A stretch of 58,771 nt of DNA, taken from positions 1-58,771 of IMG/VR virus record IMGVR_UViG_3300031578_000039; one strand, written 5' to 3'. Position numbers and translations under genes: made by a program. The notes below the pieces were generated by a model. That model worked only from the letters and a program-made list of their open reading frames with translations. It was not told where the DNA came from and searched no databases. This document shows, piece by piece, positions 1 to 58,771 of this stretch (positions within the stretch are counted from its first letter, which is position 1; every line of letters begins with the position of its first letter). The DNA is from a virus. Lineage: Duplodnaviria; Caudoviricetes.

Positions 1-468
1 TCGGGGCTTTTTGTAGTTACTCACAACTACTCTGTACAGGCAGTACATAATATAGTAATAGAATCAGAGTTTAGTTTACTTGAATTAACAATCCAAGAAC
101 AGTCTTTAACTCATGTCGATGTTTCTCAGAATCCAAACCTAGTTACACTGACCCTTATAGGTAACTCGTTAACTTCTTTGAATATATCTAATAATACTCT
201 ACTTGAAGGGCTTCTCGTAGGACATAATCAGTTAACTTCTATTATACCTCCTGCGTCTATAAATAATATGACATTCTTGAATGTTATTAACAATAAATTA
301 CCTGTTTCAGCTATCAATCAGTTATTGATACTGGCAGATAACAGCACAGCAGCTCTTCCTAATCTTTTTTCTTCTAATTCTCAAACACCATCCGCCCCCC
401 CATCAGGAGCAGGAATAACGGCAAAAAACAGTTTGATAGCCAAAGGATGGAGTGTTAGTACAGACTAA
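1..468 (+). CDS. C-terminal part of a PKD-like/LRR protein (putative tail fibre tip or adhesin); continues the ORF starting at 58417
   Basis: Frame 1 is open from nt 1 (SGLFVVTHNYS...) with LRR-like LTSLNISNN repeats; joins WGDGTENNYP at the window end if TCGG is overlapped. Confidence 0.7.
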   Translation, partial: SGLFVVTHNYSVQAVHNIVIESEFSLLELTIQEQSLTHVDVSQNPNLVTLTLIGNSLTSLNISNNTLLEGLLVGHNQLTSIIPPASINNMTFLNVINNKLPVSAINQLLILADNSTAALPNLFSSNSQTPSAPPSGAGITAKNSLIAKGWSVSTD

Positions 469-504
469 TCTTATGTGATTGTTATATTATTAAAGAAAAA
501 ATAC

Positions 505-534
505 AAGGCTCATATCATTGATATTGAGCCTTTT
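505..534 (+). terminator. Rho-independent terminator
   Basis: AAGGCTCA..TGAGCCTTTT hairpin after the tail module. Confidence 0.65.
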
Positions 535-566
535 CTTATGTGATGGTTATTTGATGCTTCTCGAAA

Positions 567-593
567 ACAGGTTGGTGACAGGTTGGTGACAGG
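567..593. repeat. 11-bp tandem repeat ACAGGTTGGTG x2.5
   Basis: Seen directly in the intergenic region. Confidence 0.85.
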
Positions 594-695
594 CAATTAA
601 AAGAATAATTCAAAACATGACAAAAGTCATTGTTTGTTTTTTTTAAAGCAGTGATATTTGTACAGAAACTAATTTAACACTAAAATTGATAAAAG

Positions 696-1049
696 ATGAA
701 ACACATTAAATGCCCATATTGTGGGTTGGAAGATAACGAAAGCTATGAGTTTGACCAAGAAGACGGAACTGTTGAGTGTGTGGATTGCGAAAAAGAGTTT
801 AATGTATCTCGAACAATTGAGATTACTTACTCTACTTCCAAAATTGCTTGCGAAGATGATGAGCATGATTACAAAATAGATTGTTATTTTATTAGTAAAC
901 GAGAACGAGACTACACAGCAAAAGGTGGTTGGGTTAATTTACGGGAACACGATTGGACTTATTACAGAATTGAAATATGTTGCCATTGCGATGCTAAAGA
1001 TATTATCGAGATAACAAAAGATGAATGTGATTTTGCATTGGTGGTTTAA
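696..1049 (+). CDS. Zn-ribbon hypothetical protein
   Basis: CPYC, CVDC, CCHC motifs. Confidence 0.75.
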   Translation: MKHIKCPYCGLEDNESYEFDQEDGTVECVDCEKEFNVSRTIEITYSTSKIACEDDEHDYKIDCYFISKRERDYTAKGGWVNLREHDWTYYRIEICCHCDAKDIIEITKDECDFALVV

Positions 1050-1167
1050 AATATTGTAACTACGTTTGGTTATGAAGCGTAGCCATTTAGAACGCTTCAA
1101 TTTATTTACTGCCTTATTTGGCTATGTTTTATTAGCCTTTATTATATGGCGTTTTAATACTTAAATT

Positions 1168-1587
1168 ATGAGTTTAGATAAAATTAAAGAAAACCACGAA
1201 AGATTTACAAAAGAAAATGAAGCTATTGAAAAATTGAAAATTGCTTCTAAAAATACAGTTATACAATTTAAAGCTGCAACAAAAGCAATGAATGAACTTA
1301 AATACATTGCTGATTCATTAGGATATAAAGTTGATGAAGATAATGGAGAGCTACGATGTAGCAATAATATGCCAAAATCACCAGAGTGGCGCTGATGTAG
1401 TAATAAATTGCAGCCAATTAAGACAATAGGAATACATGGCAATAAATTCTATAATGATGGTAAATACTTTGGTGAAATAATAGAGAAAACAGACAACTAC
1501 TTTAGGGTTAGATGTAACAACGGCGATAAACATATGAAAGGGAAAATTATTACGGTAAATTTTAACCTAGATGCCGTGCATTGGTAG
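1168..1587 (+). pseudogene. Cassette ORF interrupted by one in-frame TGA (1393-1395)
   Basis: Frame stays open for 63 more codons after the TGA, to TAG 1587 beside the cassette end. Confidence 0.5.
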
Positions 1588-1649
1588 TTTTGCCCTACTA
1601 ACAGCACCGAAACTAATTACAATCACAAATTTATAAATACAGATTAAAG

Positions 1650-1886
1650 ATGAAAAAAATACTTAATGTTATGAAATACGAATTTGGAAACAGACTGATA
1701 GGAAAGGCTTCTGCTCAAATGATACAGCTAAAAACGAATATTGAAAAAGGGTTAAAATGTTCAGTAGCTACAATGAATCCAGAAAAGACAAAAAGAGACT
1801 TTGAATATATAACAGGGGCAAAACTTAATTTAGAATTGAGCGATGGAGGCAAGGATGTTTACAATGCTTCTTTAAATCCCATATAG
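1650..1886 (+). CDS. Hypothetical protein inside a hairpin loop
   Basis: ORF track; flanked by imperfect inverted arms 1608-1624 / 1891-1909. Confidence 0.7.
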   Translation: MKKILNVMKYEFGNRLIGKASAQMIQLKTNIEKGLKCSVATMNPEKTKRDFEYITGAKLNLELSDGGKDVYNASLNPI

Positions 1887-1928
1887 AATTGATTGTATGT
1901 TTAGTTGCGAAATATAAAAAACAAAATT

Positions 1929-2237
1929 ATGATTAAAAGAGAAGATTACTTAAATGCGCTAGAGTTGATAGACCAATATCACCAGCAATTAAATTTACAA
2001 AATGTTAGGTGTATTTCTACTGTTAAAACACCCATTAATGAATGGGAATTTATTAACAAATGTAGCACAAGGCTTAGGAATATACTTTACCACAAGCCTA
2101 TTTATATGGGATGGGATAATCAAAAAAATCCAAATGGATTTGAATATATTGAAGATATATCGAGAAGTTTGTTTTTTTGGCAAAGAAACGCAGGAGAAGC
2201 AACATGGAATGAATTTATCAAGTTACGAGGGTTTTGA
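1929..2237 (+). CDS. Hypothetical protein, possibly RNAP alpha-CTD-like C-terminus
   Basis: STRLRNIL...RNAGEATWNE resembles the alpha-CTD HhH pattern; ATG 1929 preferred. Confidence 0.55.
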   Translation: MIKREDYLNALELIDQYHQQLNLQNVRCISTVKTPINEWEFINKCSTRLRNILYHKPIYMGWDNQKNPNGFEYIEDISRSLFFWQRNAGEATWNEFIKLRGF

Positions 2238-2245
2238 ATTATACC

Positions 2246-2269
2246 TAACGTTGATATAAAAACACCTTT
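2246..2269 (+). repeat. Array-terminal conserved site (attI-like candidate), copy 1
   Basis: TAACGTTGATATAAAAACACCTTT. Confidence 0.7.
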
Positions 2270-2306
2270 CAATTAAAATTAAATTTTAAACATTAAAACT
2301 AAAATC

Positions 2307-2744
2307 ATGAAAACTTATTTAATAGCAAGAGCTAAGATAGAAGATCGTAGTAATAAAAGAGGAATTGATTCTATAATCAATCTAGCCTATATGGGTGCTT
2401 CTGAATATGAATGGGGTGCAATGCCTACTTCGTTATCTAATATTAGAAAAAATCTAAATGAATACATTTATTTAGATGTAAAAATTAAAGACCAGATAGT
2501 AACTGTTTTTTGTAAAGATTCTCAAAAACTAGATGTGAAAAAATACTTACAAGAAATTGCAAGTGGTAAAATGAATACAAAGAATGGAAATAACTTTGAT
2601 TGGTACATTAAAAACAATGAAGAAAGAACTTTATGCGTTAGAAATAGAGTTGACTTCTGGTGGGATATTGAGAATGATTTAATGTTTTGGATTAAATCCA
2701 CTGACTTTGAGGTTAAATTTAAAGAAAAAATATACAACTTTTAA
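2307..2744 (+). CDS. Hypothetical phage protein
   Basis: 145-aa ORF with YMGASEYEWG motif. Confidence 0.75.
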   Translation: MKTYLIARAKIEDRSNKRGIDSIINLAYMGASEYEWGAMPTSLSNIRKNLNEYIYLDVKIKDQIVTVFCKDSQKLDVKKYLQEIASGKMNTKNGNNFDWYIKNNEERTLCVRNRVDFWWDIENDLMFWIKSTDFEVKFKEKIYNF

Positions 2745-2789
2745 AAAAAATATACAACTTTCAATTAAACAATAAACAAAAACACTATA

Positions 2790-3320
2790 ATGGATACTAT
2801 CATAAATGTAACAAATAAAAAAAAGTTTGAAAAACTAATACACAGTGTTGATTGTAGCAAAATGCACGGATACACAGGGAAAGCAGTGATCAAATTTAAA
2901 GCAAATAAATCAATACCTTTTAATGTTAGTTATGACAGAAAGGAATTTGAAAATAAATATGGGTTTATATTAGAAATAAATGGCAATGTTTTTGATATGT
3001 TAAAACATATAGATGTATGCTATTCCATTGGTGTTTCAAGAACTGTATTCAAGAGCATTGGTTCTGGATTAAACGCACTTGATTATTTTATAATCACATC
3101 AAAAGAGTACGAGGATAGTCTTTTAAATTTCGGATTAACATTTAAAGATTCAGAGGATAATAGATACAAAACCATTGAAAGAACTCTTACTGACGATGAG
3201 ATTAATATTTTCAAAAGCCTGCAAGATAATTTTGTGAAAATAATCCATGACAAAAATGGCAGGATTTATGAATTAAAAAATAAAAGTTTCAAGCGTTTTT
3301 ATCAATGTGGTACGGTTTGA
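2790..3320 (+). CDS. Hypothetical protein
   Basis: 176-aa ORF, A-rich leader. Confidence 0.7.
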   Translation: MDTIINVTNKKKFEKLIHSVDCSKMHGYTGKAVIKFKANKSIPFNVSYDRKEFENKYGFILEINGNVFDMLKHIDVCYSIGVSRTVFKSIGSGLNALDYFIITSKEYEDSLLNFGLTFKDSEDNRYKTIERTLTDDEINIFKSLQDNFVKIIHDKNGRIYELKNKSFKRFYQCGTV

Positions 3321-3347
3321 TTTTACAAATTTAAAACACATAACAAA

Positions 3348-3590
3348 ATGGAACAAGATTTAAGAGATATATTAGAAAAATTTGCCAGTAAAATTTATAT
3401 AAACGCACAAGGCAAGAGTTGCTTAAAAGCCACTGATAGGAACAAATTTGCGCATAAGATAGTGAAATTATGCGATTCATACATTGCTAAAGAACGTGCT
3501 GTAAATAAATGGTTAAAGGCAATTAAATACATTGGATATTTTACAGCAGGTGCTTATGTCGGAGCAATTATATTTGGCGTGTTTTTATAA
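3348..3590 (+). CDS. Hypothetical protein with C-terminal TM helix
   Basis: Hydrophobic C-terminus. Confidence 0.65.
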   Translation: MEQDLRDILEKFASKIYINAQGKSCLKATDRNKFAHKIVKLCDSYIAKERAVNKWLKAIKYIGYFTAGAYVGAIIFGVFL

Positions 3591-3605
3591 AATAAAAAAA
3601 CAGGG

Positions 3606-4226
3606 ATGAAAAAAAAGATAATATTACATTTATGTGCCGACATTGGGAGCGATAGTAGATTCTACCAATTAGATGACAATTATGAAGTTATTTTAATTGG
3701 TGAAAAGATAGGAGTTGAAAACTATGAGCCGCCTGAAAATGTACATGGAATAATTGCAAATCCTGTATGTACTGAATTTTCAACCGCTAATGGATTCCAT
3801 AAGCAAAACGACTATAAAAAAGGAATGGAAATGGTTAACCATTGCATAAGGATAATAGAAAAAGCAAATCCGAAATGGTGGGCGATAGAAAATCCTGCAA
3901 ATGGTAGATTAAGAGACTTTTTAGGAAAACCTATAATAACATACCAGCCTTGGAGATACGGAAGCCCTTGGACTAAAAAAACAGCATTATGGGGAAGTTT
4001 TAATATACCAATTCAGTTGTATGATAATTGGGAAGATGTACCAAAGATTGATGAACTTTATATAAGACCCGGCAGAACAAAACCAGCATTAGCATTTTTA
4101 CATAAAAGTGCTATTGATTTAATACCTGAAATGCAATGGGCGAAAGAACATATTAAACGTGATTCTGATATTAGGAGTATGTGTTCATCAGGATTCGCCA
4201 AAGCATTTTACGATATTAATCCTTAA
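3606..4226 (+). CDS. Compact DNA cytosine-C5 methyltransferase-like protein
   Basis: ILHLCADIGS (motif I-like), ANPVCTEFS (PC-like motif IV), IENP (motif VI). Confidence 0.75.
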   Translation: MKKKIILHLCADIGSDSRFYQLDDNYEVILIGEKIGVENYEPPENVHGIIANPVCTEFSTANGFHKQNDYKKGMEMVNHCIRIIEKANPKWWAIENPANGRLRDFLGKPIITYQPWRYGSPWTKKTALWGSFNIPIQLYDNWEDVPKIDELYIRPGRTKPALAFLHKSAIDLIPEMQWAKEHIKRDSDIRSMCSSGFAKAFYDINP

Positions 4227-4355
4227 TTGTTTTGAAAAAACCAAAAAGCTTGGCAAAATTATAAAAAAATGAAAATATATTGAAAATAATTGCTTTTTTA
4301 TTTGGTTGATGCAAATATATAACGTATATTTACATTGTAATTAAAACCAAACGAT

Positions 4356-4574
4356 ATGAAAACTCAATTAACAGAAACAACAAGAACACTTCAGGGATGC
4401 GTAATTGAAACATCTATTGATAGAGAAAAAAAAGAAACACGTTATTTACTTACTTCTATTTGTGGAAAATATTATAATGTTTTTGATAATGAAGCAAAAG
4501 AGAATATTGAAATAGTAGGTAAAAGAGCATTTGACAAATGGGCAAAAAACAATGACTACAAAACAGACTTTTAA
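4356..4574 (+). CDS. Hypothetical protein
   Basis: ORF downstream of promoter-like TTTG..TATATTTA (4301-4332). Confidence 0.65.
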   Translation: MKTQLTETTRTLQGCVIETSIDREKKETRYLLTSICGKYYNVFDNEAKENIEIVGKRAFDKWAKNNDYKTDF

Positions 4575-4839
4575 CGAAGAAATAATCAAACGCCACGCAC
4601 CTGATTGGGTGCGGTGGCATGACCATTGTAAACAACAAGTATTAAACGCTATGGCAGAGAAAGACACTATAATTGTATATAATTCGGAAATTCCTATTTT
4701 ATACGGGAATCTAAAAACTTTGTGTGAAGATTTAGATGTAAGTTACAGCACTTATAGTAAAAAACAATTTCCGTTTAATATTGGAAATATAGAAGTTTTA
4801 AAAATTGAAGTAAAAAGAGGGCATAGAAAAGCGAGTTAA
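4552..4839 (+). CDS. Hypothetical protein, possible HTH
   Basis: NLKTLCEDLDVSYSTY resembles an HTH. Confidence 0.55.
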   Translation: MTTKQTFNEEIIKRHAPDWVRWHDHCKQQVLNAMAEKDTIIVYNSEIPILYGNLKTLCEDLDVSYSTYSKKQFPFNIGNIEVLKIEVKRGHRKAS

Positions 4840-5020
4840 ACGAATTTCTAAAAAGTTGATTAAATGAACGAAAGTAGCCGATTGAACATGTAAGTTTTAC
4901 TTACAACTTGAAATATTTATTAACCGAATAATATTCCAAATACAAGCACTGAAACGCTGAGTGTAAGTTGGCGTTGCGTATAGAAAGCACTAATATTCAA
5001 TAACTTAAATACTTTATAAA

Positions 5021-5308
5021 ATGAAAGAAAATACGAATACCCACAAACCTAGCAATGCAATTTACACATTGTTAGCTGCTTTTAAAAATAGGCAATTGAA
5101 ACGCTGGTTCTATGAATTTGAACATGGACACGAATTTCTATTGAAAGAAGAAGCCGATATAATTTGCGAAACTAGATTTGACGACAAATATAAGTGGATG
5201 AACGACACTATAATACAAGCACTAATAAAGACGAAAGTAAAAGCAATGTATAAAAAGAGATACCCAGATGCGAAACGATGGACGCTGCCTATTTTTTATT
5301 GCAGCTAA
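5021..5308 (+). CDS. Hypothetical cassette protein
   Basis: Starts in the hairpin loop; stop is the TAA of TAAC. Confidence 0.7.
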   Translation: MKENTNTHKPSNAIYTLLAAFKNRQLKRWFYEFEHGHEFLLKEEADIICETRFDDKYKWMNDTIIQALIKTKVKAMYKKRYPDAKRWTLPIFYCS

Positions 5309-5453
5309 CGGTGGTAATATGTTGGCGTGGCTTTTCGCCATGCAATATATTACGTGTTAGCTGACTGGCACGGATCATAAGCACAAATGTTGATTAAATG
5401 CACAACAGTAATATTTTTAAAAGCGAAGCGAGGGAATTTTTTAAATTTGAATT

Positions 5454-6635
5454 ATGAAAACTATAAAAAGAAACAACGGAAACGACATTAAGATTTATGC
5501 AACTACATTAGAAGATGTTGCATTTGAGCAAATTAAAGAACTTGGAGAGTTTGAACCTTACCAAGATTCTAAAATCAGAATTATGCCTGATTGCCATGCA
5601 GGAGCAGGATGCACAATTGGAACTACAATGGAGATTAAAGACAAAATTACACCTAATTTAGTTGGTGTTGATATTGGTTGTGGAATGCTTACAGTAATGT
5701 TAGCCGACAACGAAATAGATTTGCAAAAACTTGATGCTGTAATTAACGAATTTATTCCAAATGGGTTTAATATACATTCCGAGCAAAAAGCAGAATTTGA
5801 GTTTGGTAAACTGATTGCTAAAAACTTAAATATTGACCGAGCTAAATTATCAATTGGGTCGTTAGGTGGTGGAAATCATTTTATCGAAGTTGGTAAAAAT
5901 GGTAATGGAAATTTGTATTTAGTAATACATTCAGGTTCTCGAAATATTGGTGGACAGGTTGCGAAATATTACCAAAACATTGCCATTGATAATTTAACTG
6001 ACAATTCAAATGAACGTGAATTACTTATTGAAAACCTGAAAAAAGAAGGCAGGCAAAATGAAATAGGGAAAGAGTTGAAAAAACTTAAAAAACCAATTAT
6101 AAATAAAGATTTAGCCTACTTAACTGGAACTGATTTTGATAATTATATGCACGACATGAAGTTAATGCAGGAATACGCTGTATTAAACCGTAAAACAATG
6201 GCAACGATTATTTTAAAAGAAGCTGGATTAAGCGCAATGCACTCATTTGAAACAATACACAACTATATCGACTTTAATAGAATGATTTTGCGTAAAGGTG
6301 CTGTTTCTGCTGAAATTGGAGAAACTTTATTGATTCCAATTAATATGCGTGACGGTTCAATTATTGCCAAAGGAAAAGGTAATGCCGATTGGAATTACTC
6401 AGCACCGCATGGCGCAGGTAGATTGATGGGGAGAAAGGAAGCACATAGAAAACTTGATTTTGACGAATTTAAAGAGCAAATGAAAGATGTTTATTCCACT
6501 TCTGTTTTAACTGAAACATTGGATGAAGCTCCAAACGCATACAAACCGATGAATGAAATTTTAGAAGCTATTTCAGAAACGGCAGATGTTTTAGAAATAA
6601 TCAAGCCTATATATAACTTTAAAGCTCATTCCTAA
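5454..6635 (+). CDS. rtcB: RtcB family RNA ligase
   Basis: MPDCHAG, VGVDIGCGM, GSLGGGNHFIE, HSGSR, HNY, SAPHGAGR, DEAPNAYK motifs. Confidence 0.97.
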   Translation: MKTIKRNNGNDIKIYATTLEDVAFEQIKELGEFEPYQDSKIRIMPDCHAGAGCTIGTTMEIKDKITPNLVGVDIGCGMLTVMLADNEIDLQKLDAVINEFIPNGFNIHSEQKAEFEFGKLIAKNLNIDRAKLSIGSLGGGNHFIEVGKNGNGNLYLVIHSGSRNIGGQVAKYYQNIAIDNLTDNSNERELLIENLKKEGRQNEIGKELKKLKKPIINKDLAYLTGTDFDNYMHDMKLMQEYAVLNRKTMATIILKEAGLSAMHSFETIHNYIDFNRMILRKGAVSAEIGETLLIPINMRDGSIIAKGKGNADWNYSAPHGAGRLMGRKEAHRKLDFDEFKEQMKDVYSTSVLTETLDEAPNAYKPMNEILEAISETADVLEIIKPIYNFKAHS

Positions 6636-6728
6636 TGGTTTTGAAAAAACCAACGTGCGGTGGGGCTTTTAAAAATATGGTCGAATAGCACTACACTTGA
6701 TTAAATGAATGGGTGTAGTGCTTGCAGC

Positions 6729-6752
6729 TAACGATTGTGTAAACGCACCTTT
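6729..6752 (+). repeat. Array-terminal conserved site, copy 2
   Basis: TAACGATTGTGTAAACGCACCTTT. Confidence 0.85.
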
Positions 6753-6785
6753 TAAAATAATCATTAAGACTAAAAAAACAAAGAA

Positions 6786-7055
6786 ATGGATAATATTAAG
6801 AAAATGATTTTAGAAGAAGAAGCAAAAGGAAACATTGTCGTTGCTGACGGTACAGGATTATATGCTACTTCACTAAAAGATATTATAAAAGAACCAATAG
6901 AGGGCATTCTTTACAATCTAAACAGAGGTAAAGCAACTGTACTAACATTCTTGCCTGATCCAAAATGGATTAACGACTACGCAGTGTGTAAGGTTATAAC
7001 CGCACTAAAAGAAAGAATAACCGAACTTGAAAAGCAGATTTTGTTGAATAAATAG
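6786..7055 (+). CDS. Hypothetical protein
   Basis: 89-aa ORF. Confidence 0.7.
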   Translation: MDNIKKMILEEEAKGNIVVADGTGLYATSLKDIIKEPIEGILYNLNRGKATVLTFLPDPKWINDYAVCKVITALKERITELEKQILLNK

Positions 7056-7235
7056 AATTAAGTTATAATATTTTTTTATAGTTCGTTTTATTTTTGTTAA
7101 TTTTGAATTATTATTAATCACTTAAATTCAATTATTATGCCAGTAAAACCGCCATCGCCGCCTCCAACGTCACCAGAGCCAGAAACTACTGAAACAGAAG
7201 ATGAATAGTTTTGAATAACTTAACAATAGGAATAC

Positions 7236-7619
7236 ATGGAAAATTTAATAAAATACAGGACTTCTTTGTTTATATATGGCTGTTTGTCATTGCTTATTAT
7301 ATACTTTAATGTAGGCATATACAAAAGTATTTTCTGGGATATTTTCTTTTATATTCCTATTGTTACTATTATTTCTTTCCTTTCTTATTTGGCATTAAAA
7401 AACGAGAAATATATTGTAAATAAAATTTCTATTATTATACTTTCATCTTTTTTCTCAGGCTTCTTTGTTTATTTTGCTTATTCAGGATTAATATCACAGA
7501 ATTATACTGAGTATGAAGTCTGTATTGGTAGCCATTATATTGGATTATTATTTTCTATTGTGCTATTTATTTTATTGTTTTCACTATTTCTTGTATTTGG
7601 AAAAGATGGCAGAGACTAA
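7236..7619 (+). CDS. Multi-pass membrane protein
   Basis: About 4 hydrophobic segments. Confidence 0.7.
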   Translation: MENLIKYRTSLFIYGCLSLLIIYFNVGIYKSIFWDIFFYIPIVTIISFLSYLALKNEKYIVNKISIIILSSFFSGFFVYFAYSGLISQNYTEYEVCIGSHYIGLLFSIVLFILLFSLFLVFGKDGRD

Positions 7620-7998
7620 TATTGGTTGCAATAAAGAAAAAATGTCTTGTAAAACAGAAAAGGAATCAGCATCTATGATTTTTAAAATATTACTTGGCGT
7701 TGTTTTATCTTGTATTTCTATTGGTGTGGGACGTTTATTCGTAGTGATTGACAAGAAGGCAGATAAAATAGAAGTTGAAGCCAATAAAACAGAAATAGGG
7801 AAAAAGGCAAGTGAAGAAGCGTTAAAAATAGTTGATGAACGCGTTAATGGTTTAGAAAAAAGGTTTGATGAAAACGTTTCAAATATTTTATATGAGCTAA
7901 GAGAGTTGCGAAAAGACCTGAAACTAAAAGAAGATAAACGAACTTCATATATTATAGATAGTCTTTATATTCCTTTCGCATTAGTTGCTGATAAGTAA
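7606..7998 (+). CDS. TM plus coiled-coil protein (possibly lysis related)
   Basis: One TM helix then a charged coiled coil. Confidence 0.6.
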   Translation: MAETNIGCNKEKMSCKTEKESASMIFKILLGVVLSCISIGVGRLFVVIDKKADKIEVEANKTEIGKKASEEALKIVDERVNGLEKRFDENVSNILYELRELRKDLKLKEDKRTSYIIDSLYIPFALVADK

Positions 7999-8299
7999 AT
8001 TGATATATCTTCCATCCATTCATTTGAGCTAAATTAAGCTTGTTTAAATCATTCTCATATTGAGTTTGAACCATTCCCTTAACTTTACCTGCTCTGGTGT
8101 GTCTGCCATAAGAAAACTGCCCCCCATTGATCTCAATAATTATTTTTTCCTTTAAGATACAGTAATCAGCTCTGTACTGCCTTTTAGTTTGCATTATCTT
8201 ATTAAAGATTACTTCTTCCTTAACATCATGCCCTAATCCTATCAAATAAGCCTTAAGCTCTTTTAATAGAGCTAAATGTATCACATTCTTTCCTGCCAT
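7952..8299 (-). CDS. DUF559/Vsr-like endonuclease
   Basis: YRADY..IIIEINGG..HTR..D.NK.NLAQ.NGW motif. Confidence 0.85.
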   Translation of the reverse strand: MAGKNVIHLALLKELKAYLIGLGHDVKEEVIFNKIMQTKRQYRADYCILKEKIIIEINGGQFSYGRHTRAGKVKGMVQTQYENDLNKLNLAQMNGWKIYQFTYQQLMRKEYKDYL

Positions 8300-8375
8300 A
8301 TAGCAAAGATACAAAACATGCTGTACAACACATGGTTAAAATTTGCATAGTAAGATTTAATTTATAGATTTGTTG
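8294..8375. promoter_or_regulatory. Repeated divergent promoter/operator block, copy 1
   Basis: TTTG-N19-TAGATTTG on +, TATCTTTG on -, CATGCTGTACAACACATG between; near-identical to 10096-10177. Confidence 0.8.
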
Positions 8376-8528
8376 ATGAAATTAATAGGTTTTGGTATTA
8401 AATGTAGCACAACTGATACACTAAGCTATCGAACGAGAACATACATACTTTAAAACGAGAATAAAAGATTGAATTATTGACATAACTGCCTATAAATTAT
8501 ATACTTTGTTATATGCTTTTATAGTGCG

Positions 8529-8711
8529 GTGGCAAAACTTAGAAAAATGTATAAAGTAAAAAGAGAAGAAGTAGAAGAGCAAATTGATTTGGCAACAGAG
8601 AGAATAAACAGTGATGAAAATTGCATGAATGGCATGACCTACGAACAAGGCGTTAAATATGCTCTTGAATGGATAATTGGAGATGCAGAAGAAAAGCCAC
8701 TTGATGAATAG
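8529..8711 (+). CDS. Small phage hypothetical protein (cassette)
   Basis: GMTYEQGVKYALEWI motif. Confidence 0.7.
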   Translation: MAKLRKMYKVKREEVEEQIDLATERINSDENCMNGMTYEQGVKYALEWIIGDAEEKPLDE

Positions 8712-8878
8712 CGTGTTGGCTAATTGCATATAACGATGACAATAAGAAATGTATGGGGATTTAAAAGCAGTAACCTATCCACATACACTGAATTAAATTA
8801 AAGGTACAACTGCACAATTTGGCACTAACACCCATATATTTTTTATTGTGTGTTACCGCCAGTTAATTAAAAAGTCAA

Positions 8879-9121
8879 ATGAGAGACTCAATGGAAATTA
8901 GAAACAGAATTGTTAAAATTTTAGATAACAAAGGTGTGATAGCCGATGTTGACCTAGAACAAATAGCGGAGGATATAGTGTTTGAATTTGTTGAATATAC
9001 AAATTTTATAAATTCAAATTATAAGCCATTCGCAGGTGATTGGATAAAGATAAAAGATGATACAATTGTTTTTCATCCGCTTGTAATAGTAGAAGATTAT
9101 GCAGAATCGAAGCTGTCTTAA
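8879..9121 (+). CDS. Hypothetical cassette protein
   Basis: Fills the cassette body. Confidence 0.7.
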   Translation: MRDSMEIRNRIVKILDNKGVIADVDLEQIAEDIVFEFVEYTNFINSNYKPFAGDWIKIKDDTIVFHPLVIVEDYAESKLS

Positions 9122-9128
9122 TTGGCGG

Positions 9129-9152
9129 TAACGATTGTATAAACACACCTTT
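9129..9152 (+). repeat. Array-terminal conserved site, copy 3
   Basis: TAACGATTGTATAAACACACCTTT. Confidence 0.85.
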
Positions 9153-9174
9153 AATTAATTTAAAATCTTAAACC

Positions 9175-9441
9175 ATGAAGAATAAAAACAGCTTACTAAA
9201 AACATTAATTAGAACAGTACTTTTTATGGAAAATGAGGCTTTCGATAATCAGAAAAAAAAAGAAGAAAGTAAAAAAGAATTGCATAAAACGCCATCACAG
9301 GCTATTAATGCGAAGTTGATCGACAGATTAGAGACTAGAGTTTTTGAACTAAAAGAAGAACTGGAAGAAGTTAAAAAACTTAATGAAAGATTAATAAATG
9401 CAACATGTTCTTTTTTAAAAGAACTTGATAAAATAAATTAA
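9175..9441 (+). CDS. Coiled-coil hypothetical protein
   Basis: ORF track. Confidence 0.65.
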   Translation: MKNKNSLLKTLIRTVLFMENEAFDNQKKKEESKKELHKTPSQAINAKLIDRLETRVFELKEELEEVKKLNERLINATCSFLKELDKIN

Positions 9442-9474
9442 TTATAAAATAAGTTAATTAAAATATTAAACAAA

Positions 9475-9666
9475 ATGGGATGTAAAGAAGCAAACAGGGC
9501 GAGAGCCAATGAGGAACAATTCGATAAACGTAAAAAAGATTTTAACGGTCTCGAATTAGCTCGAGAACTTGAACAGAAAAGAGAAACAGACAATGAGCTT
9601 GTTAAGGTGGTTGAGAAAATACATAGTGGCTATAAAATAAAGTATGTTTCAAAACAATCTTTATAG
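9475..9666 (+). CDS. Hypothetical protein
   Basis: ORF track. Confidence 0.55.
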   Translation: MGCKEANRARANEEQFDKRKKDFNGLELARELEQKRETDNELVKVVEKIHSGYKIKYVSKQSL

Positions 9667-10101
9667 CCCCGTTTTACGTCTCCACTCATTAAATAAATCA
9701 GTATCATTTCTATATGTTAGTGATTTTAGGTTTATTTTTTGCAAACCCATGTAATTACCGTATTTTTTAATCAATGATGGTGCTTTACTGTTAATATTTT
9801 CTAAAGAATATGTTAATACACTTTTCTTTACAAGTCTTATTCCATTGTAGTTTCCTCCTGTTAAATTTAGATCAGGAGTACCAAGTGTTGGGCGAGGGTT
9901 CTTTTTGTTTTTGAATGCTGCATAACTATTTCCTAGATAACTAGGCTCTATCGGTTTATCATTAGGCATTTCACCGTCAAGTAATTGATTTTGATTAAGC
10001 CTTATAGCAAAATCAGCATTTTTCATTATTATTTTATCGGCTTCTGCTTCAAAATTGAAAGCTCTTAATTTATCTGCCAGTTGTCTTCGTGTCTGTGCCA
10101 T
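9661..10101 (-). CDS. Putative neck/tail-completion (virion morphogenesis) protein
   Basis: SYAAFK.KK...PDLNLTG pattern typical of gp10-like/virion morphogenesis proteins. Confidence 0.6.
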   Translation of the reverse strand: MAQTRRQLADKLRAFNFEAEADKIIMKNADFAIRLNQNQLLDGEMPNDKPIEPSYLGNSYAAFKNKKNPRPTLGTPDLNLTGGNYNGIRLVKKSVLTYSLENINSKAPSLIKKYGNYMGLQKINLKSLTYRNDTDLFNEWRRKTGL

Positions 10102-10177
10102 ATAACAAAGGTACAAAACATGTTGCACAACACATGGTTTAAATTTGCATCGTTAGATTTAATTTATAGATTTGTTG
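10096..10177. promoter_or_regulatory. Repeated divergent promoter/operator block, copy 2
   Basis: TACCTTTG on -, CATGTTGCACAACACATG, TTTG-N19-TAGATTTG on +. Confidence 0.8.
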
Positions 10178-10202
10178 TTATAAATATTTTAAAATTACTG
10201 AT

Positions 10203-10451
10203 ATGAATACATTACACAACAATCAAAAAAGCGATGCAGTTACAATGTTCTTATGTGGCGTTTGTAACAACAAAAATAAAATAGCAGTAACAGTAGATGA
10301 AATATCCGTGTGCTATGACTGCTTACGATTTATTGAAAATCGAGCAAAGCAAAACGGAATTGATAAAACTGAGCAACTCGAAATAGATACGCTGTTATTA
10401 CGCCTTGTTTATAACGTTAAATGTATGATTAGTGGCGATTTAGACCACTGA
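10203..10451 (+). CDS. Zn-binding hypothetical protein
   Basis: CGVC...CYDC. Confidence 0.65.
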   Translation: MNTLHNNQKSDAVTMFLCGVCNNKNKIAVTVDEISVCYDCLRFIENRAKQNGIDKTEQLEIDTLLLRLVYNVKCMISGDLDH

Positions 10452-10560
10452 CTTACTAAATAAACACATAAATAAATAAAAGAAAATACAGTTAATAACC
10501 GCGCGTAAACGCCATTAATTATACATATTGTTAGGCTTTCGTGCTTAAATTTATAAAAAC

Positions 10561-10824
10561 ATGTACAAATACAGAGCAATGTGGGAAAGAATCGAAAAAC
10601 TAGAAGTTATAAAAGAAACACCTAAGCAGGTAGTTTTTATAAATGAGCATGGGTTGCAAGACCGAGCGCTTAAAAAAACAAGTTATTTTTCATGGCATGA
10701 CACATTTGAAGAAGCCAAACAAGCTTTAATTGATGAAAAACAGTTTAACATTGATAAGCTTAAAAGACAATTAGAAAATGTAAATGATAGACTAAATATC
10801 GTGCGCGGGCTGCATGAAGCCTAA
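10561..10824 (+). CDS. Hypothetical cassette protein
   Basis: Stop coincides with TAAC. Confidence 0.75.
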   Translation: MYKYRAMWERIEKLEVIKETPKQVVFINEHGLQDRALKKTSYFSWHDTFEEAKQALIDEKQFNIDKLKRQLENVNDRLNIVRGLHEA

Positions 10825-10870
10825 CGATGGTATAAACACACCTTTCAATTAAACAACAAATTAAAATATC

Positions 10871-11128
10871 ATGAATACAGATAAACTAAAAGACCAAGTT
10901 GAGCAAATTATAAAGACCAAAAATAAAATAGTGAAATTAGCCGAACACCAAAAAGAATTATTAAGTCAATGTGTAGAGGCTATGTGCAGCTTAGAAATTG
11001 ATTTAAGAGTTAAAGATGTTAATTCAAGATTTGGATTCAGTAGCAACGTTTGGATATGCGCTGCTCTTATGGCAGGGTTTGTATTAGGTAGTCTTTCTTG
11101 CAGTCATTTAATTGATCTTTTATTTTGA
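10871..11128 (+). CDS. Hypothetical protein with C-terminal TM
   Basis: ORF track. Confidence 0.6.
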   Translation: MNTDKLKDQVEQIIKTKNKIVKLAEHQKELLSQCVEAMCSLEIDLRVKDVNSRFGFSSNVWICAALMAGFVLGSLSCSHLIDLLF

Positions 11129-11141
11129 AAATGTAGAAGAT

Positions 11142-11396
11142 ATGAGTAAAATAATCACAAACGAAGAATTGTGTCGTAGAAAATGTATTGATTGTAGTTA
11201 CGATGGATGCGATTTAGGCAAGGATTCATGTACTAACTGTGGTTGCAGATACGAACCAACATCAGATAATGAAAATTGCCCTAAATGCGGTCATGATGAT
11301 TACGACAGCCATTGTCCAAAATGTGATTCTGACCAGATATTCTATTGGGGCGATTATCTTGAGGTTAAAAGTTACTGGAAGTTTGATAATTACTAA
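11142..11396 (+). CDS. Cys-rich Zn-ribbon protein
   Basis: Four CxxC pairs. Confidence 0.7.
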   Translation: MSKIITNEELCRRKCIDCSYDGCDLGKDSCTNCGCRYEPTSDNENCPKCGHDDYDSHCPKCDSDQIFYWGDYLEVKSYWKFDNY

Positions 11397-11407
11397 ACAG
11401 TAGCTAT

Positions 11408-11465
11408 TTGTGGGCAATATGGTTAATTCTGTATTGCCCATAAACAATTGTATAAACACACCTTT
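11408..11465 (+). mobile_element. ORF-less mini-cassette plus terminal site copy 5
   Basis: TGGGCAATA..TATTGCCCA hairpin fused to AAACAATTGTATAAACACACCTTT. Confidence 0.55.
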
Positions 11466-11515
11466 AAATATAAATTCATATGAATATGAAAGTTAAAGAA
11501 TTAAAAAGTTGGTAA

Positions 11516-12172
11516 ATGTCTGGATGGATAAAGATACATAGAACTATTCAAAATCATTGGATATTTTCAGATGAAGAAAAATTAAAGGCATGGATAATAA
11601 TTCTTTTTTCTGTAAACTTTGAACCAAAAAGGGTTAATATCAAGAATACTATTTTTGAATGCAACCGTGGTGAATCTCTTTTATCTTTAGATTCATGGGC
11701 TGAAAAATTTGGTAAAAACTGGAATAAATCAAAGGTTAGGCGTTTCTTTAAGTTGCTCGAAAACGATTCAATGATTGCGCTGAAATCCGAACAAAAAACG
11801 ACACGGATAACTGTCTGTAACTATGATACTTACCAAGATGAGCGAAACACAGATGAAACACAAGTGAAACGCAAACGAAACGCAAGTGAAACGCAAACGA
11901 CACCAACTAAAGAATGTAAAGAAGGAAAAGAATTAAAGAAAAAGAATATATATGTGGGTAGAAAAAAATTTACACCGACAATTGATGAAATTAAATCTTA
12001 TTGTCTGGATAGAAATAATTCAATAGATGCTGAAAAATTCTATGACTTTTATTCTTCAAAAGATTGGATGATCGGAAAAAACAGAATGACAGATTGGAAA
12101 GCTTGTATAAGAACGTGGGAAAGAAATAAACAAAAATCAACAATAAATAGAGATCAAGATGAATGGAATTAA
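11516..12172 (+). CDS. Phage replication initiator (lambda O/DnaD-like architecture)
   Basis: N-terminal GWIKIHR, internal iterons, C-terminal AEKFYDFY..KDW..DWKA..RTWE; upstream of a DnaC-like ATPase. Confidence 0.85.
   Translation: MSGWIKIHRTIQNHWIFSDEEKLKAWIIILFSVNFEPKRVNIKNTIFECNRGESLLSLDSWAEKFGKNWNKSKVRRFFKLLENDSMIALKSEQKTTRITVCNYDTYQDERNTDETQVKRKRNASETQTTPTKECKEGKELKKKNIYVGRKKFTPTIDEIKSYCLDRNNSIDAEKFYDFYSSKDWMIGKNRMTDWKACIRTWERNKQKSTINRDQDEWN
11844..11904. repeat. 11-bp iterons (probable origin of replication)
   Basis: GAAAC at 11844, 11855, 11866, 11877, 11888 inside the initiator gene. Confidence 0.75.
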
Positions 12173-12833
12173 GAAAATTATTGAAAATGCTAAATTAGAG
12201 CTTAAAGAAGCTCGTAAAATAAATAGACATTTTTTTGATTGTTCGTCTAGCGATTTCAAAGAATTATTTACTTTAAATGCGAACATTCTTCTATCTAAAA
12301 GAAATAATAACCTTAAATTTATTGTTGATGAATCAAACAAAAATGTTATAAATCAACTATTCTATTATTTCATCGGGAGCGAGAAATTTAACGGAGATTT
12401 GAATAAGGGCATATTCTTAGGAGGTACACTAGGCACAGGCAAAACACTTTTAATGAAATCATTTTGCAATACATGGAACTCGTTCGGAAAAACTATAATA
12501 ACTCAATACACATCAAGAGAGGCGGCAGATTTGATAATAAAAAGAATACCTAGATTTGTAAAGTACGAAGACCTTAAATGTATAGATTACTTGAAAGCTC
12601 CGATATACATTGACGATATTGGAAAAGAGCCTTTAAAGGTAAACTATTACGGGACGGAGATTTGCCCTATGAATGATTTATTGAGCAAAAGATACGATAA
12701 ATTCGCATTAACATTTATAACAGGAAATTACACTATTAAAACACTTGGAGAAACTTATAACGAAACAATTTCAAACAGGATGATTGAAATGTTTAATGTA
12801 ATAGCATTAAAAGGAGAATCAAGGAGAAAATAG
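12159..12833 (+). CDS. DnaC/IstB-like ATPase (helicase loader)
   Basis: Walker A GTLGTGKT, Walker B IDDIG, C-terminal GESRR. Confidence 0.9.
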   Translation: MNGIKKIIENAKLELKEARKINRHFFDCSSSDFKELFTLNANILLSKRNNNLKFIVDESNKNVINQLFYYFIGSEKFNGDLNKGIFLGGTLGTGKTLLMKSFCNTWNSFGKTIITQYTSREAADLIIKRIPRFVKYEDLKCIDYLKAPIYIDDIGKEPLKVNYYGTEICPMNDLLSKRYDKFALTFITGNYTIKTLGETYNETISNRMIEMFNVIALKGESRRK

Positions 12834-12916
12834 AATCTAAAAAAATAATGGTTTTGCATAAGAATTTAAGTAACGTTTTTGTAATTGGATTTTTTTAACG
12901 TATTAAATAAAGAATA

Positions 12917-13156
12917 ATGGATATTAAAAAAGCAATTAAAGTTTTAGATAATCACCAAAGATGGAGACTTGGTGACGAAAAAATAACGCAAACAAATCCA
13001 CGGGAATTAACAGAAAGCATAGACCTTATACTAAAGGAAGTTAAAAAATCACACTTGCATGGTATTAATAATATGTTTTCTAAACACTGCCCTTTATGCG
13101 AAGAAGAAACTACCCATAGAATCATTTACGCCTGTATAGAATGTGACCCTTATTAG
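12917..13156 (+). CDS. Hypothetical cassette protein (C-terminal Zn ribbon)
   Basis: CPLC..CIEC; starts in the hairpin loop. Confidence 0.7.
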   Translation: MDIKKAIKVLDNHQRWRLGDEKITQTNPRELTESIDLILKEVKKSHLHGINNMFSKHCPLCEEETTHRIIYACIECDPY

Positions 13157-13313
13157 AAAATTATTGCTAACGATCTAGGCTATGAATAGGCAGGGATAAC
13201 GAGCGATACCCTTTCAGCCTACACAAATGATAAAACGAAGCTCACAGGCTTGATTAAGCACATGCGCCATGCTTATTTATAGCCTTTATTATATGGCGTT
13301 TATTCTTACTAAA

Positions 13314-13553
13314 ATGTGTATAATTTGTGATAGTAACGAAATAGGAGATAAATATTTATCTGGAATGCAAGGGGCGATTAATTTATTAAAGTCTTGCGAA
13401 AAGCATTTATTATACCTATCAAATATAAAAAACATAGAATTTGAACCAAGTAAAGAAAAAGCCAAATATTATAATATGGCACATAAAAGACTTGTTAAAA
13501 TTAGAAAACAGTTGTCAGATGTCCAAAGGTTGCGGTCTGGAAATGCCCTATAA
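13314..13553 (+). CDS. Hypothetical cassette protein
   Basis: Stop coincides with TAAC. Confidence 0.65.
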   Translation: MCIICDSNEIGDKYLSGMQGAINLLKSCEKHLLYLSNIKNIEFEPSKEKAKYYNMAHKRLVKIRKQLSDVQRLRSGNAL

Positions 13554-13617
13554 CGGCTGGTATTAGTTGTCGTTTCCGACAAAATTAACAGATAAATTAA
13601 CTTTAAAAACGGACATT

Positions 13618-13959
13618 ATGAATACAGAATCAATTTCAAAAAAGCAAGTAGGCAATGCAATTAATACATTGCTACCTGCCGTTAATTTCCAATTCTTATA
13701 TCGCAAAAAAACAAACCAGGAATATGCACAGGAATTTTATTCCAAGAAAAAAACGATAAAAGAAGCGATGGACGATTTTTTAACCCGAAAACGAAACTTA
13801 TGTGATATTGACCCAGAAGTTGAAGTTACATATGAAGATGGCAGTCAGGAAGTTATTCAAGTTGATGCACGCCAAGATTGGGACTTAAGTTGGTATTTTG
13901 TTTATGAAAATCAAATGATTTGTGGCAATGGTTACTCATGTCAGTTTAATGGCGGTTAG
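13618..13959 (+). CDS. Hypothetical cassette protein
   Basis: Starts in the hairpin loop; stop in TAGC. Confidence 0.7.
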   Translation: MNTESISKKQVGNAINTLLPAVNFQFLYRKKTNQEYAQEFYSKKKTIKEAMDDFLTRKRNLCDIDPEVEVTYEDGSQEVIQVDARQDWDLSWYFVYENQMICGNGYSCQFNGG

Positions 13960-14103
13960 CGTTGAGTATAAGAAACGTAGCGTTTTGAAACACTGAACTA
14001 CAATAACTTACAAAAGTAAAATTGAAATAGAAAACTTAATATTAACCACTGACGGAGCTATGTTTTTTATACATTGTCACCGCCAGTTAATTTTAAAAAC
14101 AAG

Positions 14104-14301
14104 ATGGCTAAACACATAGTAGAGATAGAAGGATTAAGGCAATACATGCTAGAAGATTATAGAACATATGCAAGTTCGTATGGTAAAGGTAGCCGCAAGG
14201 AACTTAGATGCAACTTGCGTGGCAGCTATGAGGTATGGCACAACAATGAACGAGTGCTTGAAACAATGCAAGCTATACATGCAGTTGATAAATATAACTA
14301 G
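14104..14301 (+). CDS. Hypothetical cassette protein
   Basis: ORF within a cassette body. Confidence 0.7.
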   Translation: MAKHIVEIEGLRQYMLEDYRTYASSYGKGSRKELRCNLRGSYEVWHNNERVLETMQAIHAVDKYN

Positions 14302-14398
14302 CTGCCTTAATTGGCGGATGAAGTAAATTATTAACCAACAATGTTGATAGATGCACGATAAAATGGCATTTACATATTGTTATAAATCTTATAAAATT

Positions 14399-14545
14399 AT
14401 GAAAACTTACAAAGTACTTTATTGGTGGCACAAAAGTGTAAGAAAACAGGAGTATGTTGATGCAATGAATTTAACAGTAGCACTTAGTTCATTTATAGCA
14501 AAATATGGTGAATAGGAAATTATAAGCATAGTAGAATGTGAATAA
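14399..14545 (+). pseudogene. Small cassette ORF with internal TAG (14513)
   Basis: MKTYKVLYWW...KYGE*EIISIVECE* fills the cassette body. Confidence 0.5.
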
Positions 14546-14617
14546 TTTTATTTGTTTATAACGTTTTGGCTAAAGTGAGTTGCCATAAAACCCACTACAC
14601 TTTTAAATTACAATGAC

Positions 14618-14845
14618 ATGAGTAAAACACACGAACTTATCGGAAACCCACAAACAGGCAATTCACCTTTAGGTGATGTTATGGCTATGTTGCCTGACGG
14701 AATACTATGGAAGAAAGCAAAAGAATACGCACAACAATTTGCAATAAGAGATAAACCTGTTGAAAGTTCAAAACTTATGGCAGATGCACAAGACCATTAT
14801 TATAGAGGAATGATTGAAGCACGTAAAATGCTTATTGGCAATTAA
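14618..14845 (+). CDS. Hypothetical cassette protein
   Basis: N-terminus ..GNSPLGDVM is encoded by the hairpin arm. Confidence 0.7.
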   Translation: MSKTHELIGNPQTGNSPLGDVMAMLPDGILWKKAKEYAQQFAIRDKPVESSKLMADAQDHYYRGMIEARKMLIGN

Positions 14846-14885
14846 ACACAACGAAAATAATATGAACCTGTAAAAATAAAACGGC

Positions 14886-15146
14886 ATGACAGAACAGAAA
14901 GCTAATAAAAAGATACTCATTTGCGGTGCAGGAGCGGGGGCGGGATTAGAAGCCGCTAGATTACTTGCAGAAATGGGAGAAACAAACGTTGAGATAGTAA
15001 CTGATATGGACGACATAAAAGAGCGTGGGATTACGATTAGAGAACCAATAACCATAGCAGCACCGCCAATGGTTGAACCATGGTATACCCCACCAGAAAC
15101 ACGTGCGGAGCGTAGGGCAAAGGCTCGAAAAAAGAAACGAAAGTAG
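14886..15146 (+). CDS. Hypothetical protein lying wholly within an attC-like loop
   Basis: KKILICGAGAGAG Rossmann-like start, basic tail; flanked by inverted arms. Confidence 0.7.
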   Translation: MTEQKANKKILICGAGAGAGLEAARLLAEMGETNVEIVTDMDDIKERGITIREPITIAAPPMVEPWYTPPETRAERRAKARKKKRK

Positions 15147-15342
15147 TTTTATTTTTATGGTTTATATTTAGTGTTGTGTTTTAGTTGCCTGACTAATTCA
15201 CCTCATATTAAACCATAAACTTTTCAGGCAATTAAACACAACGTTCTTAATAAAAATCTGGCGGGGCAGTAGTAACCCGAAACTAAAAGCATAGCGTAAC
15301 ACCCCGCTTGTTTTTATTTATTGTTAGGGTGCGTTAATTATT

Positions 15343-15465
15343 ATGGAAGAAAAATATAGACAATTACTAGAACAGTTTATTGAGCAAATGGAAGTGTTTA
15401 ATGAAACAGGCTTTGATGATGGCTTGCAAGAGCTAGAAGAAGAAGTTAAGGGTGTGTTGCTTTAA
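15343..15465 (+). CDS. 40-aa acidic cassette peptide
   Basis: MEEKYRQLLEQFIEQMEVFNETGFDDGLQELEEEVKGVLL, fills the cassette body. Confidence 0.65.
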   Translation: MEEKYRQLLEQFIEQMEVFNETGFDDGLQELEEEVKGVLL

Positions 15466-15522
15466 TGCACCCTAACGTTTAGGTATGGTTTGATTTTTAA
15501 CGGATTTGAAAAACGAAATATT

Positions 15523-15828
15523 ATGAATTTAGAAAAAAGAGTAAAAGAACAATTATTAATTAGAGGCTTTTCAAGTGAGCTACAACTTAATAACAGGGGA
15601 TTAATTGGAGCAACTATTGATGAAACAACACTAGATTTAGTTAAAAATTTAACTATACCTGTTGTTAACGATATGTTGCCTTTATCTGACTACGCTAAAG
15701 AAAAGCTAAAATATATTAACGGGCATTGGATGGTGCGTGAATTTCCTAAATTAGATAATATTGACCTACAATGGATAGGAGCTGTGCTTGATTTGTTAGA
15801 AGAACTAAAGTTAGGCAATTATCGTTAA
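15523..15828 (+). CDS. Hypothetical cassette protein
   Basis: Contains hairpin-encoded LVKNLTIPV. Confidence 0.7.
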   Translation: MNLEKRVKEQLLIRGFSSELQLNNRGLIGATIDETTLDLVKNLTIPVVNDMLPLSDYAKEKLKYINGHWMVREFPKLDNIDLQWIGAVLDLLEELKLGNYR

Positions 15829-15857
15829 CATTGGTATAAACACACGTTTTAAAACAA

Positions 15858-16118
15858 ATGCCTATGAATATGAAAGTTAAAGAATTAAATATTTCAGAAT
15901 CTGAAAGATTTAAAGAAAAATATCAAGAAATATTGCTTAATGTGAAAGAAAGATTTAGAGTAAAAGATGCTAAGTATATTCAAATATCAGAATCAAAAGC
16001 AAGTAGAATATTATCAGGAAATCAATTTGATATGCTAACACTTTGCGAAATTGCTTCTTTTGTTGGATACGATATTGATATTAAAATAACAGATAGAAAT
16101 AATAATAATTTTCACTAA
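15858..16118 (+). CDS. XRE-like HTH regulator
   Basis: AKYIQISESKASRILSG..MLTLCEIASFVG. Confidence 0.75.
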   Translation: MPMNMKVKELNISESERFKEKYQEILLNVKERFRVKDAKYIQISESKASRILSGNQFDMLTLCEIASFVGYDIDIKITDRNNNNFH

Positions 16119-16128
16119 AATTATAATC

Positions 16129-16584
16129 ATGGATAAAAATCAATTAAGAGAATTAATCGAAGAAACATTAAAGGAAATTAATCTGTATTCAGAAGATGCG
16201 GTAAATCTTTTAATGGGTACTGCCGCACAAGAGAGCCATTTAGGAGTTTACATTCGTCAATTAGGATGTGGAGTAGCACAGGGAATATTTCAGATGGAAG
16301 CTGCAACATTGGAGGATATTAAACAAAACTATTTATCTTACAGACCTGAATTATCAGAGATCATTTTAAAAGCCTGTAATTCAATGAGTATTACACCAGA
16401 TTCTTTGCGATGGAATTTAAAACTTGCTACATGTATGGCAAGAGTTCATTATTTAAGAGTAGATGAGCCGCTTCCAGATGATTTACAGGGATATGCCGAA
16501 TATTGGAAAAAATACTACAATAGCTATCTAGGGAAAGGTTCTACTAGTGAGTTTATTCATAACTATAAAACATATGTATTATGA
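16129..16584 (+). CDS. Putative endolysin (lysozyme/transglycosylase-like fold)
   Basis: LLMGTAAQES..GIFQME..YWKKYYN motifs; followed by membrane proteins. Confidence 0.7.
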   Translation: MDKNQLRELIEETLKEINLYSEDAVNLLMGTAAQESHLGVYIRQLGCGVAQGIFQMEAATLEDIKQNYLSYRPELSEIILKACNSMSITPDSLRWNLKLATCMARVHYLRVDEPLPDDLQGYAEYWKKYYNSYLGKGSTSEFIHNYKTYVL

Positions 16585-16850
16585 TGCAAGCAGTAATGTT
16601 ACTTGTAGAGTTAAATCAAGTCGGATTATCTTTGTTTTTTCTAATACTAGGAATAGCCTTAGACCAGATAGTATTTCCACGGAACAAAACAACAAATGTT
16701 TCAGGAGATCTAATAGAATCGCAGAAGAAGAAAGATAATTCTAAGGTAAAGACTAGGCGTGGCATATTTGGATGGCTTAAAAGAGATGAAAACAAGAAAA
16801 TAGCCAGAAAGCTAATGCGAATAAATAAAAGTTTGCCAAAACAAAAGTAA
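16581..16850 (+). CDS. Membrane protein, lysis cassette
   Basis: N-terminal TM, basic tail, overlaps the lysin gene. Confidence 0.55.
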   Translation: MMQAVMLLVELNQVGLSLFFLILGIALDQIVFPRNKTTNVSGDLIESQKKKDNSKVKTRRGIFGWLKRDENKKIARKLMRINKSLPKQK

Positions 16851-16894
16851 TTTTGTAATTTTATAATCTATTGTTATTCAAAAAATCATTAAAA

Positions 16895-17167
16895 ATGAAA
16901 AAATTTACCAAATTATTAGCAGTATTGATCTTTTTATTGGTAGCGTTTGCAGCTCCAATGATGGCTCAGGGCATTGCTGTTGAAACAGATTATAGTATGT
17001 GGTTGGAATTTATTCAACAGAATAGCATTTATTTAATTCCTATTCTTGTTTGGATTGTGAATAGATTTGTTCCAACAAAATGGAAAGATCCTATTGTAAT
17101 GTTATTGCAATGGTTAAATACTCGCATCCCTGATAAAAAAGCAGGAGGAGGTAAACACAATAAATAA
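16895..17167 (+). CDS. Holin-like membrane protein
   Basis: Signal-like N-terminus, TM segment, basic C-terminus; adjacent to the lysin. Confidence 0.55.
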   Translation: MKKFTKLLAVLIFLLVAFAAPMMAQGIAVETDYSMWLEFIQQNSIYLIPILVWIVNRFVPTKWKDPIVMLLQWLNTRIPDKKAGGGKHNK

Positions 17168-17246
17168 TTAGTAGTGTTTTCATGAATATTAGTTATATGG
17201 TTCTAATTTTCATGTAGTGTAGTTTCATTTATATTTAGTTTTAGTT

Positions 17247-17277
17247 TAGCCTCTCATTAATTTGGGAGGCTTTTTTA
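17247..17277 (+). terminator. Rho-independent terminator
   Basis: AGCCTCTCA..TGGGAGGCTTTTTT. Confidence 0.8.
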
Positions 17278-17392
17278 TAGCGTATTATTAAACGGCATAT
17301 CACATGTTACATGTTGTATAACATGTCATTAAATAGCTGATAGTTAAAAAGTAATGCTTACGTTTGTTGATAAACTAATAAATATTAAAAAC

Positions 17393-17722
17393 ATGGAGAA
17401 TTTTACAATCAAAAAATCTATTTACAAAGACGTAGAGACAAAATATTCTATTGATTCATACAATGAATTTTACGGAAAATTTTACAACTCAAGCAATTGC
17501 ATAGTATATATTGGTGGTTTTATTAAGGATAAAAAATCATTTTATATTCAAAAACTAGACAGATATTACAGTATTGAAATAAGAGATATTGTAAATGGAG
17601 GACGTGATAGTTTAAGATTAGAAATTGAACGATCTTATAGAGATTTTGAGTTTAAAAATAATATCACAAAATCAGAATTTTTAGATAAAATAAGTGATTT
17701 TAAATATATGTTAGATTTATAA
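17393..17722 (+). CDS. Hypothetical protein
   Basis: ORF track. Confidence 0.65.
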   Translation: MENFTIKKSIYKDVETKYSIDSYNEFYGKFYNSSNCIVYIGGFIKDKKSFYIQKLDRYYSIEIRDIVNGGRDSLRLEIERSYRDFEFKNNITKSEFLDKISDFKYMLDL

Positions 17723-17727
17723 ATGCG

Positions 17728-17787
17728 AAAACATGTTGTACAACACATGGTTAAAATTTGCATAGTAATATTTAATTTATAGATTTG
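17728..17787 (+). promoter_or_regulatory. Repeated promoter/operator block, copy 3
   Basis: AAAACATGTTGTACAACACATGGTTAAAATTTGCATAGTAATATTTAATTTATAGATTTG. Confidence 0.8.
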
Positions 17788-17855
17788 CTTATGAAATTAA
17801 CGATTGAGCAAACACAACATTGATTAAACTACAAAAATAAATTAAACTTTGGATT

Positions 17856-18197
17856 ATGAAAATAGAAAATATTAAAACAATAACAGAATTTTATGAATTT
17901 GCAGACATTTGGCATCAGCGTTCGCATAGGCTGCGGGAGGTTTGGCAAAATATAATAAATACAGACGAACAAAGGGCAAAAGCATTTACACTATGGCTAA
18001 TAATGTATGATAGAGTAATGAAATTATTCGCAATTGCAACTAGGACAAACCAAGTTAAGCCACCTAAATTTGAAAACTGCAATTTGCATATTGTTGGCAA
18101 TAGCGAAGTGGCGTGTTGCGGAAATTGCCACTTGCCATTGGATAATATAGAAATGGTTAAAAAGGTGCAAATTGCTGACAAAAAGTATAACCCATAG
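17856..18197 (+). CDS. Hypothetical cassette protein
   Basis: Reads through GTT at 18093. Confidence 0.7.
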   Translation: MKIENIKTITEFYEFADIWHQRSHRLREVWQNIINTDEQRAKAFTLWLIMYDRVMKLFAIATRTNQVKPPKFENCNLHIVGNSEVACCGNCHLPLDNIEMVKKVQIADKKYNP

Positions 18198-18332
18198 CAA
18201 CATGATTGCTAACGTTGGTATATGGTTTGAAAGCCACGCACCGACATTAATTAATTGAACATAAACTTCCTTGGCTTTTTAACTACATACGTTGTTATAT
18301 GCTTTTAAAGTGCGAGGGCAAAAACTTGAAAG

Positions 18333-18554
18333 ATGAAAATATACACAATTGAACACGAGGAATTTAATTACGATGCCTACTTAGGGCACGTGATAGTTGC
18401 AAATGACAAAAAAGAGGTTAGGGAAATTGCGAAGAAAAGCTCTGCTGATGAAGGCAAAGAAGTTTGGGATAAAGCAAAAATAACAACCGAAGGAGAATAT
18501 ACAGGCAAAAAGAAAGAGCCGTTTACAATGCTAAGTGATTTTAGTGCGGGCTAA
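18333..18554 (+). CDS. Hypothetical cassette protein
   Basis: ORF within a cassette body. Confidence 0.75.
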   Translation: MKIYTIEHEEFNYDAYLGHVIVANDKKEVREIAKKSSADEGKEVWDKAKITTEGEYTGKKKEPFTMLSDFSAG

Positions 18555-18723
18555 TTGCATATAACGATGGTGGCAAGAAATCGTGACGGCTTACGAGCCA
18601 CAAAACTAAAATTACTGATAAATTATGAACGAAGATAAAACCTTGAATAACCCACAAACTCCGGCATGTTTTTTACCACGTGTTACCGCCAGTACGGATT
18701 ATTAACATAAAAACTTAAATAAA

Positions 18724-19023
18724 ATGAGACACGAAAAAATAGTAAAAAGAGAAGATGGTACACAATACCAAATTTGCGTTAATGCCTACTTAGATTCATA
18801 CAGAAGTGAAAGTATGCAGTATAGAATAGATGTTTATTGCAAACAAAAAGGTAAACGCAAATGGTTTAATGTAGAAAAGGAAATTTGCGACCATGAGTAT
18901 AGAAGATTAAGCATGGATAAACGTAGAGAGTATGACGATAACAATAACCTTAGATTTGTAACCAAAGAGGAAATTTACGCTGCCAGAATTGAATTGTGGA
19001 ACTTATTAAAACCACAAATGTAG
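18724..19023 (+). CDS. Hypothetical cassette protein
   Basis: ORF within a cassette body. Confidence 0.75.
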   Translation: MRHEKIVKREDGTQYQICVNAYLDSYRSESMQYRIDVYCKQKGKRKWFNVEKEICDHEYRRLSMDKRREYDDNNNLRFVTKEEIYAARIELWNLLKPQM

Positions 19024-19079
19024 TATTGGCGGTAACACTGGTGTAAACACACCTTTTAATTAATTTATTAATAAAAACC

Positions 19080-19739
19080 ATGAAAAAACAAACATTTATA
19101 GAAGCTATTGATGCAATTGAAAAACAACATATGCTTGACATTGAAGCATCTAAAAGATTAGGATTTGTATTCCCAAACGCTGATACTACTAATTTAATTC
19201 CTGATAATCATTTAATATCAAATGCCTTAATTATGGTGTTACAGGATGAAATGAACGATACCGAATTATGCGAATATGGTCAATCTTGGATTGAATATTT
19301 TTGTTTTGAGCTTATTTTCGGCAAATTAAAATCATTAAAATCATTTGATAATGGGATAGAGATTGATTTATCAAGTGCAGAGAAATTGTATTATTTTTTA
19401 AAAAAACGAACTAAAAATAAAATTAAAATAATAACAACCGAAGAACTCACAAAGTTATTCAACGCCATTGAAATAGATGATTTAATCGACTTTGAAAAAA
19501 AACAGGTATCAAAAGAATACACAAGCATAGTAGTTGATGGGGACATTGAAATTGACATTACTGTTTTAGTCGAAAATGATCTTTTCGATGAAATACAAAT
19601 GAAAAATTTAGATGTTAATATACATGTATGGAATAAAGGTAGCGAGGAAAAATTCAGTTTAAATGTTAGTAATTTTTTAAATCAAAAGGAGAAACTTTAT
19701 AACAGATTAGCGAAAGAATATATAAACAGATTAACTTAA
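19080..19739 (+). CDS. Hypothetical protein
   Basis: 219-aa ORF. Confidence 0.75.
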   Translation: MKKQTFIEAIDAIEKQHMLDIEASKRLGFVFPNADTTNLIPDNHLISNALIMVLQDEMNDTELCEYGQSWIEYFCFELIFGKLKSLKSFDNGIEIDLSSAEKLYYFLKKRTKNKIKIITTEELTKLFNAIEIDDLIDFEKKQVSKEYTSIVVDGDIEIDITVLVENDLFDEIQMKNLDVNIHVWNKGSEEKFSLNVSNFLNQKEKLYNRLAKEYINRLT

Positions 19740-19750
19740 AAATCCACACA

Positions 19751-20572
19751 ATGAGCGAAGAAGTACAAATCATGCAAGTAGAATCAATAGATGTTATTCA
19801 AGCAAGGGAAAAAGCATCATTGGACATACAAGTAGTAACAGCGAAGCAATATCCAAGAGATATTACTAAGGCAAAAAACAACTCTATAGCAATTGTTACA
19901 ATGGATAATAAAACTGCTGAAAGTTGCAGTTATTCTTTGCCTAGGGGCGGTAAAACAATTTCTGGGCCATCAGTGCATTTAGCTAGGATTATAGCCCAAA
20001 ACTGGGGGAATTTAAGAGTTGAGGCTAAAGTTGTAGAGATAACATCAACACAAGTGGTGTCACAAGCTATTTGTTTTGACCTAGAGACAAACTATGCTGT
20101 AAAAATTGAAGTACGAAAGAAGATAACAAATAAATTCGGTCAAAGATTCAATGATGACCTTATAACACTCACAGGCAATGTTGCTAATGCAATTTCTTAT
20201 AGAAATGCTGTTTTTAATGTAGTCCCTAAAGCAATTTCAGAAATTGTGTACAAGGAATCAAAAAACATGATAACAGGCGATATAAGCGATGAGGCTAAGC
20301 TTATCAAGAAAAGAAATAAAGTACTTAATCATTTTAGAGATACTTTTGCAGTTACAGAAGAAGAAATATTGAAAGTGCTTGGTATTGGCTCTATCAATGG
20401 GATTAAACAAGATCAAATTGTTGTACTCGTAGGACTTCATCAAGCTATTAAAGACGGTGATACTACTGTTGAAGATGCATTTAATAGGGAATCTGAACCT
20501 AAAAAAACAGTTTCAGAAAAAAAGGAAGAAATGAAAAAAAAACCTAATGAAGGTCAAATGGATATGCCATAA
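19751..20572 (+). CDS. Putative phage recombination/ssDNA-annealing protein
   Basis: TAKQYPRD..YSLPRGGK.I.GPSVHLA motif; adjacent to a PD-(D/E)XK nuclease. Confidence 0.6.
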   Translation: MSEEVQIMQVESIDVIQAREKASLDIQVVTAKQYPRDITKAKNNSIAIVTMDNKTAESCSYSLPRGGKTISGPSVHLARIIAQNWGNLRVEAKVVEITSTQVVSQAICFDLETNYAVKIEVRKKITNKFGQRFNDDLITLTGNVANAISYRNAVFNVVPKAISEIVYKESKNMITGDISDEAKLIKKRNKVLNHFRDTFAVTEEEILKVLGIGSINGIKQDQIVVLVGLHQAIKDGDTTVEDAFNRESEPKKTVSEKKEEMKKKPNEGQMDMP

Positions 20573-20650
20573 ACATGTTACACAACATATAATAGGCTAG
20601 TTATTTTAATAAATGATTAGCCTATATTTGTTAAAACTAAATTTTTAAAA

Positions 20651-22777
20651 ATGAATACACAAAAACATAAATACTCTGATTTAACACTAGATCAATATGA
20701 GGAGCATTTCAGCAATTTTCTTATTGATTCATGGTCTTATTCCAAAGTAGCAACATTCACACGAAATGAGAAGGATTTCGAGATGAGATATGTTTATCGT
20801 GAAGATTATAAAATTTCAGCATCAAGTGTATCTGGCTCTGCCTATCACGAAGCTCTAAAGCTATATTTTGAAGGTTTAAAGCAAAATGTAGTGTGCGATC
20901 TTACAACACTTAACCAAGAGGCGTTTGAGTACATAGAATCAATACATGCTAATGAATGGAAATTACAGAAAACTACGCCAACAGTTGAAAATTGCATAGA
21001 GAAAGCATTTAAAAACTCTACAATCTTATTAAATAATTTCTACGCTGAAAAATCAATATACGAAAACGATATTGAAGAAGTATTGTTTGTTGAAGAAAGG
21101 TTCAACGAATGGATTTCACTTAACGGCGTTGATTTACCTTTGCCTTGCCATGCTGTAATTGATTTGGTTTATAGATCAAAAGATAATAAAATAGTTGTAT
21201 TAGATCATAAATCAAAATCATCTTATACCGATGAAAAAGATGCAAAATTCGTGATCGGGAAACAGGCAATTACATATGTTAAAGTATTAGAGGCAAGAAC
21301 TGGTTTAAACGTTGACAGGGTTTGTTTTATAGAAAATAAAGCATCAAAAAATAAGGATGGTTCTTCGCAATTAAAAAAGATTGATATTGAATTAGACAAA
21401 GATATAATAAGGCTGTATGAGGCAATGCTTTATGAGCCTATAAAAAGAATGACACAGGCTGTTTCTGACCCCGACTATGTTTACATAACAAATGACAATG
21501 ACAGTTTTGTAGATAAGGCTGAAATTTATCAATTCTGGACTAAAACAATGATTGCAGAAGTTGAAGATTTTAATATTCAGGATTCAAAAAAAGAATTAAT
21601 ACAAAAGAGATTAAAAAAGATACGTGATGCCTCAATTTCTTCAATTAACCCTAAAATTATCAGTGAATTTAATAAGAATGCCGCTGAATTTATCCAATAC
21701 AATCTAAACAATAAAAACATGACATCGCAAGAGAAGATAGAGCATATTTTAAGAACTTTCGGCATAGTCTCAAAGGTTCAGCACACATTTTCAGGATATT
21801 CAAGTAATACATTTTTATTAGATGTAAATGCAGGTATCCCATTATCAAAGATTCACAGGCATAAACTCGACATTGCAGCAGCTCTTAATGTTGGCAATAT
21901 TCGTATTATGAAAGATTTATTTGTACATGAAGGAAAATCATACCTTGCAATAGAATCATCAAAGAAAAGAGAAGATAATTTACTTTTCGATATAAAATAT
22001 TTAACTGGTGTAAAAATACCTATCGGATTAGATAACTTCGGAAATACGGTAGTATGGGACTTAGAAAACAATTCAACGCCTCACATGCTTGTATGTGGAG
22101 CAACGGGTTCTGGAAAATCTGTATGTCTTAAATCAACAATAGAATATGCGAAACACGCAGGGATAAATGACATTATTATTTTTGACCCTAAATTTGAATT
22201 TACTAAATATTCATCTAAAGGAATATCAGTACTTAATGACATTAAGGATATTGAACTAGAAATGAGGGAGCTTGTTGAAGAAATGCAGGAAAGAGTTAAG
22301 TCAGGCATAAATAGCAAGAAGCTTATAATTTTTGATGAGTTCGCTGATGCGGTTGCTAGTTCTAAAAAAGGCAAAGAACTAGATATTATCGAAAACATTC
22401 AAATCGGTACTTATGCGCCAAAAAAAGTAAAAGGATTATTCGGTGAACACACAGAACAAGGATTACCAAAAATGGCAATGAGGAAAGTCGGAGAGTTTAA
22501 ATCGCTAGAAGAAAACCTAAAAATATTGCTACAAAAAGGAAGATCAACAGGAATAAGAATAGTAGCAGCAACTCAAAGAGCATCTGTAAAAGTAATAACA
22601 GGAGATGCAAAGGTGAATTTCCCTGTTCAGGTTTGTTTTAGAGTTCCAAAAGAAGTAGATTCAAAGGTAGTAATTGATGAATCTGGTGCAGAAGTATTAT
22701 ACGGAATGGGTGACGGTCTTATTAAATCGCCAGAATACTTAAACGTTATTAGATTTCAAGGATTCTTTAAACCTTAA
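20651..22777 (+). CDS. PD-(D/E)XK nuclease fused to an FtsK/SpoIIIE ATPase
   Basis: N-terminal IDLV...VLDHKS; C-terminal PHMLVCGATGSGKS, IIFDEFAD, ATQR, GMGDGL. Confidence 0.9.
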   Translation: MNTQKHKYSDLTLDQYEEHFSNFLIDSWSYSKVATFTRNEKDFEMRYVYREDYKISASSVSGSAYHEALKLYFEGLKQNVVCDLTTLNQEAFEYIESIHANEWKLQKTTPTVENCIEKAFKNSTILLNNFYAEKSIYENDIEEVLFVEERFNEWISLNGVDLPLPCHAVIDLVYRSKDNKIVVLDHKSKSSYTDEKDAKFVIGKQAITYVKVLEARTGLNVDRVCFIENKASKNKDGSSQLKKIDIELDKDIIRLYEAMLYEPIKRMTQAVSDPDYVYITNDNDSFVDKAEIYQFWTKTMIAEVEDFNIQDSKKELIQKRLKKIRDASISSINPKIISEFNKNAAEFIQYNLNNKNMTSQEKIEHILRTFGIVSKVQHTFSGYSSNTFLLDVNAGIPLSKIHRHKLDIAAALNVGNIRIMKDLFVHEGKSYLAIESSKKREDNLLFDIKYLTGVKIPIGLDNFGNTVVWDLENNSTPHMLVCGATGSGKSVCLKSTIEYAKHAGINDIIIFDPKFEFTKYSSKGISVLNDIKDIELEMRELVEEMQERVKSGINSKKLIIFDEFADAVASSKKGKELDIIENIQIGTYAPKKVKGLFGEHTEQGLPKMAMRKVGEFKSLEENLKILLQKGRSTGIRIVAATQRASVKVITGDAKVNFPVQVCFRVPKEVDSKVVIDESGAEVLYGMGDGLIKSPEYLNVIRFQGFFKP

Positions 22778-22780
22778 GAT

Positions 22781-23020
22781 ATGATAGAATATAATCATGA
22801 AGTTTGGCACGAATGCGAAAGCTGTGGATTTCAGTTTGATAGGAGAGTGTATGTAAAATGTCCTATTTGTAATAAAACCACACAAACACACATCCTTGAT
22901 ATATATTTGAATGGGCAATCAGTATATCAAGTTAATGGAGTTGTAAAAATCAAAAGGACAATTCCAGTTAAATTACACATGTTTATGATAATGTGTAGCG
23001 ATTATACTTTTTTAAACTAA
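22781..23020 (+). CDS. Zn-ribbon hypothetical protein
   Basis: CESC..CPIC. Confidence 0.6.
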   Translation: MIEYNHEVWHECESCGFQFDRRVYVKCPICNKTTQTHILDIYLNGQSVYQVNGVVKIKRTIPVKLHMFMIMCSDYTFLN

Positions 23021-23038
23021 CTTTTATAAATAATAACT

Positions 23039-23902
23039 ATGGCAACTAAAATTGAATGGACAGAAGCAACGTGGAATCCTATTATTGGCTGTTCCAAAAT
23101 CTCACCGGGATGTGAGAACTGCTATGCTGAAAAAATGGCGGGTAGATTATCAAATATTGTAAGTACTGCACATTATTTAAGAGTTGTGGAGCAAAATGTT
23201 AGCGCACCATTCGTACATAGAGGGTTACAAATATGGAATGGACAAACTCATTTTGTAGAATCAGCATTAGATAAGCCACTAAAGCGTAAAAAGCCTACAA
23301 TGTACTTTGTGTGCAGCATGGGAGATTTATTTCACGAATCAGTTCCTTTTGAATGGATTGATAAAGTAATGGCTGTAATTGCTCAAACGCCACAGCACAC
23401 TTTTCAAATCCTAACAAAACGAGCTGACAGAATGAATAAATACTTTGAACGCTCAGAATATGATTTTGGCTATAAAATAACACCTAATATATGGCTTGGA
23501 GTAACTGTCGAAAACCAAGAACAGGCAGATAAAAGGATACCAATTTTATTAGAAATTCCGGCAGCAATTCGATTTGTAAGTATAGAACCTATGCTTGGGC
23601 AAATATATTTAACTGATTTTGAAAACCCTTTTTATAATTACATAGATAAAACCGAAAATATTAACAGCATTGACTGGGTAATATGTGGAGGCGAAACAGG
23701 AACTAAAGCTCGTCCTATGCACCCTGATTGGGTTAGATCATTAAGGGATCAATGCAAAGAAACTAATACGCCTTTATTCTTTAAATCATGGGGAGAGTAT
23801 GCACCATTTACGCATGAAAAAGGATTTGAGATGGTAAAAGTCGGCAAAAAGAAATCTGGTAATCTAATTGATGGAAAGCAATACAGAGATTTTCCCAAGT
23901 AG
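23039..23902 (+). CDS. DUF5131 / Gp37-Gp68 family protein
   Basis: TKIEWTEATWNP..GCSKISPGCENCYA, SMGDLFH, LTKR, DWVICGGE. Confidence 0.95.
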   Translation: MATKIEWTEATWNPIIGCSKISPGCENCYAEKMAGRLSNIVSTAHYLRVVEQNVSAPFVHRGLQIWNGQTHFVESALDKPLKRKKPTMYFVCSMGDLFHESVPFEWIDKVMAVIAQTPQHTFQILTKRADRMNKYFERSEYDFGYKITPNIWLGVTVENQEQADKRIPILLEIPAAIRFVSIEPMLGQIYLTDFENPFYNYIDKTENINSIDWVICGGETGTKARPMHPDWVRSLRDQCKETNTPLFFKSWGEYAPFTHEKGFEMVKVGKKKSGNLIDGKQYRDFPK

Positions 23903-23942
23903 TTTAATATTGTATCTTTTTATAATTAATTTTAATAAAACA

Positions 23943-24251
23943 ATGATGAGTTTACTTGAGCGATTTGAAATAAAATCAGGAGAAGAAATATCAGTAAAAA
24001 ACGAAAATGGCACTTATTTTGTTGAGCTTCGTAAATCTGAAAAGGTTAATCTTAACCCTAATGATATTTACACAAGAGATATTATGCCGCATACAGGTAA
24101 TTATATCCGTATGGATGGATACACATTTCCAATGACAGATTTTAACATATCAGAATGGAAAGAAACAGGCGCAAAAGGAATGATTAATGACAGAATAGAG
24201 GTTAGTAAAGATCAGTTTTTAGAGATTTGTAACATTACAAAAACAAAATAG
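23943..24251 (+). CDS. Hypothetical protein
   Basis: ORF track. Confidence 0.65.
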   Translation: MMSLLERFEIKSGEEISVKNENGTYFVELRKSEKVNLNPNDIYTRDIMPHTGNYIRMDGYTFPMTDFNISEWKETGAKGMINDRIEVSKDQFLEICNITKTK

Positions 24252-24334
24252 TTTGCTCGTGACACGATTGTCATTACCAAAAAGTAAATAGCTGTAATTC
24301 ACAAACTTAACCATACTTAAAAAACACTTACAAC

Positions 24335-24616
24335 ATGGCACAATACAGAGTAATTAAAACACCATTCGGATACGTTTGTCAGGTGAAAGTAACAAGACTT
24401 GTAAAACGTTGGATACTTCCTGATAAAATGAAAGATGAATTTGTTAATCTTAATAGGTTCGGTAAGCCATGCACTAAATTTAAACCCATTAAGGCTTATT
24501 ATCGACAGCCAAGTAGTATTTGCCATACTCCTTTTATAACAGAGAGAGAAGCAAAGGAATGGCTTAATAAAATAATAAAAAAACAGGGGGCATTTTCTCG
24601 CTCATGTGTTGGTTAA
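24335..24616 (+). CDS. Basic hypothetical protein directly upstream of cas9-like gene
   Basis: ORF track. Confidence 0.7.
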   Translation: MAQYRVIKTPFGYVCQVKVTRLVKRWILPDKMKDEFVNLNRFGKPCTKFKPIKAYYRQPSSICHTPFITEREAKEWLNKIIKKQGAFSRSCVG

Positions 24617-24642
24617 AACATTAATTATAAAAACTTAAGACA

Positions 24643-27384
24643 ATGAACAAATTATCAATTTATTGCGATTTGCGAAGCATAGGATGGATTATAACAAACG
24701 GAAACAATATCATAAGAAAAGGAATTAAACGTATAAATGTAGATTTTGATACTTATTATGAGTTTATTTCTGGAAATGTTATAAGCAAAAGAGTTAATAG
24801 AAGATTAAAAAGAACCGCAAGGCGAAACAAATGGAGGCGAAACAGCCGCAAAGAAAGCCTTATTAATTTCCTTACATGTCTTAACATGATGCCAACAAAA
24901 GAAATGTTAAGCACTGACAAGCTTAGTCGTTATAAACTAAGAGTTAAAGCGTTATCAAAAATAGTTTCTGCAAAAGAATTAGGCTTAATAATGTTTGACT
25001 TACAGAAAAAAAGAGGTTATAAATCCATGCGTGGAGTAATGGCAGATGGCAGCGATTATTTAGACCAAATAAAAGAGCATGAAGAAAATTTAAAAAGCTT
25101 CCCTTCAATATCTGCATATCTTCTCACCATTGATAGCGATAAGGATGTAATATTTACAAGAGAAAGTTACGAAGCTGAATTTGACAAAATTTGTCAAAAA
25201 CAAATAACAGACTCAAAAATTACCGAAAAATTAAGAAGTATAATATACTTTCAGAGACCATTAAGGAAAGGTGCGATTTCTAATTGTAATTTGGAGAAAA
25301 ACAGAAAAGTAACGCACAAATCTCATCCTGATTATCAAACATTTAGGTGTTATCGTGATGCAAATAACATAACAATATTAGATAACCAAATGAAAGAAGT
25401 GCCGATCTCTTTAGAATTTAGATACAAGTGGGCTAACAATCTATTAAAAGGTAATGGATTAACTAAAGCTTCTTGCTGTAAAGATTTGGGAATTAAAAAA
25501 AGTACAGGCTATTCATGGTTAAGCGGTAAAAGATTAGAGCCTAGTTCCATGTGTCAGCTTAATGAATTTGACTTTAACTCATTTGATCTTTGGCATAACT
25601 TGTATTCTGCTACCGATGAAGCTAAATTAATTAATTTGCTTATACAAAAATCGGGATTTACAGATGAGCAAATAGAAAGGTTAATTGACATTGATTTTAA
25701 GGGCATGGGATGGGGTGAATTTAGCCATAAAGCAATTAACAGATTATTGCCTTATCTCCAAAAAGGCATGAAATTAAAAGAGGCTATATTAAAAGAGTAT
25801 GGAAGCGTTGATATGAGCAGTGATATTACTTTACGTAACCTTTTATTAGAGCAGGTATTTGAGAGTACTAAATCTCTGATTGAAGAAATTAGTAAACAAT
25901 ATCAGATTGGAGAAATGCAAATAGAACTTAATCAATCGCTGAAACAAGGCAATAAAATTAGAAAACGAATATCTTCAGGCAAACGTAAAAAAGAAAAGTG
26001 GGAAAAAGAGAATGAGCAAACAATAATTGATGCAGGAGCAGAACCAAGCTCATATAATTATCACAAATTAAAATTATGGGAGGAATGGGACGGTTACAGC
26101 CCGTATGATCCTGATATAAAAATTGATTTAAAAGACTTATTCACAGATGAGTATAACATCGACCATATCGTCCCAAAGTGTAAGATAATGGAACGAGGTT
26201 TTAATAATCAATGCTTGTCGAAAAAGAATCTTAATGAGCATAAAGATCAATTAACTGGAATAGAATTTGCTGAAAAAACAGGAATCATAGAAAAATATAA
26301 ATCATTGATAGAAAGCCTGAAAATATCAGATACAAAGAGGAAATTTCTATTTATGAAATCTAATGAAATCCCAACAGATTACGTAAGCTCAATGTCTGGA
26401 TCTGACTACAATACAAAATGCTTTTTAACACTACATGAAAATTCTACTTGTATCCCAAATAAAATAGTTAATCGCTATTATAGAGAGTGGAACTTCAACC
26501 AATTTAATGATGAAGATGCAAGAAGTAGTTTAATGAAAGCACTTGTATTGTGCAATATGAGCAATGAAACTGTTAAATACTTTGACAACTTGGTTGGATT
26601 AGGAGAAAAAAGCATTGGAAGATATAATTTAACTCCTGAAATTACAGATATTGGAGAAATGCCAAATATTTACATGCCGTCTATTAAGCTATATCGTAAA
26701 ATAAAAGGTAATTACTCACCTAGATTTCAGCTTCATAAAGAGACTGTTTACGGTTATCGACCTAAAAAAACAATTAACGGAAAAGGACAGGAAATAATTG
26801 AAAATTACTATAAGGTTAGAAAACCAATTGAAAGCCTAACAAAGCCAATGATGTCAAAAATTATGGATGGTGCTATTTCTAAAATTGTCAATGAAAGATT
26901 TAACGAATGTGGCACAATTGATAAATTCATTGAGAGTATTGAAGAAAATCCATTAATACATAACGGAAAACAAATAAAATCAATTTCTATTGAAGTAAAA
27001 AGTGATGCAGTTATGCCTTTACATTCTACCGATGGGAATGGTAATACTTTCGGGAAAAAACATCATGATAAAAAGATTGATTTTGTTTATAGTTCAGGGG
27101 CCGCATTCATGTATCTCGAAAAAGGCAAATATCGAACCATGCCATTGATGGAATATATTGATAGCCTGAACAATGGTACTATTCATAAATTTGAAAAAAC
27201 ATTTGCAAAAAACGATGTGGTTAAATTTGAAGGAAATCATTACTTCATTTGTGGTATTAGTGACGGAATCGTAGAAATAAGACCAACGCATCAGCTGAAT
27301 GCAGAAAAAGGGATAAAATGCAGTAAAAACAAGATTAGTGAGTTTGAAAAACTAATAATTAACCAATTAGGATATGTTATATAA
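24643..27384 (+). CDS. cas9: Compact type II-C Cas9 homologue; HNH intact-looking, RuvC degenerate
   Basis: SIGW, Arg-rich bridge helix RRLKRTARRNKWRRNSRK, KKRGYKS, IYFQRPL, HNH YNIDHIVP..NN..N..K, PRFQLHKETVYG. Confidence 0.93.
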   Translation: MNKLSIYCDLRSIGWIITNGNNIIRKGIKRINVDFDTYYEFISGNVISKRVNRRLKRTARRNKWRRNSRKESLINFLTCLNMMPTKEMLSTDKLSRYKLRVKALSKIVSAKELGLIMFDLQKKRGYKSMRGVMADGSDYLDQIKEHEENLKSFPSISAYLLTIDSDKDVIFTRESYEAEFDKICQKQITDSKITEKLRSIIYFQRPLRKGAISNCNLEKNRKVTHKSHPDYQTFRCYRDANNITILDNQMKEVPISLEFRYKWANNLLKGNGLTKASCCKDLGIKKSTGYSWLSGKRLEPSSMCQLNEFDFNSFDLWHNLYSATDEAKLINLLIQKSGFTDEQIERLIDIDFKGMGWGEFSHKAINRLLPYLQKGMKLKEAILKEYGSVDMSSDITLRNLLLEQVFESTKSLIEEISKQYQIGEMQIELNQSLKQGNKIRKRISSGKRKKEKWEKENEQTIIDAGAEPSSYNYHKLKLWEEWDGYSPYDPDIKIDLKDLFTDEYNIDHIVPKCKIMERGFNNQCLSKKNLNEHKDQLTGIEFAEKTGIIEKYKSLIESLKISDTKRKFLFMKSNEIPTDYVSSMSGSDYNTKCFLTLHENSTCIPNKIVNRYYREWNFNQFNDEDARSSLMKALVLCNMSNETVKYFDNLVGLGEKSIGRYNLTPEITDIGEMPNIYMPSIKLYRKIKGNYSPRFQLHKETVYGYRPKKTINGKGQEIIENYYKVRKPIESLTKPMMSKIMDGAISKIVNERFNECGTIDKFIESIEENPLIHNGKQIKSISIEVKSDAVMPLHSTDGNGNTFGKKHHDKKIDFVYSSGAAFMYLEKGKYRTMPLMEYIDSLNNGTIHKFEKTFAKNDVVKFEGNHYFICGISDGIVEIRPTHQLNAEKGIKCSKNKISEFEKLIINQLGYVI

Positions 27385-28993
27385 AATAAGATTAGATTTT
27401 GACAGATATATTAGTGAATTCGACGACAGCCACTTAGTTATTATTGATGGGAAAAAGGAATATATCCCGAAATCTATCATTCATTTATTAAAGAAGAAGC
27501 GTAAATTCGCTATCGTTCCTCGGTGGTATTTTGAGAAAAAAACAGATATTACGATTGAAAATATTGAGGAGACTAAATTTATCAGCATTGGAGGAAGCAT
27601 TTTAAATAGTCATAAAGCTGAAAAATGTAGTGTTATTGAAAGTAAAGTTTTTCCTTTAAGAAAAAAACAGAGAGAGCTTGTAAATCATTTTATAAGTAGC
27701 CGATTTATAGCTTGGTTGTGCGATGCAGGAACTGGTAAAACAATATGTACAACTACAATAGCTTATAGCCGTTGGAAAGCAGGATTAGTAAGCAATACAT
27801 TTATAATGTGTCCTGCACATTTAAAAACACAATGGGAAAAATTAATTCTTTCTTACTATCCAGATTTCTCCGATTTTCACATAGTGTCTATTGATTCTAC
27901 CAGTACCGATAATGGGCTTGAAAAAACATTGAAAAAATTCAATGATTTAGATGGTGAAATTCAGCTGATTATTGATGAGAGCCAATACTTAAAGAATAAT
28001 TCAGCAAACAGGTCAAGAAATCTTGAAAAAAACTTCAATGCCGAATACGTTCAGATAGCTACGGCATTTCCTATCGAGAGAAGCGCAGGAGACTTGTTCT
28101 ATCAATTCGGAGTAATGAGCCGTGAAATTATAGGGTGTGAGAATTATGGGCAATATGAGCAAAATTTTCTCATACTTGGCGGTAATGATGGCGAAAGAAT
28201 TGTCGCATATAAAAACACAGAGCAATTAAAGGAAAGGATCAGCCCATACATCGCACGGATGGAATTTAAAGAGGTAAACTCTGATATTCCACCAGTGGCA
28301 GAGAGGTACGTTTATTTCGATTTAAACAAAGAGCAGAAAGAAGCTATTGGCGCAATAGAGAATTTAATAGTTCAGATGCAGACAAAAACAGGATGGTTGC
28401 CAGAGAATAAAAAGTACATGATAGACACTTTTTTACACAAGATATGTAGCGGCTACGTTCCAACACAGGAAGAAATAAATACCACCTTTAAAGACTTCGG
28501 AAAGCTTGGCGAAAGCGCAGATAATATAAGGAAAATAGGACAAATAGCGTATAATCCTTATAATAATAGAATAAAAGCACTAAAAGAACAACTTGAAATA
28601 TTGAGAAATAAACAGGTTATAATTTGGTGCAAGTATATTGATGAAATCAAAACCATTCATTCAGAGATTGGCAATAGCATTGTAATAGATGGAAGTGTGA
28701 CAGGGAAAAAAAGAGATCAGGCAGAGGATGATTTTAAAAGCGGAAAATATCAGTATTTAATAATATCAATAGGCATAAATTCTGGTTTGAATTTTAACAA
28801 CTGCCACAAAACAATTTTCTTTTCTCAGGATTATTCAAGAACAAAGAGAGAGAACGCAAAATTACGAATACAGAGAGCAGATCAAATAAAACCATGTGAG
28901 GCTATATTTATTGTTGCAAATAATAGTCTAGACGTAAGGATATTTGAAAATGCAAAACACAAAAATAAAATTTGCAATATTTTTGAAAAATAA
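27374..28993 (+). CDS. SNF2-like SF2 helicase/ATPase
   Basis: DAGTGKT, IIDESQ, VIIWC, GLNF, RIQRADQ; overlaps cas9 by 11 nt. Confidence 0.9.
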   Translation: MLYKIRLDFDRYISEFDDSHLVIIDGKKEYIPKSIIHLLKKKRKFAIVPRWYFEKKTDITIENIEETKFISIGGSILNSHKAEKCSVIESKVFPLRKKQRELVNHFISSRFIAWLCDAGTGKTICTTTIAYSRWKAGLVSNTFIMCPAHLKTQWEKLILSYYPDFSDFHIVSIDSTSTDNGLEKTLKKFNDLDGEIQLIIDESQYLKNNSANRSRNLEKNFNAEYVQIATAFPIERSAGDLFYQFGVMSREIIGCENYGQYEQNFLILGGNDGERIVAYKNTEQLKERISPYIARMEFKEVNSDIPPVAERYVYFDLNKEQKEAIGAIENLIVQMQTKTGWLPENKKYMIDTFLHKICSGYVPTQEEINTTFKDFGKLGESADNIRKIGQIAYNPYNNRIKALKEQLEILRNKQVIIWCKYIDEIKTIHSEIGNSIVIDGSVTGKKRDQAEDDFKSGKYQYLIISIGINSGLNFNNCHKTIFFSQDYSRTKRENAKLRIQRADQIKPCEAIFIVANNSLDVRIFENAKHKNKICNIFEK

Positions 28994-29057
28994 ATTTATT
29001 GGAAATCAGTTACTTACATAGAAAACTAAAAAAAACTTCACTTTTTCTTTGAAAAAG

Positions 29058-29088
29058 TTTGCAGAATCAGATATTTGTCGTATATTTG
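29058..29088 (+). promoter_or_regulatory. Bacteroidota sigma-type promoter
   Basis: TTTG-N19-TATATTTG. Confidence 0.7.
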
Positions 29089-29123
29089 TATTGAAGGTTA
29101 ACAACAACTAAAAAACAAATATC

Positions 29124-29420
29124 ATGACAAACACTACAACAGTATTTTTAAAAGAAAACAGAGAAGAAATAATTAACGTTTTAAATAACATTATTTCAAA
29201 CATGAGAGGCGTTACCCTTAAAGAAGCAATGGTAACTTTCAAAAATGAAATGGAAAAAACAAATAACAATAAAACTTTATCTTATTTCGCAGTTAAAGAG
29301 CTTCCGCAAACTCAAACCAAAATCGAAGTAGTATATTCTAAGCCTTACAGCCAAAGCAACCACGCTAAAATGGTTAACTATCACGGAAAAGAAAAAGCAA
29401 GACAATTAACCTCTTTATAA
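29124..29420 (+). CDS. Hypothetical protein
   Basis: ORF after the promoter. Confidence 0.7.
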   Translation: MTNTTTVFLKENREEIINVLNNIISNMRGVTLKEAMVTFKNEMEKTNNNKTLSYFAVKELPQTQTKIEVVYSKPYSQSNHAKMVNYHGKEKARQLTSL

Positions 29421-29464
29421 AATAAGAAATAAAAAAATAATTTTAAACACTAAAAACTAGAATC

Positions 29465-29671
29465 ATGAACGCAAGAACAGCAGTCCAAGAAAACGCAAGA
29501 TTAGCAAACGAAATATTTAATTCAGCAAAAGAATTTAGCGAAAGAAAAAACATCACAGTTGAAGAAGCAATAGATTTCAAAGTATCTTTGATGATAAAGC
29601 ACGCCGAAAATGATAACAATCGTGCAGCCATAGAAATTATGGGAAGAAACGCAAAAAAATTAATATTTTAA
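29465..29671 (+). CDS. Hypothetical protein
   Basis: ORF track. Confidence 0.65.
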   Translation: MNARTAVQENARLANEIFNSAKEFSERKNITVEEAIDFKVSLMIKHAENDNNRAAIEIMGRNAKKLIF

Positions 29672-29683
29672 AATTAACAAGCC

Positions 29684-29857
29684 ATGCCAAGTGGAGGTAA
29701 AAGAGAAAATGCAGGAAGGAAATTAAAGTACGGAGAAGCTACAAAAACAGTAGCTTTCCGTGTTCCTGTTTCAATGATAGAAGATTTAAAAAAACATGTG
29801 AAAAATGAGTTTGAAAAACGCAAAAATAGCAATACTACACACTTTCAGCAGAAATGA
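29684..29857 (+). CDS. Small DNA-binding protein (GGKRENAGRK, RHH-like)
   Basis: MPSGGKRENAGRKLKYGEATKTVAFRVP translated by hand. Confidence 0.7.
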   Translation: MPSGGKRENAGRKLKYGEATKTVAFRVPVSMIEDLKKHVKNEFEKRKNSNTTHFQQK

Positions 29858-31058
29858 CAGTACGAGCATAGGTGCTTTGGTGATCAAAGATGAACTGGAA
29901 CGAAAAGGCTATCATGTTGATTTTTGCGACTATTCAAGTGCGTTTAACTATACACACGTACTAGTGTCAATGACCTCTACTGACGATATATTTCATATTT
30001 ATGCAGGGTGCAAAAAAAATAATTGGCAAAACAGAACATTTAAAGCACTTGTAGGAGGTTTTGGTTGCCAGAACCCTATTGCGCTATCCGATTACATTGA
30101 TTATGCTTTTTTCGGGCGTACTGATGGAATTATTGAAGATGTTTTGATTAATCATTTAAAATTCAAAGAGCATCTTTTTAAGATTTCAAAACCTCACATG
30201 GTATCTATTAGGCAGGTTTCAGAATGTTATCCTAATTCAATAAAACACAATGGGGCAAAATGGAGGGAAAAATCGATTGGATGCCCTGTTAAGTGCAAGT
30301 TTTGTTCATTTTCACACACGAGGGATTGGGTAAAAGGAGAATACGAAACTTTTGAATGGCTACTAAAAGGTAGAACACAGGAAGTTCTAATAAAAGATAT
30401 TCCAGAAAAAGTAATAAAAAAACAGGGATGGGTAAAAAGTGCGATTGATGGATATTCCGAAAGATTGAGGTTTAAATATGGAAAGAAATTTGCAACATGG
30501 GAAAACATAGAAAATGCTTTAGACCACTTATGTACATTTAAAGGTACAACTAAATTACAACTATACAATATTCATAATTTCCCAACAGAAACAAAAGAAG
30601 ACATCATAGAGTTTTTTGATTTTTTTAACAATTACGTGGAAGATGCTTACAAGGGCGATGGTAAGCTTATAGTAGAGATACATAATACTCCATTTAGACC
30701 GACATTGTGTACTCCAATGGAAAGGCAGGGTGCGAAATTATTTCCTGCTGCAAAACCTCAGGTAGGATTGTTAAATAATTATTTTAATTATTTGCCAGTA
30801 AAACCAAACTCTTTGACAATCGCATCTAAAAATAATATTCATGTTAAATTCAGCGTTTTTATTGAAAACCCATTTAAGCATTTAAAAGGGCTTATTAGTA
30901 TAAGGTACTCAGACAAGGATATAATAGAAGAAATACTTAGAATTGAAAGTATGTCAGGCGTTAAAGCTTTAGATTATTGTATTAAAAACATAGACATTAC
31001 ACCATATATCCGAGAATACAAAGAAAATGAAGACTTAAAATTCAAGTGGATTAAATGA
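29805..31058 (+). CDS. Radical SAM protein with B12-binding-like N-terminus
   Basis: GCPVKCKFC (CxxxCxxC); N-terminal LVGG..DY.FFG pattern. Confidence 0.8.
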   Translation: MSLKNAKIAILHTFSRNDSTSIGALVIKDELERKGYHVDFCDYSSAFNYTHVLVSMTSTDDIFHIYAGCKKNNWQNRTFKALVGGFGCQNPIALSDYIDYAFFGRTDGIIEDVLINHLKFKEHLFKISKPHMVSIRQVSECYPNSIKHNGAKWREKSIGCPVKCKFCSFSHTRDWVKGEYETFEWLLKGRTQEVLIKDIPEKVIKKQGWVKSAIDGYSERLRFKYGKKFATWENIENALDHLCTFKGTTKLQLYNIHNFPTETKEDIIEFFDFFNNYVEDAYKGDGKLIVEIHNTPFRPTLCTPMERQGAKLFPAAKPQVGLLNNYFNYLPVKPNSLTIASKNNIHVKFSVFIENPFKHLKGLISIRYSDKDIIEEILRIESMSGVKALDYCIKNIDITPYIREYKENEDLKFKWIK

Positions 31059-31303
31059 GGTATAATAAATGGAAATTATCGCATGAAACAGCATTAAAAT
31101 GTTGGTATCCAGATATTTCAAAAATTATGAAATTTACAGGCAAAAGCTATGGTGCTATAATTAATAAAGCTTGGAGATCAGGATTAACAGGAAGCTATAA
31201 AGAAAGAAATTTTACAGGATATAAAAAAACGCCAACTGATGCTGACGTAACAGGAAATTCCCAACGGCTAAAGCCTTATTGTGATTTGCTATTACAAATG
31301 TAG
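31055..31303 (+). CDS. Hypothetical protein, HTH-like
   Basis: GKSYGAIINKAWRSGL. Confidence 0.55.
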   Translation: MRYNKWKLSHETALKCWYPDISKIMKFTGKSYGAIINKAWRSGLTGSYKERNFTGYKKTPTDADVTGNSQRLKPYCDLLLQM

Positions 31304-31365
31304 TAAAAAAATAATACAATAATACTATTTGATTATTAAAAAATGAACGTAAAACTTAAATAACC

Positions 31366-31728
31366 ATGAAAGATTGTTGGATAAACCCGAATGGAGAGCT
31401 AATAAAGGTTGGACATTCTCAACACAACGAATATGCGTATGAATTGCTAGTGGAAGAAATGGGAATGAGACAGCTACGTAATTATATGAGAAAATATAAT
31501 TGCCTATCTTCTACTGAGGTGTTACATATGCGAGGATGGATCAGAATAAAATATAGTACACACTTAAAAATTATACAGATACTTGGTAATTGCATTGATT
31601 TAACTAGAGTTCAGAGGAATACGATTGATCCTAAAATGAATAGTAAACAACTGAAAGTAGCAAAACGATTGTGTAAAGAAAATAACACAACCCTACATAT
31701 GGCTGTAAACGACAAACGCTTCTGGTGA
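31366..31728 (+). CDS. Hypothetical phage protein
   Basis: WINPNG...H...GWIRI motif. Confidence 0.75.
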   Translation: MKDCWINPNGELIKVGHSQHNEYAYELLVEEMGMRQLRNYMRKYNCLSSTEVLHMRGWIRIKYSTHLKIIQILGNCIDLTRVQRNTIDPKMNSKQLKVAKRLCKENNTTLHMAVNDKRFW

Positions 31729-31847
31729 AGCACATGGTGTGACTGCATTCCTTATATACCTAACTGTTTTAATAAAAAATCGTTTTAATATTTTTTATTT
31801 ATTGTTAGCTTTTCGTTTTTGTGCGAGGGCTTAAAAACTTGAATATT

Positions 31848-32192
31848 ATGACAATAGAAGAATTAAGAAAAACTACATTCAGAAAAGGAGACAAAGCAAA
31901 ATACTATGACGTTATTGCTGAAATAATAGAAATTGAATATACTGAAGCATTATTGGGATTGCGACAAGGTAAGGATGAAATAGAATGGGTGAGGTGTGAA
32001 AATATAACATATATTCCGTGTGCGCTGGCAGAAACTTCGATCGTGCCACAAGCAAATGAATTATTACCGCTTGTTAGCAACCGAAGGAAACTGTTAATTG
32101 CCCATAACAAACATATACTTGATAGGCTAACAGAATATGAAGGCGATGAAATTTGCGATAAGATGGTAGATGATTTTATAGGCAATTTATAG
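31848..32192 (+). CDS. Hypothetical cassette protein (possibly a fusion of two cassettes)
   Basis: Spans a half-deleted hairpin and GTT 32073. Confidence 0.65.
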   Translation: MTIEELRKTTFRKGDKAKYYDVIAEIIEIEYTEALLGLRQGKDEIEWVRCENITYIPCALAETSIVPQANELLPLVSNRRKLLIAHNKHILDRLTEYEGDEICDKMVDDFIGNL

Positions 32193-32335
32193 TTGCTAAC
32201 GGTACGCAAGTATGAAACGTGCCAACACAAAGATTGATTGAAAAAATGAATTTTAAAATTAACATAAATATTAACTTAGATGCACTACAGGCATGTTTTA
32301 TACTTGCTGTTAGGCATCTGTAAAAATTACGGATT

Positions 32336-32479
32336 ATGGCAACAGTTTATAAAGTAGAAGTAGTATCACATTGGATTAACTACACTGAGGAACAGTTAAA
32401 ACAAATGATTGAAGATGCAATTAAAGAGAAAGAGCGAAAAAAAGGTAACGAAATTCAGATAAAAGTAAAAAGGCAGTAA
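32336..32479 (+). CDS. 47-aa cassette protein
   Basis: MATVYKVEVVSHWINYTEEQL... fills the cassette body. Confidence 0.7.
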   Translation: MATVYKVEVVSHWINYTEEQLKQMIEDAIKEKERKKGNEIQIKVKRQ

Positions 32480-32540
32480 TTTTTATTGTGCCTAACGGGG
32501 TTGGTATGGTTTGATTTTTAACGGATAAATAAATACAAAT

Positions 32541-32789
32541 ATGAAAGACGAAATTAATAATATTATTGACCACCTCGAAGAAACACTTAAAGGCTTTAAA
32601 CAAGCGTATAAAGATGAGGGGTATGATTTGGCAAATGAAACGCATCACGTTACAGAAGCATTAAAATTAGTTAAAAATTTAACTATACCTGTTGCTGTAA
32701 ATCCCGTTATTTGCCCTAACTGTGAAGAAGAATGTGAACCGATACCATTAGGGCAAATGTGCAATAAGTGTTACTACGATAAAATGTAG
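32541..32789 (+). CDS. Hypothetical cassette protein (C-terminal Zn ribbon)
   Basis: LVKNLTIPV then CPNC..CNKC. Confidence 0.7.
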   Translation: MKDEINNIIDHLEETLKGFKQAYKDEGYDLANETHHVTEALKLVKNLTIPVAVNPVICPNCEEECEPIPLGQMCNKCYYDKM

Positions 32790-32873
32790 GGCAAATTATG
32801 GTTTACAACGCTACAGATAAGATACGTTGCGATTTAATACATAAAATTTCGATAACAAATAAACCTTTATAAA

Positions 32874-33134
32874 ATGAAAACACTTTTAAATTACTTACTA
32901 AATAAGCAATGGATTTTATCTATTGTTATGTGCTTTTTAAGCGAGGGCAAAAAAGAGCAAATATACATAGCAAAATTCAGGGCTGAATTAGCATTTTGTG
33001 GGCATGATGTTTCTGATATGACAGATGAAGAAATTAAAGAAGGAATTACTAAAATGGGTGAAATGGTGTCAAAATGCGGAATGACAACAGATGAAGTTGC
33101 AGAAGCATTTAAAGCGTTGGCAAATTGCACATAA
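32874..33134 (+). CDS. Hypothetical cassette protein
   Basis: Starts in the hairpin loop, ends at TAAC. Confidence 0.7.
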   Translation: MKTLLNYLLNKQWILSIVMCFLSEGKKEQIYIAKFRAELAFCGHDVSDMTDEEIKEGITKMGEMVSKCGMTTDEVAEAFKALANCT

Positions 33135-33236
33135 CGTACTGCGGTATGAACTGACCGCATTGTAGACAGTTCAAAATTATACACAAGGTTGATTGCGGTT
33201 TGTTTATACCGTTTGTTAGCCACTTTTATTTAAGCG

Positions 33237-33500
33237 ATGGCAAAATATAGAAAAAAACCAGTAGTAATTGAAGCATGGAAATGGGATGAAACCAAGGAGA
33301 TGTTTGATAAAATAGGCTGTAAAAGTATGAGTAGTAGTGGACATACTGAGCGACCAAACGAAATGACATCTTTAAGAATTAAAACACTTGAAGGAACAAT
33401 GAGAGTTGATAAAGGTGACTTTATTATAAAGGGAGTGAAGGGTGAGTATTACCCATGTAAGCCTGATATATTTGAAATGACTTATGAGTGCGTTGGCTAA
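33237..33500 (+). CDS. Conserved phage protein (KYRKKPVVIEA family)
   Basis: KYRKKPVVIEA..TLEG..GDFIIKGVKGEYYPCKPDIFE.TY. Confidence 0.9.
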   Translation: MAKYRKKPVVIEAWKWDETKEMFDKIGCKSMSSSGHTERPNEMTSLRIKTLEGTMRVDKGDFIIKGVKGEYYPCKPDIFEMTYECVG

Positions 33501-33579
33501 TTGTGGCTAACGGATGGCAGCTATGCCCAGTTGGGCAATAAATAGCACTTAATTATCAAACTATAAATAACTTAATAAA

Positions 33580-33789
33580 ATGGCAAAAAGTAAAAATAAC
33601 CAACAAACCGCCCAATTGGGTATAGGTGATGTTATGCACCGTTCTATTGATTTTGCTAAATATGCGAATAGATATTATGAACTTTGCTATGAAACAGAAC
33701 CTTGCTGGTTTAACAAAAACAACCACGAAAAATATACATCAAATCAAGTTTACAACGCTTTCGTTAAGTACCTAAAGAATGGTGCATAA
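33580..33789 (+). CDS. Hypothetical cassette protein
   Basis: Hairpin-encoded TAQLGIGDVM. Confidence 0.7.
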   Translation: MAKSKNNQQTAQLGIGDVMHRSIDFAKYANRYYELCYETEPCWFNKNNHEKYTSNQVYNAFVKYLKNGA

Positions 33790-33848
33790 CGTTTTGGCTA
33801 TGTTGCGTAGCCTTTTAGATTAGAATTACAAACTTAAAAATTAAAAAT

Positions 33849-34061
33849 ATGATGCCAAAAAGCAGTAAGCGACCAGAAAAAGACGAGGCTATGCAATATG
33901 AGCCTGTGTTATGCACCGTTATTATTACACAAAATGACTTTGATATGTTAAAGATTATTAGAGGCTACTTTGGTAAAAACGATGTAACAGGATTAGAACA
34001 CATGGCTTATGCAGTACTTGACAGGGTGATAAAACAACATGAAAACCCTAATGGTGCATAA
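33849..34061 (+). CDS. Hypothetical cassette protein
   Basis: Starts in the loop, ends at TAAC. Confidence 0.7.
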   Translation: MMPKSSKRPEKDEAMQYEPVLCTVIITQNDFDMLKIIRGYFGKNDVTGLEHMAYAVLDRVIKQHENPNGA

Positions 34062-34126
34062 CGCTATGCAGCTAAACGCTGTTGGCGATTTGGAACACGA
34101 AATTATCAACTTAAAATAAACTTAAT

Positions 34127-34345
34127 ATGGAACACGAAAATTTGAATACAGAAGAAACCGCCAATAGCGATTTAGGTGCTGTTAGGCGTAGTGCTTTGAC
34201 TTGGTGGAACTCAATGACATTTGAGGAACAATTTTATAAAACGATAGCTTGGTTGAAAAGCGAAAACAGGAATACAACAGAAAGGCATCCGCACCATTTA
34301 ACAGGTAGGGAGATTCAGCAGATTTATGAACTGCATTACGCCTAA
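34127..34345 (+). CDS. Hypothetical cassette protein
   Basis: Hairpin-encoded TANSDLGAV. Confidence 0.7.
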   Translation: MEHENLNTEETANSDLGAVRRSALTWWNSMTFEEQFYKTIAWLKSENRNTTERHPHHLTGREIQQIYELHYA

Positions 34346-34386
34346 CGATGGTATAAACACACCTTTCGATATAAACACCTGTAAAC

Positions 34387-34566
34387 ATGCAACTTATAAA
34401 AAACAATCTTTCAGAAAGTGAAATATTTAAAGCAAAATATAAAGAAGTATTGCAAAATTTGGAAGATAGATTTAGGGTGAAAGATGGGAACAATGGTGCT
34501 ACTCAACTTATGAAGACCCAACATATGAATGGATTGCATGGCGTAACTGTATTTCTTAATACATAA
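34387..34566 (+). pseudogene. Truncated paralogue of the HTH gene at 15858
   Basis: SESEIFKAKYKEVLQNLEDRFRVKD vs SESERFKEKYQEILLNVKERFRVKD, then unrelated. Confidence 0.65.
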
Positions 34567-34578
34567 AGATTAAACAAT

Positions 34579-34606
34579 AAAACCCCCACCTCACAGTGGG
34601 GTTTTT
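34579..34606. terminator. Terminator hairpin
   Basis: AAAACCCCAC..GTGGGGTTTTT. Confidence 0.75.
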
Positions 34607-34676
34607 AATGCAAAATATTTTTATAAACAGTACTTTATTTTTTTTCGTATCTTTGTGTAAAATCAAATTATGCGAT

Positions 34677-35186
34677 ATGAGCGAAGAAAAAGTAAACAAA
34701 TGTGGGCGACCAACAAAATATAAAGATGAATATAATTTGCAAGCTGAAAAGATGTGCAAGTTAGGGGCAACCGACATCGAACTAGCTGATTTCTTTAATG
34801 TTTGCGAAGATACTATTTATGAATGGAAAAATGTTTATGTTGCATTTTCCGAGTCCATAAAAAAAGGAAAGGATATTTTCGACACAAGGAATGTTGAAAA
34901 CTCACTGAGAACTAGAGCGCAAGGTCTTACCGTAACTGAAGAAAGGCAAACAACAAGGAAACTAAAACTAGACGACCAAAACCCTGACGAAATAGAAGGT
35001 GAAATCATTGATACTACCATAACAAAAAAAGAATTACCACCAGATACCGCAGCAGCTATATTTTGGTTAAAAAATAGGGATTCTAAGAGATGGAAGGACA
35101 AACAAGATGTAGAGCATTCAGGAGAGATTACGAGTCGCATTGTAGATATTGCATATTCAGATATTAACGAATCTAATGATAGTTAA
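34677..35186 (+). CDS. terS: Terminase small subunit
   Basis: GRPTKY, GATDIELADFF HTH, PPDTAAAIFWLKNR. Confidence 0.92.
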   Translation: MSEEKVNKCGRPTKYKDEYNLQAEKMCKLGATDIELADFFNVCEDTIYEWKNVYVAFSESIKKGKDIFDTRNVENSLRTRAQGLTVTEERQTTRKLKLDDQNPDEIEGEIIDTTITKKELPPDTAAAIFWLKNRDSKRWKDKQDVEHSGEITSRIVDIAYSDINESNDS

Positions 35187-36507
35187 GTTTGACCCAAGAA
35201 TATTCAATCCGATATACTGGCATTTGCAAGAGGCTATTGCAGACCCAGATATAAGATTTATATTTTTAATGGGCGGTTCTTCTTCTGGAAAAACTTATAG
35301 CGTTTCGCAAGCCGAAATAATCAATACCTTAGCGACAAATAATAATACTTTAATGATGCGGAAATGTGCCGTTGATATTAAAGATTCTATTTACTCGGAT
35401 GCAAAAACAATAGGACTTAAGATAAATAAATTTACAAATAATTTTGATATAATACAGAATGAAATAAGGATTGGTAGTGGTAAATTGAGGTTTAGAGGGT
35501 TAGATGATTCAGAGAGAATAAAAGGAATATCTAACTATATTCGTGTATGTTTAGATGAGATTACTGAATATAAAGAGGACGATTTCAAACAAGTTAAAAA
35601 ACGCCTAAGAGGAAGACCAAACCAAAAAATAATAGCTACTTGGAATCCTATCAGTAGGAATCATTGGATAAAAAAAAATGTAATAGACAAAGAATCTTGG
35701 GTTAATTTGCCTTTATTTATAAATGCCCCAAAATGCAACGGTGTTAATTTATCTCAATTAAATAATGAATTTGCATTTAAAAAGAAAAATACCAATGGTA
35801 ATACAATATTCATAAAAAATACTTATCGAGATAACTTTTGGGTTGTTGGACACCCAGCAGGAAGCAATTATGGGTTTTACGACAAACACATAATCGCAGA
35901 CTTTGAAAGAGATAAAATTCATGATATAAATAACTACAACATATACGCAAATGGTGATTGGGGTGTGATCTCTGATAGGTTAATAATGAAAAATTGGTCT
36001 GTTATTGACAAGATTCCAGAAGGCGCAAAGCAAATACCGTCAGGAATGGACTTCGGATTTAATCCAGACCCGTTAACACTAACAGATTTCCATATTCATG
36101 GTGATACAATGTATTGGGATGAGCGAATACATGAGACTGGATTAACTAATTTAGAAGTCGAAAACCCATTACAAGATAGCATTATAAAGAGATTAAAAGA
36201 TATAAACTTCAATCCAGATCAAACTATTATAGCAGATTCAGCAGAGCCAAAAAGCATTAGAGAACTCAGATGTGCTGGATATAATGTGAGGGCAGTAAAA
36301 AAACCAAGAATAGCCGAGAGTTTAAAATGGTTATTGTCTTATAACCACAAGGTAACAGCAAGATCAAAAAATATTATAAATGAATTTGAAAACTACCAAA
36401 GGCAGATAGACAGGGGAGGCATAATACTTCCAGAGCCAATAGACGAATATAATCACCATATTGATCCAGCTAGATATGTATTAGCAATGAAGGATAGATT
36501 GTGGTAA
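35176..36507 (+). CDS. terL: Terminase large subunit (PBSX-like)
   Basis: GGSSSGKT, FRGLDD.ERIKG, DEITE, GMDFGF, ADSAEP, NHHIDPARY. Confidence 0.95.
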   Translation: MIVKFDPRIFNPIYWHLQEAIADPDIRFIFLMGGSSSGKTYSVSQAEIINTLATNNNTLMMRKCAVDIKDSIYSDAKTIGLKINKFTNNFDIIQNEIRIGSGKLRFRGLDDSERIKGISNYIRVCLDEITEYKEDDFKQVKKRLRGRPNQKIIATWNPISRNHWIKKNVIDKESWVNLPLFINAPKCNGVNLSQLNNEFAFKKKNTNGNTIFIKNTYRDNFWVVGHPAGSNYGFYDKHIIADFERDKIHDINNYNIYANGDWGVISDRLIMKNWSVIDKIPEGAKQIPSGMDFGFNPDPLTLTDFHIHGDTMYWDERIHETGLTNLEVENPLQDSIIKRLKDINFNPDQTIIADSAEPKSIRELRCAGYNVRAVKKPRIAESLKWLLSYNHKVTARSKNIINEFENYQRQIDRGGIILPEPIDEYNHHIDPARYVLAMKDRLW

Positions 36508-36593
36508 TTTAATGATTATAGATAGAATCTATTGGTATTTAAAATATTGTTATATTTACAAATAAAAATTGTAATTTTGATAAAAACATATAG

Positions 36594-37919
36594 ATGTTCG
36601 ATAGGTTAAAATATAATATTGCCAGAGGTTTATTAAATGCAGCTTTTAGACAAAATACAGTATTAAGAGCGCAGGATATTCAATGGAACGAAGGTAAGCC
36701 GCAATGGATTGCGTTGTCAACTCCTCTTCATTTTGAAGAAGCAGCAAGGCATAATCCAATAGTGAAGGCTTGTGTTAATTTATTATCAACAGCTGCCTCC
36801 AATGGAATAAAATATTTAGAAGATACTAAAACAGGCGAAGCAATACCGTGGACATCAAATAGGAGAGGAGTCAAAAATGCCGAAAGATTATTGACTGAGT
36901 TTCCAAATCCATTGCAGTCAATTCAGGAATTTAATCAACAAAGAGTATTTTATTTGAAAATATTCGGAAATTCATACGTTTATTTAAACGCCCCATTTGT
37001 ATTCCCTGACATTGATAATATATCAACAATAGTAAATCTTCCATCGCAGTTTGTTGAAGTAAAACAAACAGGTAAAATATATGACCAAATAAGTATTGAT
37101 GGGATAGTATCTCAGTACGCATTAAATAACACATCACCAGTAAAAACGTTTAGTCCTAATGAAATAATACACACCAACGAGGTTAATATATCTTCTGAAT
37201 TTCCATCAATAATGGGAATAAGTAAGCTTGAGGTTTTGCAAAAACCAATAACAAATATTCAGCTTGCATTTGAATTTATGAATACATTGATGGCTACAAG
37301 AGGCACAGGAGGTATTATAACTCCAAATTTAAAAGATGCAAACGGCACTGCATCCCTTTTACCTAAAGAGAAAACTGAATTGCAGGATAAATTTAAAAAA
37401 GATTATGGATTTCTTAACGGTCAGAATCCTTTCCTAATAAGCCCTATACCTGTTGACTATATTAAAACTGTAATGAACTCAAGAGAACTAGGTATATATG
37501 AAGATTTTTCAAAAAATTCTATTCTAGTATGTAATGAATTTGGAGTACGCCACGAACTCGTCAGCACATACATACAGGGAAGTACTTATGCAAATCAGCG
37601 AGAGTACGTTAAAAGTTTGTATCAAGACACAGTCATTCCAATGGTTGATGGCGATGATAAATATTGGACTTTTAGGTTGGGGTGTAAAAAGTATGGGTTT
37701 TCGATTAAAACAAGTTGGGATCATATCCCTGTAATGCAAGACAACTTCAAGGATAGAGCAACTGCTATTAATTTAAAAGGAAGGACAGCTAAAGATGCTT
37801 ATAATGAAAATATTATAACAAAGAATCAATATCTTGAAATGTTAGAATTACCAACAGTTACAGGAGCTGATAAATTAAAATCAGAATTAAATAATAATGA
37901 ATCGATAGATTTGAGTTAA
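36594..37919 (+). CDS. Portal protein (HK97-like)
   Basis: FGNSY, NEIIH, GISKL, STYANQ; position after terL. Confidence 0.9.
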   Translation: MFDRLKYNIARGLLNAAFRQNTVLRAQDIQWNEGKPQWIALSTPLHFEEAARHNPIVKACVNLLSTAASNGIKYLEDTKTGEAIPWTSNRRGVKNAERLLTEFPNPLQSIQEFNQQRVFYLKIFGNSYVYLNAPFVFPDIDNISTIVNLPSQFVEVKQTGKIYDQISIDGIVSQYALNNTSPVKTFSPNEIIHTNEVNISSEFPSIMGISKLEVLQKPITNIQLAFEFMNTLMATRGTGGIITPNLKDANGTASLLPKEKTELQDKFKKDYGFLNGQNPFLISPIPVDYIKTVMNSRELGIYEDFSKNSILVCNEFGVRHELVSTYIQGSTYANQREYVKSLYQDTVIPMVDGDDKYWTFRLGCKKYGFSIKTSWDHIPVMQDNFKDRATAINLKGRTAKDAYNENIITKNQYLEMLELPTVTGADKLKSELNNNESIDLS

Positions 37920-38035
37920 ATTACAAATAGAAATCATGAAAGATAAATTAACAGAAGAAGAAATAAAGAAGCTTAAGAAATTAAGAGAAGATAAAGCCAA
38001 GATGGTCAAAGATGAAAAATTAATATGTAAATGAT

Positions 38036-38908
38036 ATGTTTTACTGCAAGGAATTAGACAGGAATTTTGAAAACAAAACCGATCTCATAAAAGAGCTTCG
38101 GAGGCACAAAGATGATATTATTTCTTTCAAGAAAGCTAATATCTATAAGTCGGTCGACAAAGGTATTTCTGTTACGGCAAAGCCTCTTGATTCTTCAAAG
38201 ATAAATACTACGACTAAAGGCATTTCAATTGATGAAGATTATTACTATTTGGCTGTTAATTCAACTAAAGTATTAGATTCGCACCTCGACCTTCATGTAA
38301 ATGGTATTTGGAATAAAACGGTAAAAGAACATCAAGGGCGCAACTATTTAGTAGATACTCATGTGCTGAGCATCAAAACAACAATTGCAAGAAAAGAGTA
38401 CATCGAAATGCTTACCGCTGTTATTCCATTTGCACTATTAGGCAAGCCATACGATGGGGATACAGAGGTTTTGATTTATAAAATAAGAAAAGATAAAATC
38501 ATAAGCACCGAGGCTAAAGAATGGCTAGATAGTGGCGATGACATCGAATGCAGTGTGAGAATGCAATATGTTGATATTTCGTTTGCAGTAAACAGTGACG
38601 ACAAAGAAGACATTAAATTCAAAGATAATTACGATAATTACATTAATCAAATAGCCAATAAAGAAGATTTCGATACAGAAATAGTTTATTTCTGGATAGT
38701 TAAGCAAGCTAAAAATGTACTTGAAAGTAGTTTAGTGCTATTTGGAAGTAATAATGCTACTGGAATAATTGAAGAATCAGCAAAATTTCAGCCGTCAAAC
38801 GACACTGAAAAGCAAGATAGCGAGCCGTCAAACGACACTCAAAAAAACCAAAAAGAATTTTATTTAAACCTATTAAAAGCAACTGAAAATGAAAAAATGG
38901 ATAATTGA
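38036..38908 (+). CDS. Putative prohead protease
   Basis: LDSHLD, ECSVRM, ESSLVLFGSN; between portal and capsid. Confidence 0.7.
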   Translation: MFYCKELDRNFENKTDLIKELRRHKDDIISFKKANIYKSVDKGISVTAKPLDSSKINTTTKGISIDEDYYYLAVNSTKVLDSHLDLHVNGIWNKTVKEHQGRNYLVDTHVLSIKTTIARKEYIEMLTAVIPFALLGKPYDGDTEVLIYKIRKDKIISTEAKEWLDSGDDIECSVRMQYVDISFAVNSDDKEDIKFKDNYDNYINQIANKEDFDTEIVYFWIVKQAKNVLESSLVLFGSNNATGIIEESAKFQPSNDTEKQDSEPSNDTQKNQKEFYLNLLKATENEKMDN

Positions 38909-40574
38909 TGGTAAATTCAAATCTCTTTTAGACGAAGAAATTAAAGAATTGAACCAAGAAGAATTGGCAGATTATACATCTGACAAAATGATCAATGATT
39001 TTAATTCAAAGATCGAAAAAGCCACCGAGGGATTTTTAAAAAATGAAGATATTGAAAAAATTAAATCTGATTTTGAAAATTCTCTTAAGAACATGCCGAT
39101 TGATGCTTTAAGAGATTATGAGAAAACAATCTCTGATCTTAAAAAAGAATCAAAAGAATCAAAAGAGGTATCTGAAGAAATTAGGGGAATCATCAAAAAT
39201 CAAGGTTCTCTAATAAAGGCAATGCAAGAGAACGGCTCTAATATTCCAGATGCAAGAAAGAAACTAACAAGGGATGAGCAATTTAAAGTTTTAGTTCAAA
39301 AAGCGTTTCAATCAAAAGAATTTGAAGACTTCCAAAACAGAGGCTTTAAAGGCTATTCTGAGAAGATGACACTTTCAAACGATAATAATGGCAAACTTGA
39401 ATTGCATGGATTAGAATCTAAAGCAGTTGTTCCAATTACGAGCCATACTGGAACTGTTATGATTTCTGAAATATCAGACATCGTAAGAGACGATGCTCCT
39501 GCAAGGAGAAAGCATGTAAGAGATTTGCTAAGCGTAGGTATGACAAGCCAAGCACAAATTGTTGGCGGTCAGGTTTATGACTGGACAGATGCCCTCACGT
39601 TAGGAGCTATAATGCTATCAGAAAATGGCGAAGCCCCTGAAAGTGTGTTTAAATCAAAAGAAAACACCTGGGGATTAAAGAGGATTGCAAACTCAATGCG
39701 AATTTCAAAACGTTGGTTAAAAACAAATGGATTACAATGGGTTGTCGATCACGTTTTAGCTAAATTACCTGATGCAACATATACTGTTGAAGATTTCCAA
39801 CTATTGTTTGGGGATGGTTCAGGAGAGAACGTACAGGGGTTATCTAAGGATGCAAAAGCTTTTAATTTGCAACCAAATACATATGTTGCAACTGCATTTG
39901 CTAGTATCGCAACGTATAACTCAGGAGCGCAAACTCTTGTTACATTTGCCGCAGCTCATGGAATTAAGAACGGTGATAGCTTAACATTAGCCAATACAAC
40001 AGGAACGACTTACGATGGAACATTCACAGCAGTTGAAGTTGTTAATGCTACACAGGTTATTATCGACCAAGCATATACATCAGATGCAAATGTGGCGGCA
40101 AACTGGACTGGCTCAAGTAAATCAATATTTTATCAGTCTATTGATGATGCACAAGAATATGATGTTTTGGCTGTTACAGAAGCTTTATTAGAGGCTGGCG
40201 AATATGCAGTAACAGGACATGTTGTAAATCCACAGCAAGCTATCCAAATGGGATTACTTAAAGCAACAGACGCCAATTATCTTAACATTCAAAAAGATGC
40301 TAACGGTAGAGTTGTTGGGGTAAATGGGATACCTATTGCTACAACGACTGCCGTTCCGTCTGGCAAGTTCTTTAGCGGTGATTTCTCAAGAAATGGAGCA
40401 GAATTGAAAGAGTACACGCCTTTCAATATTCAATTTGTTGAGGATGTCGAGACAGCCAAAAAGAATGAAATCGTAATTGTAGTTGAGGAAGAAATCATAT
40501 TCCCTATTTACAATCCATACTGGTTTATCTTTGGAAAGTTTGCAACTGCAAAAACACAATTAGAAACTCCTTAA
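38889..40574 (+). CDS. Major capsid protein (HK97 fold) with an internal insertion
   Basis: Coiled-coil N-terminus, SENGEAPES, QLLFGDGSG, GDFS. Confidence 0.9.
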   Translation: MKKWIIDGKFKSLLDEEIKELNQEELADYTSDKMINDFNSKIEKATEGFLKNEDIEKIKSDFENSLKNMPIDALRDYEKTISDLKKESKESKEVSEEIRGIIKNQGSLIKAMQENGSNIPDARKKLTRDEQFKVLVQKAFQSKEFEDFQNRGFKGYSEKMTLSNDNNGKLELHGLESKAVVPITSHTGTVMISEISDIVRDDAPARRKHVRDLLSVGMTSQAQIVGGQVYDWTDALTLGAIMLSENGEAPESVFKSKENTWGLKRIANSMRISKRWLKTNGLQWVVDHVLAKLPDATYTVEDFQLLFGDGSGENVQGLSKDAKAFNLQPNTYVATAFASIATYNSGAQTLVTFAAAHGIKNGDSLTLANTTGTTYDGTFTAVEVVNATQVIIDQAYTSDANVAANWTGSSKSIFYQSIDDAQEYDVLAVTEALLEAGEYAVTGHVVNPQQAIQMGLLKATDANYLNIQKDANGRVVGVNGIPIATTTAVPSGKFFSGDFSRNGAELKEYTPFNIQFVEDVETAKKNEIVIVVEEEIIFPIYNPYWFIFGKFATAKTQLETP

Positions 40575-40585
40575 AACAGTTTTAT

Positions 40586-40834
40586 ATGGAAATTATAATT
40601 TCAGGGTCTGACAATAATATCAAGAAGTTTCTTAAATTAAATTCATTGTTCATGAAAAGAAATGGGTTGATATTATCTAAAGATGCCAAGGCTAAAGATG
40701 CCAAGGCTAAAGATGTAATCGCTTTAATTGAATCAGTTGAAACTTTAGAAGATTTAAAGCAATTTGAATCAGACAATAGAACAACTGTGAAAACAGTTTA
40801 TGACAAAAAATTGCAAGAGTTAAGTCAAGATTAA
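40586..40834 (+). CDS. Small head-associated protein
   Basis: Position; C-terminal E.DNRTTV motif. Confidence 0.6.
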   Translation: MEIIISGSDNNIKKFLKLNSLFMKRNGLILSKDAKAKDAKAKDVIALIESVETLEDLKQFESDNRTTVKTVYDKKLQELSQD

Positions 40835-40849
40835 TCAATAAATAAAGCA

Positions 40850-41440
40850 ATGGCAAATCTAATTAATGAGGATTATTTTATCAGAGACATAAGTTTACCT
40901 ACAAGTAAAGAGGCTGATGTATCTAAGATAAAATCTGAAATTGAGAAACATCAAGAAGGTGTCTTAATACAAGTTCTTGGTTATGATTTGTATTCTAAAT
41001 TTATTGCAGATCCTGCCTCAGAGCAAAGATTTCTTGACATAATAGACGGTAAAGAGTTTGAATTTAATTTTTGTGGAAAAACTATAAAACGTAAGTATGT
41101 AGGCTTGGTAAATTCCCAAAAGGAAAGTATTATAGCCTATTATGCTTACTTTTTTATAGTTAGAAACAATGTGACTTTCACTTCAAACACTGGCGAGGTT
41201 GTTGCCGATAATGAAAATTCAAGACCCGCATCTTCTAATCAGAAACTTACGAGGGCTTGGAATAATTTTGTTGAGTTATCAGGAGATATAATGTGTTGTT
41301 GCTTCGATAAATTAGACACTTCATCTTACATTCACGTCAACGACCATCCGTCTTTATTTAATTTTCTGTTAGCAAATAAAGACGTATATCCTGAATGGGA
41401 ATTTACACCATCTGAAAAGATTAATATTTTCGGAATATGA
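40850..41440 (+). CDS. Putative head-tail adaptor
   Basis: Position; VLGYDLY motif. Confidence 0.6.
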   Translation: MANLINEDYFIRDISLPTSKEADVSKIKSEIEKHQEGVLIQVLGYDLYSKFIADPASEQRFLDIIDGKEFEFNFCGKTIKRKYVGLVNSQKESIIAYYAYFFIVRNNVTFTSNTGEVVADNENSRPASSNQKLTRAWNNFVELSGDIMCCCFDKLDTSSYIHVNDHPSLFNFLLANKDVYPEWEFTPSEKINIFGI

Positions 41441-42132
41441 GCGATGCAAAATTAAGGATACCAACATTTGAGGCAGACTTTGAATCTATTGTAGATAAAA
41501 TTCGCAAGACAGGAATCATAACAGATGCCGTATTGTCTGGTGAAAACACTGTATTAACAACAGTTAACGATCTAAAGGAAAATAAAACATTGTTGATAAA
41601 CGGAATAAGCTGTAAGGTAATCTCTGCATCTTCAACAGAAATTACAGTTAATAAAGATGTTGTTGGTGCTACTGAGTGGAAAGCAGAATTTCCTTTTTTT
41701 ATGGACGGTCATATTTCTGAAATATCTAAAAGATTGAAAGGGAAAGATGAATCAAACGATTCTGTTTTAAAATGGCAGAAATATCCATTGATTATACTTT
41801 TACAGGATATTGATTACAAAAAAAACAGGATTAACAACACGGAAGCAACTATTGATTTTCTGATAGTAAATTCAACAGAACAGGACTATACAACGGTTCA
41901 GAGAAGGGAAAATAATTTTATACCAATACTTGATCCATTGTATAACGATCTTATTACGGCAATGAGAGACAATATGAAGTTTCGTATTTCAAACGATAGC
42001 TTTACAGCCTCTAGGAAGTATTTTTGGGGAGCGATACCGCAAAATAAAAATCCTTTCAACGATCGCCTTGATGCGATTGAGATAACAGGTTTAAAATTAG
42101 ATTTAATTACAAATTATAACTTAAATTGTTAA
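41437..42132 (+). CDS. Putative tail terminator/completion protein
   Basis: KYPLIIL motif; position before the tail tube gene. Confidence 0.55.
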   Translation: MSDAKLRIPTFEADFESIVDKIRKTGIITDAVLSGENTVLTTVNDLKENKTLLINGISCKVISASSTEITVNKDVVGATEWKAEFPFFMDGHISEISKRLKGKDESNDSVLKWQKYPLIILLQDIDYKKNRINNTEATIDFLIVNSTEQDYTTVQRRENNFIPILDPLYNDLITAMRDNMKFRISNDSFTASRKYFWGAIPQNKNPFNDRLDAIEITGLKLDLITNYNLNC

Positions 42133-42136
42133 AAAT

Positions 42137-43036
42137 ATGACATGCTCACAAATACCAATGCCAGCAGGGCTTCAAAAGACTTGCGGTGCTAATTTTGAGA
42201 AAGTAAAAAATATATTCATTGTAGATAATGTTACATTTGACAGTGTAGTAAAAGTACAAAGTCAAGCAGAATGGATTAAAGCAATAAGAGAAGATTTAAC
42301 AATCTGGGGGGGTAGAGTTTTGAACAGTTACGAGACAACTACCGATGACGCCAACACTGTTACATTCGATTCTACAAGAAAAAGAGATGTAACACGCCCT
42401 ATTCCATCAGGATTATTCTATTTTGATACAAATTTCTGTGACACAAAAGAGTTACTAAAAACTCTTAAAAATGTATCAAGAACGGTAGTATTTGAGCTTA
42501 ACAATGGAAGCTTGCATATGACAATGGGAATCGATGGAAAAATTAAAGGTTTTGCAGGAACTCTTAATGCCATTACAAAAGGAATTGCACAGCCTTCAGG
42601 CGTTGGCAATAATGCTCCTGTTAAATTTTACGGAGATAGTTATAATGAATGGGAAAATGGAGTATTAATTCCAATGGATTTCAGTTTGACAGACCTTATT
42701 GAAACGTATTCGCCTCTTGGGTTAACATTGCACTCTGTGGGGAAATATGATACAACCGCAGGTGAAATAGCAGTACATGTTGACGTGAGAGGACAAGGAG
42801 GTTTAGAGGGGCTTTCTGTAACAGATTTTGAGATAGTAAGATCAAGCAATATTGATACTCCTGACATAACAGGAATTGAGATAGTTGGAAACGGAGATTA
42901 TATACTTACTATTCAAAAGGGTGTTATTCCTGTTAATTTGGCGGTAGGTGATTTCGTTGTTGTTAGGGTAAAGGTTGCTGTTGGCTCTATTGTTAGCAAA
43001 GTTTCTAATGAAATTTATATATCTGTAAACGAATAA
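42137..43036 (+). CDS. Putative major tail protein
   Basis: Size, position, C-terminal Ig-like beta domain. Confidence 0.65.
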   Translation: MTCSQIPMPAGLQKTCGANFEKVKNIFIVDNVTFDSVVKVQSQAEWIKAIREDLTIWGGRVLNSYETTTDDANTVTFDSTRKRDVTRPIPSGLFYFDTNFCDTKELLKTLKNVSRTVVFELNNGSLHMTMGIDGKIKGFAGTLNAITKGIAQPSGVGNNAPVKFYGDSYNEWENGVLIPMDFSLTDLIETYSPLGLTLHSVGKYDTTAGEIAVHVDVRGQGGLEGLSVTDFEIVRSSNIDTPDITGIEIVGNGDYILTIQKGVIPVNLAVGDFVVVRVKVAVGSIVSKVSNEIYISVNE

Positions 43037-43040
43037 TATT

Positions 43041-43235
43041 ATGGGAAAAATACAAATTAATCCTAGCCTAAAGAGGCTATCCAAAGATGAGTTTAGAAAA
43101 TGGTTTGAGGGCAGAAAAAAAGCCTCACCTAAACGCTACGGAGAAGCAAACTTGGAAGATCATTACAATGAATTACATCCGACAGTTAAAAAGGAAGTAA
43201 AAGAAGAAGTAAAAGAGAATAAAGCTGTTAAGTAG
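43041..43235 (+). CDS. Hypothetical protein
   Basis: ORF track. Confidence 0.6.
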   Translation: MGKIQINPSLKRLSKDEFRKWFEGRKKASPKRYGEANLEDHYNELHPTVKKEVKEEVKENKAVK

Positions 43236-43252
43236 TAATTTAGAAGTACTTA

Positions 43253-43286
43253 AAAAAAGCCTTTCTGTATAAGAGAGGCTTTTTTA
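43253..43286. terminator. Bidirectional terminator between convergent units
   Basis: AAAAAAGCCTTTCT..AGAGAGGCTTTTTT. Confidence 0.8.
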
Positions 43287-43341
43287 ATTGTTTCCATATT
43301 TTCGTTTTAAAATAGTCATTAGCAACATGTTACGCTTTAAG

Positions 43342-43605
43342 TTAGTCTTCATTTGCCAATGCACTTAGTAAAGCATCAGCATATTCAACAGCTCTGGCAG
43401 AAAACGCTATTAGGTCACTTCCTTTTTTGTCATTTTCTTGTGGTCTTAATATATTAGGGTTGGCTTTGGCTATCATAGCCGCCATTGCTTGCCCTGCGTA
43501 ATATTCTCTAATTGTTAATCCTTTTTGCCAATAACAATCGTCAAGACCATATGCCACACTAGCAAAAGCTGGTTCATTTCCTATTTCTTTAATTCTATCT
43601 TCCAT
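43342..43605 (-). CDS. Conserved small phage protein
   Basis: PAF..GLTIREYYAGQAM..AVEYADALL motif. Confidence 0.85.
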   Translation of the reverse strand: MEDRIKEIGNEPAFASVAYGLDDCYWQKGLTIREYYAGQAMAAMIAKANPNILRPQENDKKGSDLIAFSARAVEYADALLSALANED

Positions 43606-43729
43606 AGTTTTTAGATTTATTATTTAATTAAAGATTTGTTTTTTGTTTCTGATTTCATGATTTATTTTAGTTTTGTACCGTCAACGCTAAAAAACGAAAC
43701 GGTAACAATATAATTAAGTTACTAGTCAC

Positions 43730-43918
43730 TCATGTTACACTTCTAAGCATTCGCAAACCATATAGGCAGATAGTTATTCCTGCTATTAAAAGCACATATT
43801 CATACCATATACGCTCCCATGTTACATTAATCATATCAGCTATTATAATTCCTGCTACAAATGCACCTAGTAAAGTCCAGAAGAATCCTAGCACAAATAT
43901 TCTGTTTTCTTTAGTCAT
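43730..43918 (-). CDS. Two-TM membrane protein
   Basis: Two hydrophobic helices. Confidence 0.65.
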   Translation of the reverse strand: MTKENRIFVLGFFWTLLGAFVAGIIIADMINVTWERIWYEYVLLIAGITICLYGLRMLRSVT

Positions 43919-44015
43919 TGTAATTTATTTTTTAGTTATTAAATCCGTACTAATGCTAACAAGAAAATATACGCTACTTCCCATAAACAAACAGCAAGGT
44001 GTGTTTACACAATCG

Positions 44016-44366
44016 TTATAAACAAGGTGACTCTGGTAGTTCTGCCCAATATTTAACAGGGTTTTGTTTCCTAATATCTCCCATCGCTATATCCCACCAA
44101 CGCTTTGTTATATCAGAATATTCTAGTTTATGTATCGTATTGTTTTCTAAACAAGCCAAGTAGCTGCCCAGCGCACCCTCTGGCAATCTTTCGGAGCAAG
44201 CCACCCAGTTAATAACACTAAATAAACCCAAAGTTTTAACCTTACTTTGATGGTAATATTCAGCGTATTCAGCCATTAATATAGGTACAAATCCAGCAAT
44301 TCTACCTTTACCGTGTTCAGAGTTATTGAACCATTCTTCTGCTTTATCAAATTCTGTAAAATCCAT
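44016..44366 (-). CDS. DUF551-like cassette protein
   Basis: WVACSERLPE...VKYWAELPE. Confidence 0.8.
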   Translation of the reverse strand: MDFTEFDKAEEWFNNSEHGKGRIAGFVPILMAEYAEYYHQSKVKTLGLFSVINWVACSERLPEGALGSYLACLENNTIHKLEYSDITKRWWDIAMGDIRKQNPVKYWAELPESPCL

Positions 44367-44421
44367 TTCGTGCTATTTAATTGGTTAAAAATCAGTGTTT
44401 ATTATTTACGTTATAAACCAT

Positions 44422-44661
44422 TTAGTGATAAATAAATCTACTGTGCGTTGAATCTATCACTATTTCTTGTATTGCCCGCCCACGTGTTCTTTTTCGGTTG
44501 TTATGTTGCGGAGTTGGTCTGTAATGGTTTACAGGTTGCTCAATAACTGGTTCAGATGCGGCTTGCGCTCCAGTTTGTTTTTTACTTCTAAATAAACGGT
44601 TTATAACATGCAACATAAACCATGCCTTTAGTCTGGCAAATAACATTGTAGTTGTTTTCAT
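44422..44661 (-). CDS. Hypothetical cassette protein
   Basis: Starts in the hairpin loop. Confidence 0.65.
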   Translation of the reverse strand: MKTTTMLFARLKAWFMLHVINRLFRSKKQTGAQAASEPVIEQPVNHYRPTPQHNNRKRTRGRAIQEIVIDSTHSRFIYH

Positions 44662-44726
44662 AATTTAGTTTATTTTAAGTTGATAATTTAATTCAATTTA
44701 TACGGCACAGTTCATGTTACCGACCG

Positions 44727-44951
44727 TTATAGGGCATTTACCCATATCTCATCCAATATTTCATACTCAGGGTCGTAAAGTGCTAATCTTTGCTTTCCTT
44801 CTTCATCGTGGTAGTTTTCTAAGCCTAGCTGTGTATCTTCAATGTCGTAACCTTCGTGCTTTTCTGTTTGTTCAATTAAAAAACGCCCTATAACATCACC
44901 TATATGTAATGCCTTGCCGTCTTTATCAAAAATCTCAATACTTGTTTCCAT
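44727..44951 (-). CDS. Acidic hypothetical cassette protein
   Basis: Hairpin-encoded KALHIGDVI. Confidence 0.7.
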   Translation of the reverse strand: METSIEIFDKDGKALHIGDVIGRFLIEQTEKHEGYDIEDTQLGLENYHDEEGKQRLALYDPEYEILDEIWVNAL

Positions 44952-45011
44952 TATTTCTATTATTAAAAGTTGGTGCAGTTTGGTAAAAAGGCACTACACA
45001 TAGCCTTACCG

Positions 45012-45413
45012 TTAGGCACAATTAGCCCACTCAATTAGGTCTGCTATAAACATTTCAAGCTCTTGTTTTTCAATCTTAATTCCGTCAACTTCATATTCTT
45101 GCCAGTTATCAAACCAAGCACCCCTAATTGAGCCACCCCACTTCAACTTATCCGTCAAAAATGGCATGTTTACCATAGTCAGGTAATTAATGTATTGTTT
45201 CTCGTCTTTTTGGTATTCAAATGTAGTCTTGTCAAGTATGCACTTTAGTACCTCTATCATGTTTTTAGCAAACAATACATCTGCATCTTCATCGTAGGTT
45301 GTAAAGTCAAATAAATAAGCTCCTACATATGCCATTTTTGACTCAACCGCACAGCAACCATGTTCCTGTTGTTCTTTATAGTTACTTTCTATAAGTTTTG
45401 TAAATTTTCCCAT
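45012..45413 (-). CDS. Hypothetical cassette protein
   Basis: FDFTTYD..WGGSIRGAWFD; fills the cassette body. Confidence 0.75.
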   Translation of the reverse strand: MGKFTKLIESNYKEQQEHGCCAVESKMAYVGAYLFDFTTYDEDADVLFAKNMIEVLKCILDKTTFEYQKDEKQYINYLTMVNMPFLTDKLKWGGSIRGAWFDNWQEYEVDGIKIEKQELEMFIADLIEWANCA

Positions 45414-45550
45414 CGCTCAAATAAAAGTGCCTAACACCATATAAAATTAATAAGGGTGTTATGCTGGTTTGTGCAGTATTGCCTTTAATTTAGTTTCGAG
45501 TAGTAAGGTAGGCTACTGCTTTTAATCATTCATTCTTTTTGTTTTCTTTA

Positions 45551-45620
45551 ACGAAAATACACTGCCGAAATTTAGCAAACAAATATTATAACATGTTGTA
45601 CAGCATATTTTGTATATTTG
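45551..45620. promoter_or_regulatory. Divergent promoters with central operator-like palindrome
   Basis: TATTTTCG on -, TATATTTG on +, ACATGTTGTACAGCAT at 45591. Confidence 0.6.
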
Positions 45621-45645
45621 TATAATAATGAAATAAATTAATGTA

Positions 45646-46305
45646 ATGAATTTCCACAATATAAATACAATGTCAGTGAAGCATTGCCAAGAAATGATAA
45701 CAACTGGTAATTATTTAATGATATGTAGATCAAAAACATTTAACCCAATAACAAGGATTAAAGCAATAAAAAAGTACTCTGGATTCATTGAAAAACTCCA
45801 AGAATTATTCGGAAACGAAGATTTTGAAAAGTTAATAGGCATTGATATTTTAATTCAGGGGATGAGATTAAAGCGTAATAATCTAACCCTATTGCATGAC
45901 GGTTTGAAATTATGTTATGATATAAAAGATACGCCAAGAAAGATTCAGTTACTTGACGGATTTAAGGAAAAACATCGTTTAATGTTGTTTCGTTATCCGA
46001 GTGTGGTAGATGCAGAAGCCGAGGCAGATGAGCAAAAAAAGCAGATAGATGATGTATTGAAGCCAATTAAATCAGAAATAGAGAGACTTGATTATAAAAT
46101 AAAGGAAAAAACGCCACTGCCAAATACTAATGAGGTTGAAAAAGAAGATAAACAGTTAGGTTTAGCGATGCACATAGCATTTATAGAGGCAGTTGAAAAC
46201 AATGGTTATTTAGATAGAGATATAACGGTAAACGAGCTTAAATTTAAGTACGATCAGGCTGTTCAAAAAAACAACAAATTAAAAGTAAAACAAGATGGCA
46301 GATAA
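45646..46305 (+). CDS. Putative tail assembly chaperone
   Basis: Directly upstream of and overlapping the tape measure gene. Confidence 0.5.
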   Translation: MNFHNINTMSVKHCQEMITTGNYLMICRSKTFNPITRIKAIKKYSGFIEKLQELFGNEDFEKLIGIDILIQGMRLKRNNLTLLHDGLKLCYDIKDTPRKIQLLDGFKEKHRLMLFRYPSVVDAEAEADEQKKQIDDVLKPIKSEIERLDYKIKEKTPLPNTNEVEKEDKQLGLAMHIAFIEAVENNGYLDRDITVNELKFKYDQAVQKNNKLKVKQDGR

Positions 46306-49300
46306 TTTTAGCCCAATATCTAAGGAGCTTATTGATGAAATGAAAGCTTTTACGGAAGCTACGTTAAAAGCTATCGAGGCGACAGAGAAATTACTTACAT
46401 CAGGTGTTAAGCTTGTCGAAGCAAATAATAAACTTTCTACATCAGAAGAAAACAGCACTAATAAGAAACAAAAGTTAACAGCAGTTGAGCAAGAAGCTGA
46501 AAGAATAAGGAAACAGCAACTTCAAACACATGCTAAACTTGACGTGGCGAGGTCTAAGGCTGTTGTTGCGTTGACTAAATCAAAATTAGAGCTTCAAAAA
46601 ATTAATAAGGAAACAAAAGATAATATAATAGTAAATAATTCAGCAAAAGGAAGCTACGATCAGTTAAATGCAGAATTAAGACAAAACATAAGTAGATATA
46701 AATCGTTATCACCAGAACAAATAAAAAGCAAAACAAACGGAATTGCTCTAAAAAACGCCATAATTGCACAGCAAAAAGCTATAATGCGAGTAGATTCAGA
46801 ACTATTGGTACACAATAGAAATGTTGGTAATTACGGAAGTGCATTAAAAGGAGTGGCAGGAAACTTATTGGGTGCTTTTGGAGTTATTGGAGGCGTTACA
46901 GCATTTGCAGCGATTATTAAATCTTCTGTTTCAACAATAGTAAAATATAGTTCTCAAAATTCGCAATTAGCATCTATATTAGGAAAAACAAAAGCTGAAA
47001 TTGACGATTTAATAAAGAGTTCTTTAGAGTACGGCAGAACTACTCAATTTACATCTACGCAAGTATCACAGCTTCAAACAGAGCTTGCTAAGCTTGGTTT
47101 CACGCAAAAAGAGATACTTTCCTCAACAGAGGCTATATTAAATTTATCTGCCGCAACAGGTTCAGAGCTTGGAGATGCTGCACGTGTGGCAGGGGCGGCA
47201 CTTAGAGCAATGGGGCTTGAAGCTTCTGAAATGGATAGGGTTGCTTCTGTGTTGGCAGTTTCAACAACAAAAACAGCAGCATCATTTAGGGATTTTGACG
47301 GTAACCTATCAACTATATTACCAGTTGCAAGGGCGTTCAACTTTAGTATTGAAGATTCAGTTGCTTTATTTGGAAAATTAAGAGATTCAGGATTTGATGC
47401 TTCAAGTGCAGCAACTGCCACAAGAAATATATTACTTAATCTTGCTGATGCAAATGGTAAACTAGCCAAAGAGATAGGTAAGCCTGTTGATAATTTTGAT
47501 CAAATGATAGATGCTTTAGTAAAACTTGATTCAGAAGGATTCAATTTGGGCGAAACACTTGAATTGACTACCGTTAAAACAGTAGCTGCATTTAGTCAAT
47601 TTGTTGCAAGCGCAGAGGATGCAAGAACACTAAGAAATAGTCTTATTGACGTCAATGATGAGTTGAATACAATGGTTGAAACACGAATGGATAATGCAGA
47701 AAAAGCAGCCGTTGGACTTGGCTCTGCATGGAGTGGATTAATACTTAAATTAAAGGAAAGCGATGGTGTTATTGCAGATGTTTTAAGAAGCTTAACTGGT
47801 GTTATTAATTTTTTCACAGGTGATGATATATTGAAAGCATCAAAAGAAGGGGCAGGAAAAGTTTTTGATTCATGGAAAGAACAAGGTAAATTAACTGCTG
47901 ATTTCATAAGAAATCAAAAGGAGCAGTTAGATAAAGAGCTTGAAATATTAACACAGAAACAAAATACAGCATCTATAACAGAAAAAAGAGGACTAAGATT
48001 AGCTTATAACGAAAGGCTATCTTTAAAAGATGCTCTTAATAATGAACTTGAAAGATTAAATGAAGAAGAATTAAAAAACCAACAAAATGATTTAGCCAAA
48101 AGATTTGACATAGAAAATAAAAGTGTCGAAGACCTTAAAAAACTTCAAACTTCTTTTAGTTCATTTACTTCGGGTGAAATGAAGCGTAATGCTGATTTAA
48201 TACTTCCATTAATAGAGGAACAATTAAAACAAAGAAAGGCACTCGAAAGAGAAGCAAATAAAGAGATTGAAAAAGATCGTAAAAAATCAGCTGTAAATTT
48301 AAAAAAGGAAAAAGCTAAACAAGCCATAGAAATTGAAGGGTTTGAAAAAATAGTCACAGACAATCAAGAAAGGAATGCAAAAGAAAGACTAGATTCTGCT
48401 ATACAATTTGAAAAAGATGTAACAAAAGCAACACAGGATGGTGCCGATGCAAGGAAATTTATATCAGATGAGGAAGCAAAAGAAAGAAAAGAAAATCAAA
48501 AATTAATACGAGATGCAGCGATAGATTTAACAGCACAAGCAGCACAAGGCATTTCGGATGTTCTATTTGAAGCATCGGCACAACGCAGAGACGAAGAACT
48601 CGAAAAGTTATCAGAACAACGAGATGAAGATTTGGAAAGGCTCAACACTGAGCAACAAGAAGATTTACAAGCTGTTCAGGACAAACTTGATTTAGGGTTA
48701 ATAAATGAAGATCAGGCAGCAGCAAGAAGAAATGAAATCAACGATAAAGCAGCTAAGAATAAGGAGAAGATTGATGATGAAGCAGATAGAAAAGCAGCAG
48801 CCTTAAAGACGAAACAGGCTAAGGCGGATAAATCAGCTGCACTCATAAGTGTTGCTATTGATACGGCAGTTGCAGTAGCCAAAATTTGGGCGCAAACAGG
48901 AGTTTTCGGAACAATAGCACAACTCACAGCAATAGCCGCAGGAGCAATACAGGCAGGGATTATTTTAGCAACTCCAATACCTAAGTTTGCAAAAGGTACA
49001 GATTCTACACCTAGCGGATCATGGATAGCAGGAGAGGCAGGAAGCGAGGCAGTAATAACACCATCTGGTCAAATGTTCTTAACGCCCGATAAACCTACGC
49101 TATATTCTAATAAGCCTAACCACCAAGTTATACCACATGCTGAAACTCAACGAATGTTAGCAGAATTGGGAATGCAAAGAGGCTTTGAGTTTAGCGATAA
49201 TGGCATAAGATATGATTTGCAAAAGCTTATAAAAGTATCAAAGAAAACTAATAGCTCAAAACGCATTGATGACGTTACGTACACTACAAGGGGCAGAAGA

Positions 49301-49345
49301 AAACAAAGGGAACATCAATCTTTTTTAGATAGCATGAAGTCATAA
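46295..49345 (+). CDS. Tail tape measure protein (TP901-like core)
   Basis: TTQFTSTQV..ELAKLGF, LNLSAATG, PKFAKG..AGEAGSE; long helical Ala-rich protein. Confidence 0.95.
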   Translation: MADNFSPISKELIDEMKAFTEATLKAIEATEKLLTSGVKLVEANNKLSTSEENSTNKKQKLTAVEQEAERIRKQQLQTHAKLDVARSKAVVALTKSKLELQKINKETKDNIIVNNSAKGSYDQLNAELRQNISRYKSLSPEQIKSKTNGIALKNAIIAQQKAIMRVDSELLVHNRNVGNYGSALKGVAGNLLGAFGVIGGVTAFAAIIKSSVSTIVKYSSQNSQLASILGKTKAEIDDLIKSSLEYGRTTQFTSTQVSQLQTELAKLGFTQKEILSSTEAILNLSAATGSELGDAARVAGAALRAMGLEASEMDRVASVLAVSTTKTAASFRDFDGNLSTILPVARAFNFSIEDSVALFGKLRDSGFDASSAATATRNILLNLADANGKLAKEIGKPVDNFDQMIDALVKLDSEGFNLGETLELTTVKTVAAFSQFVASAEDARTLRNSLIDVNDELNTMVETRMDNAEKAAVGLGSAWSGLILKLKESDGVIADVLRSLTGVINFFTGDDILKASKEGAGKVFDSWKEQGKLTADFIRNQKEQLDKELEILTQKQNTASITEKRGLRLAYNERLSLKDALNNELERLNEEELKNQQNDLAKRFDIENKSVEDLKKLQTSFSSFTSGEMKRNADLILPLIEEQLKQRKALEREANKEIEKDRKKSAVNLKKEKAKQAIEIEGFEKIVTDNQERNAKERLDSAIQFEKDVTKATQDGADARKFISDEEAKERKENQKLIRDAAIDLTAQAAQGISDVLFEASAQRRDEELEKLSEQRDEDLERLNTEQQEDLQAVQDKLDLGLINEDQAAARRNEINDKAAKNKEKIDDEADRKAAALKTKQAKADKSAALISVAIDTAVAVAKIWAQTGVFGTIAQLTAIAAGAIQAGIILATPIPKFAKGTDSTPSGSWIAGEAGSEAVITPSGQMFLTPDKPTLYSNKPNHQVIPHAETQRMLAELGMQRGFEFSDNGIRYDLQKLIKVSKKTNSSKRIDDVTYTTRGRRKQREHQSFLDSMKS

Positions 49346-49349
49346 TACT

Positions 49350-52148
49350 ATGATAGATAAATTTCAAAACACTCTAACGGGGCTAAAAATGACTCTCTAT
49401 AATACCAGTGAGGGGCAATTAGAATTATACCATGCACCTGACGGATGGGAAAAAGCAGGTTACACATTTAGCAGATCTGGCAAATATTCTGGTATATTCA
49501 GAAAAAATGCCATTGATAAATTAGGATTTGTAAAAGAGGGAAAGGCATTTATTGAAAAGGTAGTATCAGAACAAGGATTTGAAGCAGAAATAATACTAAC
49601 AATATACCAATGGGATAGTATTAATATAACCTATTACGAGGTTTTCAGAGGGATAGTCGATATTTTAAGCAAGGATGTTGATCGGTTAAAATATACCGTT
49701 GCTATTTCAGACAGCAGTTTTGAAAACAAGGTAATAAATAGAGATAGTCTGCCTGTTATCGTAACAAAGAAAACACCAGAAGAAAATTATAAATCACTTG
49801 ATGGAAAAACAATAATAGGGTTCGCAAATGAAGGCAATTTAATAACATTACCTAGCCGTATCGATTTCTTTAATTCTACATTTGAATCTGATAAATCACA
49901 GTCTTATGAATCTCAAGTAATAGAAACTATATTTAATCCTGTTATACCTGTATTAAATTTAACGAATACTGATTTTACAGATCAAAACACACCTGTAAAG
50001 ACTAATGATAACTCATTCAAAGATATTCAGGGAGCATTCTATGTAAATTCAACAGGTGTTTCAGTAGAGATAGATGTTAGCGGTTCTATTAATGGTACAA
50101 TATCTATTTTCCAATTAGACCCTTTGGATGTAACATTAAAATTATATGTAATAAATTCAACATCAGATACAATAGTAAGAGAAATAAACATACCACTTAT
50201 TAAAACATATTTAGGTGCATTCAGCGATTTAGGCGTAATATTTGGAATTTATTCAATAAGTGCAGATATAAATATATCTGAGATAATTGAAACAGGTAAT
50301 TACATACAGTTTGGAATATTTAATGCGCTAACATCTGGTTTATTAAACAAGATTGCCAGAATAAATCAAGGTTTAATTCTTGACTTCTCATTTAGAACTC
50401 AATCGGATTTCGTGCCAAGTAAGAATATTCAGTCAATGATGGTTCATGAATTATTTTCAAGGATCGGACAAAAGATAACATCTGGAAATAATCCTTTTTA
50501 TTCTGATTTATTTGGACGAAAAGATTCAGAGCCACGAAAATATCCATACACACAAGAGGCAGGGCTTTTAGCGTTTACAAATGGTGGTTTGATTCGTGAC
50601 TTCTCAATGACAAAAAGCACAGGAATTGATGAACCTATTTCTCCGCTATCTGTTAGCCTTGGTGATTCTTTCGATGCAATTAATTCAATTCGCCCTATTG
50701 GTATGGGTATTGAGACTATTGATGGCGAAAAGGTTATAAGAATTGAGGAACTACCATATTTCTACGACAAAAGAGTTTCTATATTAATAGATAATGCTAC
50801 TAATATAAAGACCGATTACAACAAAGATTTAATACACAACGAAGCAGAAATAGGATTTTCAAAGTCTGAAACTGACGAAAAAAGAGATGGCATGTATGAT
50901 TACAACACAAAATCAACATGGACTAATGCCATTGAATCTGACAAGAAAAAAGAGAATTTAGTAACAAAATATTCTGCATCCAACACCTCAATAAATGAAG
51001 CCAGAAAAATAACCAAAAAAGATAATCCAACGACTGACTCAAAATACGATTCTATAAATTATTTAATTGAGGTTGTTGATAATATAGGAGGAAACGCAGT
51101 CGCGAACGGAGATGCAGAGCAAGGTTTATCTGATTGGAATATTACATCAGGAGTTATAACTAAAAACATATTAGGCAGTAACAGATTTGTAATTCCTCAA
51201 AATAACACCGAAAATGAGTACATATATCAAATATTACAAGTTGTTGATGAGCCTGTAATGTCATTTTCTTATGCGTTAATAAGCGAAAACGAACTAACAT
51301 TAACGCCAAGATTTCAAATAACAGCAAGATTGAACGATGGTAGTTTTAAATCGTTAAATCAATATGGCGATTGGGTAGATGGGCAGTTAGATTTCCCTGT
51401 TACTCCAATAAAAGGAGTTAAAGAACAAAACTTACAATCTTTTAACAAATTTGAAATATCAGCAAAAGAAAAGCTTAATAACATAGAGAGAATAACAATT
51501 GCTTTTGATACAACGTTTTTAAACAATCAGCTCGGGGTTAACAAGTATGTTATTGACGATATATATTTAAGCGGCTCTGCAAGGCTTAAAGCAAGAACAA
51601 CAGAGGGTTTTTCTTCAATTACAGGTATTGTTAACGCAAATGATTCCTACAACATCAATTTGTCACCTGCCAGATCAAGAAATAGGCATGGGTTCAGGTT
51701 AAGAGCAGCACTTGATGGTAAGTTAAACACAAGTCTTGTTTTCGCTAATTCTGATAAAATAAGTACCTTAGTATCAAAGAAAACAAATGAAGATAAACCA
51801 GTTGCGGAGAGTTCAGATATTTTAATAAATGAACTTGATAAACCATTGTGGCAAATAGAAAGAGACAGTTTTGATACTGTTTTGACAGCACAACAAAGAA
51901 TTGAGCTAAACAGTAACTTTGGAGATGGAAAACCTAAAAAATTAGCACTGGTAGGTTACAGAGAAAATACAAATGAACCATATAGCTATGGATGGATAGA
52001 TGAATTCAAATCAGGGAAATTTAATGAAAAATCAAATTTTGAAATACGGAAAATCTCTAAATATGTGCAAATAGTTGAGCCAGCATTCGCAATTGACGAT
52101 GACGGAGCTAATTTTATTGATAATGACGGAGCTAAATTTATAATCTAA
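49350..52148 (+). CDS. Tail tip/baseplate hub-type protein
   Basis: Follows TMP; APDGW, IRIEELPYFY, YNINLSPAR motifs. Confidence 0.75.
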   Translation: MIDKFQNTLTGLKMTLYNTSEGQLELYHAPDGWEKAGYTFSRSGKYSGIFRKNAIDKLGFVKEGKAFIEKVVSEQGFEAEIILTIYQWDSINITYYEVFRGIVDILSKDVDRLKYTVAISDSSFENKVINRDSLPVIVTKKTPEENYKSLDGKTIIGFANEGNLITLPSRIDFFNSTFESDKSQSYESQVIETIFNPVIPVLNLTNTDFTDQNTPVKTNDNSFKDIQGAFYVNSTGVSVEIDVSGSINGTISIFQLDPLDVTLKLYVINSTSDTIVREINIPLIKTYLGAFSDLGVIFGIYSISADINISEIIETGNYIQFGIFNALTSGLLNKIARINQGLILDFSFRTQSDFVPSKNIQSMMVHELFSRIGQKITSGNNPFYSDLFGRKDSEPRKYPYTQEAGLLAFTNGGLIRDFSMTKSTGIDEPISPLSVSLGDSFDAINSIRPIGMGIETIDGEKVIRIEELPYFYDKRVSILIDNATNIKTDYNKDLIHNEAEIGFSKSETDEKRDGMYDYNTKSTWTNAIESDKKKENLVTKYSASNTSINEARKITKKDNPTTDSKYDSINYLIEVVDNIGGNAVANGDAEQGLSDWNITSGVITKNILGSNRFVIPQNNTENEYIYQILQVVDEPVMSFSYALISENELTLTPRFQITARLNDGSFKSLNQYGDWVDGQLDFPVTPIKGVKEQNLQSFNKFEISAKEKLNNIERITIAFDTTFLNNQLGVNKYVIDDIYLSGSARLKARTTEGFSSITGIVNANDSYNINLSPARSRNRHGFRLRAALDGKLNTSLVFANSDKISTLVSKKTNEDKPVAESSDILINELDKPLWQIERDSFDTVLTAQQRIELNSNFGDGKPKKLALVGYRENTNEPYSYGWIDEFKSGKFNEKSNFEIRKISKYVQIVEPAFAIDDDGANFIDNDGAKFII

Positions 52149-52160
52149 AAATAAGAAAAC

Positions 52161-52748
52161 ATGAAAAGGACATTTATTTCAATACTCGTAACATTATTGT
52201 TTGCATTTTCTCTAAACGCACAGGACAGGCTTTTATTTGATTTAAGCTTAAACGCAACGCCACCATTGACAAGGCGAATAGCCATAGGTGAGGCAGGGGC
52301 ATTATCAGAAAATATGACATTGCCTCAATTTGCTAATTTTGTAACATCTAATTTAGATGCGTACACAAAAGGTGAAATAAACTCGTTGCTGAATAATTAC
52401 CTTGCAAAGAATAACCTTGCCAGTTACACTCCATCGCAAAATTATCATCCCGCTACAAAAAAGTATGTTGATGACGAAATAGCAGGGGTTTATCTAACAA
52501 AAGGTGTTGTTAGCATTCCTGATATATCCGTAGATTCAAATATCCCAATAACATTCCCTTCTGCAATTTCAACAAATGATTACATTGTAGTTGGTCATTT
52601 GATTAGTAAGGGAACTAATTGGGACGATGACAACGATGTGATATGGATGGTCAGGGGCATGACAACAACAGGGTTTAACCTATTGCTCAGAGAGGTAAGC
52701 CCAACTACACAAGTTTTAGATTTCAAATACAAAATACTAAAATACTAA
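52161..52748 (+). CDS. Minor tail protein with signal-peptide-like N-terminus
   Basis: YHPATKKYVD fibre repeat, H-lectin-like C-terminus. Confidence 0.7.
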   Translation: MKRTFISILVTLLFAFSLNAQDRLLFDLSLNATPPLTRRIAIGEAGALSENMTLPQFANFVTSNLDAYTKGEINSLLNNYLAKNNLASYTPSQNYHPATKKYVDDEIAGVYLTKGVVSIPDISVDSNIPITFPSAISTNDYIVVGHLISKGTNWDDDNDVIWMVRGMTTTGFNLLLREVSPTTQVLDFKYKILKY

Positions 52749-53965
52749 TGGCAAAGGCAACATTAATCATTAGCCCTTTAAACGGCATTACATACAAAGA
52801 AGTAAATAATTTGTTGCCAAATTTTGTCAACACGTTATCATGCGATGAAGATTTCAACGGAATCGTAAATGAGAATTATGTACAAAAATTCCTTACATCT
52901 GAAACAATAATAACTCAATTGTTTTCAGATTATGATACAATTGAAGCGTATTTAATTGATTCGTCAGGAACAAAAACAGAGCTTACTGTTTCATTGGTAA
53001 AACAATCAGTAGATAAAATAACATTTGAAGTTTATAGTTATTATGAGTTTTCAATCGTTGGACGTCCAGAGGGTAAATATTCGGTAGCTGTAAAAGGGAT
53101 TAAATCAGGCGAAGAAAACAAATATTTCAATTCAGAGCCTTTTGAGATAACCAAGGGAATTACGGGTTACAGATACGCACATGCAGATGGAACTAAAAAG
53201 GAATATCAATATATACCAAATCACATTAGAATCGTTGCATCAAATACAGATAGCGACTATGTTTATTGGGGAGAAGATAGGATAACAGGCAATCCTTTTG
53301 AAGTTAAAATGTGGATTCCCGGCACAAATAGAAAACAACAGCCGGGCGGAGAGATTGATGTTTACGATAATTTGGGAAACTTAGCTAAATTAGAGCAGAT
53401 TTCACAAAGGATTTATGAGTTAAAAACAGACGATATACCAGTTCATTTAGCATTAAAAGTAAATGAGCTTGCAGCACTTGACTTTTTCTCTATAAACGAT
53501 GAGTTTTATGTAAGTGAAGAAAACGGAGAAAACGAATATTTTGGAAATTATAACGGCAGTGTACTGACAATGGCACTTACTCAAAAATTTGTTGTCGGTA
53601 TCAATTCAGATGATAGAGGTTTCACAATAACAAATGAAAACGAAATGGCAAGTGTAGGAATAAAACAAGTGATTAATGCTAGTGGCTCGCAACAGCTCAC
53701 AGTGGATGGTGGTTATTCATTAAATCAAATAACGCTTGCTTTAGAACAAGGTACAAGTGCTGATATTACAATAGGAATTACACCTGGTGGAAATGAATTA
53801 ATGAGAACAGAAACTATCAATACGGCTAATCCAATAAAAAACATTGCACGAAACTACGTTAACTTAATAGATCAAGATGCTTCGTTTACAGTATATATTG
53901 ATATATCAGGAGTTGGCGCATCTGCAACAGTTATATTACAAACAATACTAAATAAACAACAATAA
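52748..53965 (+). CDS. Putative tail/baseplate structural protein
   Basis: Position, beta-rich. Confidence 0.65.
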   Translation: MAKATLIISPLNGITYKEVNNLLPNFVNTLSCDEDFNGIVNENYVQKFLTSETIITQLFSDYDTIEAYLIDSSGTKTELTVSLVKQSVDKITFEVYSYYEFSIVGRPEGKYSVAVKGIKSGEENKYFNSEPFEITKGITGYRYAHADGTKKEYQYIPNHIRIVASNTDSDYVYWGEDRITGNPFEVKMWIPGTNRKQQPGGEIDVYDNLGNLAKLEQISQRIYELKTDDIPVHLALKVNELAALDFFSINDEFYVSEENGENEYFGNYNGSVLTMALTQKFVVGINSDDRGFTITNENEMASVGIKQVINASGSQQLTVDGGYSLNQITLALEQGTSADITIGITPGGNELMRTETINTANPIKNIARNYVNLIDQDASFTVYIDISGVGASATVILQTILNKQQ

Positions 53966-53966
53966 G

Positions 53967-56900
53967 ATGAAAAAATTAGCATTATTATTTCTTTTGATAT
54001 TGCCGTATTTCGTGCAATCTCAAAGTGTTTCTGGTGATGAATTGCGAATATACGGCAAAGCTTCGATAGGAGAAGATGGAAGTGTCCAATTAGACATGAA
54101 TGGAAATCCTGTTAAAAATGTTCTTGACCCTGTGGACGATCAAGATGTGGTAACAAAAAAATACTTAGAAGATAATGTTGTTGTCGGGGACGTTCCGTTT
54201 GTTGATTTCCAAGTGAATGAAGATAATCCTGTATATAAACAGGCTCGTTTATGGTACGATTATTTAAGAGCAGAGATGGTTTTCTTTGACAGAGTAGAGA
54301 ATTTAGAATTTCGCACAGTTGGGGAATTATCTATAAGAGTTATAAATAATTCAGGAAGCACAATAAATAAAGGTAAAGCTGTTTATCCAACTGGTTCAAG
54401 TGGTGGATTTACAACAATAGATTTAGCGTTATCAAGTGATTATGAAAAGTCTCGACCAGTTGGATTTGCTAAAAATACGATACTAAACGGAGAGGAAGGA
54501 TGGGTTATGCTTCGTGGTGTTTTAGATAGTATAAATACGTCTTTATTATCAGGTGGTAAAATTTATTTGAGTCCAACAGAAGCAGGAGGAGTAACAAATA
54601 CATTACCGTCAAATGGAAATTTTATCATTCTAATGGGTGCTGTGGGTGTGGTTGATGCTATAAGTGGGGTTATAAATGTTGACCCATATATTAATGAATA
54701 TACCGCAGAAACTATCAGCCCAAGAGGCTGGGCTTCAACAAGCAATAGTATAGTAACTTTAAATCCAATCACAAGAACAGTAACAGTTGACCCGACAGGT
54801 GATACAGACTATATTTATGAAGATGGAGTTAAATATGAATTTGGAACAGTAAGCGAAACATGGGCAGATATTGAGGGTACTTTCGACATTTATTTTGACA
54901 AAGGAGAATTAAAAATAGAACATAATCGTACAACGTCACAAGTTAGAGAAATATATTCTACTAAAGCAGGAATAGGCAGGCATTATTGGGATGCTCAAAA
55001 TGACAGCATTGTTTTTGCTAATGACATGCAACATACATTTGATATGAATGGTAATACGTGGGCTACATTCTGGGACTTACATAAATGTACGGTACTAGAG
55101 GGTATTAACATTACTAACATATCTACCGGTGGCACGGGAAATGTTAATGCAGATGCTCAATTTGGAAACGGTGCAGGAATAATAAGGAATCAAGATATAA
55201 TAACTTCAGTTCCTGCGGTAGCAAGTACAATAGGATATGATGTTTTTTATAGAACGGGAGTATCAAACTGGCGGTTAGAAAATGTAATAGGTTTTCCAGT
55301 ATTCACAACAGGGACTGGACGTTTGGCATACAATCAAAACGTAGGTGGCGTTTGGCAGTTAACAGAATGCACAAACGGATATTATACATTGTGTCATCTA
55401 TTTACGTCTAATACCAGAAGCCAATACAGAACTGGTGTTGTTATGGGGCAAAGTCAATACGCTACAATAACAGCAGCAAGAACAGGTGCAGTAACGGAGA
55501 TAAAAAATTTAGTTTTCTCTCAATTTCCTATAAAAGAATTAGCTCCTGTTGCTACTATAATATATGAGACAAGAGATAATTACACAAATTTAGTTAATGC
55601 AAGAACAGTTCAAAGCTTAGATCAATCAGGCAATTTAGTTGATTTTATAGATTGGCGATTCTCTGGCGTTTCAGGCAGTGGAGCAGGAGGTGCGGGTGGA
55701 GGTTCATTTCTCGACGATTACGACACCCCAACAGTTTACACAAGTTCGGCGGGAAAAGGAGTAGTAGTGAACAGTACGCCTGATGGTTTGATATTTGACA
55801 ATGTAGTAACGAGCGTTAATGGAGTTGATTTAGCCTCGCCAAATTACAATATTGTTCTAACAGCTAATAAAGTAGGTGAGAATGTTACAGTAGGTACAGG
55901 AGGCACAGGAACAAGTGCAGTTGTAAATGTTGCAGATAATGACAATAATAGTTTAAATGAATTGCAGAGTTTAAATAACTCTAAGTTAAATAATAGCATA
56001 AATCTCACTATCTCCGGCGGTACTGGAACGACAGTAACGAATATTGCAAGAACTGACTTTGCAAATACTTTTACTACGAACCAAACTATTTCAGGAAATT
56101 TAACAGTTAACGGAACAGGTGCAGTTAAAGTAGCCTCTGGCACGACAGCACAACGCCCAACGCCTGTAAATGGTCAAATCAGATATGATACAGATTTAAG
56201 TAAAATACAGACTTATGAAAATAGTGCATGGAAAAACTTTGTCACCTCTACCGATCAAACAAATTTATCTAACTATCCAAAAAAGAATGGAATAGAAACA
56301 ATATCTGCACAATGGACTTATACGACCTCTCCGTTAGTACCTAGTGCTACGCTTCGGGAACAGGCAGCTAATTTAGGCAATATTTGGGATGCAGAAATGG
56401 GTTTATCATGGCAAGGTATTGTTATCAACTTCTTTAATCCAACAGGAGGTTTGCCAACAACGCCTAATGATGGCGATAGGTATATTTCGACAGCAACCGC
56501 AAACGGTTGGATTATAAATAATATTTATGAGTGGAAAGATAATGATTTGGTCTGGATAGAAGCTGTTTCCTTAAATGGATTTGCTGCATTTGTAAATAAT
56601 TTAGCTACATTTTACAATTACAATGGTTCAAATTGGATAGATTTCAGTGTATCCCCAACAGTTCACGCAACAACTCACCAAAACAACGGAGCAGATGAAA
56701 TTAATGTAGCAGGATTAAGCGGTGTTTTAGCAGATAATCAGCCGACAAATAGAAATCTTGATTGGACAGGTACGTTTGATGGACAAGAAGGCAGTTATTA
56801 CCTTAATTACGCTAATTTAACTAATAAACCTACCATTCTAACAATGGTAAATGGGGTTGACAACAGGATTGTCACTTCAACATCGGCAACAGGATTAAAT

Positions 56901-58076
56901 GGTGAGAGCGGTATGACTTACAACGGCAGTACATTTGCCGTAAATGGTGATATTAGTTGCGACCAAGAACTAAAATTAACAAATGCGTTTCTTCCTCTTT
57001 TATCATTTAATGATGGTTCTGGCGTATCTTGGAATCTCTCGCACAGCAGTAATTCTTTTAAAATAGAATACGGCTTAGAAACTTCAATTAAAGCTATTGA
57101 AGATGGAGGGACTGAATTATATTACAATAACTTAAAAAAAGCAGAAACTACCAGCACTGGTTTAGCCGTTACAGGAATTCAGAAGTTAGAATCAGGTGGA
57201 ATAGATGGGATATTAGCAGACAATATTTTATTTGCTCCTACTGGTTTTGCGACTACCGTAAATCATAGAATGCGATCTAGCCACTCTATAGTTCGAAATA
57301 GTAACTATCTAAATATAGAAACTAGTACGGGTACAACTGGTGTTTATAATAATAATCAATTAGTTTTGAGAGGGAATGGGTTTATCGGCATTGGTGTACT
57401 AAGTCCCTCAGTAGCTTTAGATGTATCGGGTGCAATAACCGCAACTGGTAACATTTCAATGAATCAATCATTGAACTCAGGTCTATTAATAGGCAATACG
57501 AGTGCAGCCAATAAATGGCTAATAGGCTCTAGGAATGCTATTGATGCAGGAAGTGATAATGATTTAGCATTATATTCAAGAGACGGACACGTAACTCTAT
57601 GGGACGATGGAGCGGTAAATCTTGCAACTACAAGCGCCGGAATAGCCGTTACAGGAACAATAACCGCAACAGGTGACATTACTTCAACCTCAGATATTAG
57701 AAAAAAGAACTTAAAATATTACCTTAATAATAACTATTTACCACATATTATAAGCCTAAGCCCAATTGCTTATACAATGAAAGATACTACTTTGAGCGAA
57801 AAAACTAATTTCGGTTTTTCAGCCCAAGAAGTACAGGCTTCATTCCCTGAATGGGTACATGAAGACGGCGAGGGTTGGCTATCTTTAGATTACGGAAAGA
57901 TGGGGGCTGTTTTAGCAGTTCAGGGAATAAAGGAGTTAAACACTAAACTCGAAAAAGAAAATAAGCAGCTAAGAGACGATATAAAGAGCTTGCAAGAGAG
58001 TGTTAAAATGATTAACCAGTTAATAACCTCTAAAGAACTTGATACTTTAATTTTCAAAACTAAAAAACAGCAATAA
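53967..58076 (+). CDS. Tail fibre with C-terminal intramolecular chaperone (peptidase S74-like)
   Basis: G/T-rich repeats, GTTAQRP, TSDIRKK..GFSAQEV..LDYG..IKEL. Confidence 0.9.
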   Translation: MKKLALLFLLILPYFVQSQSVSGDELRIYGKASIGEDGSVQLDMNGNPVKNVLDPVDDQDVVTKKYLEDNVVVGDVPFVDFQVNEDNPVYKQARLWYDYLRAEMVFFDRVENLEFRTVGELSIRVINNSGSTINKGKAVYPTGSSGGFTTIDLALSSDYEKSRPVGFAKNTILNGEEGWVMLRGVLDSINTSLLSGGKIYLSPTEAGGVTNTLPSNGNFIILMGAVGVVDAISGVINVDPYINEYTAETISPRGWASTSNSIVTLNPITRTVTVDPTGDTDYIYEDGVKYEFGTVSETWADIEGTFDIYFDKGELKIEHNRTTSQVREIYSTKAGIGRHYWDAQNDSIVFANDMQHTFDMNGNTWATFWDLHKCTVLEGINITNISTGGTGNVNADAQFGNGAGIIRNQDIITSVPAVASTIGYDVFYRTGVSNWRLENVIGFPVFTTGTGRLAYNQNVGGVWQLTECTNGYYTLCHLFTSNTRSQYRTGVVMGQSQYATITAARTGAVTEIKNLVFSQFPIKELAPVATIIYETRDNYTNLVNARTVQSLDQSGNLVDFIDWRFSGVSGSGAGGAGGGSFLDDYDTPTVYTSSAGKGVVVNSTPDGLIFDNVVTSVNGVDLASPNYNIVLTANKVGENVTVGTGGTGTSAVVNVADNDNNSLNELQSLNNSKLNNSINLTISGGTGTTVTNIARTDFANTFTTNQTISGNLTVNGTGAVKVASGTTAQRPTPVNGQIRYDTDLSKIQTYENSAWKNFVTSTDQTNLSNYPKKNGIETISAQWTYTTSPLVPSATLREQAANLGNIWDAEMGLSWQGIVINFFNPTGGLPTTPNDGDRYISTATANGWIINNIYEWKDNDLVWIEAVSLNGFAAFVNNLATFYNYNGSNWIDFSVSPTVHATTHQNNGADEINVAGLSGVLADNQPTNRNLDWTGTFDGQEGSYYLNYANLTNKPTILTMVNGVDNRIVTSTSATGLNGESGMTYNGSTFAVNGDISCDQELKLTNAFLPLLSFNDGSGVSWNLSHSSNSFKIEYGLETSIKAIEDGGTELYYNNLKKAETTSTGLAVTGIQKLESGGIDGILADNILFAPTGFATTVNHRMRSSHSIVRNSNYLNIETSTGTTGVYNNNQLVLRGNGFIGIGVLSPSVALDVSGAITATGNISMNQSLNSGLLIGNTSAANKWLIGSRNAIDAGSDNDLALYSRDGHVTLWDDGAVNLATTSAGIAVTGTITATGDITSTSDIRKKNLKYYLNNNYLPHIISLSPIAYTMKDTTLSEKTNFGFSAQEVQASFPEWVHEDGEGWLSLDYGKMGAVLAVQGIKELNTKLEKENKQLRDDIKSLQESVKMINQLITSKELDTLIFKTKKQQ

Positions 58077-58420
58077 TGAAAAAAACAATTATCACATTTG
58101 CCTTTTTATTATCATGTATTACAGGATTTTGTCAATTACAATCATCGCCTCCAATTTCATTACTTGAAATAAGAGATATGCGAGGAGGCGAGGGTTCAAC
58201 AAGTTTAGAAAAAGAAGCCGAGTTATGGTATGCCAAAACAGGAAAGGAGAAATTCAACCTATCTGCAAATAGCAGTATTTACCTTTCGGCATGGAGTGGG
58301 GAAGATTATAAAAGCCATGAGGATAATAAAATAAAAAAGGCGATAATCGCTTTCTGCTTATTATTACTATCAATTATGGCAGGTATGGGAATATTAACCT
58401 TAAATGTAAATAAAAAATGA
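58076..58420 (+). CDS. Signal-peptide plus fibre-tip-like domain plus C-terminal TM
   Basis: Paralogous N-domain with the 58417 ORF. Confidence 0.7.
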   Translation: MKKTIITFAFLLSCITGFCQLQSSPPISLLEIRDMRGGEGSTSLEKEAELWYAKTGKEKFNLSANSSIYLSAWSGEDYKSHEDNKIKKAIIAFCLLLLSIMAGMGILTLNVNKK

Positions 58421-58771
58421 AAAGATTATTATTTATATTATTCGCGTTAATATCGCTAAACCTATACGCACAACTCCCCTCAACTCCTCCAATCTCATTG
58501 CAAGATATAAGGGACGAACGAGGCGGCACAGGTTCAACAAGTCTGCAAACAGAGGCTGCACTTTGGTACACACAAACAGGACAAGCAAAGTTTAATTTTC
58601 CTGTGAATGGGAGTATCAGTATTCAGGATTGGTTGGGGGAGATATGGGACTTACCCATCGAAACGTACATAACACAGTCACCGAGCCCGTCTATAACAAT
58701 ACAAAGAGCATTGAATGGGGGCAGAGTAAAGGTTTACTGGGGGGATGGCACAGAGAACAATTACCCATCGG
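58417..58771 (+). CDS. N-terminal part of the PKD-like/LRR adhesin-like protein (continues at nt 1)
   Basis: ATGA overlap; MKRLLFILFALISLNLYAQLPSTPPISLQDIR...VYWGDG; no stop before the window end. Confidence 0.8.
   Translation, partial: MKRLLFILFALISLNLYAQLPSTPPISLQDIRDERGGTGSTSLQTEAALWYTQTGQAKFNFPVNGSISIQDWLGEIWDLPIETYITQSPSPSITIQRALNGGRVKVYWGDGTENNYPS

Follow-up and report, generated by a model that had tools for sequence, protein, structure and literature searches.

Paired arms around small phage ORFs as candidate sites of an integron-like cassette system

Small ORFs in a 58,771-nt stretch of phage DNA (the window) are set between inverted repeats, and judging from the sequence we consider that these repeats probably serve Bacteroidota-type phages as recombination sites in a cassette system resembling an integron. 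This reading is supported by the architecture of the sites, by the complementarity of each unit when closed into its own circle, by exchange points at a common core and by the linkage of similar arrays to recombinase genes elsewhere. The system departs from integrons in three respects: gene polarity is mirrored, the start codon lies within the site and the enzyme is other than IntI.

Arms, junctions and folding

Our catalogue of the window holds 24 helices (22 well formed and 2 degenerate, with two rows mis-registered) over 8 regions, each helix bracketing or ending a small ORF (Table 1). On the + strand these regions lie at 1.9-2.25, 5.0-5.3, 8.5-9.1, 10.5-10.8, 13.2-15.8, 17.3-19.0 and 32.1-34.35 kb, and on the - strand at 44.0-45.4 kb. 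A preliminary description of this DNA had reported some 30 cassettes in 8-9 dispersed arrays; the dispersal stands, but the number of helices comes down to about 24. The arm pairs it quoted, 8852/9132, 15323/15476 and 33631/33790, are all present at these positions. A core-anchored scan (TGTTR...YAAC[GA], at least 10 contiguous pairs, strand duplicates collapsed) returned 16 helices in the 58.8-kb window versus 7 in 173 kb from 27 unrelated phage loci. When the 5′ window of each gene was paired with its own 3′ end, 13 of 89 genes reached a helix score of at least 26, as against 19 of 882 mismatched gene pairs.

The 5′ arm reads T-GTTR-N6-GTT and the 3′ arm AAT-N6′-YAAC-G, with covarying N6 and a base stem of about 15 bp. 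GTTR/YAAC cores are found in 24/24 window helices. Aligning these helices, with two rows mis-registered, gave Watson-Crick pairs at positions 2-10 in 21-24 of the 24, T:G at position 1 in 20/24, G:T at position 12 in 10/24, and 21 distinct N6 sequences. With helices from the related phages L038 and L039 included, T precedes GTT in 26/26, G follows AAC in 24/26, and the base following GTT is A or G in 26/26, later positions being free. The non-Watson-Crick arm pairs are G:T and occur on the gene's sense strand only, and the wobble pattern inverts with gene orientation at 44-45.4 kb. Pairs restricted in this way suit an RNA structure equally well, which counts against reading the arms as DNA sites.

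Relative to the ATG, the 5′ arm lies anywhere from -44 to +72; in at least seven units it sits 46-72 nt into the ORF, and two of these read it in different frames. At the other end of the ORF, the stop codon and the 3′ arm usually overlap. The arms had been described as cassette-specific inverted repeats. They do surround small ORFs, but their specificity is not strict, since ORFs unrelated to each other are found within arms of one type (8508 versus 18294, 8852 versus 18682, and 33631 versus 33908).

Adjacent units are linked, as the preliminary description had it, by imperfect TAAC...GTTA hairpins; the 20 that we folded measure 56-132 nt. Each runs in the order YAAC-G, short unpaired spacer, second stem, loop and T-GTTR, the second stem beginning GTATGAA/TTTATAC and continuing into a variable part. 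An internal loop of 4x2 type lies directly 3′ of TAAC, and asymmetric bulges occur (for example, CTAT after TAACG at 34062), with no fixed extrahelical base definable. The site precedes the ORF, and the junction often includes the gene's start codon and initial codons. T runs follow many junction stems, and there is a recurrent AT-rich leader with ATG at its end. The junction segments are homologous modules before different units: that at 8735-8851 corresponds to the stretch upstream of 45435 and to its counterparts in two other phages, L007 and G001. A search of Rfam matched no family at E ≤1.

In 16/20 junctions, folding is more stable on the sense strand than on the antisense strand. We closed units in silico at TAA/CG, folded the resulting circles and compared them with the junctions in their array context. 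Mean folding energy was -21.5 kcal/mol for the circles versus -15.0 for the array junctions, and in 16/17 units the own circle had the greater stability, which bears out the earlier claim that a unit is complementary to itself rather than to its neighbour. The own circles form continuous two-part hairpins with the unit's two arms as their base, built like an attC site. No unit was seen in circular form, and neither excision nor integration was observed directly.

Table 1. Helices, units and array-end flanks in the 58.8-kb window
Feature	Position	Strand	ORF and remarks
Cassette helix	2003..2250	+	ORF 1929-2237; 5′ arm within ORF; type-A flank after 3′ core
Cassette helix, arms GTTAGCTGC / GCAGCTAAC	5070..5310	+	ORF 5021-5308 enclosed
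Cassette helix, TATGC type	8507..8735	+	ORF 8529/8546-8711 enclosed
Cassette helix, CCGCCA type, 16 bp	8851..9133	+	ORF 8879-9121; type-A flank next; first quoted arm pair
Cassette helix with 1-nt bulge	10529..10826	+	ORF 10561-10824; type-A flank next
TAACG-to-TAACG unit	13173..13555	+	ORF 13269-13553; missing exactly in X3/X5 contigs; clear 5′ arm looked for, not found
Cassette helix, 10 bp	14378..14563	+	38-aa ORF 14400-14515; read by eye; TAACG at 14559
Degenerate helix	14677..14853	+	ORF 14618-14845; 3′ arm a copy of that at 15226-15242
Short-loop ('empty') hairpin	15172..15243	+	Arm family of the 14677..14853 helix; 3′ of ORF 14886-15146
Cassette helix, 16 bp	15322..15477	+	ORF 15343-15465; second quoted arm pair
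Helix over 3′ portion of ORF	15663..15830	+	ORF 15523-15828; type-A flank next
Helix, 14-15 bp, GTTG/CAAC core	17312..17745	+	ORF 17354-17722; atypical flanks, therefore a less certain member
Helix, GCAAT type	18092..18214	+	Cys-rich C-terminus of ORF 17856-18197; homologues of the unit in L039 and G001
Cassette helix, TATGC type	18293..18566	+	ORF 18333-18554; arms as in 8507-8735, ORFs unrelated
Cassette helix, CCGCCA type	18681..19037	+	ORF 18724-19023; type-A flank next; arms those of 8851-9133 and of L051 6307/6649
Largest array, seven helices	32072..34347	+	Type-A flank at end
First four helices of this array	32073/32200, 32309/32496, 32925/33135, 33215/33511	+	
Last three helices of this array	33631/33790, 33908/34062, 34181/34346	+	33631/33790 is the third quoted arm pair
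Array between tail genes	44014..45436	-	Helices 45435/45011, 44894/44726, 44607/44410
ORF in the 44014..45436 array	44016-44366	-	Ends at type-A-like CGTTA, 44014
Conserved array-end (type A) flank, TAAC-GATGGTATAAACACACCTTT	34343..34386	+	Example
Further type-A flanks	After 2249, 9132, 10825, 15829, 19036	+	
Further type-A flank	44014	-	

Exchange points in relatives and linkage to recombinase genes

Among related phages, the TAACG core is where units are exchanged, lost or held in common. Compared with the 97%-identical relative L038, 4/9 block boundaries fall exactly on TAACG or CGTTA (32201, 34343, 44018 and 44725) and 5/9 lie outside cores (20519, 24654, 31350, 34437 and 34569). A boundary with L039, at 34342, is also exactly at the core, and other units stand in place of the whole 32072..34347 array in L007/L038 and in L039. 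Two soil runs, X3 and X5, have contigs in which one unit is missing exactly from TAACG to TAACG, the joint (13167->13551) showing 5 shared letters inside the shared TAACG. Unit 45011-45527 has 85% nucleotide identity with the same element in the otherwise unrelated phage G001 and ends exactly at TAAC. The preliminary description had proposed to check relatives for gains and losses breaking at the cores: the four L038 boundaries, the X3/X5 joint and the end of the G001 unit agree with this, but the other five L038 boundaries do not. Because the core is common to all units, a breakpoint exactly at TAACG also fits homologous exchange in any shared motif. Two cores in L038 are separated by just 0-4 nt and are therefore without a second stem. 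Relatives also combine an ORF of the window with different arms (loose end at 18691; joint 19023->15493) and, since the window in turn holds the same arms around unrelated ORFs, other recombination routes must also act.

The same sites surround three methyltransferase or Mom-like genes in the cultured Polaribacter phage P12002L. CALINs in virulent phages were reported by Qi et al. 2023 (PMC9892861), where two P12002L junctions of this type were called attC by HattCI (Table S3); these two are the only P12002L sites that the paper lists. According to section 3.4 of the same paper, P12002L_attC2 was recombined with attI1 by IntI1 and P12002L_attC1 was not. The latter, IntI1-negative there, is the cleaner member of our site family.

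In agreement with the preliminary description, no tyrosine recombinase or integrase gene was found in the window, and we found no recombinase or remnant of one in the window, L038, L039 or P12002L. G001 encodes a 272-aa Xer-like tyrosine recombinase. Further phage loci with a homologue of this enzyme (~270 aa) carry 2-12 helices upstream on the same strand in six of seven cases, and in three of those the last core lies ~50 nt before the recombinase start codon. In Bacteroidota genomes, too, related recombinases have arrays of this kind beside them. At 80 bacterial loci with such recombinases we counted 39 helices of at least 12 bp on the opposite strand in the downstream region, against 2 there on the same strand, 8 in a larger upstream span and 2 in 173 kb of control loci. 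The array-associated enzymes measure 255-272 aa and score 74-222 bits against TIGR02249, below its cut-off of 265; the family is not IntI. No enzyme common to the window, G001 and P12002L was found, which counts against the integron-like reading.

A putative mechanism and its alternatives

In the mechanism that we propose, a unit would extend from just after one TAA/CG core to the next and hold, in order, a junction segment, the 5′ arm T-GTTR-N6-GTT, the gene body and the 3′ arm AAT-N6′-YAA. Once the unit is circularised, its two arms and the inverted repeat of the junction would pair into one long two-part hairpin on the sense strand, made up of a base stem ending YAAC/GTTR, a small unpaired spacer, the second stem GTATGAA/TTTATAC and a loop. 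A small Xer-like tyrosine recombinase family may recognise this folded single strand and exchange strands within the TAACG core. Units could then be excised, inserted beside another core, or traded between co-infecting phages and hosts, and after insertion the halves of the base stem would flank the gene as the cassette-specific inverted repeat noticed at the outset. Since this phage lacks the recombinase, movement of its units would depend on the enzyme of the host or of a co-infecting relative. The initial proposal of attC-type reshuffling by an integrase supplied in trans is thus supported as regards an enzyme from elsewhere, Xer-like recombinases being found beside arrays in other genomes; this enzyme family is not IntI, however, and the ORFs are mirrored with respect to classical cassettes.

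Modular shuffling by homologous or short-homology recombination between repeats, with no site-specific enzyme and much like that at the PeSLs of T4-type phages, would account for several of these observations. The junctions would then be regulatory cassettes that combine a terminator-like hairpin with a promoter or translation start, and T runs after many stems and the recurrent AT-rich leader to ATG fit this role, as does the recurrence of junction modules before different units (8735-8851, upstream of 45435, L007 and G001). The five L038 boundaries outside cores, the reassortment of ORFs and arms and the PD-(D/E)XK nuclease domain encoded by the phage point the same way, and PeSL-mediated shuffling with mini-circles is documented in Arbiol et al. 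2010 (PMC2839356). We nevertheless regard such shuffling as unlikely, because it leaves unexplained why complementary arms carry a free, covarying N6, why a core-closed circle rebuilds a continuous hairpin, why the G:T pairs keep to one strand and why, in bacteria and other phages alike, arrays adjoin the gene of a tyrosine recombinase.

The repeats might instead act in RNA, where long-range 5′-3′ pairing around cistrons and intercistronic hairpins would punctuate polycistronic phage transcripts and so serve their processing, stability or translational coupling, with recombination boundaries as a by-product. All wobbles are G:U-compatible on the transcribed strand, their pattern inverting where the genes are reversed at 44-45.4 kb; there is usually overlap between the 3′ arm and the stop codon, and the phage encodes an RtcB RNA ligase. 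A role in RNA would leave unexplained the invariant TGTTR/YAACG cores, the precise loss of one unit and the transfer of another between unrelated phages, and the linkage to a DNA recombinase gene; with the varying position of the 5′ arm (-44 to +72 of the ATG, different frames in two units) and the lack of an Rfam match at E ≤1, these make it quite improbable. We find it very improbable that the units are true attC cassettes, substrates of a host IntI and picked up by the phage from a bacterial integron as an ordinary CALIN. The AAC...GTT polarity, two-stem layout and 56-132-nt length would suit attC, as would the HattCI calls in P12002L and the recombination of one of these sites by IntI1, but the other, P12002L_attC1, failed with IntI1 (section 3.4 and Table S3 of Qi et al. 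2023, PMC9892861). Neither the mirrored ORFs and the start codon carried by the site, nor a base stem of ~15 bp rather than 7, with a purine kept only at the first base after GTT, are accounted for in this way, and the same holds for the 8 dispersed loci without an attI-intI platform and for recombinases of 255-272 aa that score 74-222 bits against a TIGR02249 cut-off of 265.

Comparison with known systems

An integron-like system of this kind would share with attC sites an imperfect palindrome of ~56-132 nt, all 20 folded junctions running YAAC...GTTR, with a second inverted pair beyond a short unpaired spacer and then a terminal loop. As in integron cassettes, the start of a unit is complementary to its own distal core and not to its neighbour's, and, as in integrons, exchange points lie in the core. 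The consensus of attC is R″ = RYYYAAC and R′ = GTTRRRY, and extrahelical bases mark the recombining strand. The GTTRRRY/RYYYAAC pattern does not hold here, where only the first base after GTT is fixed as a purine and the ~15-bp base stem has fixed T:G and G:T pairs. In an integron cassette, the ORF is promoterless, precedes its own attC and lies opposite the folding strand; here the reading direction leads away from the gene's own site, which holds the ATG and a leader, and the sense strand folds better. For the R′ box, G/TTRRRY is quoted in section 3.4 of Qi et al. 2023 (PMC9892861). Arrays without a recombinase resemble CALINs, a label that fits only if the sites count as attC, and here there are 8 clusters. 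These 8 dispersed loci, with no adjacent IntI in the window, also differ from the single platform of integrons, where an IntI integrase, marked by its own characteristic insertion, adjoins an attI site.

The PeSLs of T4-type phages, as described in Arbiol et al. 2010 (PMC2839356), are direct repeats between ORFs in which a sigma-70-like early promoter is combined with a terminator stem-loop; these regulatory cassettes are also treated in Comeau et al. 2014 (PMC4122927). The resemblance lies in small accessory ORFs in plastic regions, flanked by a recurring module of hairpin and expression signal (the latter putative in our junctions), at which close relatives differ by gain, loss or replacement and for which circular intermediates are proposed. 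The junction modules described here recur with hairpins and AT-rich leaders, but unit-specific inverted arms are no feature of PeSLs. PeSLs are homologously recombining direct repeats, whereas we find covarying inverted arms, an invariant GTTR/YAAC and, in relatives, a tyrosine recombinase.

Xer-dependent pdif modules are known from Acinetobacter plasmids (PMC7399989). They too are single-gene modules, set between inverted recombination sites whose 6-bp centre is variable, and Xer-type tyrosine recombinases move them. A pdif site is double-stranded and 28 bp long, with two inverted 11-bp arms around the 6-bp centre. By contrast, the conserved tetramers around N6 in our arms form direct repeats (GTTA-N6-GTTA) and not inverted ones, and each arm has its pairing partner on the far side of the gene or of the junction, which implies that, unlike pdif, these sites would act as a folded strand.

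The genome and its helices

The window spans a whole IMG/VR virus record, 58,771 bp in length, for which CheckV gives a completeness of 100%; its GC content is ~32%, and no terminal repeat was found in it. It carries siphovirus-type structural genes (TerS, TerL, portal, capsid and tape measure) together with ~40 small unknown ORFs, nearly all of them on the + strand. A near-identity search with 15 kb of the window gave no match among cultured phages, and no host can be assigned because the TerL protein shares 30% identity at best with those of cultured phages. Pfam and PHROGs scans of the window found neither an integrase nor a transposase, and a profile search combined with tblastn found no member of the recombinase family of G001, an otherwise unrelated phage; the integrase reported as missing from the sequence is therefore missing by all of these searches. 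A tRNA scan and an Rfam search of the window returned nothing. The RtcB RNA ligase gene (Table) may serve the repair of host-inflicted tRNA damage, and no connection between it and the cassettes was found; RtcB-made circular RNA was set aside as an idea, the presence of the gene being its sole support. The DUF5131 protein and the weak radical-SAM match, which adjoin helicase genes, may form a DNA-modification module.

We define a unit as the segment from one TAACG core to the next, and a helix as the pairing of its 5′ arm with its own 3′ arm. The preliminary description counted about 30 cassettes in 8–9 arrays, and the three repeat pairs that it quoted are present where it placed them. Our catalogue recovers eight regions, which are the same arrays, though the number of helices is lower, at 24, with two rows mis-registered and two helices degenerate. 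When the 5′ window of each gene was compared with its own 3′ end, 13 of the 89 window genes reached a helix score of at least 26, versus 19 of 882 mismatched gene pairs. A core-anchored scan for helices of at least 10 bp returned 16 in the window, and the same scan returned 7 in a control of 173 kb from 27 unrelated phage loci, these being the chance matches among 28 IMG/VR loci fetched by a degenerate junction motif. The exact junction motif matched only an already known relative in IMG/VR. A relaxed detector allowing a mismatch or bulge was dropped as too permissive (34 matches versus 5–18 in shuffles). Genome-wide, TAACG is neither enriched nor avoided (65 observed versus 64 expected), which makes it unlikely that the pentamer alone is the target of a nuclease.

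Table. Features of the window, of its relative L038 and of the recombinase locus L044
Sequence	Position	Feature	Remarks
Window	5454–6635	RtcB RNA ligase gene	Pfam 1.3e-60; PHROG tRNA-splicing ligase
Window	23039–23902 and 29805–31058	DUF5131 (Gp37/Gp68-type) protein and weak radical-SAM match	Adjoin helicase genes
Window	24654–31350	6.7-kb block: 913-aa HNH-containing protein, SNF2 helicase, radical-SAM-like protein	1.4 kb of small ORFs instead in the 97%-identical relative (L038 4624–6012); boundaries are gene starts, not GTTA/TAAC cores
Window	33580–34345 and 44422–44951	5′ arm within ORF, so that the site sets part of the N-terminus	Recurrent motifs, such as LGIGDV, LHIGDVIGR and LGAVRR, in proteins not otherwise related
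Window	34346–34386	Type-A flank, then its own direct repeat (GGTATAAACACACC, then GATATAAACACC)	Beyond the largest array's last core; repeat seen at this array's end only
L038	6850–6907	Abutting cores, 0–4 nt apart (TAACG-TATG-GTTA, TAACG-TGTTA)	Beside them a 49-nt ‘empty’ arm hairpin enclosing a GC-rich terminator-like stem
L038	6905–8182	1.28-kb unit, one arm pair, three ORFs	Own AT-rich region with two operator-like TTACGC...GCGTAA palindromes
L044	960–1080	13-bp perfect GTTG...CAAC hairpin and type-A-like flank	Directly upstream of G001 recombinase gene

Arms, junctions and reconstructed circles

The 5′ arm reads T-GTTR-N6-G-TT and the 3′ arm AA-T-N6′-YAAC-G. Across 26 helices from the window and its relatives L038 and L039, the T preceding GTT and the T eleven bases ahead of the core's C are invariant, and G follows AAC in 24. 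Among the 24 window helices, positions 2–10 are Watson-Crick in 21–24, position 1 is T:G in 20, and position 12 pairs as G:T in 10 and as Watson-Crick in 3, with a mismatch in the other 11; N6 takes 21 different forms. Wobble pairs are always G:T on the sense strand of the gene, and the pattern is reversed for the minus-strand genes at 44–45.4 kb. The stop codon is usually the TAA of the 3′ core, and the position of the 5′ arm ranges between 44 nt ahead of the ATG and 72 nt within the ORF. Since the identical arms of units 33631 and 33908, the two units checked, are read in different frames, the arm is a nucleotide-level signal.

Junctions, measured from the YAAC of one unit to the GTTR of the next, span 56–132 nt, with preferred lengths of ~124–127 nt (11 of 20) and 87–91 nt (5 of 20). 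They are predicted to fold into long imperfect hairpins, in which the first stem strand begins a few bases past TAACG (typically GTATGAA) and the second stops directly before TGTTA (typically TTTATAC); the predicted fold is more stable on the sense than on the antisense strand in 16 of the 20. An AT-rich leader, together with the ATG and the opening codons, often lies in the loop. Array ends share a conserved flank, TAAC-GATGGTATAAACACACCTTT (type A; n = 7), followed each time by a gene without a helix of this family. The repeated copy at 34346–34386 is reminiscent of attI with its accessory direct repeats.

Excised circles were modelled by a script that joined, for each unit, the 3′ arm to the junction and 5′ arm of that unit, amounting to closure at TAA|CG. 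The circle folded better than the array junction in 16 of 17 units (mean -21.5 versus -15.0 kcal/mol), giving one continuous structure made up of a 15-bp base stem, an internal loop, a second stem and a loop, with the internal loop small, asymmetric and placed directly after TAAC. The inverted repeats, previously described as cassette-specific, are explained by this fold: a unit's arms are two halves, lying apart, of the base of its own site. The arms are not unique to one gene, however, as three pairs of unrelated ORFs have arms in common (8508 and 18294, 8852 and 18682, 33631 and 33908).

Exchange of units between phages

L007 and L038 represent one relative, with structural genes 97% identical to those of the window, and L039 is a third variant. 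The segment at 32201–34343 holds wholly different units in L007/L038 and in L039, and L038 also differs at 44018–44725. The expectation that breakpoints between related phages fall at AAC cores held for these four L038 boundaries and for 34342 in L039, all exactly on TAACG or CGTTA, but not for five other L038 boundaries (20519, 24654, 31350, 34437 and 34569), which lie off-core. Contigs from four soil runs show many rearrangements relative to the window: in two of the runs precisely one unit, bounded by TAACG at either end, is missing at a joint (13167->13551) whose sides have five letters in common, and ORF 18724–19023 has other arms in relatives. No excision product was observed in this analysis. 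Units can be multi-gene, since one arm pair closes three ORFs at L038 6905–8182.

G001, a complete 51.7-kb phage with helices of its own, has one unit in common with the window (85% identity over 521 nt, ending exactly at TAAC) and no other nucleotide similarity to it; a distant blastn search with this unit gave one irrelevant match. In the cultured Polaribacter phage P12002L the same element encloses a Mom-like gene and two genes for methyltransferases, and the arms of one P12002L copy are identical to those of window unit 45435/45011. Integrase-less attC clusters have been reported in 17 phages, with two of the attC sites in P12002L, of which IntI1 recombined one and not the other; according to the primer table of that study, both are junctions or ends of the window's site family (Qi et al. 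2023, PMC9892861).

Several other readings of the units were considered. Invertible segments were ruled out, as the G/T asymmetry is never flipped, and so was an IS200/IS605-like element, there being no TnpA and the ends pairing with each other. Homologous shuffling of units is possible, and shuffling of the PeSL regulatory cassettes is described for T4-type phages (Arbiol et al. 2010, PMC2839356); an RNA role of the helices is possible as well, and the listing of sequencing runs that contain this DNA included none of RNA. Either might coexist with an integron-like mechanism.

A linked recombinase and the comparison with integrons

The tyrosine recombinase of G001 (272 aa, PF00589 and PF13495 domains) has an XerA-like model as its best NCBIfam match, below cut-off, and reaches 93 bits with the integron-integrase model (cut-off 265). 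Its family comprises 911 proteins at E ≤1e-10, several on phage-sized contigs. Six of seven further IMG/VR loci with a homologue carry 2–12 helices upstream of it on its own strand, and the last core lies ~50 nt ahead of the recombinase ATG in three of those loci; some arm types are also those of the window. The hairpin and flank at L044 (Table) are a candidate primary insertion site.

The phage-type profile found no relative in bacterial representative genomes; members of a more distant subgroup were found, in Bacteroidota and in a few bacteria of other groups. At least one helix of at least 12 bp is present in 23 of 80 bacterial recombinase loci, and such helices lie downstream on the opposite strand (39), downstream on the same strand (2) or upstream (8). 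Four enzymes of this subgroup pass the XerA/integron-integrase model and fail TIGR02249, the IntI model. Related recombinases outside Bacteroidota were seen in Desulfitobacterium (L133), with helix arrays adjacent, and in Paenibacillaceae (L076 and L091). No enzyme common to the window, G001 and P12002L was found.

The geometry matches integron logic if the sense strand is the folding (‘bottom’) strand and exchange takes place within TAA|CG, at the hairpin's 5′ base, in keeping with the bottom-strand folding and exchange-point conventions of integrons (only in part after Qi et al.). Our judgement is evenly divided on the broader proposal that Bacteroidota phages and their hosts share a cassette exchange of their own, a mirror-image analogue of the integron served by a small Xer-like recombinase, in which the folded site would double as an expression signal and encode the first residues, and recombinase-less phages like this one would both take accessory genes from a shared pool and add to it, with the enzyme supplied in trans. 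We found no paper on cassette arrays accompanied by an Xer-like recombinase in flavobacterial phages, in a literature coverage that was incomplete and leaves such absence unproven.

Mosaicism of phage accessory genes is usually ascribed to undirected recombination. In this complete phage genome, about one gene in four lies in a unit whose exchange site is defined and based on structure, and sites of this family are also present in a cultured marine phage, in soil phages and on bacterial chromosomes. If an Xer-like enzyme moves these units, phages would possess a means dedicated to gene capture, on a par with the integron. This would account for the spread of small host-takeover, methyltransferase and anti-defence genes between unrelated phages, and would provide a testable enzyme-site pairing and a signature for mobile phage genes in metagenomes.

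The system departs from the integron in five respects: gene polarity is mirrored, the site contains the start codon, it has a longer base stem, arrays are scattered across several loci, and the linked enzyme is not an IntI. We therefore file the system as one that would work like an integron without being a member of the IntI/attC family.

Follow-up and report, generated by a model that had tools for sequence, protein, structure and literature searches.

The window analysed here, the whole of a 58,771-bp IMG/VR virus record (CheckV completeness 100%), is a soil phage genome, carrying genes for terminase, portal and tape measure, that encodes a compact type II-C-like Cas9 (Cas9c) whose RuvC site is inactive and whose HNH site is intact. 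The Cas9c gene belongs to a module with an SNF2-family helicase, a variable third gene and a tracrRNA, which we judge, with a probability of roughly 0.55, to divert host crRNAs and thereby blunt CRISPR interference. During infection, the phage tracrRNA would pair with host crRNAs where the 46–47-nt host II-C repeat is conserved, in its 5' part, and the resulting duplex would enter Cas9c instead of the host Cas9. Host guides, anti-phage ones included, would shift from a double-strand cutter to an enzyme that at most nicks the target strand, and interference would be blunted by this diversion. The pairing of the two RNAs in vivo, the loading of Cas9c and the effect on immunity are inferences. 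The Cas9c family would be among the very few Cas effectors turned into a phage counter-defence tool.

The window module is a member of a kind already described in 2023, matched by its described features. The passages of Altae-Tran et al. (2023, Science, PMC10910872) on phage proteins report II-C Cas9s with a dead RuvC and a live HNH, an adjacent SNF2 helicase, a tracrRNA nearby and no array, all of which the window shares, and propose that these RuvC-dead Cas9s sequester host crRNAs. The corresponding passage of Koonin and Makarova (2024, PMC11656645) names the phage RuvC-dead protein "Cas9c". The original prediction, made from the letters alone, recognised a RuvC-dead phage Cas9 correctly and missed this earlier description. 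Our literature search found the family only in a short computational description and found no experimental test of it. New here are a complete 58.8-kb phage genome and a map of the whole module, including the tracrRNA with its predicted promoter and terminator. The module comprises:

24643..27384, + strand: Cas9c gene, a 913-aa compact type II-C-like Cas9, RuvC inactive, HNH intact
27374..28993, + strand: SNF2-family helicase, 539 aa, its start overlapping the Cas9c stop by 11 nt
29805..31058, + strand: third gene, 417 aa, weakly radical-SAM/B12-binding-like
31223..31291, − strand: phage tracrRNA, predicted ~67–70 nt, 3.9 kb downstream of Cas9c on the other strand

The Cas9c open reading frame runs from an ATG at 24643 to a stop ending at 27384 on the + strand, with the opposite strand stop-rich in the ORF listing. 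The comparison with II-C Cas9s by HMM and structure that the original prediction had suggested was carried out. In a profile search against NCBIfam TIGR01865 (cut-off, 100 bits), the protein scores 217.6 bits (E = 3.4e-64) over residues 11–889 and model positions 10–1003 of 1070, a homology to Cas9 far beyond chance. Pfam returned HNH_4 (E = 8.9e-9) and a weak Cas9_a match, with RuvC_III not matched in the same search. The AlphaFold2 model (pLDDT 87.1, pTM 0.70) retrieved exclusively Cas9s among the 50 best Foldseek matches listed, led by SaCas9, Nme1Cas9 and Geo/ThermoCas9. The top match, SaCas9 (5axw; E = 2.2e-34, TMq 0.67), aligns over the full length in ~1085 columns, including the helical/REC lobe. 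The protein is a Cas9 homologue with type II-C architecture, and all motifs quoted for it beforehand (KKRGYKS, IYFQRPL, MQIELNQ, DARSSLMKA and YNIDHIVP, together with FSHKAINRLLPYL, PRFQLHKETVYG and LSIYCDLRSIGW) are found in its translation. A tblastn search with the protein against a phage GenBank collection gave no match, and a PHROGs search placed it in no family. Within Cas9c, the following segments were mapped:

24652..24687, + strand: RuvC-I motif LSIYCDLRSIGW, residues 4–15, with Y7 at the catalytic Asp position
24784..24879, + strand: Arg-rich bridge helix, residues 48–79, a helix in the AlphaFold2 model
25912..25932, + strand: RuvC-II motif, residues 424–430, with Glu E428 kept
26152..26244, + strand: HNH catalytic core, residues 504–534, with D507, H508, N522, N531 and K534
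26515..26541, + strand: RuvC-III motif DARSSLMKA, residues 625–633, with S629 at the His position and K632 at the Asp position

Conservation within the family peaks at the bridge helix: 15 of the 46 columns in segment 34–79 are at least 90% conserved, the top share among segments, and bridge helix and REC lobe together form the best conserved parts. The C-terminal PAM-interacting-like region is kept and folded in the model and is the family's most variable part, as the PAM-interacting region also is in canonical Cas9s.

Active-site residues were mapped by alignment to solved Cas9s and host Cas9s, and their states were counted in 69 Cas9c homologues. Opposite Y7, ThermoCas9 and the host Cas9s have the Asp of GLDIG, and the position holds Tyr in 67 of the 69 homologues, Phe in one and a gap in one. 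DARSSLMKA aligns with DHRHHAxDA of CbCas9 and the host Cas9s; position 629 has lost its His in every homologue (Y26/S23/A7/T6/V5/F2), and position 632 carries Lys or Arg in place of Asp in 68 (K62/R6/C1). The counterpart of E428 in the host Cas9s is the E of I(E)LAR, and the position is Glu in 68/69. Three of the four RuvC catalytic positions are replaced, so that the site is incomplete on alignment. A figure legend in PMC11656645 gives three RuvC motifs as inactivated in Cas9c, in contrast to the retained RuvC-II Glu of the window. Each of the five HNH residues is present in 69/69 members, and the same contrast between a dead RuvC and a live HNH recurs on comparison with the host Cas9s of Cas9c-carrying genomes, in an alignment whose rows do not include the L012 Cas9c. 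The original prediction had read the RuvC-I Asp as Tyr, the RuvC-II Glu as retained, the RuvC-III His and Asp as lost and the DH..N..N of HNH as kept, and every one of these calls agrees with the alignments. As judged from these residues, the window Cas9 can probably only nick DNA. A motif screen for other RuvC-dead proteins among 172 long Cas9 matches is too crude for counts; P0130 is the sole protein from it that was checked by alignment.

Domain order, bridge helix and HNH motifs are shared with canonical Bacteroidota II-C Cas9s such as CbCas9 (PDB 8iyq) and the 1385-aa enzyme of Riemerella columbipharyngis. Where one genome holds both, Cas9c and the host Cas9 are 24–31% identical over parts of the proteins. 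Cas9c proteins are 300–650 aa shorter, a difference that includes loss of the insert before RuvC-III. The expectation that the window protein is far shorter than typical is confirmed by host Cas9 open frames of 1248–1586 aa, against 913 aa, in genomes that also carry a Cas9c relative. The canonical system further differs from the Cas9c module in that the latter has the RuvC Asp, His and Asp replaced and comes with no cas1, cas2 or array.

All 11 Cas9c genes compared have intact frames. The dN/dS check across homologues proposed at the outset gave 0.11 for L005/L006, the sole unsaturated pair; in the 13 other listed pairs, synonymous sites are saturated and pN is 0.14–0.31. The Cas9c frames are under purifying selection. 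Because the RuvC and HNH states are constant across the 69 homologues, they represent a selected design and not decay, which would not be expected to fix the RuvC substitutions to Tyr and Lys. Repurposing, as originally proposed, is thus upheld by the residue states and the intact frames.

The tracrRNA lies on the − strand and consists of the following elements, listed in the direction of transcription:

31295..31302, − strand: predicted Bacteroidota-type −7 box TACATTTG, read from the sequence, 4 nt upstream of the anti-repeat
31290-31279, − strand: anti-repeat AGCAAATCACAA
31275-31266, − strand: nexus hairpin
31263-31251, − strand: second hairpin
31248-31229, − strand: terminator hairpin with a run of 7 T

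Trained on 11 other loci and without the window, a covariance model matches 31208–31294 (−) at 68.3 bits (E = 5.5e-10), the window's only strong match; Rfam at gathering thresholds gave no match on the window. The structure covaries, with compensatory changes in 10 of 14 pairs and a covariation score reached by 0 of 500 shuffles. The tracrRNA is present in 9 of the 11 full Cas9c loci; it was not found at L006, where the contig stops 385 nt past the Cas9c gene, nor at L012, where the 15.3-kb locus and 9 kb from the start of the contig were scanned. Its scaffold matches that of host tracrRNAs beside canonical cas9 genes, sharing with the canonical II-C system the anti-repeat, TAAGG nexus hairpin, second hairpin and terminator, as well as the repeat family that is paired. 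A TAnnTTTG or near-TAnnTTTG box stands at the equivalent place in all nine phage tracrRNA loci, which, given the Bacteroidota consensus and its usual spacing from the transcription start, is a putative −7 box. Because only 4 nt separate this box from the anti-repeat in the window, the RNA is predicted to carry ~12 nt of anti-repeat, compared with 19–22 nt in host tracrRNAs. This short anti-repeat and the variable third gene also set the window apart from the published Cas9c module, so far as the passages describing it go. The original prediction was right that the gene comes without an array and was silent on the tracrRNA.

Host genomes provide the link to CRISPR immunity. The Bacteroidota II-C host repeat with which pairing is proposed is 46–47 nt long and begins with GTTGTGATTTGCT, and a canonical Cas9 scores above the family cut-off in four of the five genomes that carry Cas9c. 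In Riemerella columbipharyngis, the phage anti-repeat is complementary to the host repeat over 25/25 nt, compared with 19 nt for the host's own tracrRNA. Of the 45 host spacers in the genome of this isolate, 6, representing four distinct protospacers, match the resident Cas9c contig over 30/30 nt, and all four protospacers share a 3' NARNCG flank. These matches support an anti-CRISPR role. Host spacers against the phage and a perfect anti-repeat, features of the published Cas9c module in the passages on it, thus recur here in the relative L011 of Riemerella. In a Segetibacter MAG, two of nine spacers hit the Cas9c contig, one at 29/30 and the other at 28/30, a pairing that, as in any MAG, binning may have made between the wrong host and phage. 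In the Chitinophagales MAG G003, to which the same caveat applies, the host tracrRNA forms 18 perfect pairs, compared with 14 of 15 for the phage tracrRNA; a phage duplex stronger than that of the host is therefore not general. The "stronger than host" duplex of the published module, as worded in the passage concerned, holds in one of the three genomes that could be compared.

The window anti-repeat matches the G003 and G004 repeats exactly over just 12 nt at their 5' ends. Scanning a metagenome for arrays whose repeats open with the 15 nt that the anti-repeat predicts yielded two contigs with 56 spacers and no meaningful match to the window; the repeat found departs from the window's sequence after 14 matching nt. 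The spacers of Riemerella (45), G002 (9), G003 (13) and two truncated arrays likewise gave no significant match to the window. Among the three functions first put forward, the guide-sequestering decoy is favoured over a natural nickase and a domesticated replication or recombination factor by the phage tracrRNA and by host spacers against Cas9c contigs in two genomes; given the invariant HNH residues, a nickase function may hold in addition.

The Cas9c gene is followed by the SNF2 helicase, which is translationally coupled to it. The helicase matches Pfam SNF2-rel_dom (1.6e-12) and Helicase_C (4.2e-12) and PHROG 62, DNA helicase (1.7e-65), and a homologue is found in 10/10 assessable Cas9c loci, directly downstream on the same strand in nine. 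Predicting a complex of its N-terminal 87 residues with full-length Cas9c gave a score of 0.00, which speaks neither for nor against binding. The original prediction, sound as to Cas9c, did not mention this partner. The third gene matches Pfam Radical_SAM at 2.5e-6 and 28.2 bits, below the cut-off of 29.5. L002, L004 and L009 carry homologues of it in the corresponding place, and the one in L009 reaches the Radical_SAM cut-off and adds a weak B12-binding match. Across loci, the gene between SNF2 and tracrRNA is of four kinds: radical-SAM-like, TGT/DpdA-like, DNA methyltransferase, and PAPS reductase with ParB_N. NCBIfam searches with the module's third genes gave sub-threshold matches only.

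A passive crRNA sponge needs no nuclease, yet the HNH residues are invariant. A possible, if tentative, alternative is that Cas9c is an active RNA-guided nickase that, loaded with host crRNAs, nicks the target strand by HNH, with the SNF2 translocase acting at the nick or R-loop. The nick might fall in the chromosome or array of the host, in a competing mobile element, or in protospacers of the phage itself, the last of these to be repaired, recombined or modified. Such a machine would give a use to the conserved HNH, to the SNF2 gene overlapping the Cas9c stop in the window and found at every assessable locus, to the folded PAM-interacting-like region and to third genes of the nucleic-acid-modification type. 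Against it, no target can be named, nicked phage protospacers would seem costly to the phage, the modification genes may be mere neighbours in an anti-defence island, and several of their family matches fall below curated cut-offs. More doubtful is the fuller version, in which all four components, the third gene supplying a variable DNA-modifying enzyme, work as a single machine that uses host crRNAs to locate DNA sites and act on them. If true, the host array or chromosome might be nicked, or phage protospacers might be nicked, remodelled or chemically modified against cutting by the host Cas9; HNH, helicase and third gene would then be the working parts and crRNA sequestration a mere side effect.

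It is improbable that Cas9c has become a guide-free domesticated nuclease for replication, recombination or packaging, with the tracrRNA-like element a relic. The gene does stand in a DNA-metabolism block with a PD-(D/E)XK-FtsK fusion, DUF5131 and the SNF2 helicase, but the guide-holding bridge helix and REC lobe are what the family conserves best, and the promoter, anti-repeat, covarying hairpins and terminator of the tracrRNA are kept in nine loci. An ordinary type II system with its array and adaptation genes elsewhere, or a decaying cas9 pseudogene, might be suggested by the Cas9/Csn1 labels that NCBI and JGI give to some family members and is highly improbable, given that searches of the complete 58,771-bp record found neither Cas1 nor Cas2 nor a CRISPR-like array, as the original reading of a phage-encoded, array-less gene had held, that further repeat-like units occur at chance (19 matches against 18.6 expected), and that the frames are intact and selected with fixed RuvC substitutions.

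Diversion of host crRNAs by Cas9c has parallels in other systems. Racrs are RNA anti-CRISPRs that tie up host Cas proteins. Like Cas9c, they would act on CRISPR interference at RNA–protein assembly by mimicking a component, whereas Cas9c and the phage tracrRNA would instead tie up host crRNAs. The engineered Cas9 D10A nickase is likewise RuvC-dead and HNH-live and is expected to cut the guide-paired strand only. Cas9c differs in being natural and family-wide and in carrying three active-site substitutions instead of one, with nicking predicted. Phage-borne repeat mimics of the Racr type are mentioned in a passage of PMC11656645, and a passage of PMC10910872 reports an IscB whose RuvC is inactive and whose HNH is active, beside an inactivated Cas12. 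IscB belongs to the same lineage of RNA-guided nucleases as Cas9c and shows the same RuvC-off/HNH-on pattern; it has no REC lobe and uses an omega RNA, in contrast to Cas9c, which aligns with the SaCas9 REC lobe. Cas9c as an IscB or OMEGA nuclease was considered and rejected on its 913-aa length and its helical lobe aligned with SaCas9. In the cultivable Riemerella columbipharyngis DSM 24015, a II-C system that appears intact occurs together with a resident Cas9c element, perfect self-targeting spacers and a consistent PAM, so that binding of crRNAs by Cas9c, the need for HNH nicking and the role of the helicase are directly testable there. A natural compact target-strand nickase of ~860–965 aa would also be of interest for genome editing.

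Cas9c is encoded by a phage. The 58.8-kb window spans the full length of its IMG/VR virus record, rated complete by CheckV, with genes for the large terminase, portal, and tape measure protein. Searches of the window found no Cas1, Cas2, or CRISPR array, and further repeat-like units occur at no more than chance frequency (19 matches versus 18.6 expected), bearing out the original prediction of a phage-encoded Cas9 lacking an array and cas1/cas2. The neighborhood comprises:

20651-22777, + strand: 708-aa protein, PD-(D/E)XK nuclease domain fused to an FtsK/HerA-type translocase
23039-23902, + strand: DUF5131 protein upstream of cas9c (Pfam, 1.2e-97; weak match to "radical SAM mobile pair protein A")
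24643-27384, + strand: cas9c ORF, ATG to stop, 913 aa
27374-28993, + strand: SNF2-family helicase directly downstream, with an 11-nt overlap with the cas9c stop
29805-31058, + strand: radical-SAM-like gene downstream of SNF2

In the window translation, the strand opposite the cas9c ORF is closed, and all motifs quoted in the original prediction are found in the Cas9c protein. The NCBIfam Cas9 equivalog TIGR01865 (cut-off 100 bits) matches residues 11-889 at 217.6 bits (E 3.4e-64), and a Pfam search returns HNH_4 (E 8.9e-9) with a weak Cas9 helical-lobe match and no RuvC_III domain. The AlphaFold2 model, built with 69 homologues as input (mean pLDDT 87.1, pTM 0.70), aligns full-length to compact Cas9s in Foldseek, with SaCas9 (5axw; E 2.2e-34, TMq 0.67) ranking before Nme1Cas9, GeoCas9, and ThermoCas9. 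All of the best 50 matches listed are Cas9 entries.

Alignment to solved Cas9s and to four host Cas9s whose genomes also carry a Cas9c relative places Y7 at the RuvC-I Asp (host LGLDLGTNSIGW versus LSIYCDLRSIGW), E428 at the RuvC-II Glu, and S629/K632 at the RuvC-III His/Asp (host DHRHHAxDA versus DARSSLMKA). Across the 69 full-length members of the family alignment (A1), column 7 is Y in 67, F in 1, and a gap in 1; column 428 is E in 68 and G in 1; column 629 is Y in 26, S in 23, A in 7, T in 6, V in 5, and F in 2; and column 632 is K in 62, R in 6, and C in 1. All 69 members keep the HNH residues D507, H508, N522, N531, and K534. By these counts, the RuvC site has lost three of its four catalytic residues, with a fixed Tyr and a fixed Lys at two of those positions, and HNH is untouched. 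The predicted RuvC-I and RuvC-III losses, retained RuvC-II Glu, and intact HNH are thereby upheld, and the structure and HMM alignments that had been proposed as a check reveal a full-length Cas9 fold. From residue identity, we infer an inactive RuvC and an HNH able to nick DNA. D9 was considered as a displaced catalytic Asp and ruled out because its column is not conserved in A1 (G 45, N 14, D 7, S 2, gap 1).

A word-indexed protein search yields 74 rows with E <=1e-127 (P0001-P0074), followed by a gap, with canonical Cas9s at 206 bits or below; Pfam RuvC_III is present in the canonical Cas9s and absent from the Cas9c family rows. An exhaustive search reproduces this gap (full-length relatives at least 600 bits, the rest at most 198 bits). 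A1 comprises the 69 rows of 863-965 aa, excluding the fragments P0065 and P0071-P0074 (506-638 aa). The cas9c gene is intact in 11/11 loci compared as DNA. The sole unsaturated pair, L005/L006 (two related loci, 97% amino acid identity), gives a dN/dS of 0.11, and the other 13 pairs reported have saturated synonymous sites (pS at least 0.74) with a pN of 0.14-0.31. The bridge helix shows the strongest conservation, and the C-terminal, PAM-interacting-like part the weakest. Judged by these substitution patterns, the family is under selection, not decay, in agreement with the repurposing originally proposed.

The exhaustive search also retrieved a second, distant compact Cas9-like lineage (P0130, 955 aa; 26% identity over 848 columns) without the RuvC-I Asp and RuvC-II Glu, with DLRNHVYHA at RuvC-III and the HNH DHIVP kept; RuvC loss with HNH retention may have more than one origin, or an earlier one. 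Three Cas9c family members (L010, L013, and L017) lie on short contigs of Saccharibacteria- and Babeliales-labelled MAGs, which are probably wrongly binned phage contigs; every other placed member is from Bacteroidota.

A homologous SNF2 gene is present in 10/10 loci where the sequence continues, counted over the window and 10 related full loci, drawn from viral contigs and genomes, with L006, which ends 385 nt past cas9c, left out; it lies directly downstream of cas9c on the same strand in 9/10. A third gene, between SNF2 and a tracrRNA, differs from locus to locus, with several of the family matches scoring under curated cut-offs: a weak radical-SAM/B12-like protein (window, L002, L004, and L009), a TGT/DpdA-like protein (L005, L007, and L008; PHROG 6059, 3.8e-12), a DNA methyltransferase (L011, the Riemerella columbipharyngis Cas9c contig; PHROG 498, 8.5e-38), or, in L003, a PAPS-reductase/DUF3440 protein plus a ParB_N protein. 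The DUF5131 and radical-SAM-like genes of the window may be a pair bracketing cas9c-SNF2.

CRISPR repeats extracted from host arrays led to a conserved element, the phage tracrRNA:

31302-31295, - strand: putative -7 promoter box TACATTTG
31290-31279, - strand: predicted anti-repeat AGCAAATCACAA
31248-31229, - strand: terminator hairpin, 8 bp, with seven T

On the minus strand, the anti-repeat is followed 3' by a TAAGG-nexus hairpin, a second hairpin, and the terminator hairpin. The element recurs in L002, L003, L004, L005, L007, L008, L009, and L011, and host tracrRNAs of the same scaffold adjoin canonical cas9 in L014, L015, L016, L021, L022, and L029. Over 12 aligned sequences, 88.1% of the cells in the three hairpins are paired, falling to 36-55% when partners are slid; both sides change in 10/14 pairs, and the covariation score is reached by 0/500 shuffles. 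A3, a covariance model trained on loci other than the window, finds one strong match in the 58.8-kb window, at 31208-31294 (-) (68.3 bits, E 5.5e-10; next 18.5 bits). An 82-aa + strand ORF (31055-31303) runs at its 3' end into the tracrRNA; no family match was found for this ORF, and because its similarity to L002 is limited to the tracrRNA stretch, it is probably a spurious call and not a gene.

The -7 box lies 15-20 nt from the anti-repeat end in 8/9 phage loci (29 nt in L011) and 23-26 nt in four host tracrRNAs. If, as at Bacteroides promoters, transcription starts a few bases past the -7 box, most phage anti-repeats would span only 11-16 nt and would cover only the 5' end common to the repeats of four host genomes, G001-G004 (GTTGTGAWTTGCT). 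Such short anti-repeats could pair broadly across hosts. Host tracrRNA pairs better than phage tracrRNA in G003, a Chitinophagales MAG (18 perfect versus 14/15), and about equally in G002, which cuts against a "stronger duplex" argument. The host repeats themselves contain a TAnnTTTG box, which fits the repeat-internal crRNA promoters known in other II-C systems.

Four of the five genomes holding a Cas9c member also encode a canonical Cas9 above the family cut-off (open frames of 1248-1586 aa); identity between the two is 24-31%, over parts only, and Cas9c is therefore no recent copy. Riemerella columbipharyngis carries an array of 46 repeats of 47 nt, in which one spacer is present three times. 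Its Cas9c contig, which also encodes a phage amidase, bears a phage-type anti-repeat perfectly complementary to repeat positions 2-26 (25 nt), against 19 nt for the host's own tracrRNA. Six of 45 spacers match this contig at 30/30, defining four distinct protospacers inside the cas9c, SNF2, and methyltransferase genes:

3614-3643 of L011: protospacer
5160-5189 of L011: protospacer
5885-5914 of L011: protospacer
7093-7122 of L011: protospacer

The 3' flank fits NARNCG at 4/4, a candidate PAM of the Riemerella columbipharyngis II-C Cas9. Perfect self-targeting beside an apparently intact CRISPR system is a classic sign of an active inhibitor, and its occurrence here suggests that one is present. 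A Segetibacter MAG has nine spacers, two of which match its Cas9c contig over 29/30 and 28/30 positions and one more over 21/23.

The original observation was real and well read, and the kind of protein was already known. A type II-C Cas9 with RuvC inactivated and HNH active was described by Altae-Tran et al. 2023 (PMC10910872), together with four host spacer matches and a nearby putative tracrRNA bearing an anti-repeat in perfect match with the host's repeat; the authors propose that phage Cas9 derails immunity via stable complexes with host crRNAs. Koonin and Makarova 2024 (PMC11656645) restate the proposal and use the name "Cas9c". By the match of its features to these accounts, the window Cas9c is of the described kind. 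Our literature search, in which only these two papers treat the subject, found no experimental test of phage Cas9c. Added here are a full module map of the window phage including its tracrRNA, residue counts across the family, the variable third gene, and an isolate genome, Riemerella columbipharyngis, with perfect self-targeting. The best explanation, to which we assign a probability of about 0.55, is that the phage tracrRNA lets Cas9c capture host crRNAs. Short anti-repeats and an invariant HNH fit poorly with a pure "stronger sponge" model; the main rival, less likely than capture, is an active nickase-helicase machine that works with these host guides.

Elsewhere in the window lies a gene for a homologue of RtcB-type RNA ligases, with a possible role in mending tRNA after cleavage by host anticodon nucleases:

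5454-6635, + strand: RtcB-type RNA ligase homologue (PHROG 1075, E 9.8e-134)

Two intergenic elements recur. A ~24-45-nt motif with core TAACGATGGTATAAACACACCTTT, in 10 copies each just before + strand genes, probably serves the phage as a regulatory or terminator-promoter element. A 49-91-nt repeat in 3-4 copies has a near-palindrome (ACATGTTGTACAACACATG) ahead of a Bacteroidota-type TTTG...TAnnTTTG promoter and looks like an operator-promoter common to early genes.

2246-2290, 6729-6773, 9129-9173, 10822-10866, 11442-11486, 15826-15870, 17798-17842, 19033-19077, 34343-34387, 46240-46284: TAACGATGGTATAAACACACCTTT-core motif
8294-8384, 10096-10186, 17709-17799, 45581-45629: 49-91-nt repeat
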